IMG/VR virus record: IMGVR_UViG_3300020469_000008
Location: 1 to 64,000 of that record
Source: a virus
Taxonomy: Duplodnaviria; Caudoviricetes
DNA: 64,000 nucleotides
Direction: 5' to 3' (one strand)
Shown: piece after piece, positions 1-64,000 of the stretch
How positions within the stretch are numbered: the stretch's first letter is position 1
Layout of the letters: each line of letters begins with the position of its first letter
Translations under genes and position numbers: made by a program
Notes under the pieces: generated by a model
The model's input: only the letters and a program-made list of their open reading frames with translations
Databases searched by the model: none
Told to the model about the DNA's origin: nothing

Positions 1-1557
1 CCTGCCGCTGCACCTGCATATGCAGAAGTTGAATTAGAAATAGTTGTACCTGCAAAACTAGACTCAACAGGTATCGCTGTGCCAGATGAAAGTGCTTTAC
101 CTGTTATTAAAAAGAACTCTATATTTTCCACACCAGGCGGAACAAGGTTTTATTTGTTAGAAGACGTAGACTTTAAAGATAGAGATAATTTAAACAGACT
201 AATTGCAAATCAATCTATTGGACAAACGTCAGGTTCAACAATAATTAATTTTCTACTGGTTAGAAAAGGATTAGTATCAAGCGCACGCATCATAACTGAA
301 TCATTTACAATTGAAGATAACAACGTTCCGTTTAGAACTGTTACATTAACAGAAGACAATGTAAACGAAATTATCTCAGTTGTTGATAGTTTGGGAGATA
401 AATATTTTGAAGTTGATTCTCTATCACAAGACACAGTGTTTAAAGCCCTCGACAATCACAGGTATGACTCATCAGATGTTCCGTCAAGATTGGAACTCCT
501 ACATGCACCAAAAAGATTTGTAGCCACAAGAAGTGTCAGTAGCGGAAAAACTACTCTGCGTTTTGGTGCAGGTAGTGAAACTAGCTTTGACGAAGATGTA
601 ATTCCCGATCCAAGTGAACATGCAATTCGCTTATTCGGAGACAGAAAAACATTTACAACTGTAACAATTGATCCTAACAGCTTTTTAGATACACAAACAC
701 TTGGAATATCGCCTAGGAATACAACATTAAACATCAACTATCGATCTGGGGGTGGTTTAGGTGATAATGTATCAGCTGGAGAAATTAATTCGGTCGAAAC
801 TCTTTTAACTACTTTCAGAACGAGCACTACAGCATCAGACGAAGCAGCAGTCAGATCGTCATTGACTGTCTTTAACAAAAAATCAGCTTCGGGTGGCGAA
901 GATGAACCAACACTTGAAGAACTAAGAAATATAGCTATTTTTAATAGAAGCGCTCAAAATAGAATTGTAACACGTGAAGATTTAATAGCAAGAGTTTATT
1001 CGATGCCAGCTCAGTTTGGTCGAGTATATAGAGTAGCAGTTTCAGATAACCCAAGAAATCCAAGAGGTGCTGAACTTCACGTCATTTCTCGAAATTCTAA
1101 AAAGAACTTAGTAACATCATCGGATACTTTAAAGCAAAATCTAGCTAAGTATTTAAATCATTTTAGACTAGTATCAGATGCAATCGACATACTCGATGCA
1201 TCTGTTGTTAACATAGGTGTTAATTATACTGTAACGATAGAAAAAGGATTTCGTCAAGAGACTGTATTAAGTAGTATTAACTTAAAAATTAAATCTTATT
1301 TTGACCTGAAAAATTTCCAAATAAACAAACCGATAACTTACGGAGAAATTGAAAATTTAATATTAAATGTTCCAGGTGTAGTTTCTAGAATATCACTTAA
1401 CATTCTTGGTAAAACAGGCATAATTGATGGGAATGCTTACAGTGACTTCGATTTCAGTGTACAACAGAATTTAGATCGAGGATTTATATTTCCACCAAGC
1501 GGGGGTATATTTGAGTTAAAGTATCCCGATGATGATATTGTTGGGAAGGTAATATAA
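1..1557 (+). CDS. Baseplate wedge protein, T4 gp6-like / baseplate J-like (5' truncated by window edge)
   Basis: Frame is open from base 1 (PAAAPAYAEVELEIVVP...), so the ORF-track start at 79 is not the true start. Motif GGEDEPTLEELRNIAIFNRSAQNRIVTREDL resembles the gp6/BplJ ESxExIR...QNRAVT segment. Confidence 0.8.
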   Translation, partial: PAAAPAYAEVELEIVVPAKLDSTGIAVPDESALPVIKKNSIFSTPGGTRFYLLEDVDFKDRDNLNRLIANQSIGQTSGSTIINFLLVRKGLVSSARIITESFTIEDNNVPFRTVTLTEDNVNEIISVVDSLGDKYFEVDSLSQDTVFKALDNHRYDSSDVPSRLELLHAPKRFVATRSVSSGKTTLRFGAGSETSFDEDVIPDPSEHAIRLFGDRKTFTTVTIDPNSFLDTQTLGISPRNTTLNINYRSGGGLGDNVSAGEINSVETLLTTFRTSTTASDEAAVRSSLTVFNKKSASGGEDEPTLEELRNIAIFNRSAQNRIVTREDLIARVYSMPAQFGRVYRVAVSDNPRNPRGAELHVISRNSKKNLVTSSDTLKQNLAKYLNHFRLVSDAIDILDASVVNIGVNYTVTIEKGFRQETVLSSINLKIKSYFDLKNFQINKPITYGEIENLILNVPGVVSRISLNILGKTGIIDGNAYSDFDFSVQQNLDRGFIFPPSGGIFELKYPDDDIVGKVI

Positions 1558-3083
1558 TGTATAGAATATTAACAGCATCAAAAGACACTTATATCACTAA
1601 TAAGATCATTAATAAAAGTTTTAGAGCGACAGACGCAAATGTTGGTAATGCAGGGACACTTGACTTATTTAAGCTTTTTAACGAAAACACACTTAACGGA
1701 TCAACTGGCTCGATAGAGTTGACTAGACTTTTAATAAAGTTTCCAATTGATGAAATAACAACACTTGACAATCAAAAAAAGATTGATATAAATGATAGTT
1801 CATTTAAATGTCAAGTTAAATTACACGATGTTTATGGGGGACAGACAACACCCGCAAACTTTACAGCGATTCTTTTTCCCTTAGCAAAAGATTTTGATGA
1901 AGGACAAGGTTTTGACATCGTTAATTTTTCTGATGTAATGAGTACTAATTATATAACATCATCTATTGTTGGTGGCACCCCTGTAACTTGGAACAGCCCG
2001 GGAGCAATGGCATCTGGTTCTCTCAGTGACTCAGGTGTCGATGTTTATTCAAGCGGAACATTGGCAGGTCCTGCAGGAAGTTCAAATGTTTCTTTATCAC
2101 CAACTTTTCAGTTTGAAACTGGTGAAGAAGATCTACTAATAGATGTAACAACCATTGTTTCAGGTACTGTTTCAGGACAAATTCCAGATAGAGGCTTTTT
2201 AATCGGTTTTTCTGGAAGTTTTGAACAGAATGATAAAAGTTATTTTGTAAAAAGGTTTGCCTCGAGAGAGGTGCAAGTTGCAGCACTGAGACCAAAGTTA
2301 ATTGTAAAATTTGATGATACCACAATAGACAGACACGCTGATTTTATTTTTAACGTTACTTCTTCACTGTATTTGAGAAATTTTCACCATAGTAATCTTG
2401 CAAATATTGTATCAGGTGCAGCAGGAACTGAGTTGACAGGCGCTAATTGTATGATTTTAAAACTTGAAAGTGGTTCTTTTAAGAAAACGTACGATGTTTC
2501 TCAAGCGCGCTTAGGGAGACATGCGCAAGCCGGTGTATATAGTGCATCTTTTGCTGTTTCTAGTTTTGAAAGCGCGCTTTATCAGCAAGCAAACATCACA
2601 GGCTCGGTTGTTTTTAATGAGGTATGGAGTAGCAGCGACGAATCTGTGACATATCTTTCATCGTCATTAACTATAAAAAGAGAAAATAGATCAACTACAA
2701 ACTTGCAAAATCAAAACAATATTTTGATCTCTGTTTTAAATATTAATGATGAGTACCGTCCGGGAGAATTTGTAAATGTAAGAGTTTTTGCAGAAAATCG
2801 TGATAGACCAGTTACTTTTGTAAAGACACCCTATGAAAAGAGAAGTCAGATATTTTCTGAAATGTACTACCGCATCCGAGACGTTGTAGATGGTAAAATC
2901 ATTATTGATTTTGATAAAGTAAATAATTCAACAAGACTGTCTACAGATGAAGGTGGTATGTTTTTTAACTTTTACACTGATTCTCTCCCAAAAGGGAGAA
3001 CATATGCTTTTGACTTTTTAATAAGGCGTAACGGTCGAGACACTGTTATTAAGGATGCAGCATCAAAATTTAAGGTTGTATAA
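1557..3083 (+). CDS. Baseplate-region structural protein, function unknown
   Basis: 508 aa ORF coupled to both neighbours by TAATG overlaps; S/T/G-rich, beta-strand-like composition; lies in baseplate cluster. Confidence 0.6.
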   Translation: MYRILTASKDTYITNKIINKSFRATDANVGNAGTLDLFKLFNENTLNGSTGSIELTRLLIKFPIDEITTLDNQKKIDINDSSFKCQVKLHDVYGGQTTPANFTAILFPLAKDFDEGQGFDIVNFSDVMSTNYITSSIVGGTPVTWNSPGAMASGSLSDSGVDVYSSGTLAGPAGSSNVSLSPTFQFETGEEDLLIDVTTIVSGTVSGQIPDRGFLIGFSGSFEQNDKSYFVKRFASREVQVAALRPKLIVKFDDTTIDRHADFIFNVTSSLYLRNFHHSNLANIVSGAAGTELTGANCMILKLESGSFKKTYDVSQARLGRHAQAGVYSASFAVSSFESALYQQANITGSVVFNEVWSSSDESVTYLSSSLTIKRENRSTTNLQNQNNILISVLNINDEYRPGEFVNVRVFAENRDRPVTFVKTPYEKRSQIFSEMYYRIRDVVDGKIIIDFDKVNNSTRLSTDEGGMFFNFYTDSLPKGRTYAFDFLIRRNGRDTVIKDAASKFKVV

Positions 3084-6000
3084 TGTCTAAAAAAAGTTTA
3101 TTTGAACGACAGACTGGCCGACTCTTTAAGCCAAAGATTTTCCGAACAACCAGTAAGGCAACAAGTTTCCTGCAGGCTCCTTCTAAAACTGACTTAAAAC
3201 TATCTGATAGTTTTTTTAACACTAATTTAGAAAGTAGTTCTTCTTTTAGATACGGTGATAAGAAAAACCAGGGAATAGTGTCAACACAACAACTAAGAAT
3301 AGAATGGGAAAGATTTGAAAATCACACATTTTTCCATTCAGCAGTTGCAAAAGTAAACGAGTCTTTTGATAAGTTAATAAACTTCTATCCTTTTGAAAAA
3401 AGCAGAAAAAGAATAGAAAAGTTTGAAGATGATCTGACAGGCTATGAAAAATATGTCTTAGATGTGTTTCCAAAAAATGTTGGTTATTTAAATTTTTCAG
3501 GAACGCAAGTAGGAGAAACAACAACAAATGGTACACAGATTAGTGTTGTTGACAAAACAGGTTTTACAGTAAAATCTATATCAGACGTCAAAGACGGTCA
3601 ACCGGTGCTTGATCCTAAAGGTAACGCGTTTTCAGTTGACTTTTTTGTAAAAATACCAACACAGATAAACGACAATCAAGTAATATTCCAGAAAAGAAAT
3701 AGTCTGGCCAATAATTTAACAATAGCATTATCTGAGAGTAACAGTACATCCAAATGTGAAGTTCATTTCTTCGTCAATTCCGGATCGAATTATTCTGTAG
3801 TAAGTGGTTCTGTAGAAAAAGGTGGTTTTTCTCACATATATGCAATGTATGATTTAGAAAACGATCAAAGACTGAAACTATTAATTGACAATAACGTCCA
3901 CTCATCAAGTCAGCAGACTAATTTTGGATTTTTAAATTATAACGGATCAGACTTGACGATTGGTAACGGGCAGAACGCACGTGTCGGAAGTACGATTTTT
4001 ACAAACAAACAAACGTTTTCTGGTTCAATTGACGACTTGAAATTTTTCCACTCTGTAGATCCAGTAGCAACAGTTAAAAAGCGTAAGCTTAAATCTTTTT
4101 ATGGAAACGATAGCGACAACAGCTTGAAACTGCATTTAAAGTTTAACGAACCTTATGGTGCATATGCAGGAAATAGTTTAGTTTTAGATTCTTCTGGTAA
4201 TTCACTGCATTCGTATATTACAAATTTCACAGTTTCAAATCGTCTAACCGGATCTGATGTACCTTTAACTGCAGAAGACAAAGAGAGGAACCCAATTCTT
4301 TTCCCTGCATTTTCTAAAGTATCAACATTAAATACGCGGCTTTTAACAACAGCTTCTTTGTATGATGATTATAATCCTAATTTAATCATAAATTTGATAC
4401 CTCGTCATTATTTTAAAAATGGAACACAATTTAGAGACTATGAGGAAGAATTAGAAAGGCTACAAAATAACTTTAGTACATTCAGTTCAAATCAACCTGG
4501 AAAAAACATATCGGAAATACCTGAAACACAACTTTTGATAAAGTTACTTTTAAGCTATAGTAAATATTTTGATGAATTGAAGTTGTTAATAGATGGTATT
4601 ACTAGCTTTAGACACACAAGTTACAATGATTATGATACAACTCCTGACCCATTACTTGAAGAAAAATCAAAAATACTTAATGTGACTTTGCCAAACTTGT
4701 TTTCTTACGGTAGTGTAGAGCAATTATTTGAAGGTGTTAACTTAAAAAATGATTCACGAAAATCAAGAAGATCGCTAGTAGAGCTCCAAAATTTAATTTG
4801 GCGTAGAATTATTAGTGAAGCACCAAGAGTTAACTTAAGTCGGGGGACTATTAGATCTATAAAGAGTGTATTTAGGTCTGCTGGAATTGAGCCTGATAAT
4901 ATTTTAACAATTAGAGAGTATGGTGGTTCTAAAATTAAAAGTTTGAGTGCATCAAAAGAATTAAAAAGAGATGTGTTTAAGTTTCTTACTTTCAGCGGCT
5001 CAATCTCAAAGACAACAACAGGTAATACAGCACAAGGTTACCCGACAAATATAGAAATACCAAAGTTAAAGACCTCCTTTTTATCCGGATCCCGAACACA
5101 AATTGGTCGCCCAAACCCTCGCGGTACATTTATTAACAAGGACGATACTAATGTTCACGGTGTAAGTAATAATGTTTCTGACGGTTTGCTGACATCGGGT
5201 AGTTTTACATTTGAAGGTTTTTATAACTTTCCTGGTGGATATAGAAAGAACCAGAGTTTAATCAGGCTACATACAACAGGTACGTCGAACCCAAGTAGTA
5301 CTGAATCTGTTATTACAAATTTAATCGCTTCAAATCATTACTTGCGACTGTATTTTAAAGATAGCCCAACTGATACAACTACACGTGAACTATTCTTAAC
5401 AGGCGTTAACATTTTTGATAGCGACACTTGGTACGTATCATTTGGTAAAGAAAATACACACGATATCAAAGCTGTGGGTACCAGTTCATATTTTTTAAGA
5501 GCAGCAAAACAGCTAAACGGCGACATAATCGCCCAGTATCATACTGCGTCAATATTTAGCGAGCACAATGATAGTGTTTTTAAAAATATCAGCGCGTATA
5601 ACACTTCTGGAAGTTTTTTAGTGATAGGCAGTCAATCCTTTCAAAATCCAGGCGCTGGAAATCTTTTCTTAAACGGTGCCAGCACACCATCTGATGCGAA
5701 AGTAACTAGTTTTCACGGTATGATCACTAATTTAAGATTTTTCTCTAAAAATACGAATCTGAAAGAATTTAGAAATCGTTCAAAAAATTACGATAGTTTT
5801 GGTGTAGAAAACCCATCAATTAATTACAATTTCACACCTGCGTCGACCGGTTCATTTGAGAGATTAATATTAAACACAGATTCAAAGCAATTTACAACAG
5901 GTACGGATGTTTCAGGGAATATTCAATTGTTTGATTTTTCTCAGAACAATTTTCACTTTGTTGGCACTAATTTCGAATCAAATAAAAACGTATTTAAAAA

Positions 6001-6589
6001 TTTAAGAGTCAACTTTGAAGTTTTGTCAGATAAATTTGACTTAAATTATACACGTGACAAGATAAGAATTAGATCTTTTGAAGAAATAGAAAATATTGAA
6101 GACGGTCATTTTAGTACAATTGCTCCAGTGCACGAAATATTGCCAAGCGAAGAATCTGTCGACGATAACAGACTATCAGTGGATATGTCAGTAATGAAAG
6201 GGTTAAACGATAACATGCTGAGAATGTTTGATGATTTTGATAAGTTAGAAGACGCGTTTGGGAATCCTAATTTGATTTTTGGAGAATCTTATCCAGAAGT
6301 TAGACATTTAAGAGATGTGTATTTTAACAATGTCTTAGACGTGTTAAATCTGCAAAAGTACAGAGAGTTATTTAAGTGGGTTGATAATGCGTTTGAAGAT
6401 GTTTTGTACACTTTGGTTCCTCGAACCACAAACTTTTTAGGTGTCAATTTTATATACGAATCGCATGTATTAGAAAGGAACCGTTTCAGATATTTGTATG
6501 ACGAAATTTATATGAAATCAATTCAACGAGACGGAAATAGAGGTAACTTGTTTTTATCACAATTCGTAGCACATTTGAAAAAACACTAG
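3083..6589 (+). CDS. Large baseplate wedge-like protein with two LamG/concanavalin-like domains
   Basis: 1168 aa; LamG-like segments (FSVDFFVKIP...FSGSIDDLKFF; FTFEGFYNF...WYVSF...FHGMITNLRFF) flank a helical region (YFDELKLLIDGI...IWRRII...RGTIRSIKSVFRSAG) reminiscent of P2 gpI / T4 gp7 wedge proteins. Confidence 0.6.
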   Translation: MSKKSLFERQTGRLFKPKIFRTTSKATSFLQAPSKTDLKLSDSFFNTNLESSSSFRYGDKKNQGIVSTQQLRIEWERFENHTFFHSAVAKVNESFDKLINFYPFEKSRKRIEKFEDDLTGYEKYVLDVFPKNVGYLNFSGTQVGETTTNGTQISVVDKTGFTVKSISDVKDGQPVLDPKGNAFSVDFFVKIPTQINDNQVIFQKRNSLANNLTIALSESNSTSKCEVHFFVNSGSNYSVVSGSVEKGGFSHIYAMYDLENDQRLKLLIDNNVHSSSQQTNFGFLNYNGSDLTIGNGQNARVGSTIFTNKQTFSGSIDDLKFFHSVDPVATVKKRKLKSFYGNDSDNSLKLHLKFNEPYGAYAGNSLVLDSSGNSLHSYITNFTVSNRLTGSDVPLTAEDKERNPILFPAFSKVSTLNTRLLTTASLYDDYNPNLIINLIPRHYFKNGTQFRDYEEELERLQNNFSTFSSNQPGKNISEIPETQLLIKLLLSYSKYFDELKLLIDGITSFRHTSYNDYDTTPDPLLEEKSKILNVTLPNLFSYGSVEQLFEGVNLKNDSRKSRRSLVELQNLIWRRIISEAPRVNLSRGTIRSIKSVFRSAGIEPDNILTIREYGGSKIKSLSASKELKRDVFKFLTFSGSISKTTTGNTAQGYPTNIEIPKLKTSFLSGSRTQIGRPNPRGTFINKDDTNVHGVSNNVSDGLLTSGSFTFEGFYNFPGGYRKNQSLIRLHTTGTSNPSSTESVITNLIASNHYLRLYFKDSPTDTTTRELFLTGVNIFDSDTWYVSFGKENTHDIKAVGTSSYFLRAAKQLNGDIIAQYHTASIFSEHNDSVFKNISAYNTSGSFLVIGSQSFQNPGAGNLFLNGASTPSDAKVTSFHGMITNLRFFSKNTNLKEFRNRSKNYDSFGVENPSINYNFTPASTGSFERLILNTDSKQFTTGTDVSGNIQLFDFSQNNFHFVGTNFESNKNVFKNLRVNFEVLSDKFDLNYTRDKIRIRSFEEIENIEDGHFSTIAPVHEILPSEESVDDNRLSVDMSVMKGLNDNMLRMFDDFDKLEDAFGNPNLIFGESYPEVRHLRDVYFNNVLDVLNLQKYRELFKWVDNAFEDVLYTLVPRTTNFLGVNFIYESHVLERNRFRYLYDEIYMKSIQRDGNRGNLFLSQFVAHLKKH

Positions 6590-6596
6590 GTAAATC

Positions 6597-7691
6597 ATGA
6601 CAAGACTATCACCATTATTTTTAGATAAAGCATCATCAGGCGTTCGAACAATACTTGAGTTTTCACCGTCTATACAGAATTTAGTAACATCCGAAATATC
6701 TGGCACCATGTCGCCAGCAGCAATCGCTAGATTAGGCGTAGCAGTGGTTTCGGAGACACCTGTGAGTCGATCGTATGAAAACGCCGGCGTTGGTGGTGTA
6801 AGATTAGGTAATGTCACAGTTTATGAAAACGGTGAGCCGGCAGAACAGATCGATATGAGGCATTTTGATATATTTAGAACAGGCAAGAATATAAAATTGT
6901 TCAAACACTTTGGTGTCCAGTGTGGAAGTCCGATGGTAAGGATATCACCTGAAGGTTTTTTTGAGGAAAACACGCCAAACGTTATTAATCATCAAATGCA
7001 GTTTAACAGCTTTGGGATGGGATTAAACTATAAAACAGTTGATGAAAATTATGTGTTTATACCTTTTGTTGATTTTTCACAAGTAGTTGCTGCTGATGCA
7101 GTAAGCGGCTCAGTTGCTGCGTATCCTTTTGTGCACGACAGACACAGAAACATTGATCATTATATGGATCCGAGTAAACCAAAACATGACGGTGCCATTG
7201 ATACATTTGAGGTACGATCTTCATTGACAAACCTTTCAGTCAGTGATATTATGTTGTTTGGCGCCAAGTCAAGTTTTGCCGGCGGTGGTATCGACCAAGC
7301 CCAAAAAGGTGGCGTTGCAATCGCTAATAAGTTTGAAATAACAAAACCTGAAGAGGGTAGAGAAATATTTGATGATTCACAGGAGACAATGTTTTCAGGC
7401 GTCAATTTTAAGAAAAGAGGTGTAAACACATCACTAAGTGAAAATATGTTTCCATTACCTGGTTTTGTTGACAATTCAAGATATAAATTGTCACCATTTA
7501 AAGAAAATGTTGATTATATTAGCGGTAGTTATACATTTGCAACATCAAATATGAATGATTTTTTATCTAGTTCAAGAAATTCTATAGGTGATCTAGGTAC
7601 GCGTTTTAAGTCTGCAACTTGCGGGTTAGTATTTAATGAAAGCAATAAATATGGAACTGATTCAATTGCGTTCGGGGGTTTAAAAAAGTAA
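6597..7691 (+). CDS. Virion structural protein, function unknown
   Basis: 364 aa ORF in baseplate cluster, TAATG-coupled to next gene. Confidence 0.55.
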   Translation: MTRLSPLFLDKASSGVRTILEFSPSIQNLVTSEISGTMSPAAIARLGVAVVSETPVSRSYENAGVGGVRLGNVTVYENGEPAEQIDMRHFDIFRTGKNIKLFKHFGVQCGSPMVRISPEGFFEENTPNVINHQMQFNSFGMGLNYKTVDENYVFIPFVDFSQVVAADAVSGSVAAYPFVHDRHRNIDHYMDPSKPKHDGAIDTFEVRSSLTNLSVSDIMLFGAKSSFAGGGIDQAQKGGVAIANKFEITKPEEGREIFDDSQETMFSGVNFKKRGVNTSLSENMFPLPGFVDNSRYKLSPFKENVDYISGSYTFATSNMNDFLSSSRNSIGDLGTRFKSATCGLVFNESNKYGTDSIAFGGLKK

Positions 7692-10600
7692 TGCCAAAGA
7701 AAAAGCCAGATATAATATCTTTAAGCCAGTATTCATTACTGTCAAACTTTACTGCTGCTGATCTTGCGGGAAACGCATCCTCGTTTACTTTTAGTAGTAG
7801 TAGTAATTTAAAACTATGGTTAGACATTACAAGTACGATATCCGACAGGTCAGACCAAAGTTCAAATATAAGCTCAACTGAATACGAACACACGGCGCCG
7901 TCATTACCTTCTTCGAACTTTTTTACGACAAATTTAGGCGGGAACTATACATTTAATACAGCAAAGTTTGATGATAGTGAAAACATAAATGCAAAAATTA
8001 CATATTCTTCCCGTACTCTTTCCCCAACTGATGGCTCTGGAAATAATAGATCTTTTTCTATAAGCTTGTGGTTCCAGAGGAATAGTGACCACGCCACATC
8101 AAGCTTTAGTGTGGGTGGTTTGTTTTCTTTAGGTAGTGCGTCTCTATTGGAAGAAGTTCAAGTAAAAATTAATGAGAATAATGGTAGTTTAACCTTTAAT
8201 ATTAGAGATACAAACAATGGTCAGTTTTTTCAAGCACTGTGCACAGTGGCTACTGCTTCTTTTCACGATAAATTTGCACATTTAGTTTGCACATATGATC
8301 ACACACTTGGTACCCACGTGGGTTTAAAAGTTTACATCAATGGGGTAGATCAAAGTGCAACAACATCCGCCGCCGGAACGCCTGTCGTTAGAGGTGATGT
8401 AACTACTTTGCTCATTGGAAGCATCGCCAACGGCTCATCTGAGTTTGATGGAAATATTTCCGAAGTTGCTTATTTTCTTGACAAGGCGCTGGGCGCATCA
8501 GAAATTTCCGCTATATATAACGCAACATTATATGGTGTAGCAGGCATAACAACAGATCATAATTCCGGAATACTTAATAGTCCGACAAGACTACTAATAC
8601 GTGATGACGATAGCAGTTCAGGAAGGTACCCCACAATACACAGAATGAACCGGTTTGGTACTGATGGTATAAAACAAAACATTGCATTCGACGATAAACA
8701 CACAGTAAGATACGGGACTCGTATCACAGACAATTTTGACATACTTAATATCCGCAAAAAAACGCAAAGAACAAAAGCAGTTGACGAAAAAAAGTGGGTC
8801 GTGTCAACGAAGGATGTGCAACTGCAAAGAGAGAATGAGGGTGCGCTAATATCCGCATTTGGAACAACATCGGATGATCCCACTGCAGTCAAAAATGGAA
8901 TATTGATGTTAGGCGGTGTGTCTGATGGCGAAGGTAGGTGGGTCCGGACAAAAGAAAAGGTATCAAAACCAACACTTATTTTTTCTTTACTCCAGGGTCC
9001 ATACAACACCGGTGCAGACAACGACTTCGCGACTTTAAGGCTCCATCAGGGGCTACCAACAGATACTTTGGCGGTTCAAGTTAGTACAACAGGAACTGTA
9101 GGAAGTTGGAAAACAATACCCTTGATAAAAGAATTTATTTCAAACAATGCGAGTTCGTTGCTTATAAATAGTTCTGGAGAACTAGTACACCAACCACTTG
9201 AGCTTATAATAAATGACGTAACAACATCTACCGGTGTGACCGTCGGTGTACCGGGTATAAAGCTTAACGAAAGACGTCCAGAGTTAAAAATCAAAATTGA
9301 CATGCATGTGTTTAGTTCTGCAAATTACAGTGAACCATTTTACATTCGTTTTATACAACAATCGATATCAGATACGTCTAAGATTCACTGGGCATTAACA
9401 AATGTTGATATAATTTCCAGAGATCAAAAAATAAGATATCCGTTCCTCGACGAAACAAATGATGTCGCAACTTTATTTCACAGAAGCGGCTCAATCGCAC
9501 ACCCAAATTTTCCTGGAGAGATTATCAGTACTGGGTCTTCAATTTCAGGGATATCTGACACAAGGAGTCTACCTTTTGAAGAACAAAAACATGTGCCTTT
9601 CAAAGATGACCAAGTTTTAGTTGTAACACCAGATAGTTTCTTTGGGCCTGTGACTTCACCTCAAATCGTTCCAGGCTTTGGGTCGAACTTGTTAACTAAG
9701 ACTAAGTTTGAATACGACCTAAGTACAACAGAACAAACAACGATTGGCGTAGTCACTCCAATGCCAGTAGGTAATGCTGACGAGTTTAGCCCGCCGGCTG
9801 ATATACCGCAACCTATGATGTGCTATTGGAATGACCAACTTAAAAGGTGGGAAACAATCGGTAGTATACGCCCAAATGTCAAAGCTGGATTTAATGAAAA
9901 TAGTGCACGAGAAGTAGTTACTTCATCAATGGTCGGTTTTTCAAATTTTGGCGTTTGTGCAAGAGGAACAGGTAATGATACGAGCAATGATCCTACACTT
10001 ACCCTGTTTGATCAAAATGCAATAAGTGCCCAGAATAGAGTTACTGATGTATTTGGTTTTCCTTTTTCAGGTAGATATTTTGCTTCATCGAGCCAAGTTG
10101 TAAAAGCTAGTAGTCTTGGAATCACAAAACCCTTTTTACTAGAGGCATTGCGCATTGATTACCAAGCAATGCACGGTACACCACTTGCAAATGGTTTTTT
10201 CATGACCAATAATGATTCCAACGCAAACAACAATGCTGAAACAAGTATTTCCAATGCAATTAATCAAAAAGTAAATAATTTTTTTATACTAAGACAAGGT
10301 AAAAACAATTATAATGTTAGAATAAAAGTAACCGGTTCCGCCGACGAGTTTGAGTATTCTGAACAAATCCCAGGATTTTATGATTTAGATATAGACGGAG
10401 TAGCTGAAACTTATGTTGACAGTGTGAGAGACCTAGTGACTTATGCACAAAATGTATTTGTACATTCAAACTCTGCTGGCTTGGATCGATCAGCAGGAAA
10501 TATTACATTTCAGAACATGTTGGACGCACTTTCGGACCGAGACTCTGTAATTGTTTTACCTGGTGAATCTAAGACTAACTATACAGGAAGCTATAGTATC

Positions 10601-12034
10601 AATGCAAGAACAAGGGTCACCCCACCACTACCAGGTGTATCAAATGTAAGTATCGGATTTGTTACTAGTTCTACAGCAAGTGATATTACGACAAATGCCA
10701 TACTTCTTGAAAAGACAAGAATTGGCAGATCTAACGGAATAATTACAAATGACTCGCGCGCCTTGACAAATAATTACAGTGCGTTTAAAAGATCAGATGA
10801 GAAAATAAGAACTGACTTCCCACTTCAGTCAGGTTCGCCTCAAGGTTTTAGATCAAAAACTGTTCTCTTGCCTGAGGCAGACAACATTGATCTGAGGTCA
10901 CCTTATATCATATTTCCTGAAGATGATTTAGTTTTCGGATGGGGCTTTTCTTTGCCAAACTATAATTTAAGCTTCCAATCCTTTCTATTGAGATCTGGTT
11001 ATTCCAACCAATTTAAGTTATTTGGAAATTCTAAGTTAACACTATTTGGTTCTCAGATAAAAGACCTTGAAGAATTTCACGAAGGATTGAATCAAAACTT
11101 AACAACCAATGCTGTGCATGAGGTTATAGGTAGTGAACCTGTAATAGACCAGTATCAGATAGCTACTAGAGGTGAGATGACAGGCAGTATGTCAGATAGA
11201 TTTCCTTATGCGTCGTTTTTCCGACCTGTAGAAACAGGCCCAGCTCAGGTAGCTTATGTAATTGGAAGAATTATTGTTCCTACTAGAAACCTCCCAACAT
11301 TACCAGACGGAGCTTTCAGCTACCAAGCGCTCTGGATTAAAGGTAATTTACCGATTGCCAGAGTGTCAGCAGAATGGAACGTGGCCAACGATAATACTAC
11401 TTTTAGCATAATCGCAGGCACATCCGGGAATGCTGCTCGCGACTTGTTGATCAATGTTTTCGAAGATGTAGTGTACAGTGGCGCGCCAGCCTCAGCGATG
11501 CGTGGCCTCGACAAGCCTGTCGTTGGAAAGATACTGCACCAGATCCAGCCTTTTTCAGCTGCACATGAAATAGGAAGAACATATCAAGACGCAACAATTG
11601 ATAATCTTAGTAAGAATGAAACAGACGGCAGTGCACAGAATTTCGGATACTTTTTATTAGCCAACCCAAATTATGCTGTCCGTCTCGGAGGAAGTCCTAA
11701 GCATTATTTTAATTCAAAGAGGTACGGAATGTTTTCAGACTATGTAAAGCAGGGTCATGATAGTCGTTTTTTACGAATACCCGGGGGTCTTGGAGCCAAT
11801 TTAGCTGCAGCAACAAATGGCCCAGTCAGCATTAGATTTGTTGAACAGACTGTGATAAGTGATGGAACTGAAATAACAGGATCACAACAAAGTAACAAAG
11901 TTTTTAAGCTGATATCAGCGGGTGATGTAAACGGCACAAAAGCTTCAAAATTCCAGAGTTCGAACATAAGTTTGGCAGCGACCTCTTCAATTCCGTTTAA
12001 GGAAGATACTATAAGCAACAGAACTTACGCATAA
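7691..12034 (+). CDS. Large tail/baseplate appendage protein with LamG and reelin-like jelly-roll domains
   Basis: 1447 aa; LamG motif FSISLWF...FAHLVCTYD...LKVYING...FDGNISEVAYF; second beta-sandwich with LAVQVSTTG...WKTI...FYIRFIQ...HWALTNVDI. Confidence 0.6.
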   Translation: MPKKKPDIISLSQYSLLSNFTAADLAGNASSFTFSSSSNLKLWLDITSTISDRSDQSSNISSTEYEHTAPSLPSSNFFTTNLGGNYTFNTAKFDDSENINAKITYSSRTLSPTDGSGNNRSFSISLWFQRNSDHATSSFSVGGLFSLGSASLLEEVQVKINENNGSLTFNIRDTNNGQFFQALCTVATASFHDKFAHLVCTYDHTLGTHVGLKVYINGVDQSATTSAAGTPVVRGDVTTLLIGSIANGSSEFDGNISEVAYFLDKALGASEISAIYNATLYGVAGITTDHNSGILNSPTRLLIRDDDSSSGRYPTIHRMNRFGTDGIKQNIAFDDKHTVRYGTRITDNFDILNIRKKTQRTKAVDEKKWVVSTKDVQLQRENEGALISAFGTTSDDPTAVKNGILMLGGVSDGEGRWVRTKEKVSKPTLIFSLLQGPYNTGADNDFATLRLHQGLPTDTLAVQVSTTGTVGSWKTIPLIKEFISNNASSLLINSSGELVHQPLELIINDVTTSTGVTVGVPGIKLNERRPELKIKIDMHVFSSANYSEPFYIRFIQQSISDTSKIHWALTNVDIISRDQKIRYPFLDETNDVATLFHRSGSIAHPNFPGEIISTGSSISGISDTRSLPFEEQKHVPFKDDQVLVVTPDSFFGPVTSPQIVPGFGSNLLTKTKFEYDLSTTEQTTIGVVTPMPVGNADEFSPPADIPQPMMCYWNDQLKRWETIGSIRPNVKAGFNENSAREVVTSSMVGFSNFGVCARGTGNDTSNDPTLTLFDQNAISAQNRVTDVFGFPFSGRYFASSSQVVKASSLGITKPFLLEALRIDYQAMHGTPLANGFFMTNNDSNANNNAETSISNAINQKVNNFFILRQGKNNYNVRIKVTGSADEFEYSEQIPGFYDLDIDGVAETYVDSVRDLVTYAQNVFVHSNSAGLDRSAGNITFQNMLDALSDRDSVIVLPGESKTNYTGSYSINARTRVTPPLPGVSNVSIGFVTSSTASDITTNAILLEKTRIGRSNGIITNDSRALTNNYSAFKRSDEKIRTDFPLQSGSPQGFRSKTVLLPEADNIDLRSPYIIFPEDDLVFGWGFSLPNYNLSFQSFLLRSGYSNQFKLFGNSKLTLFGSQIKDLEEFHEGLNQNLTTNAVHEVIGSEPVIDQYQIATRGEMTGSMSDRFPYASFFRPVETGPAQVAYVIGRIIVPTRNLPTLPDGAFSYQALWIKGNLPIARVSAEWNVANDNTTFSIIAGTSGNAARDLLINVFEDVVYSGAPASAMRGLDKPVVGKILHQIQPFSAAHEIGRTYQDATIDNLSKNETDGSAQNFGYFLLANPNYAVRLGGSPKHYFNSKRYGMFSDYVKQGHDSRFLRIPGGLGANLAAATNGPVSIRFVEQTVISDGTEITGSQQSNKVFKLISAGDVNGTKASKFQSSNISLAATSSIPFKEDTISNRTYA

Positions 12035-12061
12035 TTTTCTGTAGAGAGATAATTAAAGAAT

Positions 12062-13123
12062 ATGGGTATATTAGATAAGAAAACAAGATTTATAGATTTA
12101 GTTGTCACGCAGGAAGGTAAGCGCCAAATCGCAGCCGGAAAATTACGTGCTGAGTTTGCATCATTGTCAGACTGTAACGCTTTTTATGAAAAAGGTGAGG
12201 AAGATTCTGTTGCAGAAAGATTATACTTTGAAGCTATGGAACGTCCTGAAAATTCGATTGTTTTGGAAAAGGATGACAGTGGCCGCTTATTTACTTTTAA
12301 TTTTTCCCCAACAGGAAGTCTCGTAGGCAACGATATTTTTGTAAAAGACACAGCAACAACGGATGCCTTAAAATTAAAGCCAGCAAGAGGTGCAGACTTT
12401 AAAATTGGAGAGAACTCTGTGCTTGACGCGTCACTTAGACATTTTGTCCAAAATTACTTTATTGGAACAGATGACAATCTTAACAAGAATGAGTTTGAGG
12501 TAGAGCCTAAAGAAATAACATTTTCGATAGAAAATGGGCAACCCTTTGAAGGGTCACCGCTAAGAGAAATTATTAACGTAAATGACGCAGACCCATTTTT
12601 TCTAGATGCAAAACTAGCACATCTATCTAATTTTCAATTTTTACCGCCAAAAAACAGTGATGGGACAAATTACGGTACTTATACTGACATAAGGAGTACT
12701 AGTCGAGAAGAGTGGAATGACATTAAAGTTTTGTTTGGTGAAGAAGCAAATTTACCTGAGGACACAGCTAGTTCTGGAAACGATGGTGACATAACAAAAA
12801 ATCTTGCTGGCGCACCAGGTTACTTAAGTCAAAAGTTGTTACAACAGGGAAAAATACCAAACCCGCCAGGCGTAACCCCGAAACAATTTGAGACTATAAA
12901 TTTCCTTAAAACTTCTACTGATAATAACTTATTAGTACAGATTTATGAAGATTCAATTGGTGCAACGATGACCAAGTTAGACATCGTTGACGCCGGCGTG
13001 TTTACAGATAATAATGATGTTAATAGAAGGTATGAAAAGCGCGTATTTTATGTAGGGAAAGTCATGTATGATGAATTAAATGTACCTACATTCATAAATA
13101 TTTTTACTATTGTAATGGATTAA
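12062..13123 (+). CDS. Baseplate/tail-collar-like structural protein (N-terminus paralogous to 22802..23533)
   Basis: MGILDKKTRFIDLVVTQEGKRQIAAGKLRAEFASLSD aligns by eye with MGFLDHSTNNIIVDAVLTDAGRRALARND. Confidence 0.5.
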   Translation: MGILDKKTRFIDLVVTQEGKRQIAAGKLRAEFASLSDCNAFYEKGEEDSVAERLYFEAMERPENSIVLEKDDSGRLFTFNFSPTGSLVGNDIFVKDTATTDALKLKPARGADFKIGENSVLDASLRHFVQNYFIGTDDNLNKNEFEVEPKEITFSIENGQPFEGSPLREIINVNDADPFFLDAKLAHLSNFQFLPPKNSDGTNYGTYTDIRSTSREEWNDIKVLFGEEANLPEDTASSGNDGDITKNLAGAPGYLSQKLLQQGKIPNPPGVTPKQFETINFLKTSTDNNLLVQIYEDSIGATMTKLDIVDAGVFTDNNDVNRRYEKRVFYVGKVMYDELNVPTFINIFTIVMD

Positions 13124-13127
13124 TCAA

Positions 13128-15887
13128 ATGTATGTAAAAATGACAAAGCAAAATTTTCCGGTGATCGATTTGACACCACAAACTGCTGTAATCGAAAACA
13201 TTCCAAGTATCACACCAAAAGTAATATCATTCAAGGAGACAACAGATCTAAACGGTAATTCTGATATTTTTTTAGAGCTTGAATTATATGCCCCGGTAGA
13301 TGTTAAAAGTTTAGCAAAAAACAAAGAAGATCCTAATTCGCTAACACCTGATAAGATAGAAGTGAGATTATCAGAATATTCAACGTCTTACTTTAGTAAA
13401 AAAGCAACTGAAAAAGCATCTGATAAAATAAGAAATAAGTCTAGATCTAGAAGAAATACAAAAAAAGATTCACGCAGATCTAGTAAACCCACCTTAAGAA
13501 GTGGTACTTTAAAACCAGGCCAGTTACTCGCAGCTGCATCAGCCAGTAGTCAAAGTTCAATCGATTCAAAAAGAAACTTATATAGTGATACAATTTTAGT
13601 TGGTAACATTGACTTAGCAAATGTCACTAAGTCAGTTAAAAAAGAAAAACTTGATATTCAAAAAATCAATGATTCAAAGTACAAAGCTATAGCAAATAAA
13701 AACATAGACTTAGACAACCATGCGTTTTCTCGGATGTACAACACTATGATTGAAATGAACGAAGATCCTGCAAAGATATTTCAGTTAGGATTTAATAAGA
13801 CATCATATAAACATAAAAAAAATGGGATTATAAATTCTACTAACAAAAAAGATGACAGGCATCAAAAAGTCTTAGTGCCAATGTTTGAAAGCATTGAAAG
13901 AAGTATTAAAACAATTTCAAAAAATCAGTACGTGATCAAAACTAAAATGGTCGAAGAGGTTATAACAAATTTAAATACAAAAATCAACATACACCTGTCA
14001 AAATTACAAAATCTTGGAAGTAAATTTTACGTCTTATTGCTGACAAAAAACCATCTTGGTATAAGCTTAGAAACACAAAGTTATGAAGTCATTTTAAGTG
14101 ATATCGAAGATCAACTTGAAGAAAAATCAACCAAGTATAGTATTACACCAGTAAGATTAAACACCGGCGTATCAGTACTGAATATTGGAACAAGTGATGA
14201 AAGGAAAAGCGTTGATCTAAACTTATACGTTAAAAAGCTTAAAGTGAGCAAACCTTTTGACATGTGCTATTATAAAAGTTTTGGAACTGTAACTGTTCCG
14301 CCAAATAAAAAAATTAAAATATTAGACGGTAAACTCGGAGTTAGTACTAGAACACCATCAAACATTAAGAGCAGTGAGAGCGCGTTTTATAGAACAACGC
14401 TTAATTACAAACAAAAAAGTTATTTTAATGCAAAATCTGTAAGTGATAAAAGCAGACACAAAAATGAAATGACGCCTCATTTGACCATTGTTGCAAAAAT
14501 CAGTAAAGAAGACGAAGCTTTCAACATAGAAGTTAGCAGTATATCTGAAAATGTTTTAGCAATCCGACCACGCAAGTGTGAGTTCAAGGGCGATACACGA
14601 GCCACGTCAGCGCTGAAGCCGATTTTTTTCGAAGAAGATGGTAGACCTTTAGAGCGTTTTACCAGCGTTAGCACAACACGTTTTTTAAAATTTAAAGACT
14701 TTGATGTTTACCGCACAAAAAATTATAAATATGTCGTAGAATGTATTATGAAGAATGGAGAGAAAAAGCTTGCTAGCGCTTATTTTATTGAAAAATTTGA
14801 AGAGCGCACGGGAATTTTAAGAATAGATAACTTTGAAACACTTAACGTTGATTATACTCCGGATGTGGGAGGTTCTGATTTAAGTGATACTGATGATATA
14901 AATAGCATAACAAGAAGAATTACCGGTTCTTTTTTAGTGACACAAACTTCAACACAAATGGACGACATATTGAGAAGCATGTTTGGAAACCTGTTTGAAC
15001 TTTTCAAAGATAAACTGAAAACAGTAAGATCAATTACATCTACTGTGAAATCAATTCAAATCGATAGAATCGATCATGCTACTGGAAATATGGTTTCTGT
15101 TGATATCGTAACGCCTGATGAAGGCGGATTATGTAGGTTTGTAGACAGCTCGGCACCAGTTTATTCAGACATTACTTATAAAATAATACCGAGGATGGCA
15201 CCAACGCAAGATCTTATAACTGAAATACAAGAAATATTAGGCTCACTTAGTGCAACAAACATATTCCAAACATCAATATTTAACTTAGCATCTTCCAATG
15301 TTTCACAAGAAGAGAACAGACAAAATATAGTTAGTCGTGTAGGAACAAAGTACTCTAAGCGAAATACTTTTTTAAAAGGATTGATTCCATCACCTAAGTA
15401 CACAGCAAATCGAGAAGGTTTTGATTTATTTGTAGATAACTCCACCGGTGACGTCGCATATTTTGATGTGGGAGGAATAGATATTGTAAATACTAGAAAA
15501 GATATTTCTGTTTTTGGGGCTGAAATCTCATTAATTAACGAAGAACAAGATTTGACGTACCGTACACTTGCAAAACCGTTGCAACAAAAAGGTGCTACGA
15601 AAATAAGAGACATAAAGTCGCGAAAAACCTGTTATTACGATTTATCTTTTGATGTATTAGGCAATGATGCTTTCGTAGATTTTTATTTGTTTTTTATAAA
15701 AGAAAATAATGAAGTTTATATGGACGGAATAATGCATAGTATTGATAGTTATGCACCATCGGTAAGGTATTCTTATCTTGTTACGCATAACGGAAGTTTT
15801 GGTCTTGCTGAATATTATGTCGTTCCATTTTACAAAGATGGGATGTTTAGTTCACCTAAGTTTATAACAGCACAAAAATTGTATTAA
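13128..15887 (+). CDS. Large hypothetical structural protein with possible FN3/Ig-like repeats
   Basis: 919 aa ORF; segments such as FKDFDVYRTKNYKYVVECI and FVDSSAPVYSDITYKII resemble FN3 F-strand patterns. Confidence 0.5.
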   Translation: MYVKMTKQNFPVIDLTPQTAVIENIPSITPKVISFKETTDLNGNSDIFLELELYAPVDVKSLAKNKEDPNSLTPDKIEVRLSEYSTSYFSKKATEKASDKIRNKSRSRRNTKKDSRRSSKPTLRSGTLKPGQLLAAASASSQSSIDSKRNLYSDTILVGNIDLANVTKSVKKEKLDIQKINDSKYKAIANKNIDLDNHAFSRMYNTMIEMNEDPAKIFQLGFNKTSYKHKKNGIINSTNKKDDRHQKVLVPMFESIERSIKTISKNQYVIKTKMVEEVITNLNTKINIHLSKLQNLGSKFYVLLLTKNHLGISLETQSYEVILSDIEDQLEEKSTKYSITPVRLNTGVSVLNIGTSDERKSVDLNLYVKKLKVSKPFDMCYYKSFGTVTVPPNKKIKILDGKLGVSTRTPSNIKSSESAFYRTTLNYKQKSYFNAKSVSDKSRHKNEMTPHLTIVAKISKEDEAFNIEVSSISENVLAIRPRKCEFKGDTRATSALKPIFFEEDGRPLERFTSVSTTRFLKFKDFDVYRTKNYKYVVECIMKNGEKKLASAYFIEKFEERTGILRIDNFETLNVDYTPDVGGSDLSDTDDINSITRRITGSFLVTQTSTQMDDILRSMFGNLFELFKDKLKTVRSITSTVKSIQIDRIDHATGNMVSVDIVTPDEGGLCRFVDSSAPVYSDITYKIIPRMAPTQDLITEIQEILGSLSATNIFQTSIFNLASSNVSQEENRQNIVSRVGTKYSKRNTFLKGLIPSPKYTANREGFDLFVDNSTGDVAYFDVGGIDIVNTRKDISVFGAEISLINEEQDLTYRTLAKPLQQKGATKIRDIKSRKTCYYDLSFDVLGNDAFVDFYLFFIKENNEVYMDGIMHSIDSYAPSVRYSYLVTHNGSFGLAEYYVVPFYKDGMFSSPKFITAQKLY

Positions 15888-15895
15888 GGATAAAA

Positions 15896-18800
15896 ATGGC
15901 ACAAAAACCAGCAAATGTATCAGTTAACACAACACCAACACCAACTCAGCATTTAGCAACAGTCGGTAAATTAATTGAAGTGTTAAGAGACGAAACACAG
16001 ACACAAGGCTCTAGGGCAGCAGAAATAGCGTTTACAAATCCAGACACTTCAGCTCGATATCAAGTTTTGGCAGCAAAGGGATTAAATAATTTAAGATCAG
16101 AATTAATTGCTGTATGTGAATTTTTACCTATTGGTTCGGGCGATACTTCCGAAGACAGTGCACAATTACAATTTACACTAGGTGACAATAATTCGATGAC
16201 TGTAAATAACATCGCAAGAGTCATCGAATTACACAGGCAAATTAGGAGTTACATACTAGAAACAGCAAATCAAATTTTGACTCGAGTATATCCTGATTTA
16301 AGCGATCCAAAATTTTTAAAAGATGTTGAAGCTTTTGTAAAGAATAATTTTGAAAATTTATTAGGCAGTACAATTGACGAAACTGTGACAAATATATTTG
16401 AACGCATACAGCAAACGGGACCTCGCTCAATCCGTGGAGTTGTTACTACAAACCAGAGTAACCCTTTTCTTTTAGCACTTATTGAATACTATATCTACGA
16501 CAACGCGCTTGATCATATCTTTGTTTTTCTTGGAACAACTGCAACCGTTGATAGAACACTCTCGGGTTACTGGGGAATAGATCGTTATAGACAAGTTAAA
16601 ATGTTCAACCCACCTTCATCAATTTTAAATAGTGATATGCTGCAACTTTATTCTAATTTAGGTGATGATTACAGTTCAATATCGAGAATTATTGATACAG
16701 ATGAAAGGATATTCGGCAAGTCTTTGTACGGTTTTAATTTACCGACAAATGCCAGCAATACAGATTCATTTTGTAATGCGATAGGTTCACTAGCAAGCGC
16801 GATGTCTTTTAGAGATTCAACATCTGTTTTAAGGACGTTGCAAAATATGCCTGAAGAAAACTCAAGAGTAGATCCTGGAAAAGTTAGAATTGGTTCTGTA
16901 GGAGATCTTGCAAAGTCAATATCACTATTAAAAAATATTAATTTTGCAGGTATGTTTGCGCAACTGCCAGCCGGTGTAGCACAGGATGAAACAAGTACAT
17001 CACCAAACATAACATATACATCATCCCGGTCTTTATCAGGACCGACGTATACTAATATATTTAACTCTATAAAATCAAACGGTGGTACCACCTCAGTAAA
17101 TGAAAGCAGTGCTGCTAATGAACTTTTGGCAACAGTATTGATAGACATGTACACCTACGATGTTTGCAACATGAATAGTAGGCGCCCAAGCACTGGCGCC
17201 GGCGCTGGTTATAATGAGTATCCTCCCGTAAACATAGCAAATGAAATGCCAACCGTTGGTAATTTCGACATGTCAGCGCTAGATGTTTTCGCCGGTTATA
17301 CGGGGGAAGCTGCAACTCAAACCTACTTGGGGGACGATGATGAAGCGTATCAGGGCGCTCAAGCTGAAGCGATTGATTTTGAGGATCAACAATTAGTCCC
17401 TAGGGGAGGACTCTATTTTGATTTTATAAGAAAAGTACTAGGTTCTCCAGAGACAGCTATTTCATCCCCAAGAGGTCAAATCATCACCGGGAGAGAAACT
17501 TTTAAAAGAGCAGAGATCCCAGGCGTTGATATTAAATTTAATAGTGCTCCAGATGCTAATAATTTAAAAGGATTTGGTGCTTTTGGTGCAGCAGTAGGAG
17601 GACTCAGAGAACAAATCATACCAGAAAACTTCACTAGTGGTCCTAATACAGGAGGTACAACTGGAGGCTTCATAGCACCTCTAGAGTCTTCTTCAAAAGA
17701 ATTGAAAACATCCAATACTACTGGGAATTCAGTTAATTTTCCGCCTGCTACTAAATACTATATCATGGATACAGTTTCACGCCTAGGCGAATTTTCGTCT
17801 GGTGACATTAATTTTGACGAGTTGAAAGATTTTGGAGAAGAGTACAAAGAAACAAGCAATAACTTGCTAAACTGTGTTAGTACATTATTTCCTCACGAAG
17901 AAGTCGTAAATTCACGAGCGATTGGTGATAATCCGACTGTGTTAGCACCTATGGGAGACAACAGCCCTGTCTCAGCCGGTGTAAAGTTATTAAAACGTCT
18001 AGTAGCGGATTTAAACAATATAATTGATAGTCCAACACGTGAGAGTAGGAGCAATTACATACCTCTTTTATCTGTTTTTACCAGAAGAGTGACAGAAGAT
18101 AGTATCGCACACATGTGCTGTCAAGTTTTCTTTGATCAAGTTCTTTTTAACTGCCCGATCCGTGTTAGCCGGCACTACACGGAACTGGACGGTGCCTTTA
18201 ATCTCAACGAGTATATTGGATCAGCTCAAAACTTTGCAAGAATTAGTTTGTATCATAGTGAACGCATGTTTAGAAATTATCTAAAATATAACGTAGGCCT
18301 GAGTTTTAATGTAGGTACGCCAGAAAAGTTTTATTGGAGCGAGTCTGATTTACCAATATATCTCGCATCAGACTCCCAACTATTGAAAAACAATCAGGTT
18401 ACAGGTAAGATTAATAGCAGGAAGGTCATAAGCCACCGTCAAAATGCGTTAAATCCTGAGTCACCAGGTTTTGAAAAACAAAGCTACACTGCCAATCGAG
18501 TTGACAATGCATTTGAGGCAAGTTTTGGAAATAAGGGTGGTATGGATGGACTACAACAAGATTCAGGATTCAGCAAAGAGTTTGGCGCTAATAGTTCTGA
18601 GAGGACAACTGGGTTTAGCAAACTTTTTGATAATTATTTTAGAATGTTATATAAGGGTAATTCCTCCGCAAACGGAGCCACACTAGGTCACACCCCTGAT
18701 GAAGAGGCCAATGCTGGACCTTACATTGGAGAAAGCTCAATAAGTAAACGCGTTTTCGATACCAGTCAAGTGGTATTAAAAGCTGACAGGCACGGATGCC

Positions 18801-20596
18801 TGGGTGGTATTATTGACTATAGTGCTCAGCATAGAATTATTGCGGGCTTTCGTTGGCTACATCAATTAATAACTAGTGTTGTTATGTTTGAAGTTAAAAC
18901 AAAAGACAACAAACTTGAAATTTATTATGACATAGACCAGCTTAGGGGAATTGTTGATGGGTTATTAGAGGCTTCCGGTGAAAGTTTACAATATAGCGGC
19001 AAGTCAAGTGTACCTAGTTACGATGATGCAAGAACAAAAAGTAAAAATAAGGCATCTAGCTTTTTAGAGAGTATAAGAACACACATTCAAACAATAACAG
19101 ACAGGGCGGCTGGTTTCTGCGCACACGCTGATGCTTTAGTTTCTTCAGCTGACAACACAATTAACATTTTAGAGGGTCGAACTTTTGAAGGTGAAGTAGT
19201 AAAAGAAAATGAGTTAGCAGTTAGTGTCTTAAAAGATTTAGGTATTTTCGGTTCATCTATAACTTTAAATAGCAGAGAAACGGTAACACAGTTTGCTGCA
19301 ATGAAAAAACGAGTTTATGATTTAGAACCTGGAAAATTATTCCCAGCAAGCGTAAAATACAATTTAGCCAAGAATAAATTAATGACCAAAGTTTTGTCAC
19401 AGCCTGGTTACGGATTTTTAGCAAATGAAAAGTTTGGTAGGAAATCAATTTTAAATATTGGGCTTCCGAACTCTATGGTTTCGTCACTCCAAAAAATTGC
19501 TTATGATAGAACAGGTGATGTTAACTTTTTAGATTCGCCGTATGTTTGCATCTCAATTTTTAAAAAAGATCACATTAATCCAGAACTTGAGTTTTTACCT
19601 AAAAACTTTATTTTTGATACAAGCGCAAACATATTGGATTATGAAAAACCAGATAAATTAGCATATCACTTAAGAAACATAACAGCAAATATAAGTTTTG
19701 AGAATATTCTAAGAAGTATGCAGATCTTTCGGTACGAGCTTTCTGATCAAGGAGAAGCCTTGACAAACCAAAAAATTGGCTTCCCGGTGGGGATGTTTAA
19801 TAGACAAGTAATGATCAACCACGTTCACGATTATTGTCTAAAAGAGTATATGAAATTAGTTTTAGGTATAGATACTTCAGAGGAAAGCTTTTTGTTGACA
19901 GAGTTGTTAGACTTTACAAAGATAGAATCCACAACGTTCACGTCAGGTGCATCTGGAAATGATTTAGTTGAAAACTTTAAACAAATGTTAGCGCGCATAG
20001 AAAGATTGTATCCAAAAGTTCAGAGTGATGAACAATTAAGAGGTGAAGTGTTTAGATTGACAAGAATGTTAAAACAATCTGCACCCTACTCTTTTGTAAA
20101 TAGATTTAAAAAGGTTATATCACCTAAATCTTTTGATAAGGTTTATTCTATATTTATAAATGAAAATGATTTTGTAATTGACTTAGACTTCGACAATACA
20201 ATCGAGCCAGGCGATCTAGAGGATGTGTATTCAGACGTTTTTGAACAAGAAATAAACATAAATGTAACTTCTAAATTAGAACGCCCGGTAAACTTAAATT
20301 TTAATCCTAGTCAAGTTTTAAACACAATGGGTAATGAAAACTTCGCTGCAGCAATTGCTGACATTTCAAATTATGCTTGGTCAGGTGAAGAAAATGTACC
20401 AGGAGTGTTTCAATACAAAGCCCAAGTTTCATTATTACCTTTAAATTTTCAAATAGACGGAGACATAGCAACTTTAAAAAAGCCGTCCAGACAACCACAA
20501 GTTCAAGTTTCCATTGCCGGAGCAGTTCGTCCGAATGAAAACGTGTTATCAAGCTTATCAGAAGTAGGTCTCGGGTCGGACCTATTTAAAATTTAA
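15896..20596 (+). CDS. Large hypothetical protein
   Basis: 1566 aa uninterrupted ORF with AAGGA SD-like sequence upstream; no motif recognised. Confidence 0.6.
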   Translation: MAQKPANVSVNTTPTPTQHLATVGKLIEVLRDETQTQGSRAAEIAFTNPDTSARYQVLAAKGLNNLRSELIAVCEFLPIGSGDTSEDSAQLQFTLGDNNSMTVNNIARVIELHRQIRSYILETANQILTRVYPDLSDPKFLKDVEAFVKNNFENLLGSTIDETVTNIFERIQQTGPRSIRGVVTTNQSNPFLLALIEYYIYDNALDHIFVFLGTTATVDRTLSGYWGIDRYRQVKMFNPPSSILNSDMLQLYSNLGDDYSSISRIIDTDERIFGKSLYGFNLPTNASNTDSFCNAIGSLASAMSFRDSTSVLRTLQNMPEENSRVDPGKVRIGSVGDLAKSISLLKNINFAGMFAQLPAGVAQDETSTSPNITYTSSRSLSGPTYTNIFNSIKSNGGTTSVNESSAANELLATVLIDMYTYDVCNMNSRRPSTGAGAGYNEYPPVNIANEMPTVGNFDMSALDVFAGYTGEAATQTYLGDDDEAYQGAQAEAIDFEDQQLVPRGGLYFDFIRKVLGSPETAISSPRGQIITGRETFKRAEIPGVDIKFNSAPDANNLKGFGAFGAAVGGLREQIIPENFTSGPNTGGTTGGFIAPLESSSKELKTSNTTGNSVNFPPATKYYIMDTVSRLGEFSSGDINFDELKDFGEEYKETSNNLLNCVSTLFPHEEVVNSRAIGDNPTVLAPMGDNSPVSAGVKLLKRLVADLNNIIDSPTRESRSNYIPLLSVFTRRVTEDSIAHMCCQVFFDQVLFNCPIRVSRHYTELDGAFNLNEYIGSAQNFARISLYHSERMFRNYLKYNVGLSFNVGTPEKFYWSESDLPIYLASDSQLLKNNQVTGKINSRKVISHRQNALNPESPGFEKQSYTANRVDNAFEASFGNKGGMDGLQQDSGFSKEFGANSSERTTGFSKLFDNYFRMLYKGNSSANGATLGHTPDEEANAGPYIGESSISKRVFDTSQVVLKADRHGCLGGIIDYSAQHRIIAGFRWLHQLITSVVMFEVKTKDNKLEIYYDIDQLRGIVDGLLEASGESLQYSGKSSVPSYDDARTKSKNKASSFLESIRTHIQTITDRAAGFCAHADALVSSADNTINILEGRTFEGEVVKENELAVSVLKDLGIFGSSITLNSRETVTQFAAMKKRVYDLEPGKLFPASVKYNLAKNKLMTKVLSQPGYGFLANEKFGRKSILNIGLPNSMVSSLQKIAYDRTGDVNFLDSPYVCISIFKKDHINPELEFLPKNFIFDTSANILDYEKPDKLAYHLRNITANISFENILRSMQIFRYELSDQGEALTNQKIGFPVGMFNRQVMINHVHDYCLKEYMKLVLGIDTSEESFLLTELLDFTKIESTTFTSGASGNDLVENFKQMLARIERLYPKVQSDEQLRGEVFRLTRMLKQSAPYSFVNRFKKVISPKSFDKVYSIFINENDFVIDLDFDNTIEPGDLEDVYSDVFEQEININVTSKLERPVNLNFNPSQVLNTMGNENFAAAIADISNYAWSGEENVPGVFQYKAQVSLLPLNFQIDGDIATLKKPSRQPQVQVSIAGAVRPNENVLSSLSEVGLGSDLFKI

Positions 20597-20630
20597 AATT
20601 CAAGTACTCAATTAAAATAGGAAACTTATT

Positions 20631-22742
20631 ATGCCTACAGAAGATTTATACGAAGCAAACAGTGAACCACCTGAGCAAGAAGATAAAGTCGTTGAAGTTA
20701 CAAAAATCTCAAAAACATTACAGCTAGCTGGAGTTTCTGAGTTGAACATAGAACAAGCGCCAGCGCCGTCTAGACCAGTTAATAAAATTAATATTCCTGA
20801 AGTAATCAAACCTAAAGCTAAATTTGTTTATAACTACTTTACGCGGGATGAGAGGATTAGGCCCGACAGTACAAACGATAATGAAAGAATTATTGTACTT
20901 GACGCGTCAAATACAGATGAGATATTTCACAGAACAAGGAATAAAAAACTCGCGAGGTTTGTTCGTTTAGAATTTAACAGTCCACAGGTACCCGCGGCAT
21001 TTAATAATAGATTTAATCTTACAAAAAGGTTTAACTTAACAAATGCTTTAAATCAAATAATTGTTGAAGGCGCAAACTCTGACAAAGTTTTCACCGGTAT
21101 CGAGTTCATGGACACGGGTAAAGAAAATTTCGTTTACAAAATGTTAAACAGCGCTTTGTTTTTTCAAGATATACCTGTTGAAAAAAACTCAAATAGAGAA
21201 GCGATCGCAAAACTCCATGCAACTTTAGAAGAGAAGGGAGGTCTTAAAGGACAAGACAAGAAGCTGTTATTTGAAACCTTTAGAAATTTTAACCCGTCAA
21301 CTGGTGGTAATGATTCTCAACAATACGTTTTAGCACCTTCAGACGTTCCCCCAGAGGTCGCTAAATTTGCGGATGACCCTGTCAGTAAACAAACAGTATC
21401 AGTCCAGTTTAATAATTTATTTATTTCTGAATTAATATCGAGTGCAACTGCAATATCTGACAATGTGTTCCAAGATGAATTAAGATCGCTAGTATCACCT
21501 GCGCGCAACATAACAACTGCCCTTTTAGCAGATTTACCACCAGTTCACACTTTTCGAGAGCTTGATTATGAGTTAGAAGTAAAAGCAGTAAAATTACAAA
21601 GTTTACCCGAAACATCACCAGCAGAAAAAGAAAGATTGTTAGCCAAGTACCCAGAGATTAATTTTGCAGGATATCTCATAGAAAAATTTGAAGTATTACC
21701 TGATGAAACAATTGAGTTTTTGGGGAGAAGGTACATCAAAGATCACGACACAAACTATGCAATAGATTCAGAAGTTAGATACGGTGGTGTGTATACATAT
21801 AAGATTAGAACAGTATGTCAAGTAAAGGTTGTAATTCATACAATTGCTGATAATCCTGCATGTGACCAGGCTGTTTTAGCTACTTGTTTTATGGCTTCAG
21901 AAGGTGAAAATTTCAGTATAAATTGTGTTGAGAGGGTACCTCCCCCACCACCTAGCAATTTAAGGGCAACATTCGATTTTGAGACGCTTTTCCCACGAAT
22001 TTCTTGGCAATTTCCCTTAAATAAACAAAGAGATATTAAACGTTTCCAGATATTTAAAAGATTATCTGTTCAAGAACCTTTTATTTTACTACAAGAATAT
22101 AATTTTGACAATTCACTAGTTAAAACACAAGTAGCAGAATTAGCGTCTGATGGTAAAGTTGTAACAATGACAAGACCGAGAACATATCATGTTGACGTAA
22201 CCCATAAACAAGGTGAAAAGCCAATTTACGCAATTGCGTGTGTTGACGCCCATGGATTAAGTTCTAATTATAGTCCACAAGTAATGGTCGAACGCGATAG
22301 ATACACTAATAAAGTAAAAAGAACAGTTATAAGCAGAGCAAACGCACCAAAACCATACCCTAACATGTTTTTAAATGTTGATACATTCCAAGATGCAATT
22401 AAGGTAAGCAATTATGATAGAATTAAAATTATATTTGATCCTGAATATTACAGAGTGATGAAAAACGACATAGAAATAAGGAAAGGTGCTGGGGGTTCAG
22501 CTGGTGATTCATTTAATACTTTTAACACAAAGGTAGAACGCGACACAAACTTGCTAGCAATTGATAATCAAAACTTCAGGTACAAGTTTCATATAATCAA
22601 TATCGACAATCAACTTGATCAAATTGTTAAGGTTAAACTTTTTAATTTTACGTCGGCAAACGGTATAGACGAAGACACATTTGAAGTACCGGTAACTGAT
22701 TTATCGGAAGATAATTTAAGTTTTCAGTACGGAGTTGAATAA
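20631..22742 (+). CDS. Structural protein with fibronectin type III-like domain
   Basis: 703 aa; PPPPSNLRATF...ISWQFP...IKRFQIFKR...YAIACVDAHG is an FN3-like signature. Confidence 0.55.
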   Translation: MPTEDLYEANSEPPEQEDKVVEVTKISKTLQLAGVSELNIEQAPAPSRPVNKINIPEVIKPKAKFVYNYFTRDERIRPDSTNDNERIIVLDASNTDEIFHRTRNKKLARFVRLEFNSPQVPAAFNNRFNLTKRFNLTNALNQIIVEGANSDKVFTGIEFMDTGKENFVYKMLNSALFFQDIPVEKNSNREAIAKLHATLEEKGGLKGQDKKLLFETFRNFNPSTGGNDSQQYVLAPSDVPPEVAKFADDPVSKQTVSVQFNNLFISELISSATAISDNVFQDELRSLVSPARNITTALLADLPPVHTFRELDYELEVKAVKLQSLPETSPAEKERLLAKYPEINFAGYLIEKFEVLPDETIEFLGRRYIKDHDTNYAIDSEVRYGGVYTYKIRTVCQVKVVIHTIADNPACDQAVLATCFMASEGENFSINCVERVPPPPPSNLRATFDFETLFPRISWQFPLNKQRDIKRFQIFKRLSVQEPFILLQEYNFDNSLVKTQVAELASDGKVVTMTRPRTYHVDVTHKQGEKPIYAIACVDAHGLSSNYSPQVMVERDRYTNKVKRTVISRANAPKPYPNMFLNVDTFQDAIKVSNYDRIKIIFDPEYYRVMKNDIEIRKGAGGSAGDSFNTFNTKVERDTNLLAIDNQNFRYKFHIINIDNQLDQIVKVKLFNFTSANGIDEDTFEVPVTDLSEDNLSFQYGVE

Positions 22743-22801
22743 AAAATTTACTAGTAATCTTTGAATGAGTATATTTAATATAAAAATAAGTGGAGATATA
22801 A

Positions 22802-23533
22802 ATGGGTTTCTTAGATCATAGCACGAATAATATTATCGTTGATGCAGTATTAACAGACGCGGGCAGGAGAGCACTAGCTCGAAATGACGGTTCCTTTCAG
22901 GTTTTTCAGTTTGGATTAGGCGACGACGAAGTTGATTATGAAATAATCAAACATTTTGGGAGAACAGTAGGGAAAGAAAAAATTGAAAAGAATACACCAG
23001 TTTTAGAAGGTCTAACTGCTGGAAGTTTAGCTTTAAAGCACAGGCTAGCGAGTATCGACAATGAATTTGTAACACATTTTCCTTCATTTAGTATTTCAGC
23101 AAATGGTACTTCCACTGCTAATACCTCAGTTGATTTTACTAGAAACAGTACTGAAAACAACTTAAAAAGAAAGAAAATAGTTGTAGAAGTTCAACCATTT
23201 TCAGGCGCACCTGAAGTAGATGTACAATTGATTGATAGTGCGTTTAGAGTTGAAATGAATCACTTGTTTTTACGAATAGAACGTGATCAACCAAATGTTA
23301 TTTTTACAGATAATATTGCTGTTTACGATGTTGATGCGAATGAAGGTTCAGGAAACATAACGTCAACATCTGCTTTCGCACTTGCAGTAAAACAAATTAC
23401 AAATACAACATTTAATATTTATGCTACGTCAGGTGGTAACTTTATTAAAACTTTTGTTAAGGTAACAGGTATTAATTCAGGTTTAACAACTACATTTGAA
23501 GTAAGAATTAACAATCCTGCATCAGCAACATAA
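22802..23533 (+). CDS. Baseplate/tail-collar fibre-like protein (resembles N-terminal part of DUF3751-type proteins)
   Basis: VLTDAGRRALARNDGSFQVFQFGLGDDEVDY resembles the ILTxxGxxxLA...ITxxAxGDG start of tail-collar fibre proteins; GGAG SD upstream. Confidence 0.5.
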   Translation: MGFLDHSTNNIIVDAVLTDAGRRALARNDGSFQVFQFGLGDDEVDYEIIKHFGRTVGKEKIEKNTPVLEGLTAGSLALKHRLASIDNEFVTHFPSFSISANGTSTANTSVDFTRNSTENNLKRKKIVVEVQPFSGAPEVDVQLIDSAFRVEMNHLFLRIERDQPNVIFTDNIAVYDVDANEGSGNITSTSAFALAVKQITNTTFNIYATSGGNFIKTFVKVTGINSGLTTTFEVRINNPASAT

Positions 23534-23556
23534 ATAAGAGAAGAGGGAAATAAATT

Positions 23557-24759
23557 ATGGCAACTTTTAAGACCATCACTAGTGATGATATAAAAACGAC
23601 AACATCAATTCTAAATCAGTTAGTTGACTTTGTTGAGGAAGATGTATCAGGATCAAACACAAGAAAGAAATTTCAGGTATTTGTCACTAGTTCAGCAACA
23701 AACGCAGTGACATCTTCGCTTTTTCAAACAGTATATGATCAAAACTTTACTTTGCAAACAGCAAATGAGTTATTTGATATGACGATGGGTGTTTATTTTA
23801 ATTCTGATACAGTTACGGGATCAGCAGCTTCTCCCTCTCAAGATGCAAATCAGAAGTTATTATTTAAAGAAACTTCATTAATGATGCGAGAAAAAGTCAA
23901 CATTTACAGGCAACATGCACAATTATTGTTAGGCAATGCACAATCAAGATTTACAGCACCAAATTCAAATCTGCCAGCATCAAACAACAACAATATTAAT
24001 GAGGCATTATTTATTAATTTTAAAAGACTTTTTGTTCGAGACGGAATTAAGCGAGAAACATTTGCGATGAAAATGTTTGCTAGCTCATCTAGAGGCCTCG
24101 CAGGTGACGCACATGCATCAAATTTAACAGTAACACGAATTAATCCAGCCACTGGGTCAGTAATTTTAACAGACGTAGGTTCTTCAACAAGTGTTGAACG
24201 TTCAGAATCTGGTGGCGATGTTGGAAACATTGTGTTAGCAAGTAACACAAATACTTCAGTTGGTCTAATGTACTACCAACAAGGTATTGCTGTTTTAGAC
24301 ATGAAGAAAGTTTTTGATGCTAATCAAGTAATGTCAGGTACAATTTCAAGAGTAGGATCAGCTGCTACTGTCGTAATGAATGATAAGTTTATTCCAGGGT
24401 TTGTCACGTCCGCTTCTATTGACGAAGTTTTAGATCACGTCGCGACAACAAGATTCGGTTCCGGTTCAAATACGTTTGCTACATTTCAAAATAATACTAA
24501 ATTAAATTCAACTTTGTATTTCTGTAGGGCAACAGCAGACGAGTTTAACTATTCCACAAACCCAACGTATACTGACACATCCGGTCGACTAGTTGTAGTT
24601 GATGAAGGCGCAGGTAGAGATGAGAAATCATTTTCTTTTGTAACAACTGTTGGTTTATACGATGCAAACGAAGAATTGTTAGCTGTGGCAAAACTTAGTC
24701 GTCCAGTTGAAAAGAATGATGAGAAGGATTTGACATTTAGAGTGCGTTTAGATTTCTAA
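23557..24759 (+). CDS. Baseplate structural protein with DUF3751-like C-terminal motif
   Basis: Ends FVTTVGLYDANEELLAVAKLSRPVEKNDEKDLTFRVRLDF. Confidence 0.55.
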   Translation: MATFKTITSDDIKTTTSILNQLVDFVEEDVSGSNTRKKFQVFVTSSATNAVTSSLFQTVYDQNFTLQTANELFDMTMGVYFNSDTVTGSAASPSQDANQKLLFKETSLMMREKVNIYRQHAQLLLGNAQSRFTAPNSNLPASNNNNINEALFINFKRLFVRDGIKRETFAMKMFASSSRGLAGDAHASNLTVTRINPATGSVILTDVGSSTSVERSESGGDVGNIVLASNTNTSVGLMYYQQGIAVLDMKKVFDANQVMSGTISRVGSAATVVMNDKFIPGFVTSASIDEVLDHVATTRFGSGSNTFATFQNNTKLNSTLYFCRATADEFNYSTNPTYTDTSGRLVVVDEGAGRDEKSFSFVTTVGLYDANEELLAVAKLSRPVEKNDEKDLTFRVRLDF

Positions 24760-24768
24760 AGGTGGGTA

Positions 24769-27132
24769 ATGTCATTTATTAAAATAGGTAAAAATAATTT
24801 TGAACATGTATCAGTTGCGTTAAGACCTCAAACTAATTTTGTATCTTCATCAGCAGGTATTACGGGTTCGAATTTTGTGTCGCCTCTTAGATCTCCTACA
24901 CTTAAGCAAATTTTTCCAAACTTAAGTTTAGATAACATAGATCCAAACGACAGACAGACAATGGCAGAGTTAAGATCAAAAGTTCTTGCTAGTCCAGAAG
25001 CTAAAAGAGGAGAGTTCATTGCTGCTGACCGTAATACAAGTAAAACAAATATTAATGTCGAAGCACAAAATTATTTAAATTCAGTTAATTCCGCCCAGAG
25101 AGTCGAAAAATTTTCTAAAGCAATAAATATCTTTAGATTTGATTTGCCTGTTACAATAAACGCAAATAGAAATATTAAAAACATCGTCAAGAAAACATTT
25201 ATGCCATATCATAAACATAGATATGATAATTGTAATTTTGCATATTCAAACTATCACACACTTAATTTTTTCCATTCAACAACTGTACCAACAGGGTCAG
25301 CTTTAATATATCCTAACGTAAATCGTGCATATGACTTGCCAACTAATTTCTGTGTAAATTTTTGGATTAACCCACGTTATTCGTATGACAATTACAGGGC
25401 GGGTACTATACTACATCTGTCGTCATCACTAGCAATATCTCTAGTCTCAGGATCTTCAACAGATAAATTCGGTCAACCCGATACATTTAAAATACTCGTA
25501 CAACTAAGCCAAAGTGCAGACAAAGCACCATCAAGTGTAGACTTAAGGAATCCATCGACAAGTTATCCAAATGATCTTATTTTTACTTCATCACATTTTT
25601 TAAATAAAAATCACTGGCACAATGTGACAGTCCAGTGGTCGCCAGATGTTAATAATTCGTCTGGTTCGATATTTATTGATGATAAAGAAACTAGATTTCA
25701 TGTGCCTTCATCTTCACTTGCTGTTAACACATCAATACCATACTCGGGATCAGTTGTTGGTAACTATTATGACGGTACGCGTAGGAACTTAGCATTCTTA
25801 CTAAATAATGCATCAGGTACAGCTGAAGGTTTTACCGGTATGGCACCCACTGATGAAGGGGATCCATTTTTCAGTGGTAATACGTTTGGGCACCCACTTA
25901 ACGCTGAAATGCATGAGTTGAAAATTTACAACAAGGTGCTTTCAAATACTACTGGCGCAATTAAGCTCAAGTCAGATTTGCAGCTCATAAAAGAAACTGG
26001 ACCGTCAAACTTTGACAATTTAATTTTTTATGTGCCTCCTTTCTTTTACCCAACATCATCTTTAAGGCAGGTACTCACAACCCCTTTCGAAAAGACCATA
26101 ACATCAACAGACGACCCACTTAACGTTGCTTTTTCTCTTGGTAAAAATGGTAAAATGATAAATTTAGAAAATTTTACAAGGGAGTTTATTGTAGGCCAAC
26201 AACCACGTTTATTTGGTCTTGTGCCTGAAACAATAAATACAACAATACAAAACATAACAGCAGATCAATTTGTCTATGACACGGGATCACATAAAAAGAG
26301 AAATTTCTCAATACTACCAAACGACAACGGTCTATTTATACCTAACTATTTTGCACTTAAAAGCTCAGAAATGTCTGGTAGTGCTAAATTTTATGAAGAT
26401 TCAATTGACAAAAGAGGTTCGATTGATTATTCAATGATATCACTTGAAGATTTAATACCTAGTTCATCTTTGCACCCGGGATTAATACAATCCCGAGGTC
26501 AAGTTTACAATGCAATTGTTTCAGCCAGCGCTCAAAACCCGGGCGTTAACAAAGGTGCAGTGTTAACTATAGCGCAGAGAACAAAAGATAGGAGCACAAA
26601 CGAAATTGTTATCTACGATATATCTAATCTTTATTATGGGAACAGAATAAACCCAGGTTCATTTGAATTATTTGAAGATAACTTAACAGGATCCGAACAT
26701 AAGATTAGTATTAAAATTAAAGATAACGAACGCGGCTCATTATATCGTGCGGATGCTGTAACAAAACATGCTACTTGGAACAATATCGGTAATGTATTTT
26801 ATGATGAAGGCATTGCAATAATCAAGACACCCCATCTTTTGTTTTTTAATAAGGATAAAACAGACATAAAGTTTAAAGGGGAACAAAATTTACACACGAT
26901 GATACTAAACATTCCAGCATATGCAAATATGATGAATTCGTCATCAAACCCTACATTTAAATCATTGTCACCGTCCACCGGTGCCAACGATGAAGATATA
27001 TCCACATTATACGTCACCACAGTTAACATTCATGACGATAACTTTAATATTATAATGAAGGCAAATTTTGCACAACCCATCTTTAAAACAGAAGAAGATG
27101 AATTTATTATAAGACTAAAAGAGGATTTTTGA
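24769..27132 (+). CDS. Baseplate structural protein with LamG domain and DUF3751-like C-terminal motif
   Basis: LamG-like FCVNFWINP...NHWHNVTVQW...AEMHELKIYN; C-terminus YVTTVNIHDDNFNIIMKANFAQPIFK is paralogous to that of 23557..24759. Confidence 0.55.
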   Translation: MSFIKIGKNNFEHVSVALRPQTNFVSSSAGITGSNFVSPLRSPTLKQIFPNLSLDNIDPNDRQTMAELRSKVLASPEAKRGEFIAADRNTSKTNINVEAQNYLNSVNSAQRVEKFSKAINIFRFDLPVTINANRNIKNIVKKTFMPYHKHRYDNCNFAYSNYHTLNFFHSTTVPTGSALIYPNVNRAYDLPTNFCVNFWINPRYSYDNYRAGTILHLSSSLAISLVSGSSTDKFGQPDTFKILVQLSQSADKAPSSVDLRNPSTSYPNDLIFTSSHFLNKNHWHNVTVQWSPDVNNSSGSIFIDDKETRFHVPSSSLAVNTSIPYSGSVVGNYYDGTRRNLAFLLNNASGTAEGFTGMAPTDEGDPFFSGNTFGHPLNAEMHELKIYNKVLSNTTGAIKLKSDLQLIKETGPSNFDNLIFYVPPFFYPTSSLRQVLTTPFEKTITSTDDPLNVAFSLGKNGKMINLENFTREFIVGQQPRLFGLVPETINTTIQNITADQFVYDTGSHKKRNFSILPNDNGLFIPNYFALKSSEMSGSAKFYEDSIDKRGSIDYSMISLEDLIPSSSLHPGLIQSRGQVYNAIVSASAQNPGVNKGAVLTIAQRTKDRSTNEIVIYDISNLYYGNRINPGSFELFEDNLTGSEHKISIKIKDNERGSLYRADAVTKHATWNNIGNVFYDEGIAIIKTPHLLFFNKDKTDIKFKGEQNLHTMILNIPAYANMMNSSSNPTFKSLSPSTGANDEDISTLYVTTVNIHDDNFNIIMKANFAQPIFKTEEDEFIIRLKEDF

Positions 27133-27672
27133 TTGTTACTAGCACTAGATATATCGACAAGCTGCACTGGGTATTGCATCTTTGACGAGGATAAACTTAT
27201 AGACATTGGAAGTATAAACTTAAGTAAACATAAGGGGTTGTTCGAGAAAGCAACACAAGTTAAATTAGACATTGTAAAGATGTACAAAAAATATGACATA
27301 ACTCACGTTGCTGTTGAAGAAAACTTGCAAGCATTTAGGCCCGGGTTGAGCTCAGCAAAGACGCTAATGACATTGGCACAATTTAATGGTGTTGTGCGCT
27401 GGATATGTCATGAAAGCCTATCAGTTCCTGTTGAATCGATAAACGTAAACACAGCCCGGAAAAATGTAGGTTTGAAAATTAATAAAAAAGATAAGTCAAA
27501 GTCAACAAAAGAAAAAGTGTTAGATTGGGTGTCCGCAGATGAACCGTCTATAAAGTGGCCAACAAAGATATTAAAGAGTGGACCAAATAAGGGTCAGAAG
27601 CGAATCTGTAATGAAGCATACGATATGGCAGATGCTTATGTCATAGGTAGATCTTTTTTAGTTGAAAATTAA
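27133..27672 (+). CDS. RuvC-like Holliday junction resolvase
   Basis: RNase H-fold catalytic pattern LALDISTSCTG / VAVEE / DMADAY; TTG start with GAGG 8 nt upstream. Confidence 0.8.
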   Translation: MLLALDISTSCTGYCIFDEDKLIDIGSINLSKHKGLFEKATQVKLDIVKMYKKYDITHVAVEENLQAFRPGLSSAKTLMTLAQFNGVVRWICHESLSVPVESINVNTARKNVGLKINKKDKSKSTKEKVLDWVSADEPSIKWPTKILKSGPNKGQKRICNEAYDMADAYVIGRSFLVEN

Positions 27673-27690
27673 AATAGTGCTCGATACAAT
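27662..27690 (+). promoter_or_regulatory. Sigma70-type promoter for primase (probably leaderless transcript)
   Basis: TTGAAA (27662-27667), 17-nt spacer, TACAAT (27685-27690); ATG at 27697 with no SD. Confidence 0.6.
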
Positions 27691-27696
27691 TCCAAT

Positions 27697-28665
27697 ATGG
27701 AAATTGTTACTAAGCAACAAAAAATAGATGTTTTAGAAGGTATATTTGGTGAAGCCACGTTAGCAAACAGTGGTAAGAACATATCAGTAATATGCCCTGT
27801 TTGCCGTGCCAATTCAAAATCAAGTGCCAAGAAGCGTAAACTATCAATCTGCCTTGAAAAAGGTATATATCATTGCTGGGTGTGCGAAACAAAAGGTAGG
27901 AACGTTGCAAAATTCGCCATTAGAAACGCTAGTGCAAATAAAAACGACTTCGTAACCCTAAATGAACTTTTTGCATTCGATAATACAAACGAAGAAAAAG
28001 AACCAGAATACATCCTCAGGCTACCTGACGATTTTTGTCTACTAGTAAATGCAACTGGTAGATTAGGAAGTATAGCAAACAGTTATCTGCACAAACGAGG
28101 TTTAACACAGAATGACTTGTTACGTTATAAAATAGGAATAAGTAACGAATACGAATATGTTAACAGAATTATCTTTCCGTCATTTTGCGAAGATATGAAG
28201 CTTAATTACTTTTTATCACGAACTTATGATGAAACTGAAAAAAGAAAGTATAAGAATTGCAAGATTCAGCGTAGAGATATTATTTTTAACGAATATCTAA
28301 TTGATTGGGATCAGCAAGTAGTACTAGTTGAAGGCGTTTTTGATGCGATTAAAGCAGGTGACAACTCTATTCCGATGCTAGGTAGTTGGATAGATGAAAG
28401 TCATTACTTGTTTAAAAAGATAGTGCAAGAAAAAACACCTGTTATTCTAGGTTTAGATCCGGATGCGATAGAAAAGACAATGAAAATTGCTAAAAATTTT
28501 AAGCAATATGGTATTGATGTAAGAATTACACAACACGAAGATAAAGATTTTGGAGACATGACAAAAGACGAAGCAAATTATTACATACAAACTGCGCAGA
28601 AGTATGAACTTACTGATAGAATAGGATATTTAATACAGAGTATCAGTTCCGGTTCGATATTTTAG
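27697..28665 (+). CDS. DNA primase (zinc-binding domain + TOPRIM)
   Basis: CPVC...HCWVC zinc finger; RIIFP; TOPRIM VLVEGVFDA and LGLDPDA. Confidence 0.88.
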   Translation: MEIVTKQQKIDVLEGIFGEATLANSGKNISVICPVCRANSKSSAKKRKLSICLEKGIYHCWVCETKGRNVAKFAIRNASANKNDFVTLNELFAFDNTNEEKEPEYILRLPDDFCLLVNATGRLGSIANSYLHKRGLTQNDLLRYKIGISNEYEYVNRIIFPSFCEDMKLNYFLSRTYDETEKRKYKNCKIQRRDIIFNEYLIDWDQQVVLVEGVFDAIKAGDNSIPMLGSWIDESHYLFKKIVQEKTPVILGLDPDAIEKTMKIAKNFKQYGIDVRITQHEDKDFGDMTKDEANYYIQTAQKYELTDRIGYLIQSISSGSIF

Positions 28666-28673
28666 GAGATATA

Positions 28674-29273
28674 ATGAGTAATTTGACGAATTCTAAACTT
28701 CGTAGAATGATTATGCAAGAATTAGCAAAAATGGTGGGTGAGGACGCTTTAGTTTCACCTGATAGAAGAGATTCATACAGAGACACAGGTTATCGCCCGC
28801 AAACAATGGAACCACACAGTTTTACTTTAACAAAGTACGGTGACAATTACGACGATTTCGGCGGTGGTGAAGAAGAGACTTGTGAACAATGCGGTAAAAT
28901 GTCATATGATTGTGAATGTTTTGAATCAGGCTGTGGATCCACCACCTCGAGTAGTGTCACACTGCAAGAAGGTGATTGTGGTTGTGGATCGTCGTCTAAT
29001 GACGGTACAGATTATTCAATAGATACAATGGAAATGCTTGACAGTGTCTTAGGGGATATGATACATACTCACCCTGACAAGCACAGTCACAACAATTATA
29101 TGGCGAAACCTGCGCTATACAAAGTTGCAAAGTATGCACAAAAGCTTTTACATATGATACCAGACGGGTATGAATTAGATGATTGGCAACGACACAAAAT
29201 TGCGCAGATATCTGATGACATATCTGAGGTATATCATTCACTAGATTACGATTTTCATGACGACGAGTATTAA
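28674..29273 (+). CDS. Putative internal head (cargo) protein with shared N-terminal leader
   Basis: Starts MSNLTNSKLRRMIMQEL; Cys-rich middle; C-terminal helical module MAKPALYKVAKYAQKLLHMIPDGYELDDWQRHKI; AGGAG SD. Confidence 0.6.
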   Translation: MSNLTNSKLRRMIMQELAKMVGEDALVSPDRRDSYRDTGYRPQTMEPHSFTLTKYGDNYDDFGGGEEETCEQCGKMSYDCECFESGCGSTTSSSVTLQEGDCGCGSSSNDGTDYSIDTMEMLDSVLGDMIHTHPDKHSHNNYMAKPALYKVAKYAQKLLHMIPDGYELDDWQRHKIAQISDDISEVYHSLDYDFHDDEY

Positions 29274-30574
29274 TGAGGTCTATACAAGAATTATTTGATG
29301 AGACAAAACACGATATCGACAAAGGACACTTAGATAGGGTGTCTCGTAGATATCGTTACTTTGATAGTAATTGTTTTGATGACGTCCCTAAAATGCGGCA
29401 CCCAACTGAGCAAAGTAAGGCATTCACAAATGACATGAAAGAAGTCATAAGGTGTCACAATCATCCTAGTCTTTCCACAAAATTCTTGCGTGACAGTGAC
29501 GATTCAGTAGAAAAAATATTTAAAAGATACTGTAAAGAGAATGGTTATCATCTTATAGACTGGAAAAAATTAAAAGATATTCTTCGTGATGTCGACAGCA
29601 TTGTTTTAAAACTAAAATATAAAAATAATAGGCCTAGACCATTACATTATCTACGTGATTTAAGCGATGATGAACAACAAATAAAGTATAAAAAGTCGCC
29701 AAGTTTTCCAAGTGGTCACACCGCGATTGCATACTTTTTATGTGACGTCATATCAAACAGCATACCTGAAATCCAGCAGGATCTCCAAACTTTGGCCTCA
29801 TTGATAGGACAAACAAGAATTGAGAACGCTGTACATTTTCCAACAGACATAGACTATGGCAGGTTGGTGGGAGAAACTTTGGCAGATTTATTTTTACAGC
29901 AGTCAGGCACCCGTATTTACTCTGGTTTAAAAACAAAACACTACGCAGACTTTGCAAAGAAATTGTGTGACAAATCCAAACAAATTTATGTAGATGATTC
30001 AGAAAGTGCTGCTTATGATAAATATGCAGATGATTTAGCAGATTTTCTACACCGCACAAATGAAATAGAGTTTTATAATGTACCATACAATGAGTGTCTA
30101 GACGCAGCACGACATATAATGATGGGCTTTCCAAGCAGCTATATAACACAGAACGCATACATCCAGTCCCAGTTAGACGGTTTAACAATGTCTCACAAGT
30201 GTGGGGTAATAGATAACAACTTTAAAGTTGTTCGTATTCACGAATGCTTCTTGTCAAGTGTTCTAGAGAAAGGAACACCAGGCGAGTTTCGAAATTTTTC
30301 TCACGCTTCTCGAGCAGGTGTACAGTTTCCTGAACCTTGCAACTTGCACAATAAGCTACGTTTATGTCACGGATATAAAGATAAAGCTTGGTTAAGACAT
30401 TTATTGTATGAATATATTCATCCTTTCTGTGACGGGAACGGTCGTTCAGGGCGAATTATTCTTGCAAATGATTTAGACTACGATTTCTCAAAAATTAACC
30501 AATTGATAGGGCAGAACTATATACCTACAATTGTAAAGCAAATGGTTGGGCCTAAATTAGAAAAGCTGTTATAG
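29273..30574 (+). CDS. PAP2 (acid phosphatase/haloperoxidase superfamily) - Fic domain fusion
   Basis: PAP2 motifs KYKNNRPRP, SFPSGH, TRIENAVHFPTD; complete Fic motif HPFCDGNGRSGR at 30419-30454. Confidence 0.8.
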   Translation: MRSIQELFDETKHDIDKGHLDRVSRRYRYFDSNCFDDVPKMRHPTEQSKAFTNDMKEVIRCHNHPSLSTKFLRDSDDSVEKIFKRYCKENGYHLIDWKKLKDILRDVDSIVLKLKYKNNRPRPLHYLRDLSDDEQQIKYKKSPSFPSGHTAIAYFLCDVISNSIPEIQQDLQTLASLIGQTRIENAVHFPTDIDYGRLVGETLADLFLQQSGTRIYSGLKTKHYADFAKKLCDKSKQIYVDDSESAAYDKYADDLADFLHRTNEIEFYNVPYNECLDAARHIMMGFPSSYITQNAYIQSQLDGLTMSHKCGVIDNNFKVVRIHECFLSSVLEKGTPGEFRNFSHASRAGVQFPEPCNLHNKLRLCHGYKDKAWLRHLLYEYIHPFCDGNGRSGRIILANDLDYDFSKINQLIGQNYIPTIVKQMVGPKLEKLL

Positions 30575-30602
30575 TGTAATCCTTGTAATTGCATATTATA
30601 CT
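30574..30602 (+). promoter_or_regulatory. Early/middle-type promoter, GTGYAA-N17-TATA(A/C)T class, copy 1
   Basis: GTGTAA 30574-30579, 17-nt spacer, TATACT 30597-30602. Confidence 0.6.
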
Positions 30603-30621
30603 ATATTTGCAAGGAGGAAAT

Positions 30622-31080
30622 ATGCCACGAAGATTTAAAAATAACCAGTTAAGCCATGTCAAGGAAGCCTTAAACCAACAAAAAGCAGAGGAAGCAGAAG
30701 CAATTGCTGTTGAACAAGCTGAAACAGACGAAGAACAACAAGCACCTACATCTGTAGCAGATGTTAAAAAAGCTTTTAAAGAGTCTAGACAACCAGAAGA
30801 GGCTGTTCAAAGTGTCAAAAAACAAATGCGTAAGGTTCGTAAGCATTTAAAAAGACAAAGTGTAGGTCAGAAAAGAAAAGTAGCTTGGCAACATGAAGTT
30901 GGTGACTTAGTTCAAATACCAGTAAAAGCCAGTAGATTGAACGAAGAAGACTTTGGTATTATTGTGCAAATGACAGACCCAGACAAGTATAACGAAACAC
31001 ACATCCGCGACTCACAATCGCTTGTATTATCACCAGCAGGACGCAATTGGTATAGAACTAAAAACTTAAGAAAAGTGTAA
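30622..31080 (+). CDS. Hypothetical protein, charged N-terminus and C-terminal SH3/KOW-like barrel
   Basis: AAGGAGG SD places start at 30622 (MPRRFKNN); C-terminus EVGDLVQIP...FGIIVQ resembles KOW/SH3 patterns. Confidence 0.6.
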   Translation: MPRRFKNNQLSHVKEALNQQKAEEAEAIAVEQAETDEEQQAPTSVADVKKAFKESRQPEEAVQSVKKQMRKVRKHLKRQSVGQKRKVAWQHEVGDLVQIPVKASRLNEEDFGIIVQMTDPDKYNETHIRDSQSLVLSPAGRNWYRTKNLRKV

Positions 31081-31103
31081 CTGTAAAAACAATAAAATAT
31101 AAT
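31075..31103 (+). promoter_or_regulatory. Early/middle-type promoter, copy 2
   Basis: GTGTAA 31075-31080, 17-nt spacer, TATAAT 31098-31103. Confidence 0.65.
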
Positions 31104-31134
31104 AAAACCACAACCAAAACATCCAGGAGAAATA

Positions 31135-32196
31135 ATGGATATCAAAACATTCGTTCAAGTAATTTCAAAGCTCCCACCACAAATCGCAGTTCTTGCCAAA
31201 GGACCAACAGGTATTGGTAAATCACACATTGTTCACCAAGTTGGCGAACGATTAGATATGCAAGTTATTGACCGCCGTTTATCACAAATGACTGAAGGTG
31301 ATATTATTGGCTTACCAGAACTAGTTGATGGTGTTACACGCTTTGCACCAATTGATTGGTTTGTTCGTGCTTGTAATGAACCGGTTATCTTGTTCTTTGA
31401 TGAGTTAAACCGTGCTACTATTGAGGTTCAACAATGTGCTTTCCAAATTGTTCTTGATAGAGAACTTAATGGTCACAAGCTTCATCCAGAAACCCGTGTT
31501 TATGCTGCAGTTAATGAAGGTAGCGAGTATCAGGTCACTGAAATGGACCCGGCTCTATTACGTCGTTTCTTTGTTACAAGTTTGGAACCAACAGCTCAAG
31601 ACTGGTTAGACTGGGCTCGCAAAAGTAAAAAGATTGACCCACTCGTCATCACTTTCATTGAGAAATACCCGGCTCGATTGCGTCATGCAGGCCAAATGGA
31701 ACCAGGTAAGGTATACCCAAATCCTGCTTCTTGGGATCGATTGAATACAGCTCTAGAGTACGCTGGTATGAAACCGTCAAACTCTTGTGGCGATAGCTAC
31801 AACCCGTTGTTCTACTCAATGTGTACAGGTTTTATTGGTACAGAAACAACAATTGCATTTGTTGACTTTGTTAAGAACCATGAGTTTAAGTTTAGTGCCG
31901 AAGATGTTCTCAACGATTACGACAAAAACAAAGACATGATTAATGTTTTGACAACTGACAAGAAAAATGATTTATTGAGTATTATCGTTACTTATACAAC
32001 AACAGATAATGTTGAGGTAACGATTAAACAAGTAGAAAACGCTTGCGCATTCGTCAATACTTGCTCTGACGAAATGTTAGTTAATTTTATGAATATGATT
32101 ATGGAAACAAAGAACCTTCCTACAATTAGAAAATTTCACAAACTCTTAAGTAGTAAAGTTGTAGAAGCAGTTAATGCGGCAAACACAATAACTTAA
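31135..32196 (+). CDS. MoxR/CbbQ-type AAA+ ATPase
   Basis: Walker A GPTGIGKS, Walker B ILFFDELNRA, sensor-I AAVN, arginine finger DPALLRRF; AGGAG SD. Confidence 0.88.
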   Translation: MDIKTFVQVISKLPPQIAVLAKGPTGIGKSHIVHQVGERLDMQVIDRRLSQMTEGDIIGLPELVDGVTRFAPIDWFVRACNEPVILFFDELNRATIEVQQCAFQIVLDRELNGHKLHPETRVYAAVNEGSEYQVTEMDPALLRRFFVTSLEPTAQDWLDWARKSKKIDPLVITFIEKYPARLRHAGQMEPGKVYPNPASWDRLNTALEYAGMKPSNSCGDSYNPLFYSMCTGFIGTETTIAFVDFVKNHEFKFSAEDVLNDYDKNKDMINVLTTDKKNDLLSIIVTYTTTDNVEVTIKQVENACAFVNTCSDEMLVNFMNMIMETKNLPTIRKFHKLLSSKVVEAVNAANTIT

Positions 32197-32198
32197 TT

Positions 32199-32227
32199 GT
32201 GCAACCGCTAAAACTATGCTATATAAT
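32199..32227 (+). promoter_or_regulatory. Early/middle-type promoter, copy 3
   Basis: GTGCAA 32199-32204, 17-nt spacer, TATAAT 32222-32227. Confidence 0.65.
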
Positions 32228-32249
32228 ATAAACAACCACAGGAGGTTAT

Positions 32250-33578
32250 ATGAGTGAAGTATTGGAAAAAGTAGAAGAAGTTGAGTTAATGTCAAAAGAA
32301 AGATTTGACAAAATTATGTTAAAATTCTTAATTGACGAACCGTTCTTCTCCGACATCATGCGCCATATTAGAAAGGAAATGACAAATATTATTCCTACAG
32401 CAGGTGTTATGTGTCAAGATGACAATATTGTTATGTACTGGAATCCTAAGTTTGTTGCTAGCCTGACAGTTAAGAAGGTGTTTGGTTTACTTAAACACGA
32501 ATGTTATCACTTGATATATCAACACTGTACATCCAGAAAGCAAGACCCACACTTGATGTGGAATATCGCTACAGACTTGGCAATTAATTGCACATTACTT
32601 GAATCAGAACTACCTGACGGTGGTTTGGTACCAGGTAAACCCACTAAGCAGCCAGAAGATGTGTCACATTTACCAAAAGAGTTACTTGAGCAATCGCAAA
32701 AAATGTCAGATTTTATTGAGTCTTTACCTTCGCATAAATCATCTGAGTGGTACATGGAAACTATCATGAACAATGATGAAATGCAAGAGGCAATAAACGA
32801 CTGTATGGGACCCAAATCAATTATGGTTGGCAAACCTGGAGATGGCGATGGTGAAGGTCAAGCGGGAACATGTGCAGGTTTTGACTATCACTTCGACAAT
32901 GAAGACATGTCCGAGGGTGACAAGGCACTAATTGATGCAAAAGTCAAAGATATCATTGAAAAAGCAGCAAAGCGAGCAGATAGAACAAATAGCTGGGGTT
33001 CAGTAAGTTCAGATGCAAGAGGCCAGATTCGCTCAATGATGTCCAAATCAATTGACTGGAAATCAGTTCTTCAGTACTTTTGTGGTACAAAACAACGTGC
33101 TAATCGTTCACGTAGTTTTAGAAAGATTAATCGAAAGTACCCATATATTCACCCCGGTCGAAAGACTAGTCATACTTCTAACATTGTAATCTACATTGAC
33201 CAGTCTGGATCTGTAGGTGATGATGACTTAGAATTGTTCTTCAGTGCACTAAATGACTTGGCTAGTCGCGTAACCTTTACAATCTTTCACTTTGACACTT
33301 CAGTCGATGAAAATAGCAAGCATATTTGGCGAAAGCGCAAAAAGATTGATAAGGCTTACCGAACACGTGGTGGTGGAACTTGTTTTAACGCTGCTGAAGA
33401 CCACTTTCGAAAGGTAGCAGGTGAGTATGACGGTTATATTATTATGACTGATGGGTATGCACCTAAACCAAAAACTTGTATATCTAAAAGATGCTGGGTA
33501 TTATTACCAGGTATAAAACCATCATTTCAAATTGACAAAAGAGATACTGTTGTCTTGATGGAGCGAGATAAAAAATAG
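32250..33578 (+). CDS. Metallopeptidase-like + VWA domain protein (DUF2201-type), partner of AAA+ ATPase
   Basis: HEXXH (HECYH, 32496-32510), WNIATDLAIN motif, MIDAS DQSGS, RGGGT and IIMTDG motifs; AGGAGG SD. Confidence 0.85.
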   Translation: MSEVLEKVEEVELMSKERFDKIMLKFLIDEPFFSDIMRHIRKEMTNIIPTAGVMCQDDNIVMYWNPKFVASLTVKKVFGLLKHECYHLIYQHCTSRKQDPHLMWNIATDLAINCTLLESELPDGGLVPGKPTKQPEDVSHLPKELLEQSQKMSDFIESLPSHKSSEWYMETIMNNDEMQEAINDCMGPKSIMVGKPGDGDGEGQAGTCAGFDYHFDNEDMSEGDKALIDAKVKDIIEKAAKRADRTNSWGSVSSDARGQIRSMMSKSIDWKSVLQYFCGTKQRANRSRSFRKINRKYPYIHPGRKTSHTSNIVIYIDQSGSVGDDDLELFFSALNDLASRVTFTIFHFDTSVDENSKHIWRKRKKIDKAYRTRGGGTCFNAAEDHFRKVAGEYDGYIIMTDGYAPKPKTCISKRCWVLLPGIKPSFQIDKRDTVVLMERDKK

Positions 33579-33585
33579 GGGAAAT

Positions 33586-36500
33586 ATGAAGATATTGCAC
33601 ATTGCAGACGTCCACTGGCGAGGATTATCCAGACATCAAGAGTATGTACTTGCATTTAAAGATATGTTTAGACAAGCAAAAGAACTTGAACCTGACATAA
33701 TTTATGTGGGCGGTGATATCGTTCATTCTAAGACCCAAGGGATATCCCCAGAGTTAATTGAATGTTTGTGTTGGTGGTTTAATGGTCTAGCTGAGATAGC
33801 ACCAACACACGTTATTCTTGGGAATCACGACGGTTTAATTCTAAATAAGGATAGACAAGATGCAATTACACCGATTATTGAAGCATTGGATAACCCTAAT
33901 ATTTTCTTATACAAATATTCAGGAACATATGAGTTCGCGCCAGGATATGAATGGTGTGTTTTGTCGTGTTTCGATGAAGAAAACTTCCACAGAGCAAGAC
34001 CTAGCAAAGATAATATCAGTATTGCACTATATCATGGTGCTGTGAGGGGTAGTCTGACTGACGTAGATTGGCAGTTAGAAGGTGAATCTGACCTAGATTT
34101 GTTTAAATCATATGATTTTGCAATGTTAGGTGACATACACAAAAGACAGTTTTTGAATAAGAAGGGTACTATTGCATATAGTGGTTCAACGATCCAACAA
34201 AATTTTGGTGAAGATAGTGAAAAAGGTTTTCTTTTATGGGATATTCGATCTGCTGATGACTTTTCTGTAGAATTCTATGAAGTAGAAAATCAATACCACT
34301 TTGTGACTGTTGACTGGCAAGGTGATGTTCAAAAAACTGTTAATAAATGTCGGGAATATCCTAATCTTTCTCGTTTTCGAATTAGAGCAGACAATTACAT
34401 AAGTCAGACGGATGCTCGTCGATTACAAAAGATATTAACAAAACAAAAAGCTGCTACGGAAGTTGTTTTTAAAGTTGATTCCAAATTTGATTCTGATAAG
34501 ATAGAAACGTCGACGACGTCAGGTATGTCTATTGATTTAAGAAGTCCAGAAAAACACAAAGAGCTGTTAAGCGAGTATTATAAAAATAACATGCTGTTGC
34601 CTGATGATGTAAAAAAGCTTGATGACTTAGTTGATAGAAGTTTATCTGAAATAATACAAACAGATAGCGATTTACGTAATGTTAAGTGGGCAATCAACAG
34701 TTTAAAATTTGATAATTGTTTCTCATATACCGACAGCAATTACATTAATTTTGAGAATCTGCCTGGAATTACAGGTATTTTTGGAAGAAATGCGCGCGGC
34801 AAATCATCAATAATTGGTACGATAGCGTACGCGCTATTTAACACTTCTGACAGGGGCAGTATTAAAAATATCCACTTGATTAATACACGAAAAAATTCAT
34901 GCAAGGCACAACTGGATATATCAATTAATAATGTGCCATATCGTATCACCAGACAAACAGTAAAGAAGCAAACCAAGAAAAATCTGTGGGCACCCACTAC
35001 ACTTAAATTTTATCGTTTAGATAAAACAGGTGAGGTGATAGAAGATTTAACAGAAGAACAACGTCGTGAAACAGAGAAGATTATTCGAGGTATGATTGGT
35101 TCGTCAGAAGAGTTTTTAATGACATCGCTAGCGTCACAAGGCGATATGAATAATTTTATCAAAGAAAAGGCAACTGCGAGAAAGTCAATATTAGCAAATT
35201 TTCTTGACTTGACTGTTTTTGATGCTATGAATGAGTTTGCTAAAAAAGAATGTGCTTTATTAAAACAACAAGCATCAACAATCAACCGAGGTGACTGGGA
35301 TAAGCAAATCAGTATTAAGGAGAATAGCATTGAATCGATTAAATCGTCTATAACTACTGAAGAACAAAATATAGCAAAACTTAAAAAAGATTATGAAACA
35401 TATGTTAAAGAATTACACTCAAGTGCTGATGATGATTACATAAGCGAATCTGAAGTTGCGTCAGCAAAAACAAAGTGGTTAAAGAGTATACGTCAGGTGG
35501 AAAAAGCAGAAAAGCAACTTGACATATTAAAGGATGAAATATTTGATACTGAACAAAAAATAGAAAAAGTTGAGTTATTCTTGTCCAATTTTGATGTTGA
35601 AAAAATCAAAGAAAAAAGAGACGCGCAAAGAAAAATAACACAATTACTAAAAGATATGCAAAGTGACCTAAGAATTGAAAGAAAAGAATTGGACTCAATT
35701 GAGAAGTTAAGTAAAAAACTTACACCTTGTGATTGTTTCGAACACAAACCTAGTTGCAAGTATTTAAAAAAATCAAATGAAAGCAAGCAAAAGTTTAACA
35801 AGCAGCGAGATAAAGTAACAGCACTTAAAATAAAAGTGGATGATCTAAAGGTCGCATTTAAAAAGTTAGGAAAAGAAGATTATGATGAAAAGCTTGACAA
35901 ATATAATGCGATTGTCCAAAGAAAGTCACAATTAGTAACATCAATTACAGAAACAAGAATTAAAATTAACGGTTATGAAAAAGACATAGAAAATATCAGC
36001 CCACATGTTCCTGAATTTAGAACTACGTATGTTGACTTAAAAGAGAAGTTTGAAAGTCAAGACTCAAATGAAGGACAACTTCTTTTAGAGCGAAAAATCA
36101 AACAAACAAATAATGATATAAAGATAAGTGATAAGAGTAGAACATCATTAATCACAAATTTAGCAAAAGAAAAAGCTGAGAAGAATTTACTAGCAAAGCA
36201 AAAACGTGAATTTGAAAGAATAAGCAAATCATTGCGCGCTTACGACTTGTTTTTGCAAGCAACTTCGCATAAAGGTATACCTGTTCAAATTATCCACTCA
36301 ATGTTACCACAAATCAATGCTGAAATTTCAAAAATTCTTAAAGGTGTTGTGGGGTTCACAGTGGAACTAGAAGCAGATCTAGATAGTAATTCAATGGATA
36401 TATTTATTAATTACGGTGATAGTAAACGCATTGTTGAATTAGGTTCGGGTATGGAGAAGATGATGGCATCACTCGCAATCCGTGTTGCTTTAATTAATGT

Positions 36501-36717
36501 TTCTTCATTGCCAAAGACAAGCATGCTGATGATTGATGAAGGTTTTGGTGCATTAGATGAAACAAACTTAGAAGCTTGTGGTAAACTATTACAGTCACTT
36601 AAAAAGTGGTTTAAAAATATATTAGTAATATCGCATATCGATGCGATTAAAGATATCGTTGACAACAACATCGATATAATGAAGAAAGGTGTAGATTCAT
36701 ATGTTTATCAACCCTAA
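33586..36717 (+). CDS. Mre11-Rad50 (SbcD-SbcC; T4 gp47-gp46-like) fusion nuclease/ATPase
   Basis: Metallophosphoesterase motifs HIADVH, GGDIVH, GNHD, GDIH; Walker A GRNARGKS; coiled coil; signature LGSGMEK; Walker B/D-loop MIDEGFGALD; H-loop ISH. Confidence 0.9.
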   Translation: MKILHIADVHWRGLSRHQEYVLAFKDMFRQAKELEPDIIYVGGDIVHSKTQGISPELIECLCWWFNGLAEIAPTHVILGNHDGLILNKDRQDAITPIIEALDNPNIFLYKYSGTYEFAPGYEWCVLSCFDEENFHRARPSKDNISIALYHGAVRGSLTDVDWQLEGESDLDLFKSYDFAMLGDIHKRQFLNKKGTIAYSGSTIQQNFGEDSEKGFLLWDIRSADDFSVEFYEVENQYHFVTVDWQGDVQKTVNKCREYPNLSRFRIRADNYISQTDARRLQKILTKQKAATEVVFKVDSKFDSDKIETSTTSGMSIDLRSPEKHKELLSEYYKNNMLLPDDVKKLDDLVDRSLSEIIQTDSDLRNVKWAINSLKFDNCFSYTDSNYINFENLPGITGIFGRNARGKSSIIGTIAYALFNTSDRGSIKNIHLINTRKNSCKAQLDISINNVPYRITRQTVKKQTKKNLWAPTTLKFYRLDKTGEVIEDLTEEQRRETEKIIRGMIGSSEEFLMTSLASQGDMNNFIKEKATARKSILANFLDLTVFDAMNEFAKKECALLKQQASTINRGDWDKQISIKENSIESIKSSITTEEQNIAKLKKDYETYVKELHSSADDDYISESEVASAKTKWLKSIRQVEKAEKQLDILKDEIFDTEQKIEKVELFLSNFDVEKIKEKRDAQRKITQLLKDMQSDLRIERKELDSIEKLSKKLTPCDCFEHKPSCKYLKKSNESKQKFNKQRDKVTALKIKVDDLKVAFKKLGKEDYDEKLDKYNAIVQRKSQLVTSITETRIKINGYEKDIENISPHVPEFRTTYVDLKEKFESQDSNEGQLLLERKIKQTNNDIKISDKSRTSLITNLAKEKAEKNLLAKQKREFERISKSLRAYDLFLQATSHKGIPVQIIHSMLPQINAEISKILKGVVGFTVELEADLDSNSMDIFINYGDSKRIVELGSGMEKMMASLAIRVALINVSSLPKTSMLMIDEGFGALDETNLEACGKLLQSLKKWFKNILVISHIDAIKDIVDNNIDIMKKGVDSYVYQP

Positions 36718-36961
36718 AATAAAAGTTATCGGTGATTGTAAAAAAGAGAGATTTTATTGTGACATATGTCATTATCCCCTTTTGTCATCTGAAGACTTTG
36801 AAAAAGACAGCGAATACGATTGTTGTCACAAATGTTATTTGCAATTTGCTGAGTCACGCAGAGATGAGTGGAAAAATGGTTGGCGACCAAAAAAAGCAGT
36901 TGTGAATAGTTATATATCTATAAGACGTAAACTTTATAAGCAGTCTAGTAAGGAGAAATAA
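36701..36961 (+). CDS. Small Cys-rich (zinc-finger-like) protein
   Basis: 86 aa; CDIC...CCHKC; overlaps end of the Rad50 fusion. Confidence 0.6.
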   Translation: MFINPKIKVIGDCKKERFYCDICHYPLLSSEDFEKDSEYDCCHKCYLQFAESRRDEWKNGWRPKKAVVNSYISIRRKLYKQSSKEK

Positions 36962-36962
36962 A

Positions 36963-37421
36963 ATGGCATTAAGTTTTGAAGAAGTAAATGTGTTAGGAAA
37001 TTTAATTAATGACACGTATGGAAAACCCTCAACACAAACGGGTTACAATTCAACCGATCAAGGGGGTAATCCGAGGTACAGTGGTTACTCATCTGCTGGT
37101 CCCGGCTCAGTTAACTCAGTAGCAACTAAAGCTAGTCTTCAGGGAGAAAACCTTTGTGTTACTTCACTTTGCATTGTTAACTTAGGCCCCCACGGTCATC
37201 AACATCAAGTAATACAACAAACTGAAAATGAGTTAAATCAGCACATTAATGCGTATATGAAAGAGCTGAAGAAAAATTTTAAAAAGAAAGAATACGCGGG
37301 TCGTGCTTTAAAAGCAAAAGAAGATAAAAATAAAAGAACAACTGACGTTCAAATGATTAATCATTATGCTGAAACACGTCAAGCCTATATTTATAGAAGA
37401 GCTTATTTCGAGATTAATTGA
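36963..37421 (+). CDS. Hypothetical protein directly upstream of terminase
   Basis: 152 aa ORF with AAGGAG SD; TGATG-coupled to terminase. Confidence 0.65.
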   Translation: MALSFEEVNVLGNLINDTYGKPSTQTGYNSTDQGGNPRYSGYSSAGPGSVNSVATKASLQGENLCVTSLCIVNLGPHGHQHQVIQQTENELNQHINAYMKELKKNFKKKEYAGRALKAKEDKNKRTTDVQMINHYAETRQAYIYRRAYFEIN

Positions 37422-39046
37422 TGGCGCGCCTGAGTAAACAAGCACAAGTAAAAGAAATAATAAGGTGTGGTAAAGATCCAAACTATTTCTTTAAAAATTA
37501 CTTGAAGATACAACATCCTGTTAGGGGTTTGATACCGTTTCAAATGTACCCCTTTCAGGAAGAGTGTGTTGAAGAATTTAACGACCACAGATTTAACATT
37601 ATACTTAAGTCACGTCAGTTAGGAATATCAACGCTCACTGCTGCTTACTCAGTTTGGATGGCAATATTTAAAAAAGAAAAGAATATTCTTATTATTGCAA
37701 CAAAACTTAAAGTTGCTCAGAACTTTATCATCAAAGTAAAGACTATGATTCGTTCTTTACCAAAATGGTTGCTACTTCCAGAGATTGTATCCAACAACAA
37801 GCAAGAGATAATGTTCTCGCACGGTTCACAAATTAAAGCAATTCCAACTTCAGATGATGCCGGACGATCTGAGGCATTGTCACTTCTCATTATAGATGAG
37901 GCTGCTTTTGTTAGAAACTTTGACACGATTTGGACAGGTATCTATCCCACAATCTCAACGGGTGGTCGGGTCGTAATTTTGTCAACACCCAATGGAGTTG
38001 GAGGTCAATATCACAAACTATATACAGAAGCTGAAGCTGGTGTTAATGAGTTTAATCCTATTAAGCTCATGTGGGATGTGCATCCAGAACGCGGTGAAGA
38101 GTGGTTTAGTCAAGTAACAGCAAACTTATCTAAAAGACAAATAGCACAAGAATATTTGTGTGACTTTGCTATCTCTGGAGAAACGTACTTAGATACGAAT
38201 ACATTAGAATGGATCAGCAAGATTGTCGAAGCTCCGAAAATGAGAGAAGGCCCAGATAACAACGTTTGGATATGGAAGCAACCATTAACAGAACATGAGT
38301 ACGTTATATCTGCTGATGTATCTCGAGGTGATGCAAAAGACTTTTCTACTTTCCATATTATTGACGTTAATGAATCAGAGGTTGTTGCTGAGTATAAAGG
38401 AAAAATTCGTCCTGACACTTTTGCCGAACTCATTAATACGTACGGAATGAAGTACAATAAGGCTTTAGTATGTCCAGAAAACAATAGTTACGGATATGCA
38501 ACAATATTAAAGTTGCAAGAATTAAAGTATCCTCGACTGTATTACCGACGTAGAAAAGGCGCGTATATCGGCAATTACGTTCCACAACAAACGCCAGATG
38601 TAGCCGGTTTTAACACAAACGGAAAAACACGTGGGACAGTTTTGGCAAAGTTAGAAGAAGTTTTAAGAAATAAACAACTCGCAGTATACTCTAGTAGGTT
38701 TTATGAGGAATTGAAAGTGTTTGCTGTAGGTTCAGACGGTCGTGCTTCAGCACGTCGCGGTTACAATGATGATTTAGTCATGAGTTTGGCAATTGGGACG
38801 TGGTTGTTTGATGCATCAGCTGACTACAGTAAAAACTCAAAAGCTTTAAACGATGCAATGTTAAAAGCAATGTCTCGGAATGCTACGCCTTACGGTGACA
38901 CGCCTGAAGCTGTGACAGCACCAATCAGTATTTTTGGTAGAGGTAGTGTTTCAAGTCAAAATAGAGATACAGGGCCTAGAAAGAGTGAGTTTACAAGTAA
39001 AGCTAGGGATAAAATTAACATAAAAGACCATAAATGGTTGTTTTAG
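37421..39046 (+). CDS. terL: Terminase large subunit, T4 gp17-like
   Basis: YLKIQHP; Walker A LKSRQLGIST; Walker B LLIIDEAAF; STPNG; nuclease ISADVSRG and DDLVMS. ATG at 37421 preferred over TTG at 37418. Confidence 0.93.
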   Translation: MARLSKQAQVKEIIRCGKDPNYFFKNYLKIQHPVRGLIPFQMYPFQEECVEEFNDHRFNIILKSRQLGISTLTAAYSVWMAIFKKEKNILIIATKLKVAQNFIIKVKTMIRSLPKWLLLPEIVSNNKQEIMFSHGSQIKAIPTSDDAGRSEALSLLIIDEAAFVRNFDTIWTGIYPTISTGGRVVILSTPNGVGGQYHKLYTEAEAGVNEFNPIKLMWDVHPERGEEWFSQVTANLSKRQIAQEYLCDFAISGETYLDTNTLEWISKIVEAPKMREGPDNNVWIWKQPLTEHEYVISADVSRGDAKDFSTFHIIDVNESEVVAEYKGKIRPDTFAELINTYGMKYNKALVCPENNSYGYATILKLQELKYPRLYYRRRKGAYIGNYVPQQTPDVAGFNTNGKTRGTVLAKLEEVLRNKQLAVYSSRFYEELKVFAVGSDGRASARRGYNDDLVMSLAIGTWLFDASADYSKNSKALNDAMLKAMSRNATPYGDTPEAVTAPISIFGRGSVSSQNRDTGPRKSEFTSKARDKINIKDHKWLF

Positions 39047-39054
39047 GATGAAAA

Positions 39055-41022
39055 ATGGCAAATAATGACAGAAATTTATTTAAGCGCTTAACAAGGCTTT
39101 TTAGAAGTGGGCCAGTTGTCAAGCGTAATGTTTTAAGAAATGCAGACAAAAACTACACATCAACAGCGTTTGACCAGTTTAGAAAAAATCAGTCGCAAGT
39201 GTATAGTAATGCAATGTCTGCATATGGTACGTATGACAGAATGGCACGTTACTCTGATTTTTCAGAAATGGAATACACACCTGAGATTGCTAGTGCACTG
39301 GACATATACTCAGAAGAAGCAGTTTCTGCAGATGAAGCGGGTAAAACCTTACACATTTATTCAGATAATACAAAGATTAGACAAATACTTACTGAGCTAT
39401 TTTATGATACACTTAATGTTGAATTTAATATGTCTTCATGGGTGAGAAATCTAGTAAAATACGGTGATTGCTTTCTGTTTAATGATGTTCATCCTAAACA
39501 CGGTGTAATTAATTGCATGCCTTTGCCTATATCAGAAGTAGAAAGAGAAGAAGGTTTTGATCCTAACGATCCTATGGCAGTTCGTTTTAGATGGGTAACA
39601 CAGGGTAATCAGGTATTAGAAAACTGGCAAGTATCACATATGAGGCTTTTAGGAAACGATGCATTTTTACCTTACGGTTCTTCTATTTTGGAACCAGCAA
39701 GAAGAATATGGCGCCAGATGATTTTATTAGAAGACGCAATGATGGTGCACAGAATTGTTAGAGCACCTGATCGCCGTGTTTTTTACATTGATGTTGGTAA
39801 TGTACCTCCCGAAGAGGTTGCAAATTATATGGAACAAGCACAGTCATCGCTTAAACGTACTTCTATTGTTGACAAGAACAACGGTCGGGTTGATTTACGA
39901 TATAACCCACTTTCTGTTGATGAGGACTATTTTATTCCTGTTCGAGGTGGAGAAAGTGGGACAAAAATTGATGTTGTGGGTGGCCAGACAATTCAAGGTG
40001 AAACACAAGACGTAGAATATATTCAAAAGAAATTATTTGCTGCTCTTAAAATACCGAAAGCTTACTTGGGTTATGACGAGGGTTTAGGCGCCAAAGCAAC
40101 ACTATCACAAGAAGATATACGATTTAGTAGAACAATTGCCAGAATTCAAAGAACAATCTTATCAGAGATGAACAAGCTTGCAATTGTTCATCTATATTGT
40201 AACGGATTTAGCGATGAAGATCTACTAGACTTTAAATTAATGTTGTCAAATCCGTCGACAATTGCACAACAACAAAAATTAGAACTGTATAAGTCTAGAT
40301 TTGATGCTGCTGGTGCTGCCTTAGGTGTTTCTGGTGTTGTTGATAGAATTTGGGTGCAAAAAAACATACTAAGGTTTACAGACGAAGAAATCAAAGCAAT
40401 TCAAAGCGGTCTTCGTCAGGACAAAGTCTCTGACTTAGAAATTGAAGCCACACAGATAACAGCTCCTGAAGGGCCGGAAAATCCAGCAGCTGGTGCACCT
40501 CAATTTGACGGAGGAAACGTTGAACTTGGTGGTGGTGGTATTGATTTAGGTGCACTTTCTGAACAGCAGTCAATAGAGGATGATGAATTTCCAATTCGTG
40601 TTCAAAAATTAATTGAGCTCAATGTTGGTGCTTTAGAAGAAGAAGAAGATGATGATGACGATTTAAACAAAAGTAGCACTGATAATTCAAGCTCTTTAAG
40701 GACAGGTGTTAATCCGTCCTTAAAGACTAGACGCAGAGATGATCCTGTTGACGCCGGAATGAGCAAGTTAAATTATGATCTAAAAGCATCGATTAAAGCA
40801 CCAAAGGCACCTTCTGCTAAAGATTTGCTTGAGTCAGATGATGATTTTAATATTGAAGATTATCTAGACGAACAAATAGTTGTTAATGCAACAATGAATA
40901 ACACATTAAAGTCGACATTACAGCGTTTTGATAATACTTATGGTACGCAACAACGCAACGTTAAGAATTCCATTATAATTTCTGAGAACAATTCTTCAGG
41001 AGAGGACACAGATGAAACATAA
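39055..41022 (+). CDS. Portal protein, T4 gp20-like, with long acidic C-terminal extension
   Basis: MEYTPEIASALDIY, LLEDAMMVHRIVRAPDRRVFYIDVGN, EDYFIPVRG, DVEYIQKKLFAALKIP; position after terL. Confidence 0.92.
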   Translation: MANNDRNLFKRLTRLFRSGPVVKRNVLRNADKNYTSTAFDQFRKNQSQVYSNAMSAYGTYDRMARYSDFSEMEYTPEIASALDIYSEEAVSADEAGKTLHIYSDNTKIRQILTELFYDTLNVEFNMSSWVRNLVKYGDCFLFNDVHPKHGVINCMPLPISEVEREEGFDPNDPMAVRFRWVTQGNQVLENWQVSHMRLLGNDAFLPYGSSILEPARRIWRQMILLEDAMMVHRIVRAPDRRVFYIDVGNVPPEEVANYMEQAQSSLKRTSIVDKNNGRVDLRYNPLSVDEDYFIPVRGGESGTKIDVVGGQTIQGETQDVEYIQKKLFAALKIPKAYLGYDEGLGAKATLSQEDIRFSRTIARIQRTILSEMNKLAIVHLYCNGFSDEDLLDFKLMLSNPSTIAQQQKLELYKSRFDAAGAALGVSGVVDRIWVQKNILRFTDEEIKAIQSGLRQDKVSDLEIEATQITAPEGPENPAAGAPQFDGGNVELGGGGIDLGALSEQQSIEDDEFPIRVQKLIELNVGALEEEEDDDDDLNKSSTDNSSSLRTGVNPSLKTRRRDDPVDAGMSKLNYDLKASIKAPKAPSAKDLLESDDDFNIEDYLDEQIVVNATMNNTLKSTLQRFDNTYGTQQRNVKNSIIISENNSSGEDTDET

Positions 41023-41851
41023 TAAAAAAAGAAACGTAGGTATTATATACGAGCTTTTATTAAATCATATTAGTACAAAGCTTCTGGAAGGGAAGAAAAG
41101 AGAAGCAAAAACTGCAACTAAATTAATTGAAAAGCACTTTAAAAAAGGCACAGAGCTTTACAAAGAATTTAGGCTTTTTAACGCGCTTGCGAAATCAGAT
41201 ATAACACAAACACATGTTGTTGCATCAATATTAAATGAGGCAAAAATTGCTAGCAGAAATCTTAACGAAAGACAGTTAGAACGTGAAAAATCATCGCTAC
41301 TTAAAGACATAAACTATAAAATTAATGAGAAAGATTTCTATTATAGAAGTATTGACAATTATCGCGATCTAGGTTTAGTTCAACTGACACTCAATGAGTG
41401 GCGCAAAGATGATAGAGATATTAAGCGTCTAGTCGACTTCGAAACACGATTGGGTGCATTAATGTTAAAAGAGAAGAATAAAGTAAATGAGCAAAAGTAT
41501 GATGCGTCTCACAGTGACAGATTGGTTTTAAAGATCATGACTGAAAAATTTAATAAACGTTACGGTGAAGAACTAACCAGAGATCAACAAAAAATTATTG
41601 AAGGTTATGTTTTCTTATCTGATAAGGAACCTGACAATTTAAAAAAGTTTTTTGAAACCAAAAAAGAAGAAGCTTTGAACAGTTTAGAAAACTTTGAAGA
41701 TATATCTGATAATCGTTACTTGTTATCAAAATTGGACGAAGTTCGAAAGAAAATTAATAATTTACCCTCTAATGACATTAACGATGCAAATGTTGTTAAG
41801 TTTTTGACTCTTACAAAGATGATAAATGAAATTAAAAAGGAGATATCATAA
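41012..41851 (+). CDS. Helical head-module protein, function unknown
   Basis: 279 aa (MKHNKKRNVGIIYELL...) between portal and protease; GGAG SD. Confidence 0.65.
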   Translation: MKHNKKRNVGIIYELLLNHISTKLLEGKKREAKTATKLIEKHFKKGTELYKEFRLFNALAKSDITQTHVVASILNEAKIASRNLNERQLEREKSSLLKDINYKINEKDFYYRSIDNYRDLGLVQLTLNEWRKDDRDIKRLVDFETRLGALMLKEKNKVNEQKYDASHSDRLVLKIMTEKFNKRYGEELTRDQQKIIEGYVFLSDKEPDNLKKFFETKKEEALNSLENFEDISDNRYLLSKLDEVRKKINNLPSNDINDANVVKFLTLTKMINEIKKEIS

Positions 41852-41852
41852 T

Positions 41853-42455
41853 ATGTCTGCAGAATTAAATGTTTTAAGAGAATGGACACCTATTTCTTGT
41901 TCAAAGGAAATGTTAAAGGAATCCCGCGAGCAATATGGAAAAATAATGTTGACGGGAATCATCCAAAAAGCAAACACCTTAAATCAAAATGGGCGAGTAT
42001 ATCCTAAGCCGATTCTAGAAAGAGAAATAATGAATTACCAAAAGATGATTCGTGAAAATAGAGCGCTGGGAGAATGCGATCATCCTGATTCGTCTGTAGT
42101 TGAATTAAAAAATGTATCACATATTGTGAGAGAAGCTTACATGCAAGGTGATGATGTCTATGGTAAGATAGAGATACTAGACACTCCTAGCGGTAAAATT
42201 ATACAGTCTTTAATTGAAAGTGGCATTACGCTTGGTATTTCATCACGTGGCGTAGGCTCAACTGTATCACAGGGTGGTAATCAGGTTGTACAAGACGATT
42301 TCCAGTTAATTTGTTTTGATATGGTGTCTGAACCGTCAACTCCCGGTGCATTTATGCTAAAGGAGCACAAAGTTTTAAGAAAAGATTTAGATAAAATTTT
42401 TAACCAAACAGATAAAATCGATAGAATGTTTAATGAGATTCTGAGGTGGGAATGA
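41853..42455 (+). CDS. Prohead maturation protease, T4 gp21-like
   Basis: NQNGRVYP, ALGECDHP, NVSH, GISSRGVGS, FDMVSEPS motifs; AAGGAG SD gives start at 41853. Confidence 0.93.
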   Translation: MSAELNVLREWTPISCSKEMLKESREQYGKIMLTGIIQKANTLNQNGRVYPKPILEREIMNYQKMIRENRALGECDHPDSSVVELKNVSHIVREAYMQGDDVYGKIEILDTPSGKIIQSLIESGITLGISSRGVGSTVSQGGNQVVQDDFQLICFDMVSEPSTPGAFMLKEHKVLRKDLDKIFNQTDKIDRMFNEILRWE

Positions 42456-42982
42456 ATAGTAAAAGCAAGACAGCACTCAAAAATATTGTTAAAGAATGTT
42501 TAATTGAAATATTGGCAGAAGGTTTGGTAGGTAATAACAAAGCTACACTTAGAGAAGCGAGAGAGCTTCGTGGGACCATACAAGAGTCATATGAGAAAAA
42601 CGCGAGTCGAAGAATTGTTGAAACAAAATTCCAACAACCAACCCAAGTTACAAAATCGCGACAGACTGCACAACGAAGACCGTCATACTTAGATAGTATT
42701 AAGATGGGTGTTGATTCAGCTTCAGAAAGACAATCAAGCATGATTAAAAATACAGTTAAAAATTTAACCAATGATCCAGTTATGAGTGATATATTAGCTG
42801 ATACTGCTATGACAACCCTACAAGAACAGAAAGAGGGGTCTAGACCATCTGGTCCAAGCGTAATGGCAGGGGGAGATCAAGCAGCAAAAATTGTTGATCA
42901 ATCGTCACCTGACGAGTTGTTCGGGGGTCAAGCTAGTAAATGGGCTGATTTGGCATTTTCACCATCAATTAGAAAGGGATAA
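42452..42982 (+). CDS. Head-module protein, function unknown
   Basis: ATGA overlap with protease stop; starts MNSKSKTALKNIVKECLIEILAEG, with several hydrophobic-x-E sites. Confidence 0.6.
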   Translation: MNSKSKTALKNIVKECLIEILAEGLVGNNKATLREARELRGTIQESYEKNASRRIVETKFQQPTQVTKSRQTAQRRPSYLDSIKMGVDSASERQSSMIKNTVKNLTNDPVMSDILADTAMTTLQEQKEGSRPSGPSVMAGGDQAAKIVDQSSPDELFGGQASKWADLAFSPSIRKG

Positions 42983-43026
42983 ATTTCTTTTTAGTCGATA
43001 GTTATTGATGACCCCGGAGGTAGATT

Positions 43027-43239
43027 ATGCGTCGTATTATTAAGTTAACACCTGCAGCCATTCAAAGAATAATTGTAGAAGAAAAAGAAAAATTACAAGT
43101 TGAAAATAAGCAAAAGCTTTTAGAACAACTTAGACTACTTAAAAAGATTAAAAATAGACAAATTAATTCACTTAGTGAAGCCAAGCAGCTTCATAACATG
43201 AAGAAAAAATTAATTAAGTCGATTAAAGGTGAAAAGTAA
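43027..43239 (+). CDS. Small coiled-coil head-module protein with leader-like N-terminus
   Basis: GGAGG SD; MRRIIKLTPAAIQRIIVEEKE; TAATG-coupled to next gene. Confidence 0.6.
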   Translation: MRRIIKLTPAAIQRIIVEEKEKLQVENKQKLLEQLRLLKKIKNRQINSLSEAKQLHNMKKKLIKSIKGEK

Positions 43240-43736
43240 TGCCTGAACAAAGACAAACTATTGTAGAACCTTCAGCCGCGCCAACTAAAAGTAAAGGTGC
43301 AAGAAAAGATCTTAATGTTAGGTCTTCGTTCCCTAACTCACCAATTCACTCCGGTGAGCTCACTGACCAAGAAAGAAGAAAGCTTTTTCAAGAATTAGCC
43401 CTTGATGGTACTGTTACGGGCGGTCACGGAGTTAACTCATACAACAGAGACTTTAAAGATGCACCAGACTTAACACAGGTTGAAACAGGTGGCGGTGGTT
43501 TACCTGCATCACCTTTTGTTCCTAATCTTACATCTCCCGGTCCAGGTAGTGTTAACGCAGCAGATATGCCTGAATATAGTGGAGAATTACCGGATCCGGA
43601 GTTTAATGTTGAGTTTGGTAGCGGCCAAGGTGGTTTAGTTTCCCCATCAAAAACTTCTGCTGAACTAGCTAAACAAGGTACACTAGGTACTTATATTTCC
43701 GGTCGATCATATCAAGGTTCTGATGGGAAAGCGTAG
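43239..43736 (+). CDS. Pro/Gly-rich head-module protein, function unknown
   Basis: 165 aa ORF, coupled start. Confidence 0.6.
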   Translation: MPEQRQTIVEPSAAPTKSKGARKDLNVRSSFPNSPIHSGELTDQERRKLFQELALDGTVTGGHGVNSYNRDFKDAPDLTQVETGGGGLPASPFVPNLTSPGPGSVNAADMPEYSGELPDPEFNVEFGSGQGGLVSPSKTSAELAKQGTLGTYISGRSYQGSDGKA

Positions 43737-44337
43737 TAATCTATACGAAATTTATTTCGGACCAATATCAAGAAAAGGTCATGGTTACGGTGTAGATGGA
43801 AATGCATCAAAAATATCACTTGGAAGCGAGTATCCTCTTGGAGGTAATTTTGGTATTTACGATGAACCTGATGTTTACGATGTCGAAGATGAAGAAGATA
43901 TTGATAACGCAGATATAATTTCCAAAGTAGACGGTCAAAAACCGTATGTTGACATTGGGCACAAAGGTAACAGGATGAGTAATTTTACCGGTGCATACAC
44001 AAATCTTGCAGAAGAAAAGCATACAACGACTGCTGTACAAGGTATATCACCAAATATGACATATCGCACTTCAAAAGGTGGGAAGGCTACAAAGACAGCA
44101 GGAAATCCAACATCGTATCCTAAAATATATCAACGGCCGAGAGTAGACATGACAGCCACACAATATGGTACGTCAAGGGCGCCGTTGCCCCGACACAATC
44201 AAATGGATGATAACCCAATATTTTCATTAGATGATTTATTAGATAAGCACGAAATGTCACTAGTCAAACACACTAATAACGTTAATAGAATAAGAAATAC
44301 AATAAATGAGATAAATGATAATTTTTATGATATTTAA
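43723..44337 (+). CDS. Head-module protein, function unknown
   Basis: 204 aa ORF overlapping the previous gene by 14 nt. Confidence 0.55.
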   Translation: MGKRSNLYEIYFGPISRKGHGYGVDGNASKISLGSEYPLGGNFGIYDEPDVYDVEDEEDIDNADIISKVDGQKPYVDIGHKGNRMSNFTGAYTNLAEEKHTTTAVQGISPNMTYRTSKGGKATKTAGNPTSYPKIYQRPRVDMTATQYGTSRAPLPRHNQMDDNPIFSLDDLLDKHEMSLVKHTNNVNRIRNTINEINDNFYDI

Positions 44338-44379
44338 TAATCAGCTAAATAATTAAATGTAGAGCAAGAGGTTTATAAA

Positions 44380-45852
44380 ATGAGTAAACTATTCGAAGAA
44401 GCAATAGCAGATGCAAAAAAACTCAAAGAGGTTGCAGAAGAAAACGCAAAAAAAGCGATTCTAGAATCTGTAACACCTCAAATTAGAGAGTTTATCGAAG
44501 AACAATTATTAGAAGAAAACAAAGAGGAAACATACTCGTTAAAAGATGAGAATAAAGACGAAATGTTTGATACTCTTGAAGAAGAAGTTTATCTTGACGA
44601 GAGCGCTTTGGCGTCCTTAGTTGAGCTAATTGGTGAAGATAATTTAGATTCCCTAAATGAGTCTAAGTCACAAGAAGCACTTTTTAGTGCTGTAAAAGGT
44701 GCAGTTGCCACAATGGACGACGACCAACGTGAACAACTGTTAAATTTATCGCACAAATTAAATGAAAGTGCTAATCATTTATCTAAGACAGAAAAAGGAG
44801 AAAACATGTCTAAGAAATATTATGAAGTTGACCTTAGAGCACTGAGGGAAGCATTAGAAGAAGACGCATATGATCAAACTGATGAGACTATGCATGAAGA
44901 AGAAACTGATATGGCAGAAAAGGCAGATGATGAGTTAAAAGAACTTTACGAAGAATTTTCTGCTTTACTAGAACAAGACGAAGAACCAGAAGCTGATGTA
45001 GAAACCCCAGAAGCGGGTGCAGCAGCAGAAGGCGGAGAAGACATGATTGCAAAAGACGAAGTTGAAGATGCAATTCGTGCTCTTTTAGATGATTTAGCAT
45101 TAGATCTTGAAGACGAAGGCGCAGGAGCAGAAGGTGGAGCTGCTGAGGCTCCAGCCGGCGATGAGGCACCTGAATTTGATTTAGCTGCTGCTATGGGCGG
45201 TGGTGATGATGAAGAAACTTTAAACGAAGTATTTGAAGTTGATCCTCGTGTTTTACGTCAAGAATTAGGAAGAATTAGAAGAATGGTTGCTGAAGGTAAA
45301 GTTGATCACCACTTCGGTGGTAAAGGTGGCGGAAACGCTGGAGTCGACGGATCTTACGGTGGTAAAGGAAAACAAAACGCTGGCGTTAACGGCGCATTTG
45401 GTGGTGGTAAGGAAGGACAAGATGCTTTCACAAACCCACCCCAGATAAACAAACTTAACGAGGCAATTCGCCAACTGAGACGTCAAAATCGATCTCAGAA
45501 CGAGAAACTGAACAAATACAGAGGAGCTGTTAATTCTCTTCGTGAACAGTTGGAAGATCTCAATTTATTCAATGCAAAGCTTTTGTATGTTAACAAATTG
45601 TTGCAAAACAAAGGCCTGAATGAGAGTCAGAAGAAGTCTGTTATTAAGGCTTTGGATGAAGCACAATCTTTGACTGAAGCAAAATCTTTGTATAAGTCAC
45701 TAACTGAAACGTTTAGTCGTGGCGGTGAAAGAAAAACAATCTCAGAATCTCGTGTTCTTGGAAGTTCTTCTCGACCAACCACTTCTTCTCAGTCAAGCGC
45801 AACATCTAATAACGGTGAGTTAAGTAGATGGCAACGTTTGGCCGGTTTATAA
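44380..45852 (+). CDS. Prohead core/scaffolding protein
   Basis: Very acidic, helical/coiled-coil, directly upstream of MCP, many L/I-x-E sites (ILES, LLEE, LNES, LNEV, LNEA, LTEA, ISES); C-terminus RWQRLAGL. Confidence 0.8.
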   Translation: MSKLFEEAIADAKKLKEVAEENAKKAILESVTPQIREFIEEQLLEENKEETYSLKDENKDEMFDTLEEEVYLDESALASLVELIGEDNLDSLNESKSQEALFSAVKGAVATMDDDQREQLLNLSHKLNESANHLSKTEKGENMSKKYYEVDLRALREALEEDAYDQTDETMHEEETDMAEKADDELKELYEEFSALLEQDEEPEADVETPEAGAAAEGGEDMIAKDEVEDAIRALLDDLALDLEDEGAGAEGGAAEAPAGDEAPEFDLAAAMGGGDDEETLNEVFEVDPRVLRQELGRIRRMVAEGKVDHHFGGKGGGNAGVDGSYGGKGKQNAGVNGAFGGGKEGQDAFTNPPQINKLNEAIRQLRRQNRSQNEKLNKYRGAVNSLREQLEDLNLFNAKLLYVNKLLQNKGLNESQKKSVIKALDEAQSLTEAKSLYKSLTETFSRGGERKTISESRVLGSSSRPTTSSQSSATSNNGELSRWQRLAGL

Positions 45853-45894
45853 AAATAAATAAGAACTCAAACTATTCAAAAAAGGAGAATTAAC

Positions 45895-47847
45895 ATGAGT
45901 AAGTCATTTACTTTGAATCAGTTGACTGAAGGTATCCGTGATCGTCACGTAGGCCAAGAAGCAACAAGAATTCAAGAAAAGTGGACCAGAACTGGTCTTC
46001 TTCGTGGTCTACAAAACCACGCTCGCGAAAACATGTCACGTTTACTTGAGAACCAAGCAGCTCAAGTACTTCGTGAAGCAAACACCTTAGGTGGCACATC
46101 TGGTGACGCTGGTCGTGTTGATGGATTTTCAAACATCGCATTCCCAATCGTTCGTCGTGTATTTGGTGGATTAGTTGCAAATGAATTGGTATCTATTCAG
46201 CCTATGTCTCTTCCAAGTGGACTCTTGTTCTACTTAGATTATACATACGGTTCTGATGTAGGTGGTGATGCAACTGCTTCAGGAAATGCATTGACAGCAA
46301 CTGGTGGATCAACTTATAATCAAGGTGATTCTATTTACAACAACCCAGGTGGAGCCGGTGTTCGTACTGGTTCTGACGCAACTGGTGGTCAATACGATCT
46401 AGTTGGTTCTGGTTACTCTAAAGTGCACGGTAATGTTGCATTTAGCGCAACTGGTAATGCTCTTAACGGTGCAATGGGTGGAGCTGCAAATCAATCTTTT
46501 ACAATTGCAGCAAATCTAACTACAAGTGGTGCTGATGGTAAACTACTTCATTTTGATCCACAACTTTCACGTGAAATCAGTGAAGGTACTAACAACTATC
46601 AAGTTCTTTTCCTCTCTGCTTCTCTCTTGCGCGAAGCTTCTGGAAGACAAAGAAGAGTTGATCCTACTTTGATTAAAGAAGTTGCTCTTTATTCTGAAAA
46701 CGGTACTAATGGACGAGGTCCCGGTAATTTAGTATCAGGACTGACTGTTCCTGGTAGTAACATTCAAGGTGGTAGCAACATTTGGAACGTTAGACGTCTT
46801 AATGAGCTAGGTACTTTGACACACAGTGCTGCTGGTACAACTTTCACTCCTGATCCTTTCGCATCAGTAAGTGCAACAGGAACTGTACTTAAGACAATCG
46901 TACAAGGTGCAGCTACTTCGATGGCAGCTGTCGATACAGGATTAAACTTGTCTGCTTCATTCCCAGTAGCTGATCAATTGTCTGAATCTGGAGACGCTGA
47001 TACTGGTTCTGTTGTGGTAATTCCATCATTCGAATCAAACTTTGCTTCTGAACCTACACCAGTAATTCCAGAAATTGATATCAAAATTGAGTCAATTGCT
47101 GTTACAGCTACAACTCGTAAGTTAAGAGCTCGTTGGTCACCAGAACTCGCACAAGATCTTAATGCTTATCACTCAATGGATGCTGAAGTTGAATTGACTC
47201 AAATCCTTTCTGAGCAAATCGCATTAGAAATTGATCGTGAAATTCTTAATGACCTTCTTGTTGAAGCGAAAGGTGCTAACTTCTTCTGGTCACGTGCTCC
47301 TGGTAAGTTCGTTAACAAGAGAAGTGGTGTTGCTGAAAACTTGGCGTCATCTCTTTCAACTGGACCACAATTTACTGGTACAGTTCGTGAGTGGTACGAA
47401 ACATTGGTTGAAACTATCATTGACGTTGCTAACGAAATCCATAGAAAGACTCTTCGTGGTTCTGCGAACTTTATCGTAGTTTCACCTGAAGTTGCTACTA
47501 TCTTCGAAGCTTCTGTATTGTACAAGCCAAGTGTTAAGATCGATGGTCAAGGTCAAGTTGCCTTAGGTAGCATTGGTGCTGAAGCTATTGGTTCTCTTTC
47601 TAACAGATTTACTGTTTACAAAGATCCTTACTTCCCACGCAACAAGATTCTTGTAGGATACAAAGGTGGTTCATATCTTGAGTCTGGATACGTCTATGCT
47701 CCATATGTACCGTTGATTGTAACTCCAACAATCTTCGCACCAGAAGACTTCACACCAAGAAAAGGTGTAATGACTCGTTACGGTAAGAAAATGGTTCGCG
47801 CCGACTTCTACGGAACAGTTACTTGCTTGGATATGGATATTATCTAA
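45895..47847 (+). CDS. Major capsid protein, T4 gp23-like (HK97 fold) with large insertion
   Basis: FPIVRRVF, VSIQPM, TRKLRARWSPELAQDLNAYH, EIDREIL, YAPYVPL, PRKGVMTRYG; AAGGAG SD. Confidence 0.95.
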   Translation: MSKSFTLNQLTEGIRDRHVGQEATRIQEKWTRTGLLRGLQNHARENMSRLLENQAAQVLREANTLGGTSGDAGRVDGFSNIAFPIVRRVFGGLVANELVSIQPMSLPSGLLFYLDYTYGSDVGGDATASGNALTATGGSTYNQGDSIYNNPGGAGVRTGSDATGGQYDLVGSGYSKVHGNVAFSATGNALNGAMGGAANQSFTIAANLTTSGADGKLLHFDPQLSREISEGTNNYQVLFLSASLLREASGRQRRVDPTLIKEVALYSENGTNGRGPGNLVSGLTVPGSNIQGGSNIWNVRRLNELGTLTHSAAGTTFTPDPFASVSATGTVLKTIVQGAATSMAAVDTGLNLSASFPVADQLSESGDADTGSVVVIPSFESNFASEPTPVIPEIDIKIESIAVTATTRKLRARWSPELAQDLNAYHSMDAEVELTQILSEQIALEIDREILNDLLVEAKGANFFWSRAPGKFVNKRSGVAENLASSLSTGPQFTGTVREWYETLVETIIDVANEIHRKTLRGSANFIVVSPEVATIFEASVLYKPSVKIDGQGQVALGSIGAEAIGSLSNRFTVYKDPYFPRNKILVGYKGGSYLESGYVYAPYVPLIVTPTIFAPEDFTPRKGVMTRYGKKMVRADFYGTVTCLDMDII

Positions 47848-47876
47848 TCCAAACACCTTCTGGTGAATTTAACAAG

Positions 47877-47906
47877 AGGCGTCTCCTTCGGGAGGCGTCT
47901 TTTTTT
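47877..47906 (+). terminator. Rho-independent terminator after major capsid gene
   Basis: AGGCGTCTCC-TTCG-GGAGGCGTCT stem (two G-U pairs) with cUUCGg loop, followed by T-run. Confidence 0.9.
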
Positions 47907-47952
47907 ATGTAAACAGCAAAACTATAAGATATTTATAAAAGTACAAGAGGTA

Positions 47953-48270
47953 ATGATGAAAACCACAAGAAAGCAGCTACAAAAACTAATATTAGAGGCA
48001 ATGACAGGTATAGCATCGATGCCGTCAGCAGAAGGTGTTGATCAAATAGAAGAAAACCCAATTGTCAAAGATATTAATATTGAAATGATTGAGCAAATTT
48101 TAAATGAAGGCATGATAGCAATAGGTAATCAAGGTAATGACTACTATGCTGATACAAAAGCAATGATTGATAATGACAATACTATAATTCTTACTGCAGG
48201 ACCTCTAGATACACCATTTGCTGAAATAATAGTAAATTTTAAAGATTTAAGTCACATCACAAAAACTTAA
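47953..48270 (+). CDS. Putative internal head (cargo) protein with shared leader
   Basis: AGAGG SD gives start at 47953 or 47956: MKTTRKQLQKLILEAM. Confidence 0.65.
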   Translation: MMKTTRKQLQKLILEAMTGIASMPSAEGVDQIEENPIVKDINIEMIEQILNEGMIAIGNQGNDYYADTKAMIDNDNTIILTAGPLDTPFAEIIVNFKDLSHITKT

Positions 48271-48354
48271 AATTATTTTACATTACTTCTTGTTGGTATA
48301 GTGTATTACGTGCATATCGCACAATTCACACATTACATACACACAGGAGGGAAT

Positions 48355-48567
48355 ATGAGTGGAAATCCTTACAGCCTGCGAGCAGGTTTATTGTCACAAG
48401 CAGAAAGTATCTTATCACATAGATATCATTCAGAATACGAAAGAATTAGATGGTTATGTGACAGAAACTTAATCGATCCAAAGACAGTAACGTGGCCAGA
48501 ACCACCAAAGTCTGATGACATTATTGCTGAAGCAGAAAAATTGTATAAGTTTGTACAAACAAAGTAA
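48355..48567 (+). CDS. Small hypothetical protein of a type seen in T4-like phages
   Basis: AGGAGG SD; pattern NPYxLR...AESIL...P...DDIIAEAEKLYKFV recalled from T4-like phage hypotheticals (not verified). Confidence 0.6.
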   Translation: MSGNPYSLRAGLLSQAESILSHRYHSEYERIRWLCDRNLIDPKTVTWPEPPKSDDIIAEAEKLYKFVQTK

Positions 48568-48616
48568 GAAAAATCATTTCTATCTAAATAATTAGTAATG
48601 ATATAATGGAGTTATT

Positions 48617-49075
48617 ATGCGTCTAGATAGAAACAGACTAAGAAAATTAATCTTACAAGAAATGACCAGTGCGATGGAATATGGCTCACGTGGGGAAGAT
48701 TCTGGCACCCTTGTTCGACCCCCGGAGCGTAGTAAATTCAGCACAGGTACCGGACCTCTTGGCAGACAAGAGATGAAAATATCTCCTGAACAACTAAGAT
48801 TGCAACAACAAAGTTATAGGTCAAATTTTCTACCGGCAGAAGAAGTAAATCCTGAGTTTGTCAGGCTTGTTGATGAAGCATCAGACGCGATATATGAGTT
48901 AGCTGAATTTATTGGTGGAACCGGGATACGCCCAGAAGACTTTCCAAAGTTCTATGAAGCTTGGCATCCATGGGAATCAGTAATGTCAAAACTACGTAAT
49001 CAGTATGGCAATAAGGTTGATGTTGAACTTAATAGTATGCGAATGAACCCTGATAAGATCCCTGTTTTTGAGTAG
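48617..49075 (+). CDS. Putative internal head (cargo) protein with shared leader
   Basis: GGAG SD; MRLDRNRLRKLILQEM. Confidence 0.65.
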   Translation: MRLDRNRLRKLILQEMTSAMEYGSRGEDSGTLVRPPERSKFSTGTGPLGRQEMKISPEQLRLQQQSYRSNFLPAEEVNPEFVRLVDEASDAIYELAEFIGGTGIRPEDFPKFYEAWHPWESVMSKLRNQYGNKVDVELNSMRMNPDKIPVFE

Positions 49076-49134
49076 TCATTAATAATTAATAACAAGCTTT
49101 GCAAATAGAGTATAGTTACTAATAGGAGGTAATT

Positions 49135-49791
49135 ATGCTCTTTTTATATTTTCTATTAACATTTGCAACTGGCCAGGAACCAGAAGTACCAGAAGTTACC
49201 GCAGATGAAACAATTGTTGTTGAGGCACATAGAGATTACGAGGTGTATGTTGCACCGACAGTTATGGATATTCAATCGACTGAGGTTGAAGCTGTAATGG
49301 CAAAGAAAACTGTTTTTAGTTATTCATCACGTTATGCCAACGGTGCAAAAGTTAAGAACGAAAGAGGTACAGGTTACGAAAACGTAACTATAAATCATAA
49401 AATAAAAGTATATGATGAAGACACAATAGAATATGTTTGGGACAACTGCAATTACAAACGTGAACCTAAGAAGTGTGCATATCAAAACAATCACATGTTA
49501 TTAGAAACAATTGTGACCGTTGATGATCATCAAATAGTTGTTAATATGATACTATACGATTCTGATTTGACTGTATTGGGATCGTCTGTTTATACAAGTG
49601 ATTCTAGGATTAGTTGGATTCGACAACAAGAAACAACAGTTATTCAACAACAAGGGATGATGGGTAGCCAAACAATGATTCATCAGCCCAAGGAAGAGTT
49701 ACCACTAAAATGGCTAATTCCTACAAATTTACTTGATAAACATATTTGGCAAGCTAGTGCGCTACTTTGGACAGGCGTAAGACTTAACTAA
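49135..49791 (+). CDS. Hypothetical exported or membrane-anchored protein
   Basis: AGGAGG SD; hydrophobic signal-like N-terminus MLFLYFLLTFATG followed by an acidic linker. Confidence 0.6.
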   Translation: MLFLYFLLTFATGQEPEVPEVTADETIVVEAHRDYEVYVAPTVMDIQSTEVEAVMAKKTVFSYSSRYANGAKVKNERGTGYENVTINHKIKVYDEDTIEYVWDNCNYKREPKKCAYQNNHMLLETIVTVDDHQIVVNMILYDSDLTVLGSSVYTSDSRISWIRQQETTVIQQQGMMGSQTMIHQPKEELPLKWLIPTNLLDKHIWQASALLWTGVRLN

Positions 49792-50125
49792 TATATTTAC
49801 GCCAAGCGTGTCGCTTTCTTTTTGCTAAATAATCTTCGTCGTACATTTTGCGGTATGCTTCTTGTTCGAAAGGTATGTTCATGTAAGCTTCATCGTTGGT
49901 CATTCCTTTGACTTTACCTTTAAGCCAATACCATACATAGAGAATATAAAAGAATACCACCAGAAGTTCTTTCTGCTGTTCTATGTGTATTATTTCATGT
50001 CTAACAGTAACATCAGACATTTCATCTCTAGAAATAATAAAAGGAAAAAGAGTAATTGCACCAATATTAATAAATATTGAAAGATAAACAGGTAACTTGC
50101 TGTTTTGGATGATTATTGGTTTCAT
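49784..50125 (-). CDS. Small membrane-associated HEXXH (zincin-like) protein
   Basis: AGGAG SD on minus strand; HEIIH plus downstream FEQEAY; two hydrophobic segments. Only supported minus-strand gene. Confidence 0.7.
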   Translation of the reverse strand: MKPIIIQNSKLPVYLSIFINIGAITLFPFIISRDEMSDVTVRHEIIHIEQQKELLVVFFYILYVWYWLKGKVKGMTNDEAYMNIPFEQEAYRKMYDEDYLAKRKRHAWRKYIS

Positions 50126-50150
50126 AGATTTCTCCTTTAACTTTGATAAG

Positions 50151-50174
50151 TGACAGTATAATTATACATTGTCA
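50151..50174. promoter_or_regulatory. Near-perfect palindrome between divergent genes (overlapping -10 boxes / operator candidate)
   Basis: TGACA-GTATAATTATAC-AT-TGTCA; TATAAT on both strands. Confidence 0.5.
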
Positions 50175-50193
50175 TACAAAAAATACGGAGGTT

Positions 50194-50397
50194 ATGATGC
50201 CAATAAAAAAGACAGCAGCAGAAGAATGTTGCGCAAAATGTGAAAAAGATGTTGCAGCACTCAGAAAAGAGATTGCTGCGCTTAGAAAAGAGCTTGCAAA
50301 GAAACCTGCAGGTGGTGCAGACCCACGAGTAGATGCGATTGTGCAGTTTTTAAAATCTAATTTTAACCAAAAAGCAGCAAAAGCAGGAATTAAATAA
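50194..50397 (+). CDS. Small coiled-coil protein
   Basis: GGAGG SD gives start at 50194 or 50197; heptad repeat VAALRKEIAALRKELAKK preceded by CCAKC. Confidence 0.6.
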   Translation: MMPIKKTAAEECCAKCEKDVAALRKEIAALRKELAKKPAGGADPRVDAIVQFLKSNFNQKAAKAGIK

Positions 50398-50410
50398 TAT
50401 ATATAAGCAG

Positions 50411-50466
50411 GCCCGGCACACAGCATAAAGGCGACCCCACCGTCGTGTCGGAATCTTGTGGACAAG
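50411..50466 (+). promoter_or_regulatory. GC-rich structured 5' leader candidate (unidentified cis-regulatory RNA)
   Basis: CCGGCAC/GTGTCGG stem with inner GAC/GTC hairpin and CTTG-TGGA-CAAG hairpin; much more GC-rich than surrounding intergenic DNA. Confidence 0.4.
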
Positions 50467-50490
50467 TATCTCAAAATTAAGGAGGAAATT

Positions 50491-51000
50491 ATGCCAAAGG
50501 TAACATATACAAATTCGAAAGGATTGTTTCAAGAAACAGGTACAGCGGACGTTAATCTGTCCGGACAAGGAGCATTGTTCGGTCAGCTTTTAAAAATCAA
50601 GACTGTCACAGCCACAACAGTGTTGCGCGATACAGACTCAGGAAAAATTGTTTTAGTTAATCCAGCTGGGACCACACTACTTACATTACCAAGCGTGGCA
50701 AATACAGGATGGACTATCACAATAATTCTTACAGAAGACGCAGCTGGATCTGATCAAGGTATGGGACAAAAAGTTAATATTGACTTAGGTTCAGGCGCTA
50801 ACCTAGCCAATATCGGACAAATACACGAAGTCGATGGGGCCGCCGGCGATTACGCAGTAGCCAATGATGACTTTATTAATTTCTCAGCTAATGCTTCACC
50901 TGGTGACAGAGTCGATATATTTTCAGACGGATCTAGATGGCACATTTACGGTCTAGTAAAGGATGCTACAGAGGCTGTATTCAACACAGCAGCTGGATAA
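50491..51000 (+). CDS. Putative capsid decoration/fibre protein, paralog 1
   Basis: AAGGAGG SD gives start at 50491; 169 aa, beta-rich (DSGKIVLVNP...LTLP...GDRVDIF). Confidence 0.55.
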   Translation: MPKVTYTNSKGLFQETGTADVNLSGQGALFGQLLKIKTVTATTVLRDTDSGKIVLVNPAGTTLLTLPSVANTGWTITIILTEDAAGSDQGMGQKVNIDLGSGANLANIGQIHEVDGAAGDYAVANDDFINFSANASPGDRVDIFSDGSRWHIYGLVKDATEAVFNTAAG

Positions 51001-51012
51001 TAGGAGATTAAC

Positions 51013-51522
51013 ATGCCAAAAGTAACGTATACAAGTTCGAAAGGATTATTTCAAGAAAGCGGAACTGGTGAAGTAAATTTATCAGGTCAGGGTGTTTTGT
51101 TCGGTCAATTAGCAAAAACTGAAGCAATTACTGCTACTACAGCGTTGGCGTCAACTGATACCGGTAAAATATTTTTTGTCGATCCAACAGCAGCAACATT
51201 AATTACTCTACCTGCGCTAGCCTCTTCTTTAAAAGGTTGGTATTGTCGATTTGTGCTCACGGAGAATGAGACAGGAAACGCACAAGCAATGGATGCAAAA
51301 GTTAATATTGACTTGGGCGCTGGAACAGCAAACGTCGGTCAACTTCATGAACTAGACGGCGGGGCTGGAGATTATTTGGTCTCCGGAGACGATTTTGTAA
51401 CATTCTCTGCCAATGCATCAGCAGGAGACAGAGTTGATATCTTTACAGACGGTAATAGATATTATGTTTACGGTTTTGTCAAAGAAATTGCTGAATGTAA
51501 TTTTCATACCGCAGCTAGATAA
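51013..51522 (+). CDS. Putative capsid decoration/fibre protein, paralog 2
   Basis: AGGAG SD; 169 aa; clearly homologous to paralog 1 over its full length. Confidence 0.55.
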   Translation: MPKVTYTSSKGLFQESGTGEVNLSGQGVLFGQLAKTEAITATTALASTDTGKIFFVDPTAATLITLPALASSLKGWYCRFVLTENETGNAQAMDAKVNIDLGAGTANVGQLHELDGGAGDYLVSGDDFVTFSANASAGDRVDIFTDGNRYYVYGFVKEIAECNFHTAAR

Positions 51523-51542
51523 TATCTACATCCTCTATAACT

Positions 51543-51568
51543 AAAGGCACCATTTCGGTGCCTTTTTT
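51543..51568 (+). terminator. Rho-independent terminator
   Basis: AAAGGCACC-ATTTC-GGTGCCTTT followed by T-run. Confidence 0.88.
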
Positions 51569-51644
51569 ATTTTGTAACAAAGCAAAACTAGTGAGACCTT
51601 TGAGCTGTAATTGACCTACTTATACACATCTCTCGGAGATCGAT

Positions 51645-52061
51645 ATGAAGTTAGTTTTTGCTTTGTTTTGTTTAGTCGCAGGACATCTATTAGCGTGGTT
51701 GCAATTAAACGGTCCAATCTTCAATGACTGGTGGAAAGATAACATTTGGATAAGTGCACTATGTATTTCTCCAATGATTTTCTTTTTTAGCATGACATAC
51801 TGGAGTATCACTTACGAGTGGTTGCAAGCTGTGTGGTCAGTTAAATTTATCGCTTATGGCGTAAATATTGTAGTTTTTTCAATTTGTGCCTACTATTTTC
51901 TTGGTGAATCGTTATTTACTATTAGAAACGTTGTTAGTATCATATTTGCAACGTTAATGATTTTATCACAAGCATATTTACCAAAGACGAGTATATTCGG
52001 TGCCGGACAAGAAACCCCAGAGAATGTCGCTGTTAGCGATGGTGTTGATCATTCTGATTAG
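51645..52061 (+). CDS. Four-helix membrane protein, SMR/EamA (DMT)-like
   Basis: Four hydrophobic segments; FLGES motif after helix 3; GGAG SD. Confidence 0.6.
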   Translation: MKLVFALFCLVAGHLLAWLQLNGPIFNDWWKDNIWISALCISPMIFFFSMTYWSITYEWLQAVWSVKFIAYGVNIVVFSICAYYFLGESLFTIRNVVSIIFATLMILSQAYLPKTSIFGAGQETPENVAVSDGVDHSD

Positions 52062-52166
52062 CATTTGGTTAACTTATGAGTTTGTAAGGTATGATGTTCA
52101 ATGTTTCTTGAGAAAATACAAAATAAATAAGATAATTAGTAGTGTCTATAATAAAGGAGTAGAACT

Positions 52167-52463
52167 ATGTCATCAATTAATAGAGATAAAATCAGAAAAT
52201 TAATTTTAAAAGAGTTTAAAATGATGGGAATGGCTGATATGGGCCACGGCGGGATGAAGCCAATGGGAATGGTGCACACTGTTGATCACGGCCATGAAGC
52301 TAGTCACGGTCATTCTGTGATGAAATCAGCTAAAAGTTGTGTATCGCGCGAAGATTGCTGTGCTGCAATTATGTGTTTGGTTGAATGTTGCGAATGCCCA
52401 ATCACAAAGCAAGTAATTATGGAATGCTGCCAAGAAATCATGTCTGGTCAACACGATCATTAA
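52167..52463 (+). CDS. Leader-tagged Cys/His/Met-rich small protein (putative metal-binding cargo)
   Basis: AAGGAG SD; MSSINRDKIRKLILKEF; 9 Cys and 8 His in 98 aa. Confidence 0.65.
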   Translation: MSSINRDKIRKLILKEFKMMGMADMGHGGMKPMGMVHTVDHGHEASHGHSVMKSAKSCVSREDCCAAIMCLVECCECPITKQVIMECCQEIMSGQHDH

Positions 52464-53839
52464 TGAAAATTACTCGACGCCAGCTCCAAATGTTAATACA
52501 GGAGGAGATACGACAGGTGAAACCGGGTTGTTATAAAGTATACCCGAAGAAACCAAAGCGTGGCAAGAAGCGTCGTAAAGCATTATCTAAAAAGTGCAAG
52601 ACTAAGAAAGCAGCAAAGAAGCATTTGGCAGCTATTGAAATTAGTAAATCGATGCGTGAGGATGACAATCCTTGTTGGGATGGTCACAGGCCAGGTGCTC
52701 AAACCGGACAAAAAACAAAAATCGGAAAGAGTGGAAATCGCGTTGCAAATTGTGAAAAGATAAAAGAATCAATTCTTTTAGAGTCCAAATATGAACAACT
52801 CATATCACAATTACCTGGGTTGTCGTTAGTTGTTACTGAAGATATGCCGCGCGGGTTTGCATTAGATTTGCAATACGATGATTACATGATCGCATCTGCA
52901 GAGATAGTAGCTCTTTCTGTAAACCCAGGTGAACCATGTATTCCTGAGACAATGTCAGTTAGTACTATTTATACCTCGCCAGATTATCAGAATTTAGGGA
53001 TTGGTGAACTTTTACTTGATCTGATATTCTACTATGCTAGCACGTTAGACGGAGGAAAAGGACGAGGTATAACAACAGATTTGCGAGGTGGTAACACACC
53101 AATTATTAATTACATAATTCAAAGAGCATTACAAGATCCTGCATACTACAAGCAGACCACCAAAGCCGGTAATGACGAGATGGACTTTTTTGAAAAAACT
53201 AGCGACCCGGATGATGATTGCTACTCCGAATTCCTTGACGGTAAAGGTATATACTGGTTTATTAGTCAAGGTATGTCCGAAGAAGAAGCATTCGAAAAAG
53301 TTGAAATGACAGATGGAGATTTAGGCACGACTAGCTCTTGGCGAAAGAGAGGTATTGAATCTATAAAGCCTATATATGACATGCTCACACAAAGACAGGG
53401 TGCTGATGTACTTTATAGACCAGTCATTAGAAGTCGACAGTTCCAAGATGCTTATCGTAATACACCTACTCCTGAAGAAATACGTTCATTTCAAAGAGGT
53501 AAGAAACTAAAAGAACGCAAAGAACCAAGAAAAGGCACCGGTAAAAAACCAAAAGGTAGTACTAGGCGATTATATACCGATGAGAATCCCAAGGATACTG
53601 TCTCTGTTAAGTTTCGAACTAAGTCTGATATACAGGACACTTTATCAAAAAAAAGCTTTAAGAGTAAAGAACATAAGCGGCAGTCGCAGATAATTAATCT
53701 CATACATCAGCGCGTTCGTGTTGCTTACAAAAATGCAAAAGATCCTGCAACGAAAAAACGCTTAAAGCTTGCGTATGATTATGCTAAACAGAGAAAAGAA
53801 GCCAGTAAGCTTAAAACAAAAAAAATGAGGAAGAAATGA
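52463..53839 (+). CDS. Leader-tagged multi-module protein with GNAT-like acetyltransferase domain
   Basis: TAATG overlap gives start at 52463 (MKITRRQLQMLIQEEI); GNAT motif A IYTSPDYQNLGIGELLL; K/R-rich terminal modules. Confidence 0.65.
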   Translation: MKITRRQLQMLIQEEIRQVKPGCYKVYPKKPKRGKKRRKALSKKCKTKKAAKKHLAAIEISKSMREDDNPCWDGHRPGAQTGQKTKIGKSGNRVANCEKIKESILLESKYEQLISQLPGLSLVVTEDMPRGFALDLQYDDYMIASAEIVALSVNPGEPCIPETMSVSTIYTSPDYQNLGIGELLLDLIFYYASTLDGGKGRGITTDLRGGNTPIINYIIQRALQDPAYYKQTTKAGNDEMDFFEKTSDPDDDCYSEFLDGKGIYWFISQGMSEEEAFEKVEMTDGDLGTTSSWRKRGIESIKPIYDMLTQRQGADVLYRPVIRSRQFQDAYRNTPTPEEIRSFQRGKKLKERKEPRKGTGKKPKGSTRRLYTDENPKDTVSVKFRTKSDIQDTLSKKSFKSKEHKRQSQIINLIHQRVRVAYKNAKDPATKKRLKLAYDYAKQRKEASKLKTKKMRKK

Positions 53840-54342
53840 AAATATCAAAAAAATACCTGAGAAGATTGATAAAAGAATCGATTAACGAGTCCAACTTACC
53901 TCCGGGAACAAGCCAATCAGATATCGATGATTATTATTATGATGGCGATGATGAGACTAGACAGACAGGATTATCAATTGAAATGGCTTTTTATGATCCT
54001 TCTCATCCTCTTTTCAGAGGCTCACCGACAGGTATGTACGGCGATATTGAATTTTCTGATTACGGTGCTGACAGTGCTGATGAGCTATCTGAAGAGCAAT
54101 ATCGAAAAATAGAAGCTGACGTTATGGCTATCGTAAATCATCCAGCATCTAGACTTGAAGCCAACGAAATATATGAAGCTTCGCAGGAATTTATCGATGC
54201 AATGCAAGGAAACAGTAGTAATACAGGCACGTACTTTTATCCTGTGTTCGAAGAGGATGATAGTTACGATGGCCCTGATGATTTTGATTATGATCCTTAT
54301 GAAACTGCAGGTAATTTTGGACCAGATATGTTTTCAAGGTAA
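53836..54342 (+). CDS. Leader-tagged, highly acidic Asp/Tyr-rich protein
   Basis: ATGA overlap; MKISKKYLRRLIKESINE, then a D/E/Y-rich body. Confidence 0.65.
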   Translation: MKISKKYLRRLIKESINESNLPPGTSQSDIDDYYYDGDDETRQTGLSIEMAFYDPSHPLFRGSPTGMYGDIEFSDYGADSADELSEEQYRKIEADVMAIVNHPASRLEANEIYEASQEFIDAMQGNSSNTGTYFYPVFEEDDSYDGPDDFDYDPYETAGNFGPDMFSR

Positions 54343-54351
54343 GCTTAAAAT

Positions 54352-55152
54352 ATGAAAGTTACACGACGTAAACTTAAAATGATTATTGAGTCTTTCCTTC
54401 ATGAAGAAAAGGAAAAACTTGAGAAAGATCACGGCAAAAAATATGTTTGCCCAAGCTGTGGTCATGTTCATGATTCTAAAGAAGATATTAATGCCCTCTG
54501 GTCAGGAAAAAAGTGTGTAAAGTGCGGTACAAAATTTGACCTAAAGACCGGTAAAGTTCCATCAGGTAAAGGCAAGGGGCAAAAGTGGGGAATTCATGCT
54601 AATACTAAAAGTGAGTCAAAATTAAGAATGCTTCGCGAAAAAAGACATCGTAGAAAAAGAAAACTAAGAGAAACTGCGAAAGAAACTGAATGTCCTACAG
54701 CGACAACAGACATTAGTGTTAACACAGCTAATCGCGACCGAGCTCGCAAACTTGACTGGATTATATACGGCCCTTTAAATGTAGAATTTCCGGGAAAGTA
54801 TTGGGAAAAGATATCAAAAAAGTGGGGAACAGACGTTGAAGCAGCAAAGAAGTCAAACTGTGGTGTTTGTGTTGCTTTTGATCGATCCCCGAAGATGGTT
54901 GATGAGTGCATACCTGCAATAACGTCTGAACCTGTTGCAGATGAGTTCGGTGTTTTAGGGTATTGCTGGATGCACCACTTTAAGTGTCACAGTGCAAGAA
55001 CATGTAACACTTGGGCAGCTGGTGGTCCGATTAAGACTGATGAAGCGTCAGGCGAATGGTTTGAACGTAATAAAGACGGTGCGTTAAAGAAAGATCCAAT
55101 CGATCCTAATATTTATAGGGACGATACTAATACTTCACAGGAGACAGAATGA
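54352..55152 (+). CDS. Leader-tagged protein with zinc ribbon and Cys-rich (HiPIP-like) module
   Basis: MKVTRRKLKMIIESFLHE; CPSC...CVKC; NCGVCVAF...GYCWMHHFKCHSARTCNTW. Confidence 0.65.
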   Translation: MKVTRRKLKMIIESFLHEEKEKLEKDHGKKYVCPSCGHVHDSKEDINALWSGKKCVKCGTKFDLKTGKVPSGKGKGQKWGIHANTKSESKLRMLREKRHRRKRKLRETAKETECPTATTDISVNTANRDRARKLDWIIYGPLNVEFPGKYWEKISKKWGTDVEAAKKSNCGVCVAFDRSPKMVDECIPAITSEPVADEFGVLGYCWMHHFKCHSARTCNTWAAGGPIKTDEASGEWFERNKDGALKKDPIDPNIYRDDTNTSQETE

Positions 55153-56237
55153 AAATATCAAGAAGAAGAATTAGACAACTTATAAGAGAATCCCGCGAAG
55201 AACATATCCAGGGAATTAGAAGTAAACTAGTTAGATTAAATGACGAATTAGAAAACAGACAAGAGGCACTTGATGATTTAAACTATCAATCACAAAGTAT
55301 GATGGATTTTTATTCAGATGACCCATATGCTGGTAGAGATGAGATGATGGCCGGTGACCCGATTAGAGATCAAATATATGACATCGAAAACAAGATAACA
55401 TTGTTGCAAAATCAACTAGATGCTTTAGAAGCTGCTAATGGTGGCCCGGTAGGTCAACTACCAAGGGGTAGAATATTCGAAGAAGTTTCTGATCTGACTG
55501 ATGAAAAACAAAAAGAAATAGATGACGCAGTTGCTGATTATTTAGCCAAAGAAGGCGGAGCAGCATCTGAAGAGGGAACCGAAGATATTGTTCGTGACAA
55601 GGTTGATGGCATTGATGCAAAATCGTATCTTTCAAACAATGAAAGATTTAAGCAGCTAACAGTAAATAACGACCCAATGGACTATTATGATACAACTTTA
55701 ACTGAAGCTAGAGTCTTTATTAGAGAGAAATTAGAAAAAATTGGTTTTTACAAGAAGTACGGTTACGGATTAGATGATATACCAAACAAAACAAAAGCGC
55801 ATGACGATATCATAGGGCACACGTGACTGACCCACGTTAAGCGGAAGGATTCTGCTTTAAATGAAGTTGGTGAAGTTTTATGGCACAGCCTTGATGAAAG
55901 TGGTCACATATCTGTTTATGACGTCGAATGGTCAGACGGTACAATTGAAAGAGATATCCCAGCAATTTTATTAGAAAAAGTTAAAGATAGTAATGCTGTC
56001 GACGAGGTTCACGAGGCACACGGTGTAGACGGACATAGACTAGATTCTGCTATCGATGAGAGAAAGTACAAGAAAAAGAAAAAAACAAAGAAACGTAAAA
56101 AGAAAAAGCATAGTTTGTACCCATATGTGTTTGGGTTTGGCTATCACCACGATGCTGAAAATTATGATTATGATATCGGTGGTGATTATGGAGATTTTGG
56201 AGGCGGCTTCGGTGACGGAGGCGGTGGTGGAGAATGA
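55149..56237 (+). CDS. Leader-tagged multi-module protein interrupted by one in-frame TGA (55824-55826): readthrough, nonsense mutation or sequence error
   Basis: MKISRRRIRQLIRESREE. After the TGA the same frame stays open for 136 codons (LTHVKRKDSALNEVGEVLWHSLDESG...GGGGGE) and ends in an ATGA overlap with the next gene; no in-frame ATG or GTG start in the downstream part. Confidence 0.65.
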
Positions 56238-56641
56238 AAATAGATAAAGATAGATTACGTAGAATTATAAGTGAAAGTATTGATGAAAATATGGGCACTG
56301 CGATGAAAATTAAAACAGATTTACTTTCAACTTATGATCGTTCGTATGTTTCACAAGCATATGAGCTGTGTGATGCATTAGGACTTGATTTTGCACAAAT
56401 GGTGAGAGAAATGTTAAGTCAAAAGATTGATAGTATAGATTTTCAGAATCACGTTCATGAATGGGTTAACGAGTTACTAGCAATTTTTCATACTGGTAAG
56501 GAAAACGACTTTTACATTGAAGATGAAAAATTCGAATCAGATGTTCAAATGGATTTTGCATTTAAAACTATCGCTGATATAACTAAAAATCTTGAAGATT
56601 ATTATGTCAATTTATTTGTAGCGATAGGTCAAGGTCGATAA
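56234..56641 (+). CDS. Putative internal head (cargo) protein with shared leader
   Basis: ATGA overlap; MKIDKDRLRRIISESIDE. Confidence 0.65.
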   Translation: MKIDKDRLRRIISESIDENMGTAMKIKTDLLSTYDRSYVSQAYELCDALGLDFAQMVREMLSQKIDSIDFQNHVHEWVNELLAIFHTGKENDFYIEDEKFESDVQMDFAFKTIADITKNLEDYYVNLFVAIGQGR

Positions 56642-56743
56642 AATAAACTAGAAAACTAGTTTTAAAGAAGATATATGTAATTGGTCCGTAAAGTTGTAGT
56701 TGAGTTAGCCTATATATTAATAGATACATAACGAGGTAATGAC

Positions 56744-57895
56744 GTGGCTATATTTGCGAACACAATATCCCCAACACCATTTGGCATATACGATAATGAG
56801 AACGATTTTCAGACTGATGCTAACAATATGGTCACATTTGTTAAGAGAAAACTAGGTGATGATGTTTTATCAGTTGAGCTAACAAAGAAGCAGATATGGG
56901 GTAACTTTGAGGAAGCAACACTAGAATATAGTGCAATTTTAAATCAGTACCAAGCAAAATCCCAGCTAGTCAATTTTTTAGGATTTGCCACTGGCAGTAT
57001 TATGAGTGGCAGCGAAGAAAAATATATTCGTGAAAACTTAGAATTTTTAAATCGATTCGCTGAACCCTATGCGATGGAAGCAGGTATCGGGGGCTCCTAT
57101 AACTCCTTATCCGGATCGATTCAACTTGAAGTTGGTCGTCAAGATTATAATCTATATACAGAGTTAAGTGGTGCAAACGGCGGTCTTTTTGATAATACAA
57201 AAGGGAAACTAAAGATTGATGAAGTTTTCCATTACAACCCCCAGGCAGCTTATAGATTTTTTGATACGACATCAGCGATAAACTATTTAAATAATGAGTT
57301 TAGTTTTGAATCATTTACACCTGAGACTGTTTTTTATATTTTGCCTGTCTATGAAGACTTGTTAAGAGGCGGCCAACTGGACCTTTCAAATCGTGTAAGG
57401 CGATCTAATTTTTCATACAAAATTATGGGTACAAATTTTAGAGTATTTCCGATACCTACGAGTGGAAAAAAACTATTCTTTAGAATAAGACAATATCCAG
57501 ACCCAACACAACCTTCTTACCGTGATGATACAATTCATGGCGTTTCAAACATGAATAATCTACCTTTTGGTAATGTGCAATACAACCGTATCAACAGTAT
57601 AGGTCGACAGTGGATCAGAAGTTACACTCTAGCTATTTCAATGGAACAACTAGGTTATATTAGGGGTAAGTTTGGAAGTATTCCTGTGCCTAATTCTGAT
57701 GTTACTTTAAATAGTTCTGACTTAATTAGTAACGGTAGAACAGATCGCGATGCGCTCAAAGAAAAGTTGAGAGAATTATTAGATTCTATGACTTACGACA
57801 AATTGATGGAGATACAATCGACAAGAGCTGAGCAGATTCAAAAACAATTAAAATATGTACCGGTACCAAACGGTAAAGCAATCTTTCTAGGATAA
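56744..57895 (+). CDS. Neck/adaptor protein, T4 gp13-like
   Basis: FVKRKLGDDVLSVELTKKQI resembles the gp13 N-terminus; GTG start with GAGG SD; position before gp14/gp15-like genes. Confidence 0.75.
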   Translation: MAIFANTISPTPFGIYDNENDFQTDANNMVTFVKRKLGDDVLSVELTKKQIWGNFEEATLEYSAILNQYQAKSQLVNFLGFATGSIMSGSEEKYIRENLEFLNRFAEPYAMEAGIGGSYNSLSGSIQLEVGRQDYNLYTELSGANGGLFDNTKGKLKIDEVFHYNPQAAYRFFDTTSAINYLNNEFSFESFTPETVFYILPVYEDLLRGGQLDLSNRVRRSNFSYKIMGTNFRVFPIPTSGKKLFFRIRQYPDPTQPSYRDDTIHGVSNMNNLPFGNVQYNRINSIGRQWIRSYTLAISMEQLGYIRGKFGSIPVPNSDVTLNSSDLISNGRTDRDALKEKLRELLDSMTYDKLMEIQSTRAEQIQKQLKYVPVPNGKAIFLG

Positions 57896-57899
57896 TACA

Positions 57900-58562
57900 A
57901 TGGCTCGATTATTTATAACACCCAGAGAAATGAACTTTATTAATGACATTGCAAAAGAAGTTATTAAAGATGTTGTGGGTCAAAAAATCTATCTTTTTCA
58001 AATATCTGAAGTTAAATCAAAAGTACATGATGTATATGAGGAAAGCCCAGATAAAGTTTTTGAATCACCAATTGAACTTGATTGCTTAGTAAAATACAAT
58101 GCACAAGAAATTAAAACTGATAGGTTTGGATCCGAAGAATACTATACAATTGAAGCTTATATTCAATCACGTGATTTGCTTGATAAGGGGATAGAAATAC
58201 TCGAAGGTGATTTCTTTTCTTACGGTAGTACATTCTTTGAAATTATTAAAGCACCTTTAACACAAACGATATTTGGTCAAATAGAACATAAAAGATTTAT
58301 AACGATATCCGGAAGACAATCCAGGAAAGAACAGTTTCTGTCTAAAGTATTTGGGCCAACGTCAGAAGAATATTTAGACAGTGATGCTGTTCAAGATACA
58401 TTTGTTCAACAGCGAGGATTTTCAGAAAACAAGCTTGGAAAAACAGGCGATGTAAGAGACTTGCAAAAGAACGGTGTGCTTGACTCACCGATAACCGGTC
58501 CAAAAGAAGTGTCTTCTAAGGGTGATACTACAGATGCAGGATCTTCTTTTTATGACGAGTAA
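57900..58562 (+). CDS. Head closure/neck protein, T4 gp14-like
   Basis: EVIKDVVGQKIYLF...VYEE...EGDFFSYG...FEI pattern and synteny. Confidence 0.65.
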   Translation: MARLFITPREMNFINDIAKEVIKDVVGQKIYLFQISEVKSKVHDVYEESPDKVFESPIELDCLVKYNAQEIKTDRFGSEEYYTIEAYIQSRDLLDKGIEILEGDFFSYGSTFFEIIKAPLTQTIFGQIEHKRFITISGRQSRKEQFLSKVFGPTSEEYLDSDAVQDTFVQQRGFSENKLGKTGDVRDLQKNGVLDSPITGPKEVSSKGDTTDAGSSFYDE

Positions 58563-58565
58563 AAT

Positions 58566-59768
58566 ATGAGTAAAAAACAAATAGACCCTAAGCGAGTTAT
58601 TATAAAAGATTTTGATGGTAACAATGTACCTGAAGATTTTGATTTTCCATCAATTGGTATAGAAAATATTGATAGAGCTGTCTTTGACTTGTTTAACGAT
58701 GTACTTAGATTTCAGGTGACTAGTAAAGGCGTTGCAAAAAATGTACCAGTTATATTTGCTACTGGTGAAAGATTTGCACTCACTAGAAGAAAAAACCCAA
58801 TTAGAGACCGAAATAATACAAATATTTTACCCTTGATATCAATTGTTCGTGAAAATATTGACATTGGTGCAAGTCAAGGTGGAAAAGGTACAGCAATATC
58901 GTTTAGAGCACAACCAAATTATGTTGTTAAAAAGAAGCTTTCATCAAAAGATCGACAGTTTCAGAACTTATTAAACAAACAAGGTTTAAAAAATCAAGAT
59001 AATGTGGCAACAAACCAAAATTTTGTTGATACTGGTAACTCATTAATAGCACAACCTGGAAAGAAAGCAACAAGGCGCGAGAAAAATAATCTTAGTTTTT
59101 CTAAAGGTGCACAAATTAATTTAAAACCAGAAATTAACACGAACATATATGAAATCATACAAGTACCTTATCCTTACTTTGTAGCATTAAGTTATAATAT
59201 TACATTTTGGTGCCAATATATGCAACAAGGCAATCAGATGATTGAATATTTGTTAAATAAAATAGATGTGCCAGGCGGCGAATTTGCAATGCAAACAAAA
59301 GAAGGGTTTGAATTGGTCGCTTTTATTGGTGATAATATAACATTTAATAATAATTTTGACAGCATGTCTGACGATGAAAGAATTATTAAATACAACTTTT
59401 CATTAACAGTCCCGGGCTATATCTTAAATTCAAAACTTCCGGGATTGGCAAATCAAATGAGAAGTTACACGTCTGCACCAATGATCGATTTTTCATACAA
59501 CAGTGTAAATGCAAAGGTTTCATTAGATTTTCAACCAGACTCTGAACAACAAGAATTAGAAAAACATGTTTTATCTGACGTCACAAATAAAGAAGAAAGT
59601 GAATTAAGACGTGGTGAAAGCAACGAAACAATAGAAGCTTTTGTTACTAACCCTTTTTCTAATGAAGATGACACAGAATTTTTAAGAATAACTAATTCTA
59701 ACAAACGTACAGGTGAAACTGTTGTTTCAGCAAGAATTATAAAGGAAATTGATCGTCAATACGAATAA
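58566..59768 (+). CDS. Tail terminator/sheath stabiliser, T4 gp15-like
   Basis: VPVIFATGERF...LPLISI...PYPYFVALSYNITFWCQYMQQGNQMIE pattern and synteny. Confidence 0.7.
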   Translation: MSKKQIDPKRVIIKDFDGNNVPEDFDFPSIGIENIDRAVFDLFNDVLRFQVTSKGVAKNVPVIFATGERFALTRRKNPIRDRNNTNILPLISIVRENIDIGASQGGKGTAISFRAQPNYVVKKKLSSKDRQFQNLLNKQGLKNQDNVATNQNFVDTGNSLIAQPGKKATRREKNNLSFSKGAQINLKPEINTNIYEIIQVPYPYFVALSYNITFWCQYMQQGNQMIEYLLNKIDVPGGEFAMQTKEGFELVAFIGDNITFNNNFDSMSDDERIIKYNFSLTVPGYILNSKLPGLANQMRSYTSAPMIDFSYNSVNAKVSLDFQPDSEQQELEKHVLSDVTNKEESELRRGESNETIEAFVTNPFSNEDDTEFLRITNSNKRTGETVVSARIIKEIDRQYE

Positions 59769-59828
59769 TTAAAATAGGATATTACAAGTACAAATGAATA
59801 CTTATATTGGTAAGTTTAGGAGAGATTA

Positions 59829-62800
59829 ATGGCAGAGCAAACATTTAGATCTCCGGGTTTTTTCGAACGTGAGATTGATTTAACTCAGAGAACAGTAGAA
59901 ATCGAAGGTGTACCTGCAGGGATTATTGGGACTGCCGCCCAAGGTCCAGCATTTGTTCCTGTCACACTAGGATCATTTGTTGATTTTGAAAGGAAATTCG
60001 GTTCACTTGATAAAGATAAGTTTGGACCGTACGCGGTAAGAGAATGGTTAAAAAATAGGACAGCTGTCACTTACATCAGAGTTTTAGGTGCTGGTGCTGC
60101 AAATTCAACAGGCGATATTAACAATACGCTTACAAAAGGAATTGTGAAGAATGCTGGTTTTTTAATAAAAGGTACAAAGGTCAATTCAAGAGACGGAACA
60201 GACGCGCGTCACGAGGGCAGTATACAATTTATTGTTGCTTCTCACGATGTTAACGAAAACGAAGTTGCGGGTTATCCTTTATTCACTGATAGTGATTCTT
60301 TTGATACATCAACATCAATAAGAATAGTAAGAGGTATGCTTTTCACAGCAACCGGATCCAGATTTCAAGTTTTGGATCACGACAAATTCTACAGCGCTGT
60401 AAACGCATCTGATGATTTAGCAAAAATTAAACAATACGCAGGTGTTACAACTGACGGTACTTTTAAACTGGTTTTGTCAAGTGCTATTGGTGCTAATTTT
60501 GGTAATGACGAAGGAAATGCAGGAATCAGAATATATACAGCCTCATTAAATCCTACTAGTAATCATTACGTTGGTAAGTTTTTAAATAAAAATCCAGATA
60601 AGTTTGGATCACAGCAACATTTGTTTTATGCAGACTTTGCTGTAGAAGATGAGCTAGCACGTGTTACATACAATGCGTCAAAAGGAACAGTGGGTATTGT
60701 ATCCGGGTCTGCACGAACAAGCGGAAATAGTGGCGATTCGGCCTTGAGCTTTAGAGACGCTTTTGGTAGATTTGATACGCGATACAAAACAGCAAGAACT
60801 ACATCATTTATTTCGCAGCCTTACGGCCTTAGAGAATATGACTTGTTTCATTTTGAATCACTTGATGATGGTGCTGTAGGTAACAAAAGAGTCAAAATAT
60901 CAATTTCAAACATTAAAAGATCTACCAATAAAAGGACAGACTTCGGGTCGTTTACAGTTTTAGTTAGAGATTATAATGATACTGACACAGACATGCGAAT
61001 ACTTGAGCAGTTTCCTCTTTGCACATTAAATCCGAAAGACGAGAACTATGTAGCAAACAAAATTGGTGACATGAAAGTTTTCTACAATTTTGACGCAGAG
61101 ACTGAATCTGAAAGAAGACTTAACGTCGAAGGTAAAAGACCTAACCGGTCTCAGTATGTAAGAATTGTGATGCACAAAGATGTTGAAGAGTTTTTGATTC
61201 CTGAAAACACATTACCTTTTGGCTTTAGAGGTATGCCACTATTAAAAACAAATGATAGTTTGACAGATAGTGACAGCGCACTAGCGGGAGGCTCTAGAAC
61301 AGTTGGTGGTCGTCATAGACTTTCACTATTAACCGGTTCTTCAGGTGTCGCAGGTGAAGACTTAGTACAGTCTATCTTACCACCCGTACCATTTAGATTT
61401 AAAACTACAAGAGGTGCTGTGGCGAGAGCTACAAATCCAGGATTTACCGGTCAACCCGGAGCACTTGAACTTAGCGATAACAGATACTTCTGGGGTGTTA
61501 AGCTCGAAAAATTAGCGCTCACAGGTACTGTTGGTGACGCAATATTACAGTCTAATGCTTCATCAACAAAGAATCCACTTGTAGAAAGTTATAGTAAATT
61601 TTTAGGAATATCAAAGTTAGATACACTACTCACCGGATCAGCCGCTGATGTGTTTAACAATAATAAATTTAGTTTGTCAAAAGTAGCATTATTTAATCAG
61701 ATTGCAACAACATCGACAATTGAAGCTTCTATAGCAAGCGCAATAACAGGTTCAGCAAATGATCATATGAAAGAAGCAGCATACTTAAGAAATGGTGTTA
61801 ATGAAACAAAGAACTATACTATACTCGATGACAATGGAAGTATTCAAAGGGTGACATTTGCAACTCTTGCAGCATCAAGAAACGCTAAATATTTTAATCG
61901 ATTTATAGATTATGCTAAATTTACTAACATAATGTATGGTGGTTTTGACGGTCTAAATATTTTAGATTCTGACAACCGCTTAATGAATGACAGGGCATCA
62001 TCAGTTGACGCTCAAGGGAAAGCAAATAAAAGTAATGGTACATTTACGCACGAAAATCTAAACGCAGTGTCAAGTCCTGGAACTGGAAAAGATAATAACA
62101 TAGTTAATTCATATAGAACTGCAGCAAGAATCATTACTGATCCTTTTGCGTCAAGAGTTAATATTGTGTCAATACCTGGCATTAGAGAACCTTTTGTTAC
62201 AGACTTTGTGTCAGATCTTACACGTGATTATAGTAAAGCGATTTATTTGATGGAATTACCTTCTTATGACGATAATAGTAATCGAATTTACGGTACACAA
62301 AGACCAAGCGTTCGCGAAACTGTTGAAGTTTTTGATGCACGTGCAATTGATAATAGCTATGTAGCGACATACTTTCCAGATGTGGCGTTTAACGATGAAG
62401 TAAACAGACAAATTGTTGATCTGCCGGCTTCGATCGCTGCTTTAAAAGCATTAGGGTATAACGATACTATCGCTTATCCTTGGTTTGCACCTGCAGGATT
62501 TAACAGGGGTGCTTTAGGTAATGTTGTGAATACAAAAGTTAGACTAAATGCAGAAGACAGGAACATTCTTTACGAATCAAGAATTAATCCAATTGCAAAC
62601 TTTCCTAACGGCGGGTTTGTTATTTTTGGTCAAAAGACACTGCAACAAGATAGATCAGCACTGGATAGAGTTAACGTAAGAAGAATGTTACTTGAAGTGA
62701 AAAGAATCGTATCAAACATCGCAAACAACTTAATTTTTGAACAAAACACACCGCAAACTCGTGCAAGATTTGTTGCAGAAGTAACACCACAACTCGCAAC

Positions 62801-62978
62801 AATACAAATTCAGCAAGGTATCGACCAATTTAAAGTTGTTATGGATAGTAGCAACAACACTGATTTAGATATCGAACAGAATAGATTAAATGGTAGAATT
62901 GTTTTAGTTCCGACACGAGCTGTAGAATTTATTGCAATTGATTTCATTATTACGAATTCAGGTGTAAGTTTCGAATAA
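59829..62978 (+). CDS. Contractile tail sheath protein 1, T4 gp18-like
   Basis: N-terminal SPGFFEREIDL...GPAFVP; C-terminal WFAPAGFNRG, RINPI, GQKTL, ALDRVNVRR. Confidence 0.95.
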   Translation: MAEQTFRSPGFFEREIDLTQRTVEIEGVPAGIIGTAAQGPAFVPVTLGSFVDFERKFGSLDKDKFGPYAVREWLKNRTAVTYIRVLGAGAANSTGDINNTLTKGIVKNAGFLIKGTKVNSRDGTDARHEGSIQFIVASHDVNENEVAGYPLFTDSDSFDTSTSIRIVRGMLFTATGSRFQVLDHDKFYSAVNASDDLAKIKQYAGVTTDGTFKLVLSSAIGANFGNDEGNAGIRIYTASLNPTSNHYVGKFLNKNPDKFGSQQHLFYADFAVEDELARVTYNASKGTVGIVSGSARTSGNSGDSALSFRDAFGRFDTRYKTARTTSFISQPYGLREYDLFHFESLDDGAVGNKRVKISISNIKRSTNKRTDFGSFTVLVRDYNDTDTDMRILEQFPLCTLNPKDENYVANKIGDMKVFYNFDAETESERRLNVEGKRPNRSQYVRIVMHKDVEEFLIPENTLPFGFRGMPLLKTNDSLTDSDSALAGGSRTVGGRHRLSLLTGSSGVAGEDLVQSILPPVPFRFKTTRGAVARATNPGFTGQPGALELSDNRYFWGVKLEKLALTGTVGDAILQSNASSTKNPLVESYSKFLGISKLDTLLTGSAADVFNNNKFSLSKVALFNQIATTSTIEASIASAITGSANDHMKEAAYLRNGVNETKNYTILDDNGSIQRVTFATLAASRNAKYFNRFIDYAKFTNIMYGGFDGLNILDSDNRLMNDRASSVDAQGKANKSNGTFTHENLNAVSSPGTGKDNNIVNSYRTAARIITDPFASRVNIVSIPGIREPFVTDFVSDLTRDYSKAIYLMELPSYDDNSNRIYGTQRPSVRETVEVFDARAIDNSYVATYFPDVAFNDEVNRQIVDLPASIAALKALGYNDTIAYPWFAPAGFNRGALGNVVNTKVRLNAEDRNILYESRINPIANFPNGGFVIFGQKTLQQDRSALDRVNVRRMLLEVKRIVSNIANNLIFEQNTPQTRARFVAEVTPQLATIQIQQGIDQFKVVMDSSNNTDLDIEQNRLNGRIVLVPTRAVEFIAIDFIITNSGVSFE

Positions 62979-63000
62979 TTAAGATAAACGGAGAAATTTT

Positions 63001-64000
63001 ATGGCAGAAATAACATTTAAGTCAGCAGGAGTAAAAACTAGAGAAATTGACTTGTCACAACCGTCAAGGTTAGGACCGGTCGGTATTCCTGCAGGTATTA
63101 TTGGAACCGCACTTGAAGGTCCCGCTTTTGTACCACTTACTTTTGCAAATTATAATGATTTCATTACCACATATGGTGCTTCTGATGGTGAAAAATTTGG
63201 ACCTATAGCTGTAAGTCAGTGGCTTAAAAATGCACAAGCTGTGACATACATGAGAGTATTAGGATCCGGTGATGGGAAACAAAGAAATACAAACGGTACT
63301 GTTACAAACGCTGGATTTACAGTTGGAAATAGAATTGTTCAAGAAAGTGGCATAATAGGCGACAATGCACATGCAAAATCTGGTGTTGGTGCTGTTGAAG
63401 GTAGAACTTATTTTCTTGGTTGCTTTATGTCTGAGTCTAATGGCTCGACAATATTTAGTGACGCAGGAATTCAAGTTTCTGGGCAAAATAAAGCAGCACC
63501 TATTTTAAGAGGCGTTCTATTAGCACCAAGTGGTGTAGTTTTACATTTAAGTGCGTCAAGGACTCTAAACGGAAGCCAGGCACCACTTAAAACAAACACT
63601 GCCACATCTGCAGATAATGTAATAGTGGGTAGAGAAGGATCGATTACCGGTTCCTTGAATCTTGCAACGCAAGAGTTTGTTTTATTAATGAACGGATACA
63701 GTAATTCTGATGTTAGCAAAAAGACACATATAACAGCGTCATTTGATATGACATCACCAAATTACTTTGCAAATATTTTAAATACAAATCCTTTTAAAAT
63801 TGAAGAAGAAGGCCACTTACTGTATGGTCATTATGACATATATCCTGATTTAGCATCTGTTACTGGTAGCGGTGCACTAGCTGGAGGTGTTTATTCTAAT
63901 CCAGAAAAAACAAAAGAAGATATTGCATTGTTGTTAACATCATCTTTAGCTAGGAACGTAGGATCATCGACTATACCTAATTACGAAGACTTTGTAGATA
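63001..64000 (+). CDS. Contractile tail sheath protein 2 (3' truncated by window edge)
   Basis: Not in the ORF track because it has no stop in the window; reads MAEITFKSAGVKTREIDLSQ...PAGIIGTALEGPAFVP...QWLKNAQAVTYMRVLG, open to base 64000; GGAG SD. Confidence 0.9.
   Translation, partial: MAEITFKSAGVKTREIDLSQPSRLGPVGIPAGIIGTALEGPAFVPLTFANYNDFITTYGASDGEKFGPIAVSQWLKNAQAVTYMRVLGSGDGKQRNTNGTVTNAGFTVGNRIVQESGIIGDNAHAKSGVGAVEGRTYFLGCFMSESNGSTIFSDAGIQVSGQNKAAPILRGVLLAPSGVVLHLSASRTLNGSQAPLKTNTATSADNVIVGREGSITGSLNLATQEFVLLMNGYSNSDVSKKTHITASFDMTSPNYFANILNTNPFKIEEEGHLLYGHYDIYPDLASVTGSGALAGGVYSNPEKTKEDIALLLTSSLARNVGSSTIPNYEDFVD

Follow-up and report, generated by a model that had tools for sequence, protein, structure and literature searches.

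A short N-terminal leader shared by otherwise unrelated proteins of an uncultured marine jumbo phage: a candidate capsid-targeting propeptide

The window analyzed here comprises the first 64,000 nucleotides of a 202,054-bp contig from an uncultured marine jumbo phage (Duplodnaviria; Caudoviricetes; IMG/VR record IMGVR_UViG_3300020469_000008, hereafter G000). It contains a head module with genes for a portal protein, a gp21-family prohead protease, two head-core proteins, a probable scaffold (without any family match) and a T4-type major capsid protein, as well as a series of genes whose products begin with a similar peptide (Table 1). The first gene past the major capsid gene and its terminator, at 47956, already bears this leader and belongs to no Pfam or PHROG family. 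The loose leader gene at 28674 is located directly downstream of a DNA primase gene (phrog_47). The gene at 55149 stops at a TGA codon, beyond which the same frame is open to 56237.

Table 1. Head-module and leader-bearing genes of the window; a slash marks the presumed cleavage site
Feature	Position	Strand	Observations
Loose leader gene, 199 aa	28674..29273	+	MSNLTNSKLRRMIMQE/L; regex match, missed by profile
Portal protein	39055..41022	+	phrog_213, 3.4e-74
gp21-family prohead serine protease (Peptidase S77)	41853..42455	+	phrog_207, 1.7e-53; Pfam PF03420, 4.7e-28
Conserved head-core protein, 176 aa	42452..42982	+	just after protease; leader-like N-terminus MNSKSKTALKNIVKE/CLIE/ILAE
Small basic coiled-coil head-module protein, 70 aa	43027..43239	+	...AAIQRIIVE/E, the leader's core spacing
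Probable scaffold, 490 aa	44380..45852	+	position, and N-terminus EEAIADA resembling T4 gp22 QLIAEA; ATAATTA 44349-44355
Major capsid protein, T4 gp23 type, 650 aa	45895..47847	+	phrog_138, 2.6e-75; tblastn matches to T4-like capsid genes
Leader gene, 104 aa	47956..48270	+	MKTTRKQLQKLILE/A; profile E 4.8e-10; PSSM 36 bits at ATG
Leader gene, 152 aa	48617..49075	+	MRLDRNRLRKLILQE/M; PSSM and profile; ATAATTA motif 48588-48594
Weak leader gene, 98 aa	52167..52463	+	MSSINRDKIRKLILKE/F; profile E 0.003; ATAATTA motif 52132-52138
Leader gene, 458 aa	52463..53839	+	MKITRRQLQMLIQE/E; profile E 2.3e-12
Leader gene, 168 aa	53836..54342	+	MKISKKYLRRLIKE/S; PSSM and profile; very acidic body, pI 4.05
Leader gene, 266 aa	54352..55152	+	MKVTRRKLKMIIE/S; Glu at position 13; Cys-x2-Cys pairs; profile E 4.4e-9
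Leader gene, 225 aa	55149..55826	+	MKISRRRIRQLIRE/S; PSSM and profile
Leader gene, 135 aa	56234..56641	+	MKIDKDRLRRIISE/S; PSSM and profile

All eleven N-termini quoted in a preliminary description of this DNA were found where it had placed them. The leader is a 14-residue N-terminal peptide with the consensus MKITRRQLRKLIxE, or, written by residue, M-K-[IL]-[TSD]-[RK]-[RK]-Q-L-[RK]-[RKQ]-[LI]-I-x-E. Seven strong and four weaker genes in the window begin with it; among the weaker ones, 28674, 43027 and 42452 carry looser variants recognized by eye. The earlier count of about ten proteins captured a real leader but too small a set, as the whole contig encodes 23 strong and about 12 looser leader genes, approximately one gene in ten. 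Outside the window, 16 more strong and about seven looser leaders are distributed between 87 and 185 kb, and a 12-gene leader array occupies 147.8-157.6 kb.

When all six frames of the contig were scanned with a PSSM, 24 matches of at least 22 bits were obtained, every one coinciding precisely with an ATG or GTG start. On the called proteins, 22 matches reached at least 20 bits, compared with none in 50 residue shuffles, so that the whole-genome scan and shuffled controls proposed at the outset came out in favor of the leader; leave-one-out PSSM scores were 22-43 bits. A leader profile gave E-values from 2e-12 to 3e-8 for seven window genes (47956, 48617, 52463, 53836, 54352, 55149 and 56234), values that hold partly by construction because the profile was made from 23 N-termini including those of the same genes. 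Beyond the leader, the proteins are mutually unrelated, as had been asserted: 28 of them, stripped of their first 22 residues, yielded no BLASTP match to one another at E < 0.01. The claim that codons have diverged while the peptide is kept also stands, with all six Leu codons used at both Leu8 and Leu11 and three codons at Ile12. Since the codons vary, a cause at the DNA or mRNA level is ruled out, and, taken together with the lack of conservation in the 45 nt upstream of leader genes, this variation argues for selection on the peptide. The same body has been found behind different variants of the leader, and also placed second within fused ORFs, in which internal leader copies are present. 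The leader is therefore a portable N-terminal module selected at the peptide level, its suggested portability being evident from the unrelated bodies, the internal copies and the differing protein sets of close relatives described below.

The end of the leader is sharply defined. Across 141 N-terminal metagenomic copies, positions 1-12 carry 2.3-4.9 bits and Glu14 carries 3.1 bits, after which information drops to 1.2, 0.6 and about 0.2 bits; conservation falls off a cliff just past the presumed cut, after a near-invariant Glu. Position 12 is I, L or V and position 14 is Glu in 134 of the 141 copies. Judged by sequence, this ending agrees with the L/I-x-E specificity of gp21 (PMC9026906), in line with the cleavage after Glu invoked in the preliminary description. 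Hydrophobic-x-Glu is nevertheless a low-information motif, which counts against a T4-like reading. In the protein encoded at 155292, as modeled with AlphaFold2, a separate helix of low confidence spans residues 5-16, structure is lacking over residues 17-43, and a helical domain predicted with confidence comes next; in the model the leader is accordingly an amphipathic helix that stands free, attached through a flexible linker. The motif ATAATTA, which we take to be a late promoter, precedes the scaffold gene and the two sheath genes. Among leader genes with an intergenic gap of their own, six of 13 have it upstream, the figure for other genes being 10 of 105 (Fisher p = 0.002); the early-promoter class was not seen on leader genes.

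The proteins behind the leader range from 70 to 913 aa and differ in composition and predicted fold. Pfam and PHROGs searches of these proteins returned essentially nothing: Pfam matched only one of 35 at E <= 1e-5, a YkuD L,D-transpeptidase (a cell-wall enzyme), whereas a size-matched set of 119 other proteins matched 63 families, many being enzymes of replication or metabolism. The 52463 protein, in which Lys-rich tails flank a possible GNAT acetyltransferase core, gave a weak Pfam GNAT signal (E 0.004) and atlas feature matches to viral GNAT clusters (score 0.83, to be taken as a lead only). Among the 150 best metagenomic leader proteins, Pfam detected only sporadic EF-hand, NUDIX and PG_binding matches. 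In BFVD and PDB, a fold search with the modeled 155292 cargo turned up nothing at E <= 0.001, and an atlas search with the 913-aa leader protein was uninformative. Given a clear domain in one protein and a weak signal in another, the preliminary designation of these proteins as effectors is unsupported. Most of the mature bodies are acidic, with a median pI of 4.9, which counts against a T4-like reading, as T4 IPII and IPIII are basic.

The leader extends well beyond this contig. More than 1000 protein clusters from metagenomes begin with it, as do 14-26 genes in each of five related phage genomes of 242-293 kb, including the complete 293-kb relative G001 (100% complete, 26 leader genes), and a diverged form occurs in the 484-kb phage LR756508. 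It is a lineage trait, the lineage being one of marine jumbo phages whose head genes are of T4 type. The relative G007 is close to the present contig, with a capsid protein 74% identical and neighboring structural proteins 73-90% identical, and the corresponding interval carries six leader genes without homologs in G000. The 52167 gene does have a homolog there, as does 52463, whose counterpart is 49% identical with a different N-terminus. The putative cargo turns over rapidly, with sets that differ between close relatives. Leader arrays lie beside head genes in two genomes (G000 and G002), whereas G001, G003, G004 and G005 do not show this arrangement, and most arrays in relatives are far from the major capsid gene. 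The anticipated enrichment near head genes is consequently not general, as the primase-adjacent 28674 also illustrates, which counts against a T4-like reading; clustering with head genes was not used as evidence. Megablast of the head module against a cultured-phage collection gave no match; neither did tblastn of the 22-residue leader against the same collection, probably because so short a query was inadequate or filtered. No cultured relative was found in these searches. A literature search for leader strings found no paper containing the leader sequence.

The closest functional parallel is the capsid-targeting sequence (CTS) of T4, a short peptide carried by internal proteins (IPI, IPII, IPIII) as well as by Alt and removed by the gp21 prohead protease (PMC9026906; PMC3012670). 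In that peptide, residues 4 and 7 serve targeting and residues 8 and 10 processing, with cleavage by gp21 falling after L/I-x-E (PMC9026906; PMC7411985). The N-terminus of IPII and IPIII is MKTYQEFIAE/A (NC_000866), and its spacing Y4-x-x-F7-I8-x-E10 equals L8-x-x-L11-I12-x-E14 of the leader. Both systems place a short N-terminal peptide on unrelated proteins of one phage (23 strong matches in the present contig), begin with MK, have Thr near the start, often show Ala, Ser or Glu right after the Glu, and combine scattered, variable cargo genes with a gp21-family protease. They differ in that the leader is strongly basic and has 14 residues whereas the T4 tag has 10, in that about 25-35 leader genes per genome compare with four in T4, and in the more than 1000 metagenomic clusters and internal copies within single ORFs. 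Because the leader profile found no match in T4 or in the T4-like cyanophages P-HM2 and S-SSM4, what connects it with the T4 CTS is a common pattern, not demonstrable homology.

The protease and core proteins of the head module fit the same pattern. A gp21-like protease had been noted in the preliminary description, and the S77 gene in the head module bears this out; S77 proteases were present in five of five leader-bearing genomes tested. Its homologs, all with PF03420, begin at Met10 of the ORF, and the VLRE of its N-terminus, MSAELNVLRE/W, aligns with LLIE of T4 gp21. The leader motif also heads the conserved head-core genes 42452 and 43027, consistent with the initial observation, and is shared by their G001 homologs; that of 42452 (38% identity, E 7e-24) begins MAKISKSMLKGIVKE. 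In T4, the propeptides of head-core and shell proteins (gp22 MLKEQLIAE/A, gp24 MAKINELLRE/S, gp21 MNEPQLLIE/T and gp67) have two hydrophobic residues, any residue and Glu within the first 9-10 residues. Here, VLRE of the protease, IVKE of 42452 and IIVE of 43027 lie within the first 10-18 residues of proteins at equivalent head-module positions. Unlike the leader, the T4 propeptides of this group are on conserved structural proteins and not on variable cargo. A complex prediction for the prohead protease and the leader, from which T4 gp21 was left out of the protease alignment, scored 0.02 with a mark of 0.32; it gave no verdict and was counted neither way.

A second group of known systems is found in phiKZ, 201phi2-1 and SPN3US, which, like the present lineage, are jumbo phages, and which have many head proteins. 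To our knowledge, their propeptides share no leader sequence. Heads of the phiKZ type hold about 50 proteins (PMC7411985), and the propeptides, for which prohead targeting has been proposed, are cut after Glu by a diverged gp21 homolog (PMC7411985, PMC9026906). Those of SPN3US are long (111-130 residues), and the giant-phage cut motif is S/A/G-x-Glu (PMC7411985, PMC9026906). In contrast, the leader is 14 residues long, nearly identical on every protein, has I/L/V at position 12 and accompanies a capsid gene of T4 gp23 type.

Considering these comparisons, we favor the interpretation that the leader is a propeptide for capsid targeting, of the same type as the T4 CTS and employed genome-wide, with a probability of roughly 0.6. 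By analogy with T4, the leader helix would dock proteins onto the scaffolding core during prohead building, and the S77 protease would then cut after Glu14 (Glu13 or Glu15 in variants), whereupon the leader would leave the head. The mature proteins would remain among the DNA, and at least some might accompany it into the host on ejection; where an ORF has a second, internal leader, cleavage would yield two pieces of cargo. At least 30 cargo species per head is a large number, which counts against a T4-like reading, even if the heads of phiKZ-like phages contain about 50 proteins.

Several other explanations were weighed against capsid targeting. The leader could be an uncut docking helix for a different partner (for instance a chaperone, nucleic acid, a phage hub protein or some virion component outside the head), and a helix that is basic, amphipathic and flexibly linked, leader genes scattered among replication and metabolic genes and arrays far from head genes in relatives would all suit such a role. 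We consider it unlikely, however, given that it accounts neither for the near-invariant Glu with the conservation cliff right after it, nor for the motif on head-core proteins and the protease N-terminus, nor for the match to the functional T4 CTS spacing. An expanded paralogous family, in which the N-terminus was kept for folding or expression while the rest diverged and no sorting signal exists, could produce tandem arrays of small genes and subfamilies sharing more than the leader, as do the 147834 and 148403 proteins with LREFK.TG. This is improbable in view of bodies so unlike in length, composition and predicted fold and without BLASTP similarity, of single bodies combined with different leader variants or placed second in fused ORFs, and of a leader modeled outside the folded domain of the 155292 protein.

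The presence of a ClpP gene (PF00574) at 86840-87442, directly upstream of the leader gene at 87473, and in five of five leader-bearing genomes tested, including LR756508, would also be compatible with an N-terminal degradation tag for the phage ClpP, acting with a host unfoldase in timed removal. This proposal, which we regard as improbable, is weakened by ClpP in Mel-JY01 and LR756511, which show no leader family (two of five leaderless genomes); moreover, such a tag is unexpected on conserved head-core proteins, and internal leader copies would be useless as N-degrons. It is more improbable still that the leader is a RiPP-like recognition sequence for a modifying enzyme: the radical-SAM maturase was rejected as a candidate, its domain PF04055 being absent from G000, G001, G003 and G004, and the surroundings of the arrays showed no further conserved enzyme.

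The general principle of capsid targeting is already well known from T4; here it would apply to a far larger and fast-changing set of proteins. If the leader acts like the T4 CTS, a simple sequence profile could find, in metagenomes alone, the head-carried and probably injected proteins of a widespread group of marine jumbo phages, proteins that are otherwise invisible because they have no homologs, and the leader might also be put to use for bringing foreign proteins into the capsids of these phages. A bolder proposition, which we put forward tentatively and regard as rather doubtful, is that the leader is an address label listing every protein that an abundant, uncultured lineage of marine jumbo phages packages and injects, more than 1000 families, nearly all of unknown fold and function and turning over between close relatives, with ORFs bearing two or three leaders being polyproteins cut by the head protease into separate cargoes inside the prohead. 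Under capsid targeting of the T4 type, the packaged proteins would be the first phage products to meet host defenses, as are T4 IPI and Alt, and the extent of this repertoire, at about 10% of genes, together with its turnover between close relatives would point to an arms race fought with a collection much larger than that of any studied T4-like phage.

The 14-residue N-terminal leader, which ends in Glu14, recurs throughout this genome on proteins that are otherwise unrelated, and every N-terminus quoted in the preliminary description is present in the sequence. When a position matrix derived from 17 clear cases was scanned over six frames of the whole contig, 24 matches reached at least 22 bits, and the position of all 24 coincided exactly with a start codon (ATG or GTG). 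Among called proteins, 22 matches scored at least 20 bits, compared with 0 in 50 residue shuffles of the same proteins, and leave-one-out leader scores ranged from 22 to 43 bits. A hidden Markov model of the leader (A1, covering the first 30 residues) matched 23 starts in the whole genome, 7 of them in the window, with E values of 9e-13 to 3e-8 that are partly by construction, as these starts are the rows from which A1 was built. With about a dozen looser variants recognized by eye, leader carriers make up about 9-13% of roughly 263 called genes. Their leaders have the consensus MKITRRQLRKLIxE; position 4 is occupied by Thr, Ser, Asp or Asn, the usual helix-capping residues. Behind the leader, the protein bodies gave no mutual BLASTP match at E < 0.01 once the first 22 residues had been removed. 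All six leucine codons occur at Leu8, and likewise at Leu11, and the 45 nt 5' of the leader genes are unrelated to each other; the conservation therefore acts at the peptide level, as originally proposed.

The leader is a trait of a whole lineage. A search of 1.84 billion representative proteins with the A1 profile yielded 1063 clusters at E <= 0.001 (consensus MKITKRQLRRIIKE), and the ten top-scoring clusters checked all came from metagenome collections, Tara Oceans samples included. A degenerate DNA pattern matched over 120 stretches in IMG/VR contigs of up to 293 kb, and as many as seven leader starts fell within one stretch. The number of leader genes is 14-26 in each of five related genomes of 242-293 kb, whose capsid proteins are 63-66% identical; G001, one of the five, is 100% complete, with terminal repeats. 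In LR756508.1, more than 30 small genes at 143-222 kb (L013-L016) bear a diverged leader (e.g., MKLTERKLRKIVKEE) with Glu in place of Arg at position 5, and they flank the portal-to-capsid module on both sides. An S77 domain in LR756508 lies within a 576-aa open frame. The leader profile had no match in T4, two T4-like cyanophages, RsoM2USA, LR756511 or RM378, and Mel-JY01 and immuto gave only one partial match each (E about 0.01) that missed the first profile position. The set of leader proteins differs even between close relatives: the related genome G007 and the present contig (G000) share 74% identity in the capsid protein and 73-90% in the three neighbouring structural proteins, while the G007 interval from the capsid gene to those structural genes holds six leader genes without a homologue anywhere in G000. 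What the two have in common there is limited to the GNAT-like protein and to fragments of two other proteins.

Many ORFs among the best 150 metagenomic leader proteins contain a second or third leader inside the protein, although their high rank is partly a ranking effect because the scores of the copies add up; the ORFs as such are genuine. For example, L017:5589-6299 consists of a leader, 83 residues, another leader and 125 residues, with no stop codon, and in its cluster mates only the second half is present, bearing variants of the leader. The residue preceding an internal copy is Met in 86/127 cases, Val or Ile in 24/127 and another residue in 17/127. The internal copies, the second half existing as a separate gene and the Met before the copy indicate that leader-plus-body modules fuse and split in evolution.

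No significant Pfam or PHROG family was found on leader proteins, apart from the product of 146839-147825 (L003:2839-3825), the gene heading a 12-gene leader array, which combines a loose leader (MEISRLQLSNLIYE) with a YkuD_2 L,D-transpeptidase domain (7e-32) and is possibly a cell-wall enzyme carried in the virion; 52463 gave a weak GNAT signal. At E <= 1e-5, this cell-wall enzyme was the one Pfam match among 35 leader genes, compared with 63 families among 119 size-matched genes without a leader, including thymidylate synthase, RecA, ligase and kinases. The mature parts are mostly acidic (median pI 4.9 versus 5.8 for the genome); IPII and IPIII of T4 are basic proteins. For the 155292 protein, an AlphaFold2 model built on 32 homologues places residues 5-16 in a separate helix of low confidence, followed by residues 17-43 without structure and a confident all-helical domain that had no match in BFVD or the PDB. 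The 55149 gene ends at a TGA (55824-55826), beyond which its frame contains no stop for another 136 codons (55824-56237) and encodes a Lys-rich run and a Gly-rich tail up to the next leader gene (ATGA at 56234); sequencing error, read-through and recoding are possible explanations for this TGA.

The window covers the first 64 kb of G000, a single contig of 202,054 bp (36.6% G+C) that is classed as linear in its IMG/VR virus record and is 70% complete by CheckV estimate. The head module in the window is of the T4 type. Cultured or deposited phages offer distant matches to its capsid gene, the nearest being those of Microcystis phage Mel-JY01 (34%), Flavobacterium phage immuto, LR756508 (484 kb, uncultured) and Rhodothermus phage RM378, and megablast returned no match among deposited phages. 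A strong terminator-like hairpin at 47877-47907 (GGCGTCTCC TTCG GGAGGCGTC, then a T7 run) lies directly 3' of the major capsid gene and 5' of the first leader gene. Tandem 169-aa paralogues without a leader (MPKVTYT.SKGLFQE...) occupy 50491-51000 and 51013-51522 inside the leader region, and G007 has one shorter copy. The major capsid gene is single in G000, G002, G003 and G004; G001 (176269-180150; L149) and G005 (139110-142962) have two in tandem, with identical first 32 residues.

Head-module genes and looser leader variants (genes named by start coordinate; positions outside the window refer to the whole contig)
Feature	Position	Annotation
Large terminase	37421-39046	
Portal	39055-41022	
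gp21-family prohead protease	41853-42455	phrog_207 1.7e-53; PF03420
Several small genes without annotation	between protease and scaffold	
Scaffold, probable, 490 aa	44380-45852	
Major capsid protein, 650 aa	45895-47847	phrog_138
Looser leaders within the window	28674, 42452, 43027, 52167	
Looser leaders outside the window	103511, 114638, 123670, 129014, 146839, 164277, 174633, 185147	

Alt and the internal proteins of T4 begin with a short capsid targeting sequence (CTS); this peptide attaches to the prohead core and is cleaved off by gp21, whose cut falls after L/I-x-Glu. Within the 10-residue tag, residues 4 and 7 serve targeting, and residues 8 and 10 processing (PMC9026906, PMC7411985, PMC3012670). 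IPII and IPIII, as read from the T4 genome, both begin with MKTYQEFIAE followed by Ala. An Asp at the T4 cut position prevents cleavage, though not targeting. The leader exhibits those CTS features that are readable from sequence: Y4-x-x-F7-I8-x-E10 in the T4 tag and L8-x-x-L11-I12-x-E14 in the leader have equal spacing, and both peptides share an MK start and a Thr just before the helix, a common pattern without detectable homology. The long propeptides of phiKZ-type phages, by contrast, are unlike it. Among 141 metagenomic copies at an N-terminus, positions 1-12 carry 2.3-4.9 bits of information and Glu14 3.1 bits, with a drop to 1.2 at position 15 (Glu, Ala or Ser), then 0.6 and then about 0.2, a sharp edge such as a cut site ending a disposable tag would give.

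The hydrophobic-x-Glu motif alone carries little information. It also ends the N-terminal propeptides of T4 head proteins (gp22 LIAE, gp24 LLRE, gp21 LLIE), as it does the T4 tag, and head-module proteins here behave likewise. The protease begins with MSAELNVLRE, aligned with the LLIE of T4. The conserved core protein 42452 starts with MNSKSKTALKNIVKE, and its G001 homologue (38% identity) with a plain leader, MAKISKSMLKGIVKE; 43027 (70 aa) has QRIIVEE, and its G001 counterpart LRRLVLQE. An N-terminal motif is therefore common to the variable proteins and to conserved prohead-core genes. Taken together, a T4-like capsid-targeting propeptide appears to be the best reading of the leader, as judged from sequence and analogy.

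Proximity of leader genes to head genes is seen in G000 and G002; the arrays of G001, G003, G004 and G005 lack it, being separated from the capsid gene by up to 100 kb and more. In G000, 28674 directly follows a primase gene. Such scattering is neutral for the T4-like reading, since T4 internal-protein genes are also scattered. ATAATTA, which we infer to be a late promoter, precedes the scaffold gene and both sheath-like genes at a distance of 11-70 nt, as it does 6 of the 13 leader genes with their own intergenic gap, versus 10/105 other genes (Fisher p = 0.002); it is also present before 52167. No leader gene has the very regular, sigma-70-like promoter element (AAAGTGTAAC, about 15 nt, (G)TATACTA or TATAAT, then ACACAACCAAAGGAG) that heads over 15 small genes near the contig's right end (186-201 kb; L007) and a few replication genes, and that lies at 30572-30620 and 31073-31134 in the window. 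This element probably represents the early promoters, together with a leader and a ribosome-binding site that are conserved.

Other explanations are less likely. A degradation tag recognized by ClpP is suggested by a ClpP gene (86840-87442; L001:2840-3442; PF00574, E 2.8e-25) directly upstream of leader gene 87473 and by ClpP in 5/5 leader-bearing genomes tested, but ClpP is also encoded by Mel-JY01 and LR756511, which both lack the leader family, and a degron fits poorly with conserved head-core proteins, which weakens this reading and leaves it improbable. Shared descent as a plain paralogous family is unlikely, as the bodies are unrelated, the helix is detached in the predicted structure and the modules are shuffled. 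A docking helix for another partner is possible, but would leave both the Glu-bounded conservation and the head-core link unexplained. A tag served by a radical-SAM enzyme is very improbable, as no radical-SAM domain occurs in G000, complete G001, G003 or G004.

A search of the literature for the leader strings found no paper. Overall, the leader may well be a cleaved capsid-loading tag (probability about 0.6), to judge by its sequence pattern and its likeness to T4. The general T4-like kind is known; compared with the T4 CTS, this leader differs in its length and charge, above all in its scale, and also in its multi-leader ORFs.

Follow-up and report, generated by a model that had tools for sequence, protein, structure and literature searches.

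A leader-tagged, modular gene of a marine T4-like jumbo phage: candidate precursor of several capsid cargo proteins

Internal head proteins and the locus compared with them

In phage T4, a 10-residue tag, the CTS, directs proteins that are unrelated to one another into the head, and the protease gp21 cleaves after L/I-x-E (PMC9026906; PMC3012670). Processing in T4 is blocked when Asp stands at P1 (PMC9026906). Among the proteins packaged in this way is an enzyme, the ADP-ribosyltransferase Alt (PMC9026906). The inner-body and ejection proteins of phages phiKZ, 201phi2-1 and SPN3US are cut by gp175/gp245 (PMC10052503; PMC5694885; PMC9026906).

The gene considered here (52463-53839, + strand, 458 aa) belongs to the 202-kb genome of an uncultured marine T4-like jumbo phage with genes for a Gp23 capsid protein and an S77 protease. 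The window analysed is the stretch of 64,000 nucleotides that forms positions 1 to 64,000 of IMG/VR record IMGVR_UViG_3300020469_000008. From N- to C-terminus, the protein comprises a 14-residue leader, a basic module (M1), a small Cys module (M2), an acidic GNAT-like module (M3) and a second basic module (M4), with M/I/L-x-Glu at every joint (Table 1). Most likely it is capsid cargo of the T4 CTS/internal-protein type, extended to a polyprotein, whose packaging, cleavage and enzyme activity we infer.

The likeness to the T4 system, that is, to IPI, IPII, IPIII and Alt, is a broad one. In both, a short N-terminal tag ending in L/I-x-E stands on otherwise unrelated proteins, the head cluster includes a gene for a gp21-family (S77) protease, the cargo is hypervariable between relatives and includes basic, Lys-rich products, and enzymes are among the cargo (Alt in T4; ART domains among the partners of M4 here). 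The leader differs from the T4 tag in being 14 residues long, basic and amphipathic, and in having no evident similarity to it. A leader PSSM retrieves about 27-30 genes in this genome, nearly all of them with Glu at residue 13-16, compared with four tagged genes in T4; the bodies of these genes are unrelated to one another, and all 16 of the leaders listed end in [LIM]-x-E. And whereas T4 internal proteins lose their ends only, the protein here is a chain with internal sites and four to five predicted products per ORF. Scanned in full against PHROG, the protein matched no family, and T4 internal-protein families are absent from its PHROG and Pfam matches.

In the phiKZ-type phages a diverged gp21-type protease cleaves numerous proteins inside the head behind Glu, within a motif of three residues, and several sites can lie in one protein; the products are DNA-associated and ejected. 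The locus here would resemble them in this. The phiKZ-type motif, however, is S/A-x-E or A-x-E, whereas the P3 residues at the junctions here are M, I, L and L, with S and A absent. For the most part, the phiKZ-type cuts take apart long N-terminal propeptides, which exit the head; the pieces here, in contrast, are independently folded, shuffled modules that are also encoded by separate genes. Viral polyproteins are similar in that one ORF holds several units with sites for the virus's own protease between them, and polymorphic toxin and effector systems in that conserved handles (leader, M1 and M4 in our case) recur with many different enzymatic cargos. These last two resemblances are of logic only, and not of homology; the setting here is a tailed-phage capsid and its prohead protease.

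Table 1. Features of the target gene, its neighbours and the head genes discussed (positions in the window)
Feature	Coordinates	Strand	Remarks
T4 gp21-type prohead protease (Peptidase_S77)	41826..42455	+	Presumed processing enzyme; PF03420 E 4.7e-28
Scaffold-like acidic protein	44380..45852	+	Directly upstream of major capsid gene; packed with L/I-x-E
Upstream leader gene, 98 aa	52167..52463	+	Met/His/Cys-rich; leader MSSINRDKIRKLILKE
Target: leader, residues 1-14 (MKITRRQLQMLIQE)	52463..52504	+	Ends I-x-E; candidate capsid-targeting propeptide
Target: M1, residues 15-66	52505..52660	+	Lys-rich, pI 10.7, 6.1 kDa; ends ..AAIEISKSMRE
Target: M2, residues 67-102	52661..52768	+	Small Cys module NPCWDG...GNRVANC; ends EKIKE
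Target: SILLE, residues 103-107	52769..52783	+	Leader remnant as in stand-alone M3 genes
Target: M3, residues 108-351	52784..53515	+	Acidic, 27.6 kDa; GNAT-like core ~110-303; ends KKLKE
Target: GNAT motif A QNLGIG, residues 176-181	52988..53005	+	YQNLGIG, residues 175-181, nt 52985-53005
Target: M4, residues 352-458	53516..53836	+	Very basic, pI 10.7, 12.6 kDa
Downstream leader gene, 168 aa	53836..54342	+	Acidic; leader MKISKKYLRRLIKE
Leader gene	54352..55152	+	Built like the target: leader, then zinc-ribbon module, basic joint with MLRE and KLRE, and a C-terminal domain rich in Cys
Leader gene, 225 aa to in-frame TGA	55149..55826	+	Leader MKISRRRIRQLIRE
Leader gene, 135 aa	56234..56641	+	Leader MKIDKDRLRRIISE

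Module borders and the sites at them

All of the strings quoted from this ORF in a preliminary description, made from the letters of the window, are found in the 458-aa translation. The start at 52463 is supported by a 1-base overlap with the stop codon of the upstream gene (TAATG), by the N-termini of orthologues (MKITRRQLQ) and by the paralogous leaders found elsewhere in the genome. Composition does change abruptly at the Glu sites, as that description had it: net charge is +18 over the 52 aa of M1, -14 over the 244 aa of M3, and +27 over the 107 aa of M4. The joints read LIQE (ending at residue 14), SMRE (66), IKE (102), ILLE (107) and KLKE (351). The implied claim that such sites are frequent fails for this ORF taken alone, in which [LIVM]-x-E occurs at chance level, 9 times compared with 5.6 +/- 2.1 in shuffled sequences (P about 0.09), and L/I-x-E 6 times compared with 4.0. 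The significance of the sites lies solely in their placement and in the comparison with relatives.

In relatives, the protease motif is conserved at the borders of units and not elsewhere, the wider M2 family being the exception. The site at the end of the leader (12) is conserved in 29/29 aligned relatives and that at the end of M1 (64) in 10/10, whereas the sites within domains (124, 160, 271) are conserved in about 10%. [LM]-x-E follows the conserved ..SK of M1 in 14 of 15 contexts. Within 14 aa upstream of M4, [LIVM]-x-E is present in 137 of 179 distinct contexts (77%, against a background of 17.6%), with the Glu at -6/-7; in about one quarter of M4 contexts P3 is a different residue. Behind the NC of M2, I-x-E is found in the close subfamily only (6 of 39 contexts overall), and the wider M2 family has VKAE there, a mismatch to L/I-x-E.

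The module borders of the ORF are natural protein ends in relatives, with hydrophobic-x-Glu conserved at them. Stand-alone leader-plus-M3 genes stop at its M3/M4 border, and the C-termini of stand-alone M3 proteins, like the N-termini of leader-tagged M4, fall exactly at joints. Four relatives (P0014, P0024, P0025 and P0027) have a leader, then SILLE or SLLLE, then M3 sequence as in our ORF; the N-termini of stand-alone M3 genes read ..SLIKESILLE/SKY... The idea that the joints inside the protein are complete leader copies was ruled out: the leader PSSM misses them, and only the last residues are common to both. It may be that fusion of leaders left the joints as evolutionary scars, and that they are not working sites.

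Each of the four modules occurs alone, in other orders, or with other partners in relatives, and the idea that the protein is a chain of modules is borne out by eight alternative architectures. Those with M3 are leader-M3, leader-M3-M4, leader-M3-M1-M4 and leader-M1-M3; those without it are leader-M1-M4, leader-M1-M2-M4, leader-M2-x-M4 and leader-M1-LysM-GH24-M4. Two related loci have, in the equivalent genomic slot, leader-M3 only (L088) and leader-M1-LysM-lysozyme-M4 (L003). In P0018-P0020, M1 follows M3; in P0037 it precedes LysM-lysozyme, and in P0124 it leads straight into M4. M2 recurs at other positions in P0038, P0039, P0126 and P0127, and a wider variant of it (CW/CQ-KGY...NCVK) is present in many M4 proteins. 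The partners of M4 are effector-like, namely GH24+LysM, amidase, GNAT, Tox-ART-HYD1, protein kinase, Zeta toxin, SOD and ParB_N. By class of enzyme, the alternatives are GNAT-like proteins, lysozymes, amidases, ADP-ribosyltransferases, kinases, Zeta-toxin-like proteins and nucleotidyltransferases.

The target gene sits between head genes and a gp13-like neck gene, within a run of leader genes. The gene directly upstream is translationally coupled to it, and is conserved at L003 and L088, two loci with synteny. Farther downstream, many relatives have the C-terminal domain of gene 54352 as a protein by itself, 161-172 aa long and leader-tagged, and the leaders of these relatives align to the internal joint of gene 54352. 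The preliminary description saw the same punctuation in 54352 and 55149, and this holds for FLHE, MLRE and KLRE in the former and for RIFE and TLTE in the latter. It does not hold for ILLE and AIDE of gene 55149: these lie past the in-frame TGA (codon 226), beyond which the frame is open to 56237, and exist only upon readthrough.

M3 and its companion modules

A GNAT fold (mixed sheet with beta4-alpha3 cofactor site) with motif A is supported for M3 by its predicted structure. Pfam Acetyltransf_1 (PF00583) matches M3 with E 0.0015 and 19.3 bits, under the cut-off of 20.7, and PF13508 scores 18.4 bits against a cut-off of 27; the Pfam GNAT matches are centred on motif A. Confidence in the AF2 model is middling (pLDDT 65, pTM 0.68). 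Foldseek with this model gives GNATs as 49 of the 50 matches listed, the ten best with E 2.4e-4 to 1e-3. A VIA search aligns 120 residues to human GCN5 (Z 8.5, rmsd 3.1) and its list is GNAT throughout, although at Z 7-8.5 unrelated folds can also reach such values. The M3 profile found no solved GNAT among PDB sequences. Of the earlier claim of a GNAT domain in the middle region, then, the modelled fold and motif A speak in favour, and the Pfam score, under threshold, does not.

Likeness to the GNAT superfamily extends over residues about 110-303 and includes the Q-x-x-G-x-G cofactor loop. Motif A retains its Q and first G in all 23 M3 homologues (alignment A1); the last G, its third position, is Ser in several relatives. 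By inspection, N-x(5)-Y after strand 5 is compatible with GNAT motif B. M3 differs from the superfamily in an insertion of ~65 residues before the last strand, and in an additional, non-GNAT C-terminal part that is strongly conserved and in which DPDDDCY and TTSSWRKRG do not vary.

M1, M2 and M4 could be assigned to no family of Pfam, PHROG or PDB, and Pfam scans of these modules and of their stand-alone relatives, up to E 10, gave nothing credible. DUF5771, to which an ESM-Atlas lead pointed (score 0.86), was dropped because hmmscan did not reproduce it. An Atlas structure search with M1-M2 yielded clusters bearing WGR, Arm-DNA-binding and DUF3721, at TM below 0.5, which we treat as leads only. 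M4 is conserved at 77% mean column identity over 31 otherwise unrelated contexts (alignment A3), and matches at least 221 clusters at 50% identity (E<1e-30) and is carried by at least 586 viral contigs. A disordered tail, GTGKKPKG..RRLYTDENP, is followed in its model by three helices (AF2 pLDDT 81). The M4 profile made one chance-level match among PDB sequences, and fold assignment was abandoned, generic helical hairpins being all that was returned (Foldseek E above 1; best VIA Z 8.2, to the dynein stalk). By tblastn against 50,697 phage records, the modules were found in no cultured T4-like phage; the sole match was HTVC033P gp40. No paper was found on M4 or leader peptide strings, or on CTS in marine metagenomes.

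The prohead protease and the proposed fate of the protein

The preliminary description took the phage to encode a prohead protease, and both Pfam and PHROG identify this as a T4 gp21-type S77 enzyme (PHROG 207, head maturation protease, E 1.7e-53). Its gene lies ~10 kb upstream of the target. The prohead core-like proteins adjoining it have leader-like N-termini. L/I-x-E occurs 26 times in the scaffold-like protein, against 10.2 +/- 2.7 in shuffles (z 5.8), and 6 times in the core-like protein at 42446-42982, against 1.5 (z 4.2); T4 core proteins are packed with the motif in the same way for gp21 (PMC9026906). Of 25 viral records with M4, 12 have S77, among them all 7 that are at least 100 kb. 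A junction site is present in 11 of 11 M4 genes from viral records with T4-type S77, whereas M4 has neither leader nor site in three complete S77-less genomes (G008, G009 and Pelagibacter phage HTVC033P), a contrast between few genomes that are phylogenetically non-independent. Seventeen short stand-alone M4 genes have no leader. That junction site and leader go with S77 across viral records is supported by these comparisons. Since M4 is found also in phages without S77, its function is independent of processing.

We favour, if only slightly, the view that the ORF encodes a precursor of internal, capsid-packaged and probably ejected head proteins. The leader would act like the T4 CTS and carry the precursor, of 52 kDa, into the prohead core, and the gp21-type protease would cleave it after E14 and then at the joints E66, E102 and/or E107, and E351. 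Four products would result: M1 of 6 kDa, M2 of 4 kDa, M3 of 27.6 kDa and M4 of 12.6 kDa. The Lys-rich M1 and M4 products probably lie on the packaged DNA, and the M3 product is predicted to be a GNAT-fold, probably acyl-CoA-dependent, transferase that is delivered with the DNA. The gene itself would have originated by in-frame fusion of leader-tagged genes, its joints retaining the cleavage-proximal ends of their leaders.

It could be instead that the leader alone is removed, or nothing, that the basic M1 and M4 ends tether a GNAT-like enzyme to packaged DNA, with which it would travel, and that x-E at the junctions is left over from fusion. T4 IPIII fusions remain intact once the CTS is gone (PMC9026906), and the chance-level count of sites in the ORF and the failure of the full leader profile to match at the joints both accord with this, as does the demonstrable descent of the joints from the leaders of stand-alone genes. 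M1 and M4 typically flank cargo, too (P0037, P0029, P0041), which would suit a two-handed tether. We nevertheless consider intact tethers rather unlikely: the junction sites have survived in numerous independent fusions and in diverged relatives, whereas those inside domains have decayed, they are missing where S77 is missing despite fusion of M1-like sequence to M4 (L060, L035), and a protease with so short a motif is expected to cleave exposed linkers within the prohead. It is more improbable still that leader and joints are unconnected with the capsid, and serve some other signal (membrane, tail/baseplate assembly or translation initiation) in an ordinary multi-domain cytoplasmic enzyme. 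Some leader arrays do adjoin non-structural genes (L005, beside UDG and AAA genes), and M4 is found in other phage types; internal-protein genes of T4 are likewise scattered outside its head cluster, however, and the leader has at its end precisely the motif of the protease encoded upstream, is echoed in the core-like proteins beside that protease together with enrichment of the motif, and co-occurs with S77, as does the site.

Processing and packaging aside, M3 might have the GNAT fold and yet lack transferase activity, serving in binding or structure, for instance by inhibiting a host defence protein as T4 IPI does. We regard this as a real possibility, somewhat short of an even chance. The sub-threshold Pfam score, the lack of a solved GNAT among the profile matches, the large insertion, the invariant motifs of the non-GNAT C-terminal part and the Ser at the third position of motif A would all fit an inactive domain; the invariant Q and first G of that motif, and the order of strand and helix at the cofactor site, which is retained in the model, argue for a working one.

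Returning to the packaged and cleaved precursor, we suggest tentatively, and as a possibility we would not press, that abundant marine T4-like jumbo phages possess a polymorphic, capsid-delivered effector system: a leader that is clipped off, M1 and M4 as basic, extremely conserved handles of a previously undescribed kind (above all M4, of 105 residues, at 77% mean identity over unrelated architectures numbering in the hundreds), dozens of swappable enzymes, and precursors diced by the protease, with M4 a new family of DNA-associated virion proteins. If so, the T4 targeting-tag principle, known for four proteins of one coliphage, would be larger and more combinatorial in widespread ocean phages, with tens of tagged genes per genome and one protease resolving chains of modules into many injected products. 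Such phages would hold a large reservoir of effectors for host takeover in the first minute and for anti-defence, and M1, M2 and M4, domains with no assigned function, would gain a cellular address. Leader and L/I-x-E linkers would amount to natural design rules for loading several proteins into a head from a single gene. Small pelagiphages, for their part, would use M4 as a stand-alone protein.

Modules of the target gene

The source of the window, a viral record of 202 kb, is a distant T4-like phage whose capsid protein has its closest cultured relatives in Microcystis and Flavobacterium myophages (35–45% identity). The start codon of the target gene shares one base with the stop codon upstream (TAATG), and its orthologues have the same initiating Met; because they begin there, a longer mechanical reading frame, from 52385, was rejected as the gene. 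A preliminary description had read the product as polyprotein-like cargo, cut at Glu sites by the prohead protease and containing a GNAT domain, and every string it quoted is present in the protein. Divided at the Glu residues quoted there, the sequence yields a leader and four modules, M1 to M4. Triplets of the form [LIVM]-x-E number nine in the whole protein (5.6 ± 2.1 in shuffles), and L/I-x-E triplets six (4.0 in shuffles). Such numbers are unremarkable, and so the case must rest on the position of the sites and on comparison with relatives.

Pieces of the target gene, and structural genes of the phage
Feature	Location	Strand	Size or properties
Target gene	52463–53839	+	458 aa
Leader (N-terminal tag)	residues 1–14		I-x-E at end
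M1 (basic)	residues 15–66		net +18, pI 10.7
M2 (Cys)	residues 67–102		two Cys, CWDG...NC
Pentapeptide SILLE	residues 103–107
M3 (GNAT-like)	residues 108–351		net −14, pI 4.5
M4 (very basic)	residues 352–458		net +27, pI 10.7
Peptidase_S77 (gp21-type) prohead protease	41826–42455
Gp23-family major capsid protein	45895–47847
gp13-like neck gene and sheath genes	downstream

Relatives of the protein numbered 1,764 in a word-indexed search, and a full HMMER scan over 1.84 billion representatives gave 634 matches, at least 221 of them with E<1e-30. Only about 12 proteins have the complete architecture. The others are subsets of modules in differing orders: leader-M3 (262–276 aa, with its end precisely at the M3/M4 joint), leader-M3-M4, leader-M3-M1-M4, leader-M1-M3, leader-M1-M4, leader-M1-M2-M4, leader-M2-x-M4 and leader-M1-LysM-GH24 lysozyme-M4. 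Modules occur both alone and in other combinations, a comparison that the preliminary description had proposed, and judged in this way they are real and independent. In L088, a closely syntenic TARA scaffold, the slot of the target gene holds leader-M3 alone; as in the window, a membrane protein and a Met/His/Cys-rich leader protein precede the slot, and a gp13-like gene comes after. In another relative (L003/L004) it holds leader-M1-LysM-lysozyme-M4. The slot is therefore hypervariable, as are the internal-protein loci of T-even phages. Two metagenome proteins, P0029 and P0041, have leader-M1 and M4 flanking a third alternative cargo of ~190 residues (..IARTESGG..NPFQLD..), beside the GNAT-like and LysM-lysozyme cargos; it has no match in Pfam.

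M4 is, across the relatives compared, the most promiscuous of the modules. Present on at least 586 IMG/VR contigs, it averages 77% column identity across 31 contexts that have nothing else in common, and lies N-terminally, centrally or C-terminally in proteins of 93 to 1,547 aa. Its partners include lysozyme, amidase, canonical GNAT, Tox-ART-HYD1, protein kinases, Zeta toxin, superoxide dismutase, ParB_N, PAP2 and cytidylyltransferase-like domains. The M4 model is confident (pLDDT 81) and shows three helices after a disordered Lys/Arg tail; neither structure nor sequence searches gave an informative relative. Among cultured phages, the only relative of any part of the target protein is gp40 of Pelagibacter phage HTVC033P (L001:6001-6291), a leaderless, stand-alone M4 homologue of 96 aa (47% identity); the phage, a pelagiphage of 53 kb, lacks an S77 protease. 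Pfam and PHROG scans assigned no family to M1, M2 or M4, and their signature strings were in no paper found. From their charge, and the precedent of T4 internal proteins, whose Lys residues touch DNA phosphates (PMC3012670), we infer that M1 and M4 contact DNA.

M3 has a weak, sub-threshold match to Pfam GNAT models (E 0.0015) in the region of QNLGIG. An AlphaFold model, for which 23 homologues were aligned, is of intermediate confidence (pLDDT 65, pTM 0.68). Its structural matches fit the GNAT assignment of the preliminary description: all but one of the top Foldseek matches are GNATs (best E 2.4e-4), and a second aligner returned GNATs throughout its list, with Z 8.5 over 120 residues for human GCN5. 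Motif A keeps its Q and first G in every homologue aligned. An acidic, poorly modelled insertion breaks the fold, and a strongly conserved region foreign to standard GNATs (DPDDDCY, TTSSWRKRG) follows it. We consider it likely that M3 has a GNAT fold; transferase activity is predicted with much less assurance, at little better than even chances.

Joints and the head protease

The leader-end site is kept in all 29 aligned relatives and the post-M1 site in 10 of 10; triplets within domains, at 124, 160 and 271, are kept in ~10%. With counts anchored on conserved module motifs, [LIVM]-x-E falls within 14 residues before M4 in 137 of 179 distinct sequence contexts (77%), compared with 17.6% of 14-mers drawn at random from those proteins, its Glu almost always 6–7 residues ahead of G-x-G-K-K-P. 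After M1 (..SK), [LM]-x-E occurs in 14 of 15 contexts, and the close M2 subfamily ends NC-x-K-I-x-E irrespective of the next unit. The wider M2 family is an exception: its ending, NCVKAE, departs from the motif. The joints descend from leaders. Stand-alone M3 genes begin ..SLIKESILLE/SKY.., the window counterpart being ..EKIKESILLE/SKY.., and the internal joint of gene 54352 (..SKLRMLRE..KLRE/TAKE..) aligns with the leaders at the N-termini of stand-alone homologues of its C-terminal Cys-rich domain, which number in the hundreds.

In T4, gp21 cleaves after L/I-x-E (PMC9026906), the core proteins gp22, gp67 and gp68 are cut at many such sites, and a 10-residue capsid-targeting sequence (CTS) is enough to load foreign proteins into heads (PMC9026906; PMC3012670). 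In the window, L/I-x-E abounds in a scaffold-like protein encoded ahead of the capsid gene (26 versus 10.2 ± 2.7, z 5.8) and in a small core-like protein beside the protease (6 versus 1.5). S77 proteases occur in 12 of 25 M4-bearing viral records, including all seven of at least 100 kb, and the upstream site is present in all 11 M4 genes of the S77-positive records. In the three complete genomes checked that lack S77—G008, G009 with terminal repeats, and HTVC033P—M4 either has no leader or is fused to an M1-like unit with no x-E site at all. Another 17 short, stand-alone M4 genes start directly with M-x-K-R-K-D-P-K. This co-distribution is the pattern expected if the S77 protease acts on leader and joints, and is suggestive rather than conclusive because the genomes are few and related.

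That the target protein is leader-tagged head cargo seems probable, and at least one internal cut reasonably likely. As a whole, the reading that we favor, by which it would be a capsid-targeted precursor cut by the S77 protease at leader and joints, is somewhat likelier to be right than wrong. The joints retain just the cleavage-proximal residues of leaders, and a full-leader PSSM did not detect them; were the leader alone removed, the joints would be scars of gene fusion, and M1 and M4 the DNA tethers of an intact enzyme. This main rival we think rather unlikely, and a non-capsid role for the leader, a tag that ends in L/I-x-E in a phage with an S77 protease, less likely still.

If cut as we suppose, the system would work like that of the T4 CTS and internal proteins, with which it has in common a shared tag, the L/I-x-E end of that tag, and the protease; no scan showed a sequence relationship to the T4 proteins. 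It differs in scale (tens of tagged genes), in tag sequence, and in its polyprotein layout of independently shuffled units, which to our knowledge T4 lacks. Multi-site processing in phiKZ and SPN3US is a loose resemblance, since there it mainly removes propeptides at A/S-x-E (PMC10052503).

Other leader-tagged and head genes

The leader PSSM finds ~27–30 genes in the phage genome, nearly all with Glu at residue 13–16. In leader gene 54352–55152, the N-terminal half is a zinc-ribbon module and residues ~108–266 a Cys-rich domain (ECPTATTD...GYCWMHHFKCH...), which is very common in marine metagenomes as a stand-alone, leader-tagged protein of 161–172 aa (649 relatives) without family assignment. 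The frame of leader gene 55149 stays open, up to 56237, for 137 codons past an in-frame TGA at codon 226 (..DDIIGHT-TGA-..), and ends in a poly-Lys and Gly-rich tail; L088 and L086 are arranged alike. The product of 52167–52463, a gene translationally coupled to the target gene and conserved in position in L003 and L088, carries the leader and is 98 aa long; with its many Met, His and Cys residues (MGMADMGHGGMKPMGM..HGHEASHGH..CCAAIMCLVECCEC), it looks like a metal-binding peptide. The mechanical start of 47863–48270 is too early; an internal Met near 47953 gives MMKTTRKQLQKLILE.., a leader gene of ~105 aa. At L005:11068-14878, nine consecutive small genes share the start MNLQESI(R/K)RILREE and have nothing in common beyond it. 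Beside them is a protein that bears M4 and M2, and UDG and AAA genes lie in the same region. This start, which many M4 proteins carry as well, represents a second leader type of wide occurrence.

At 650 aa, the major capsid protein is much longer than that of T4 (~520 aa). Its Gp23 match lies mainly in residues 386–641, which implies a large additional N-terminal or inserted region, and L/I-x-E is over-represented here too (14 versus 4.9). Tandem paralogues, 50458–51000 and 51013–51522, each MPKVTYT.SKGLFQE.GT..VNLSGQG.., separate the head genes from the run of leader genes; a shorter relative, in L003, has a faint Phage_depo_C match.
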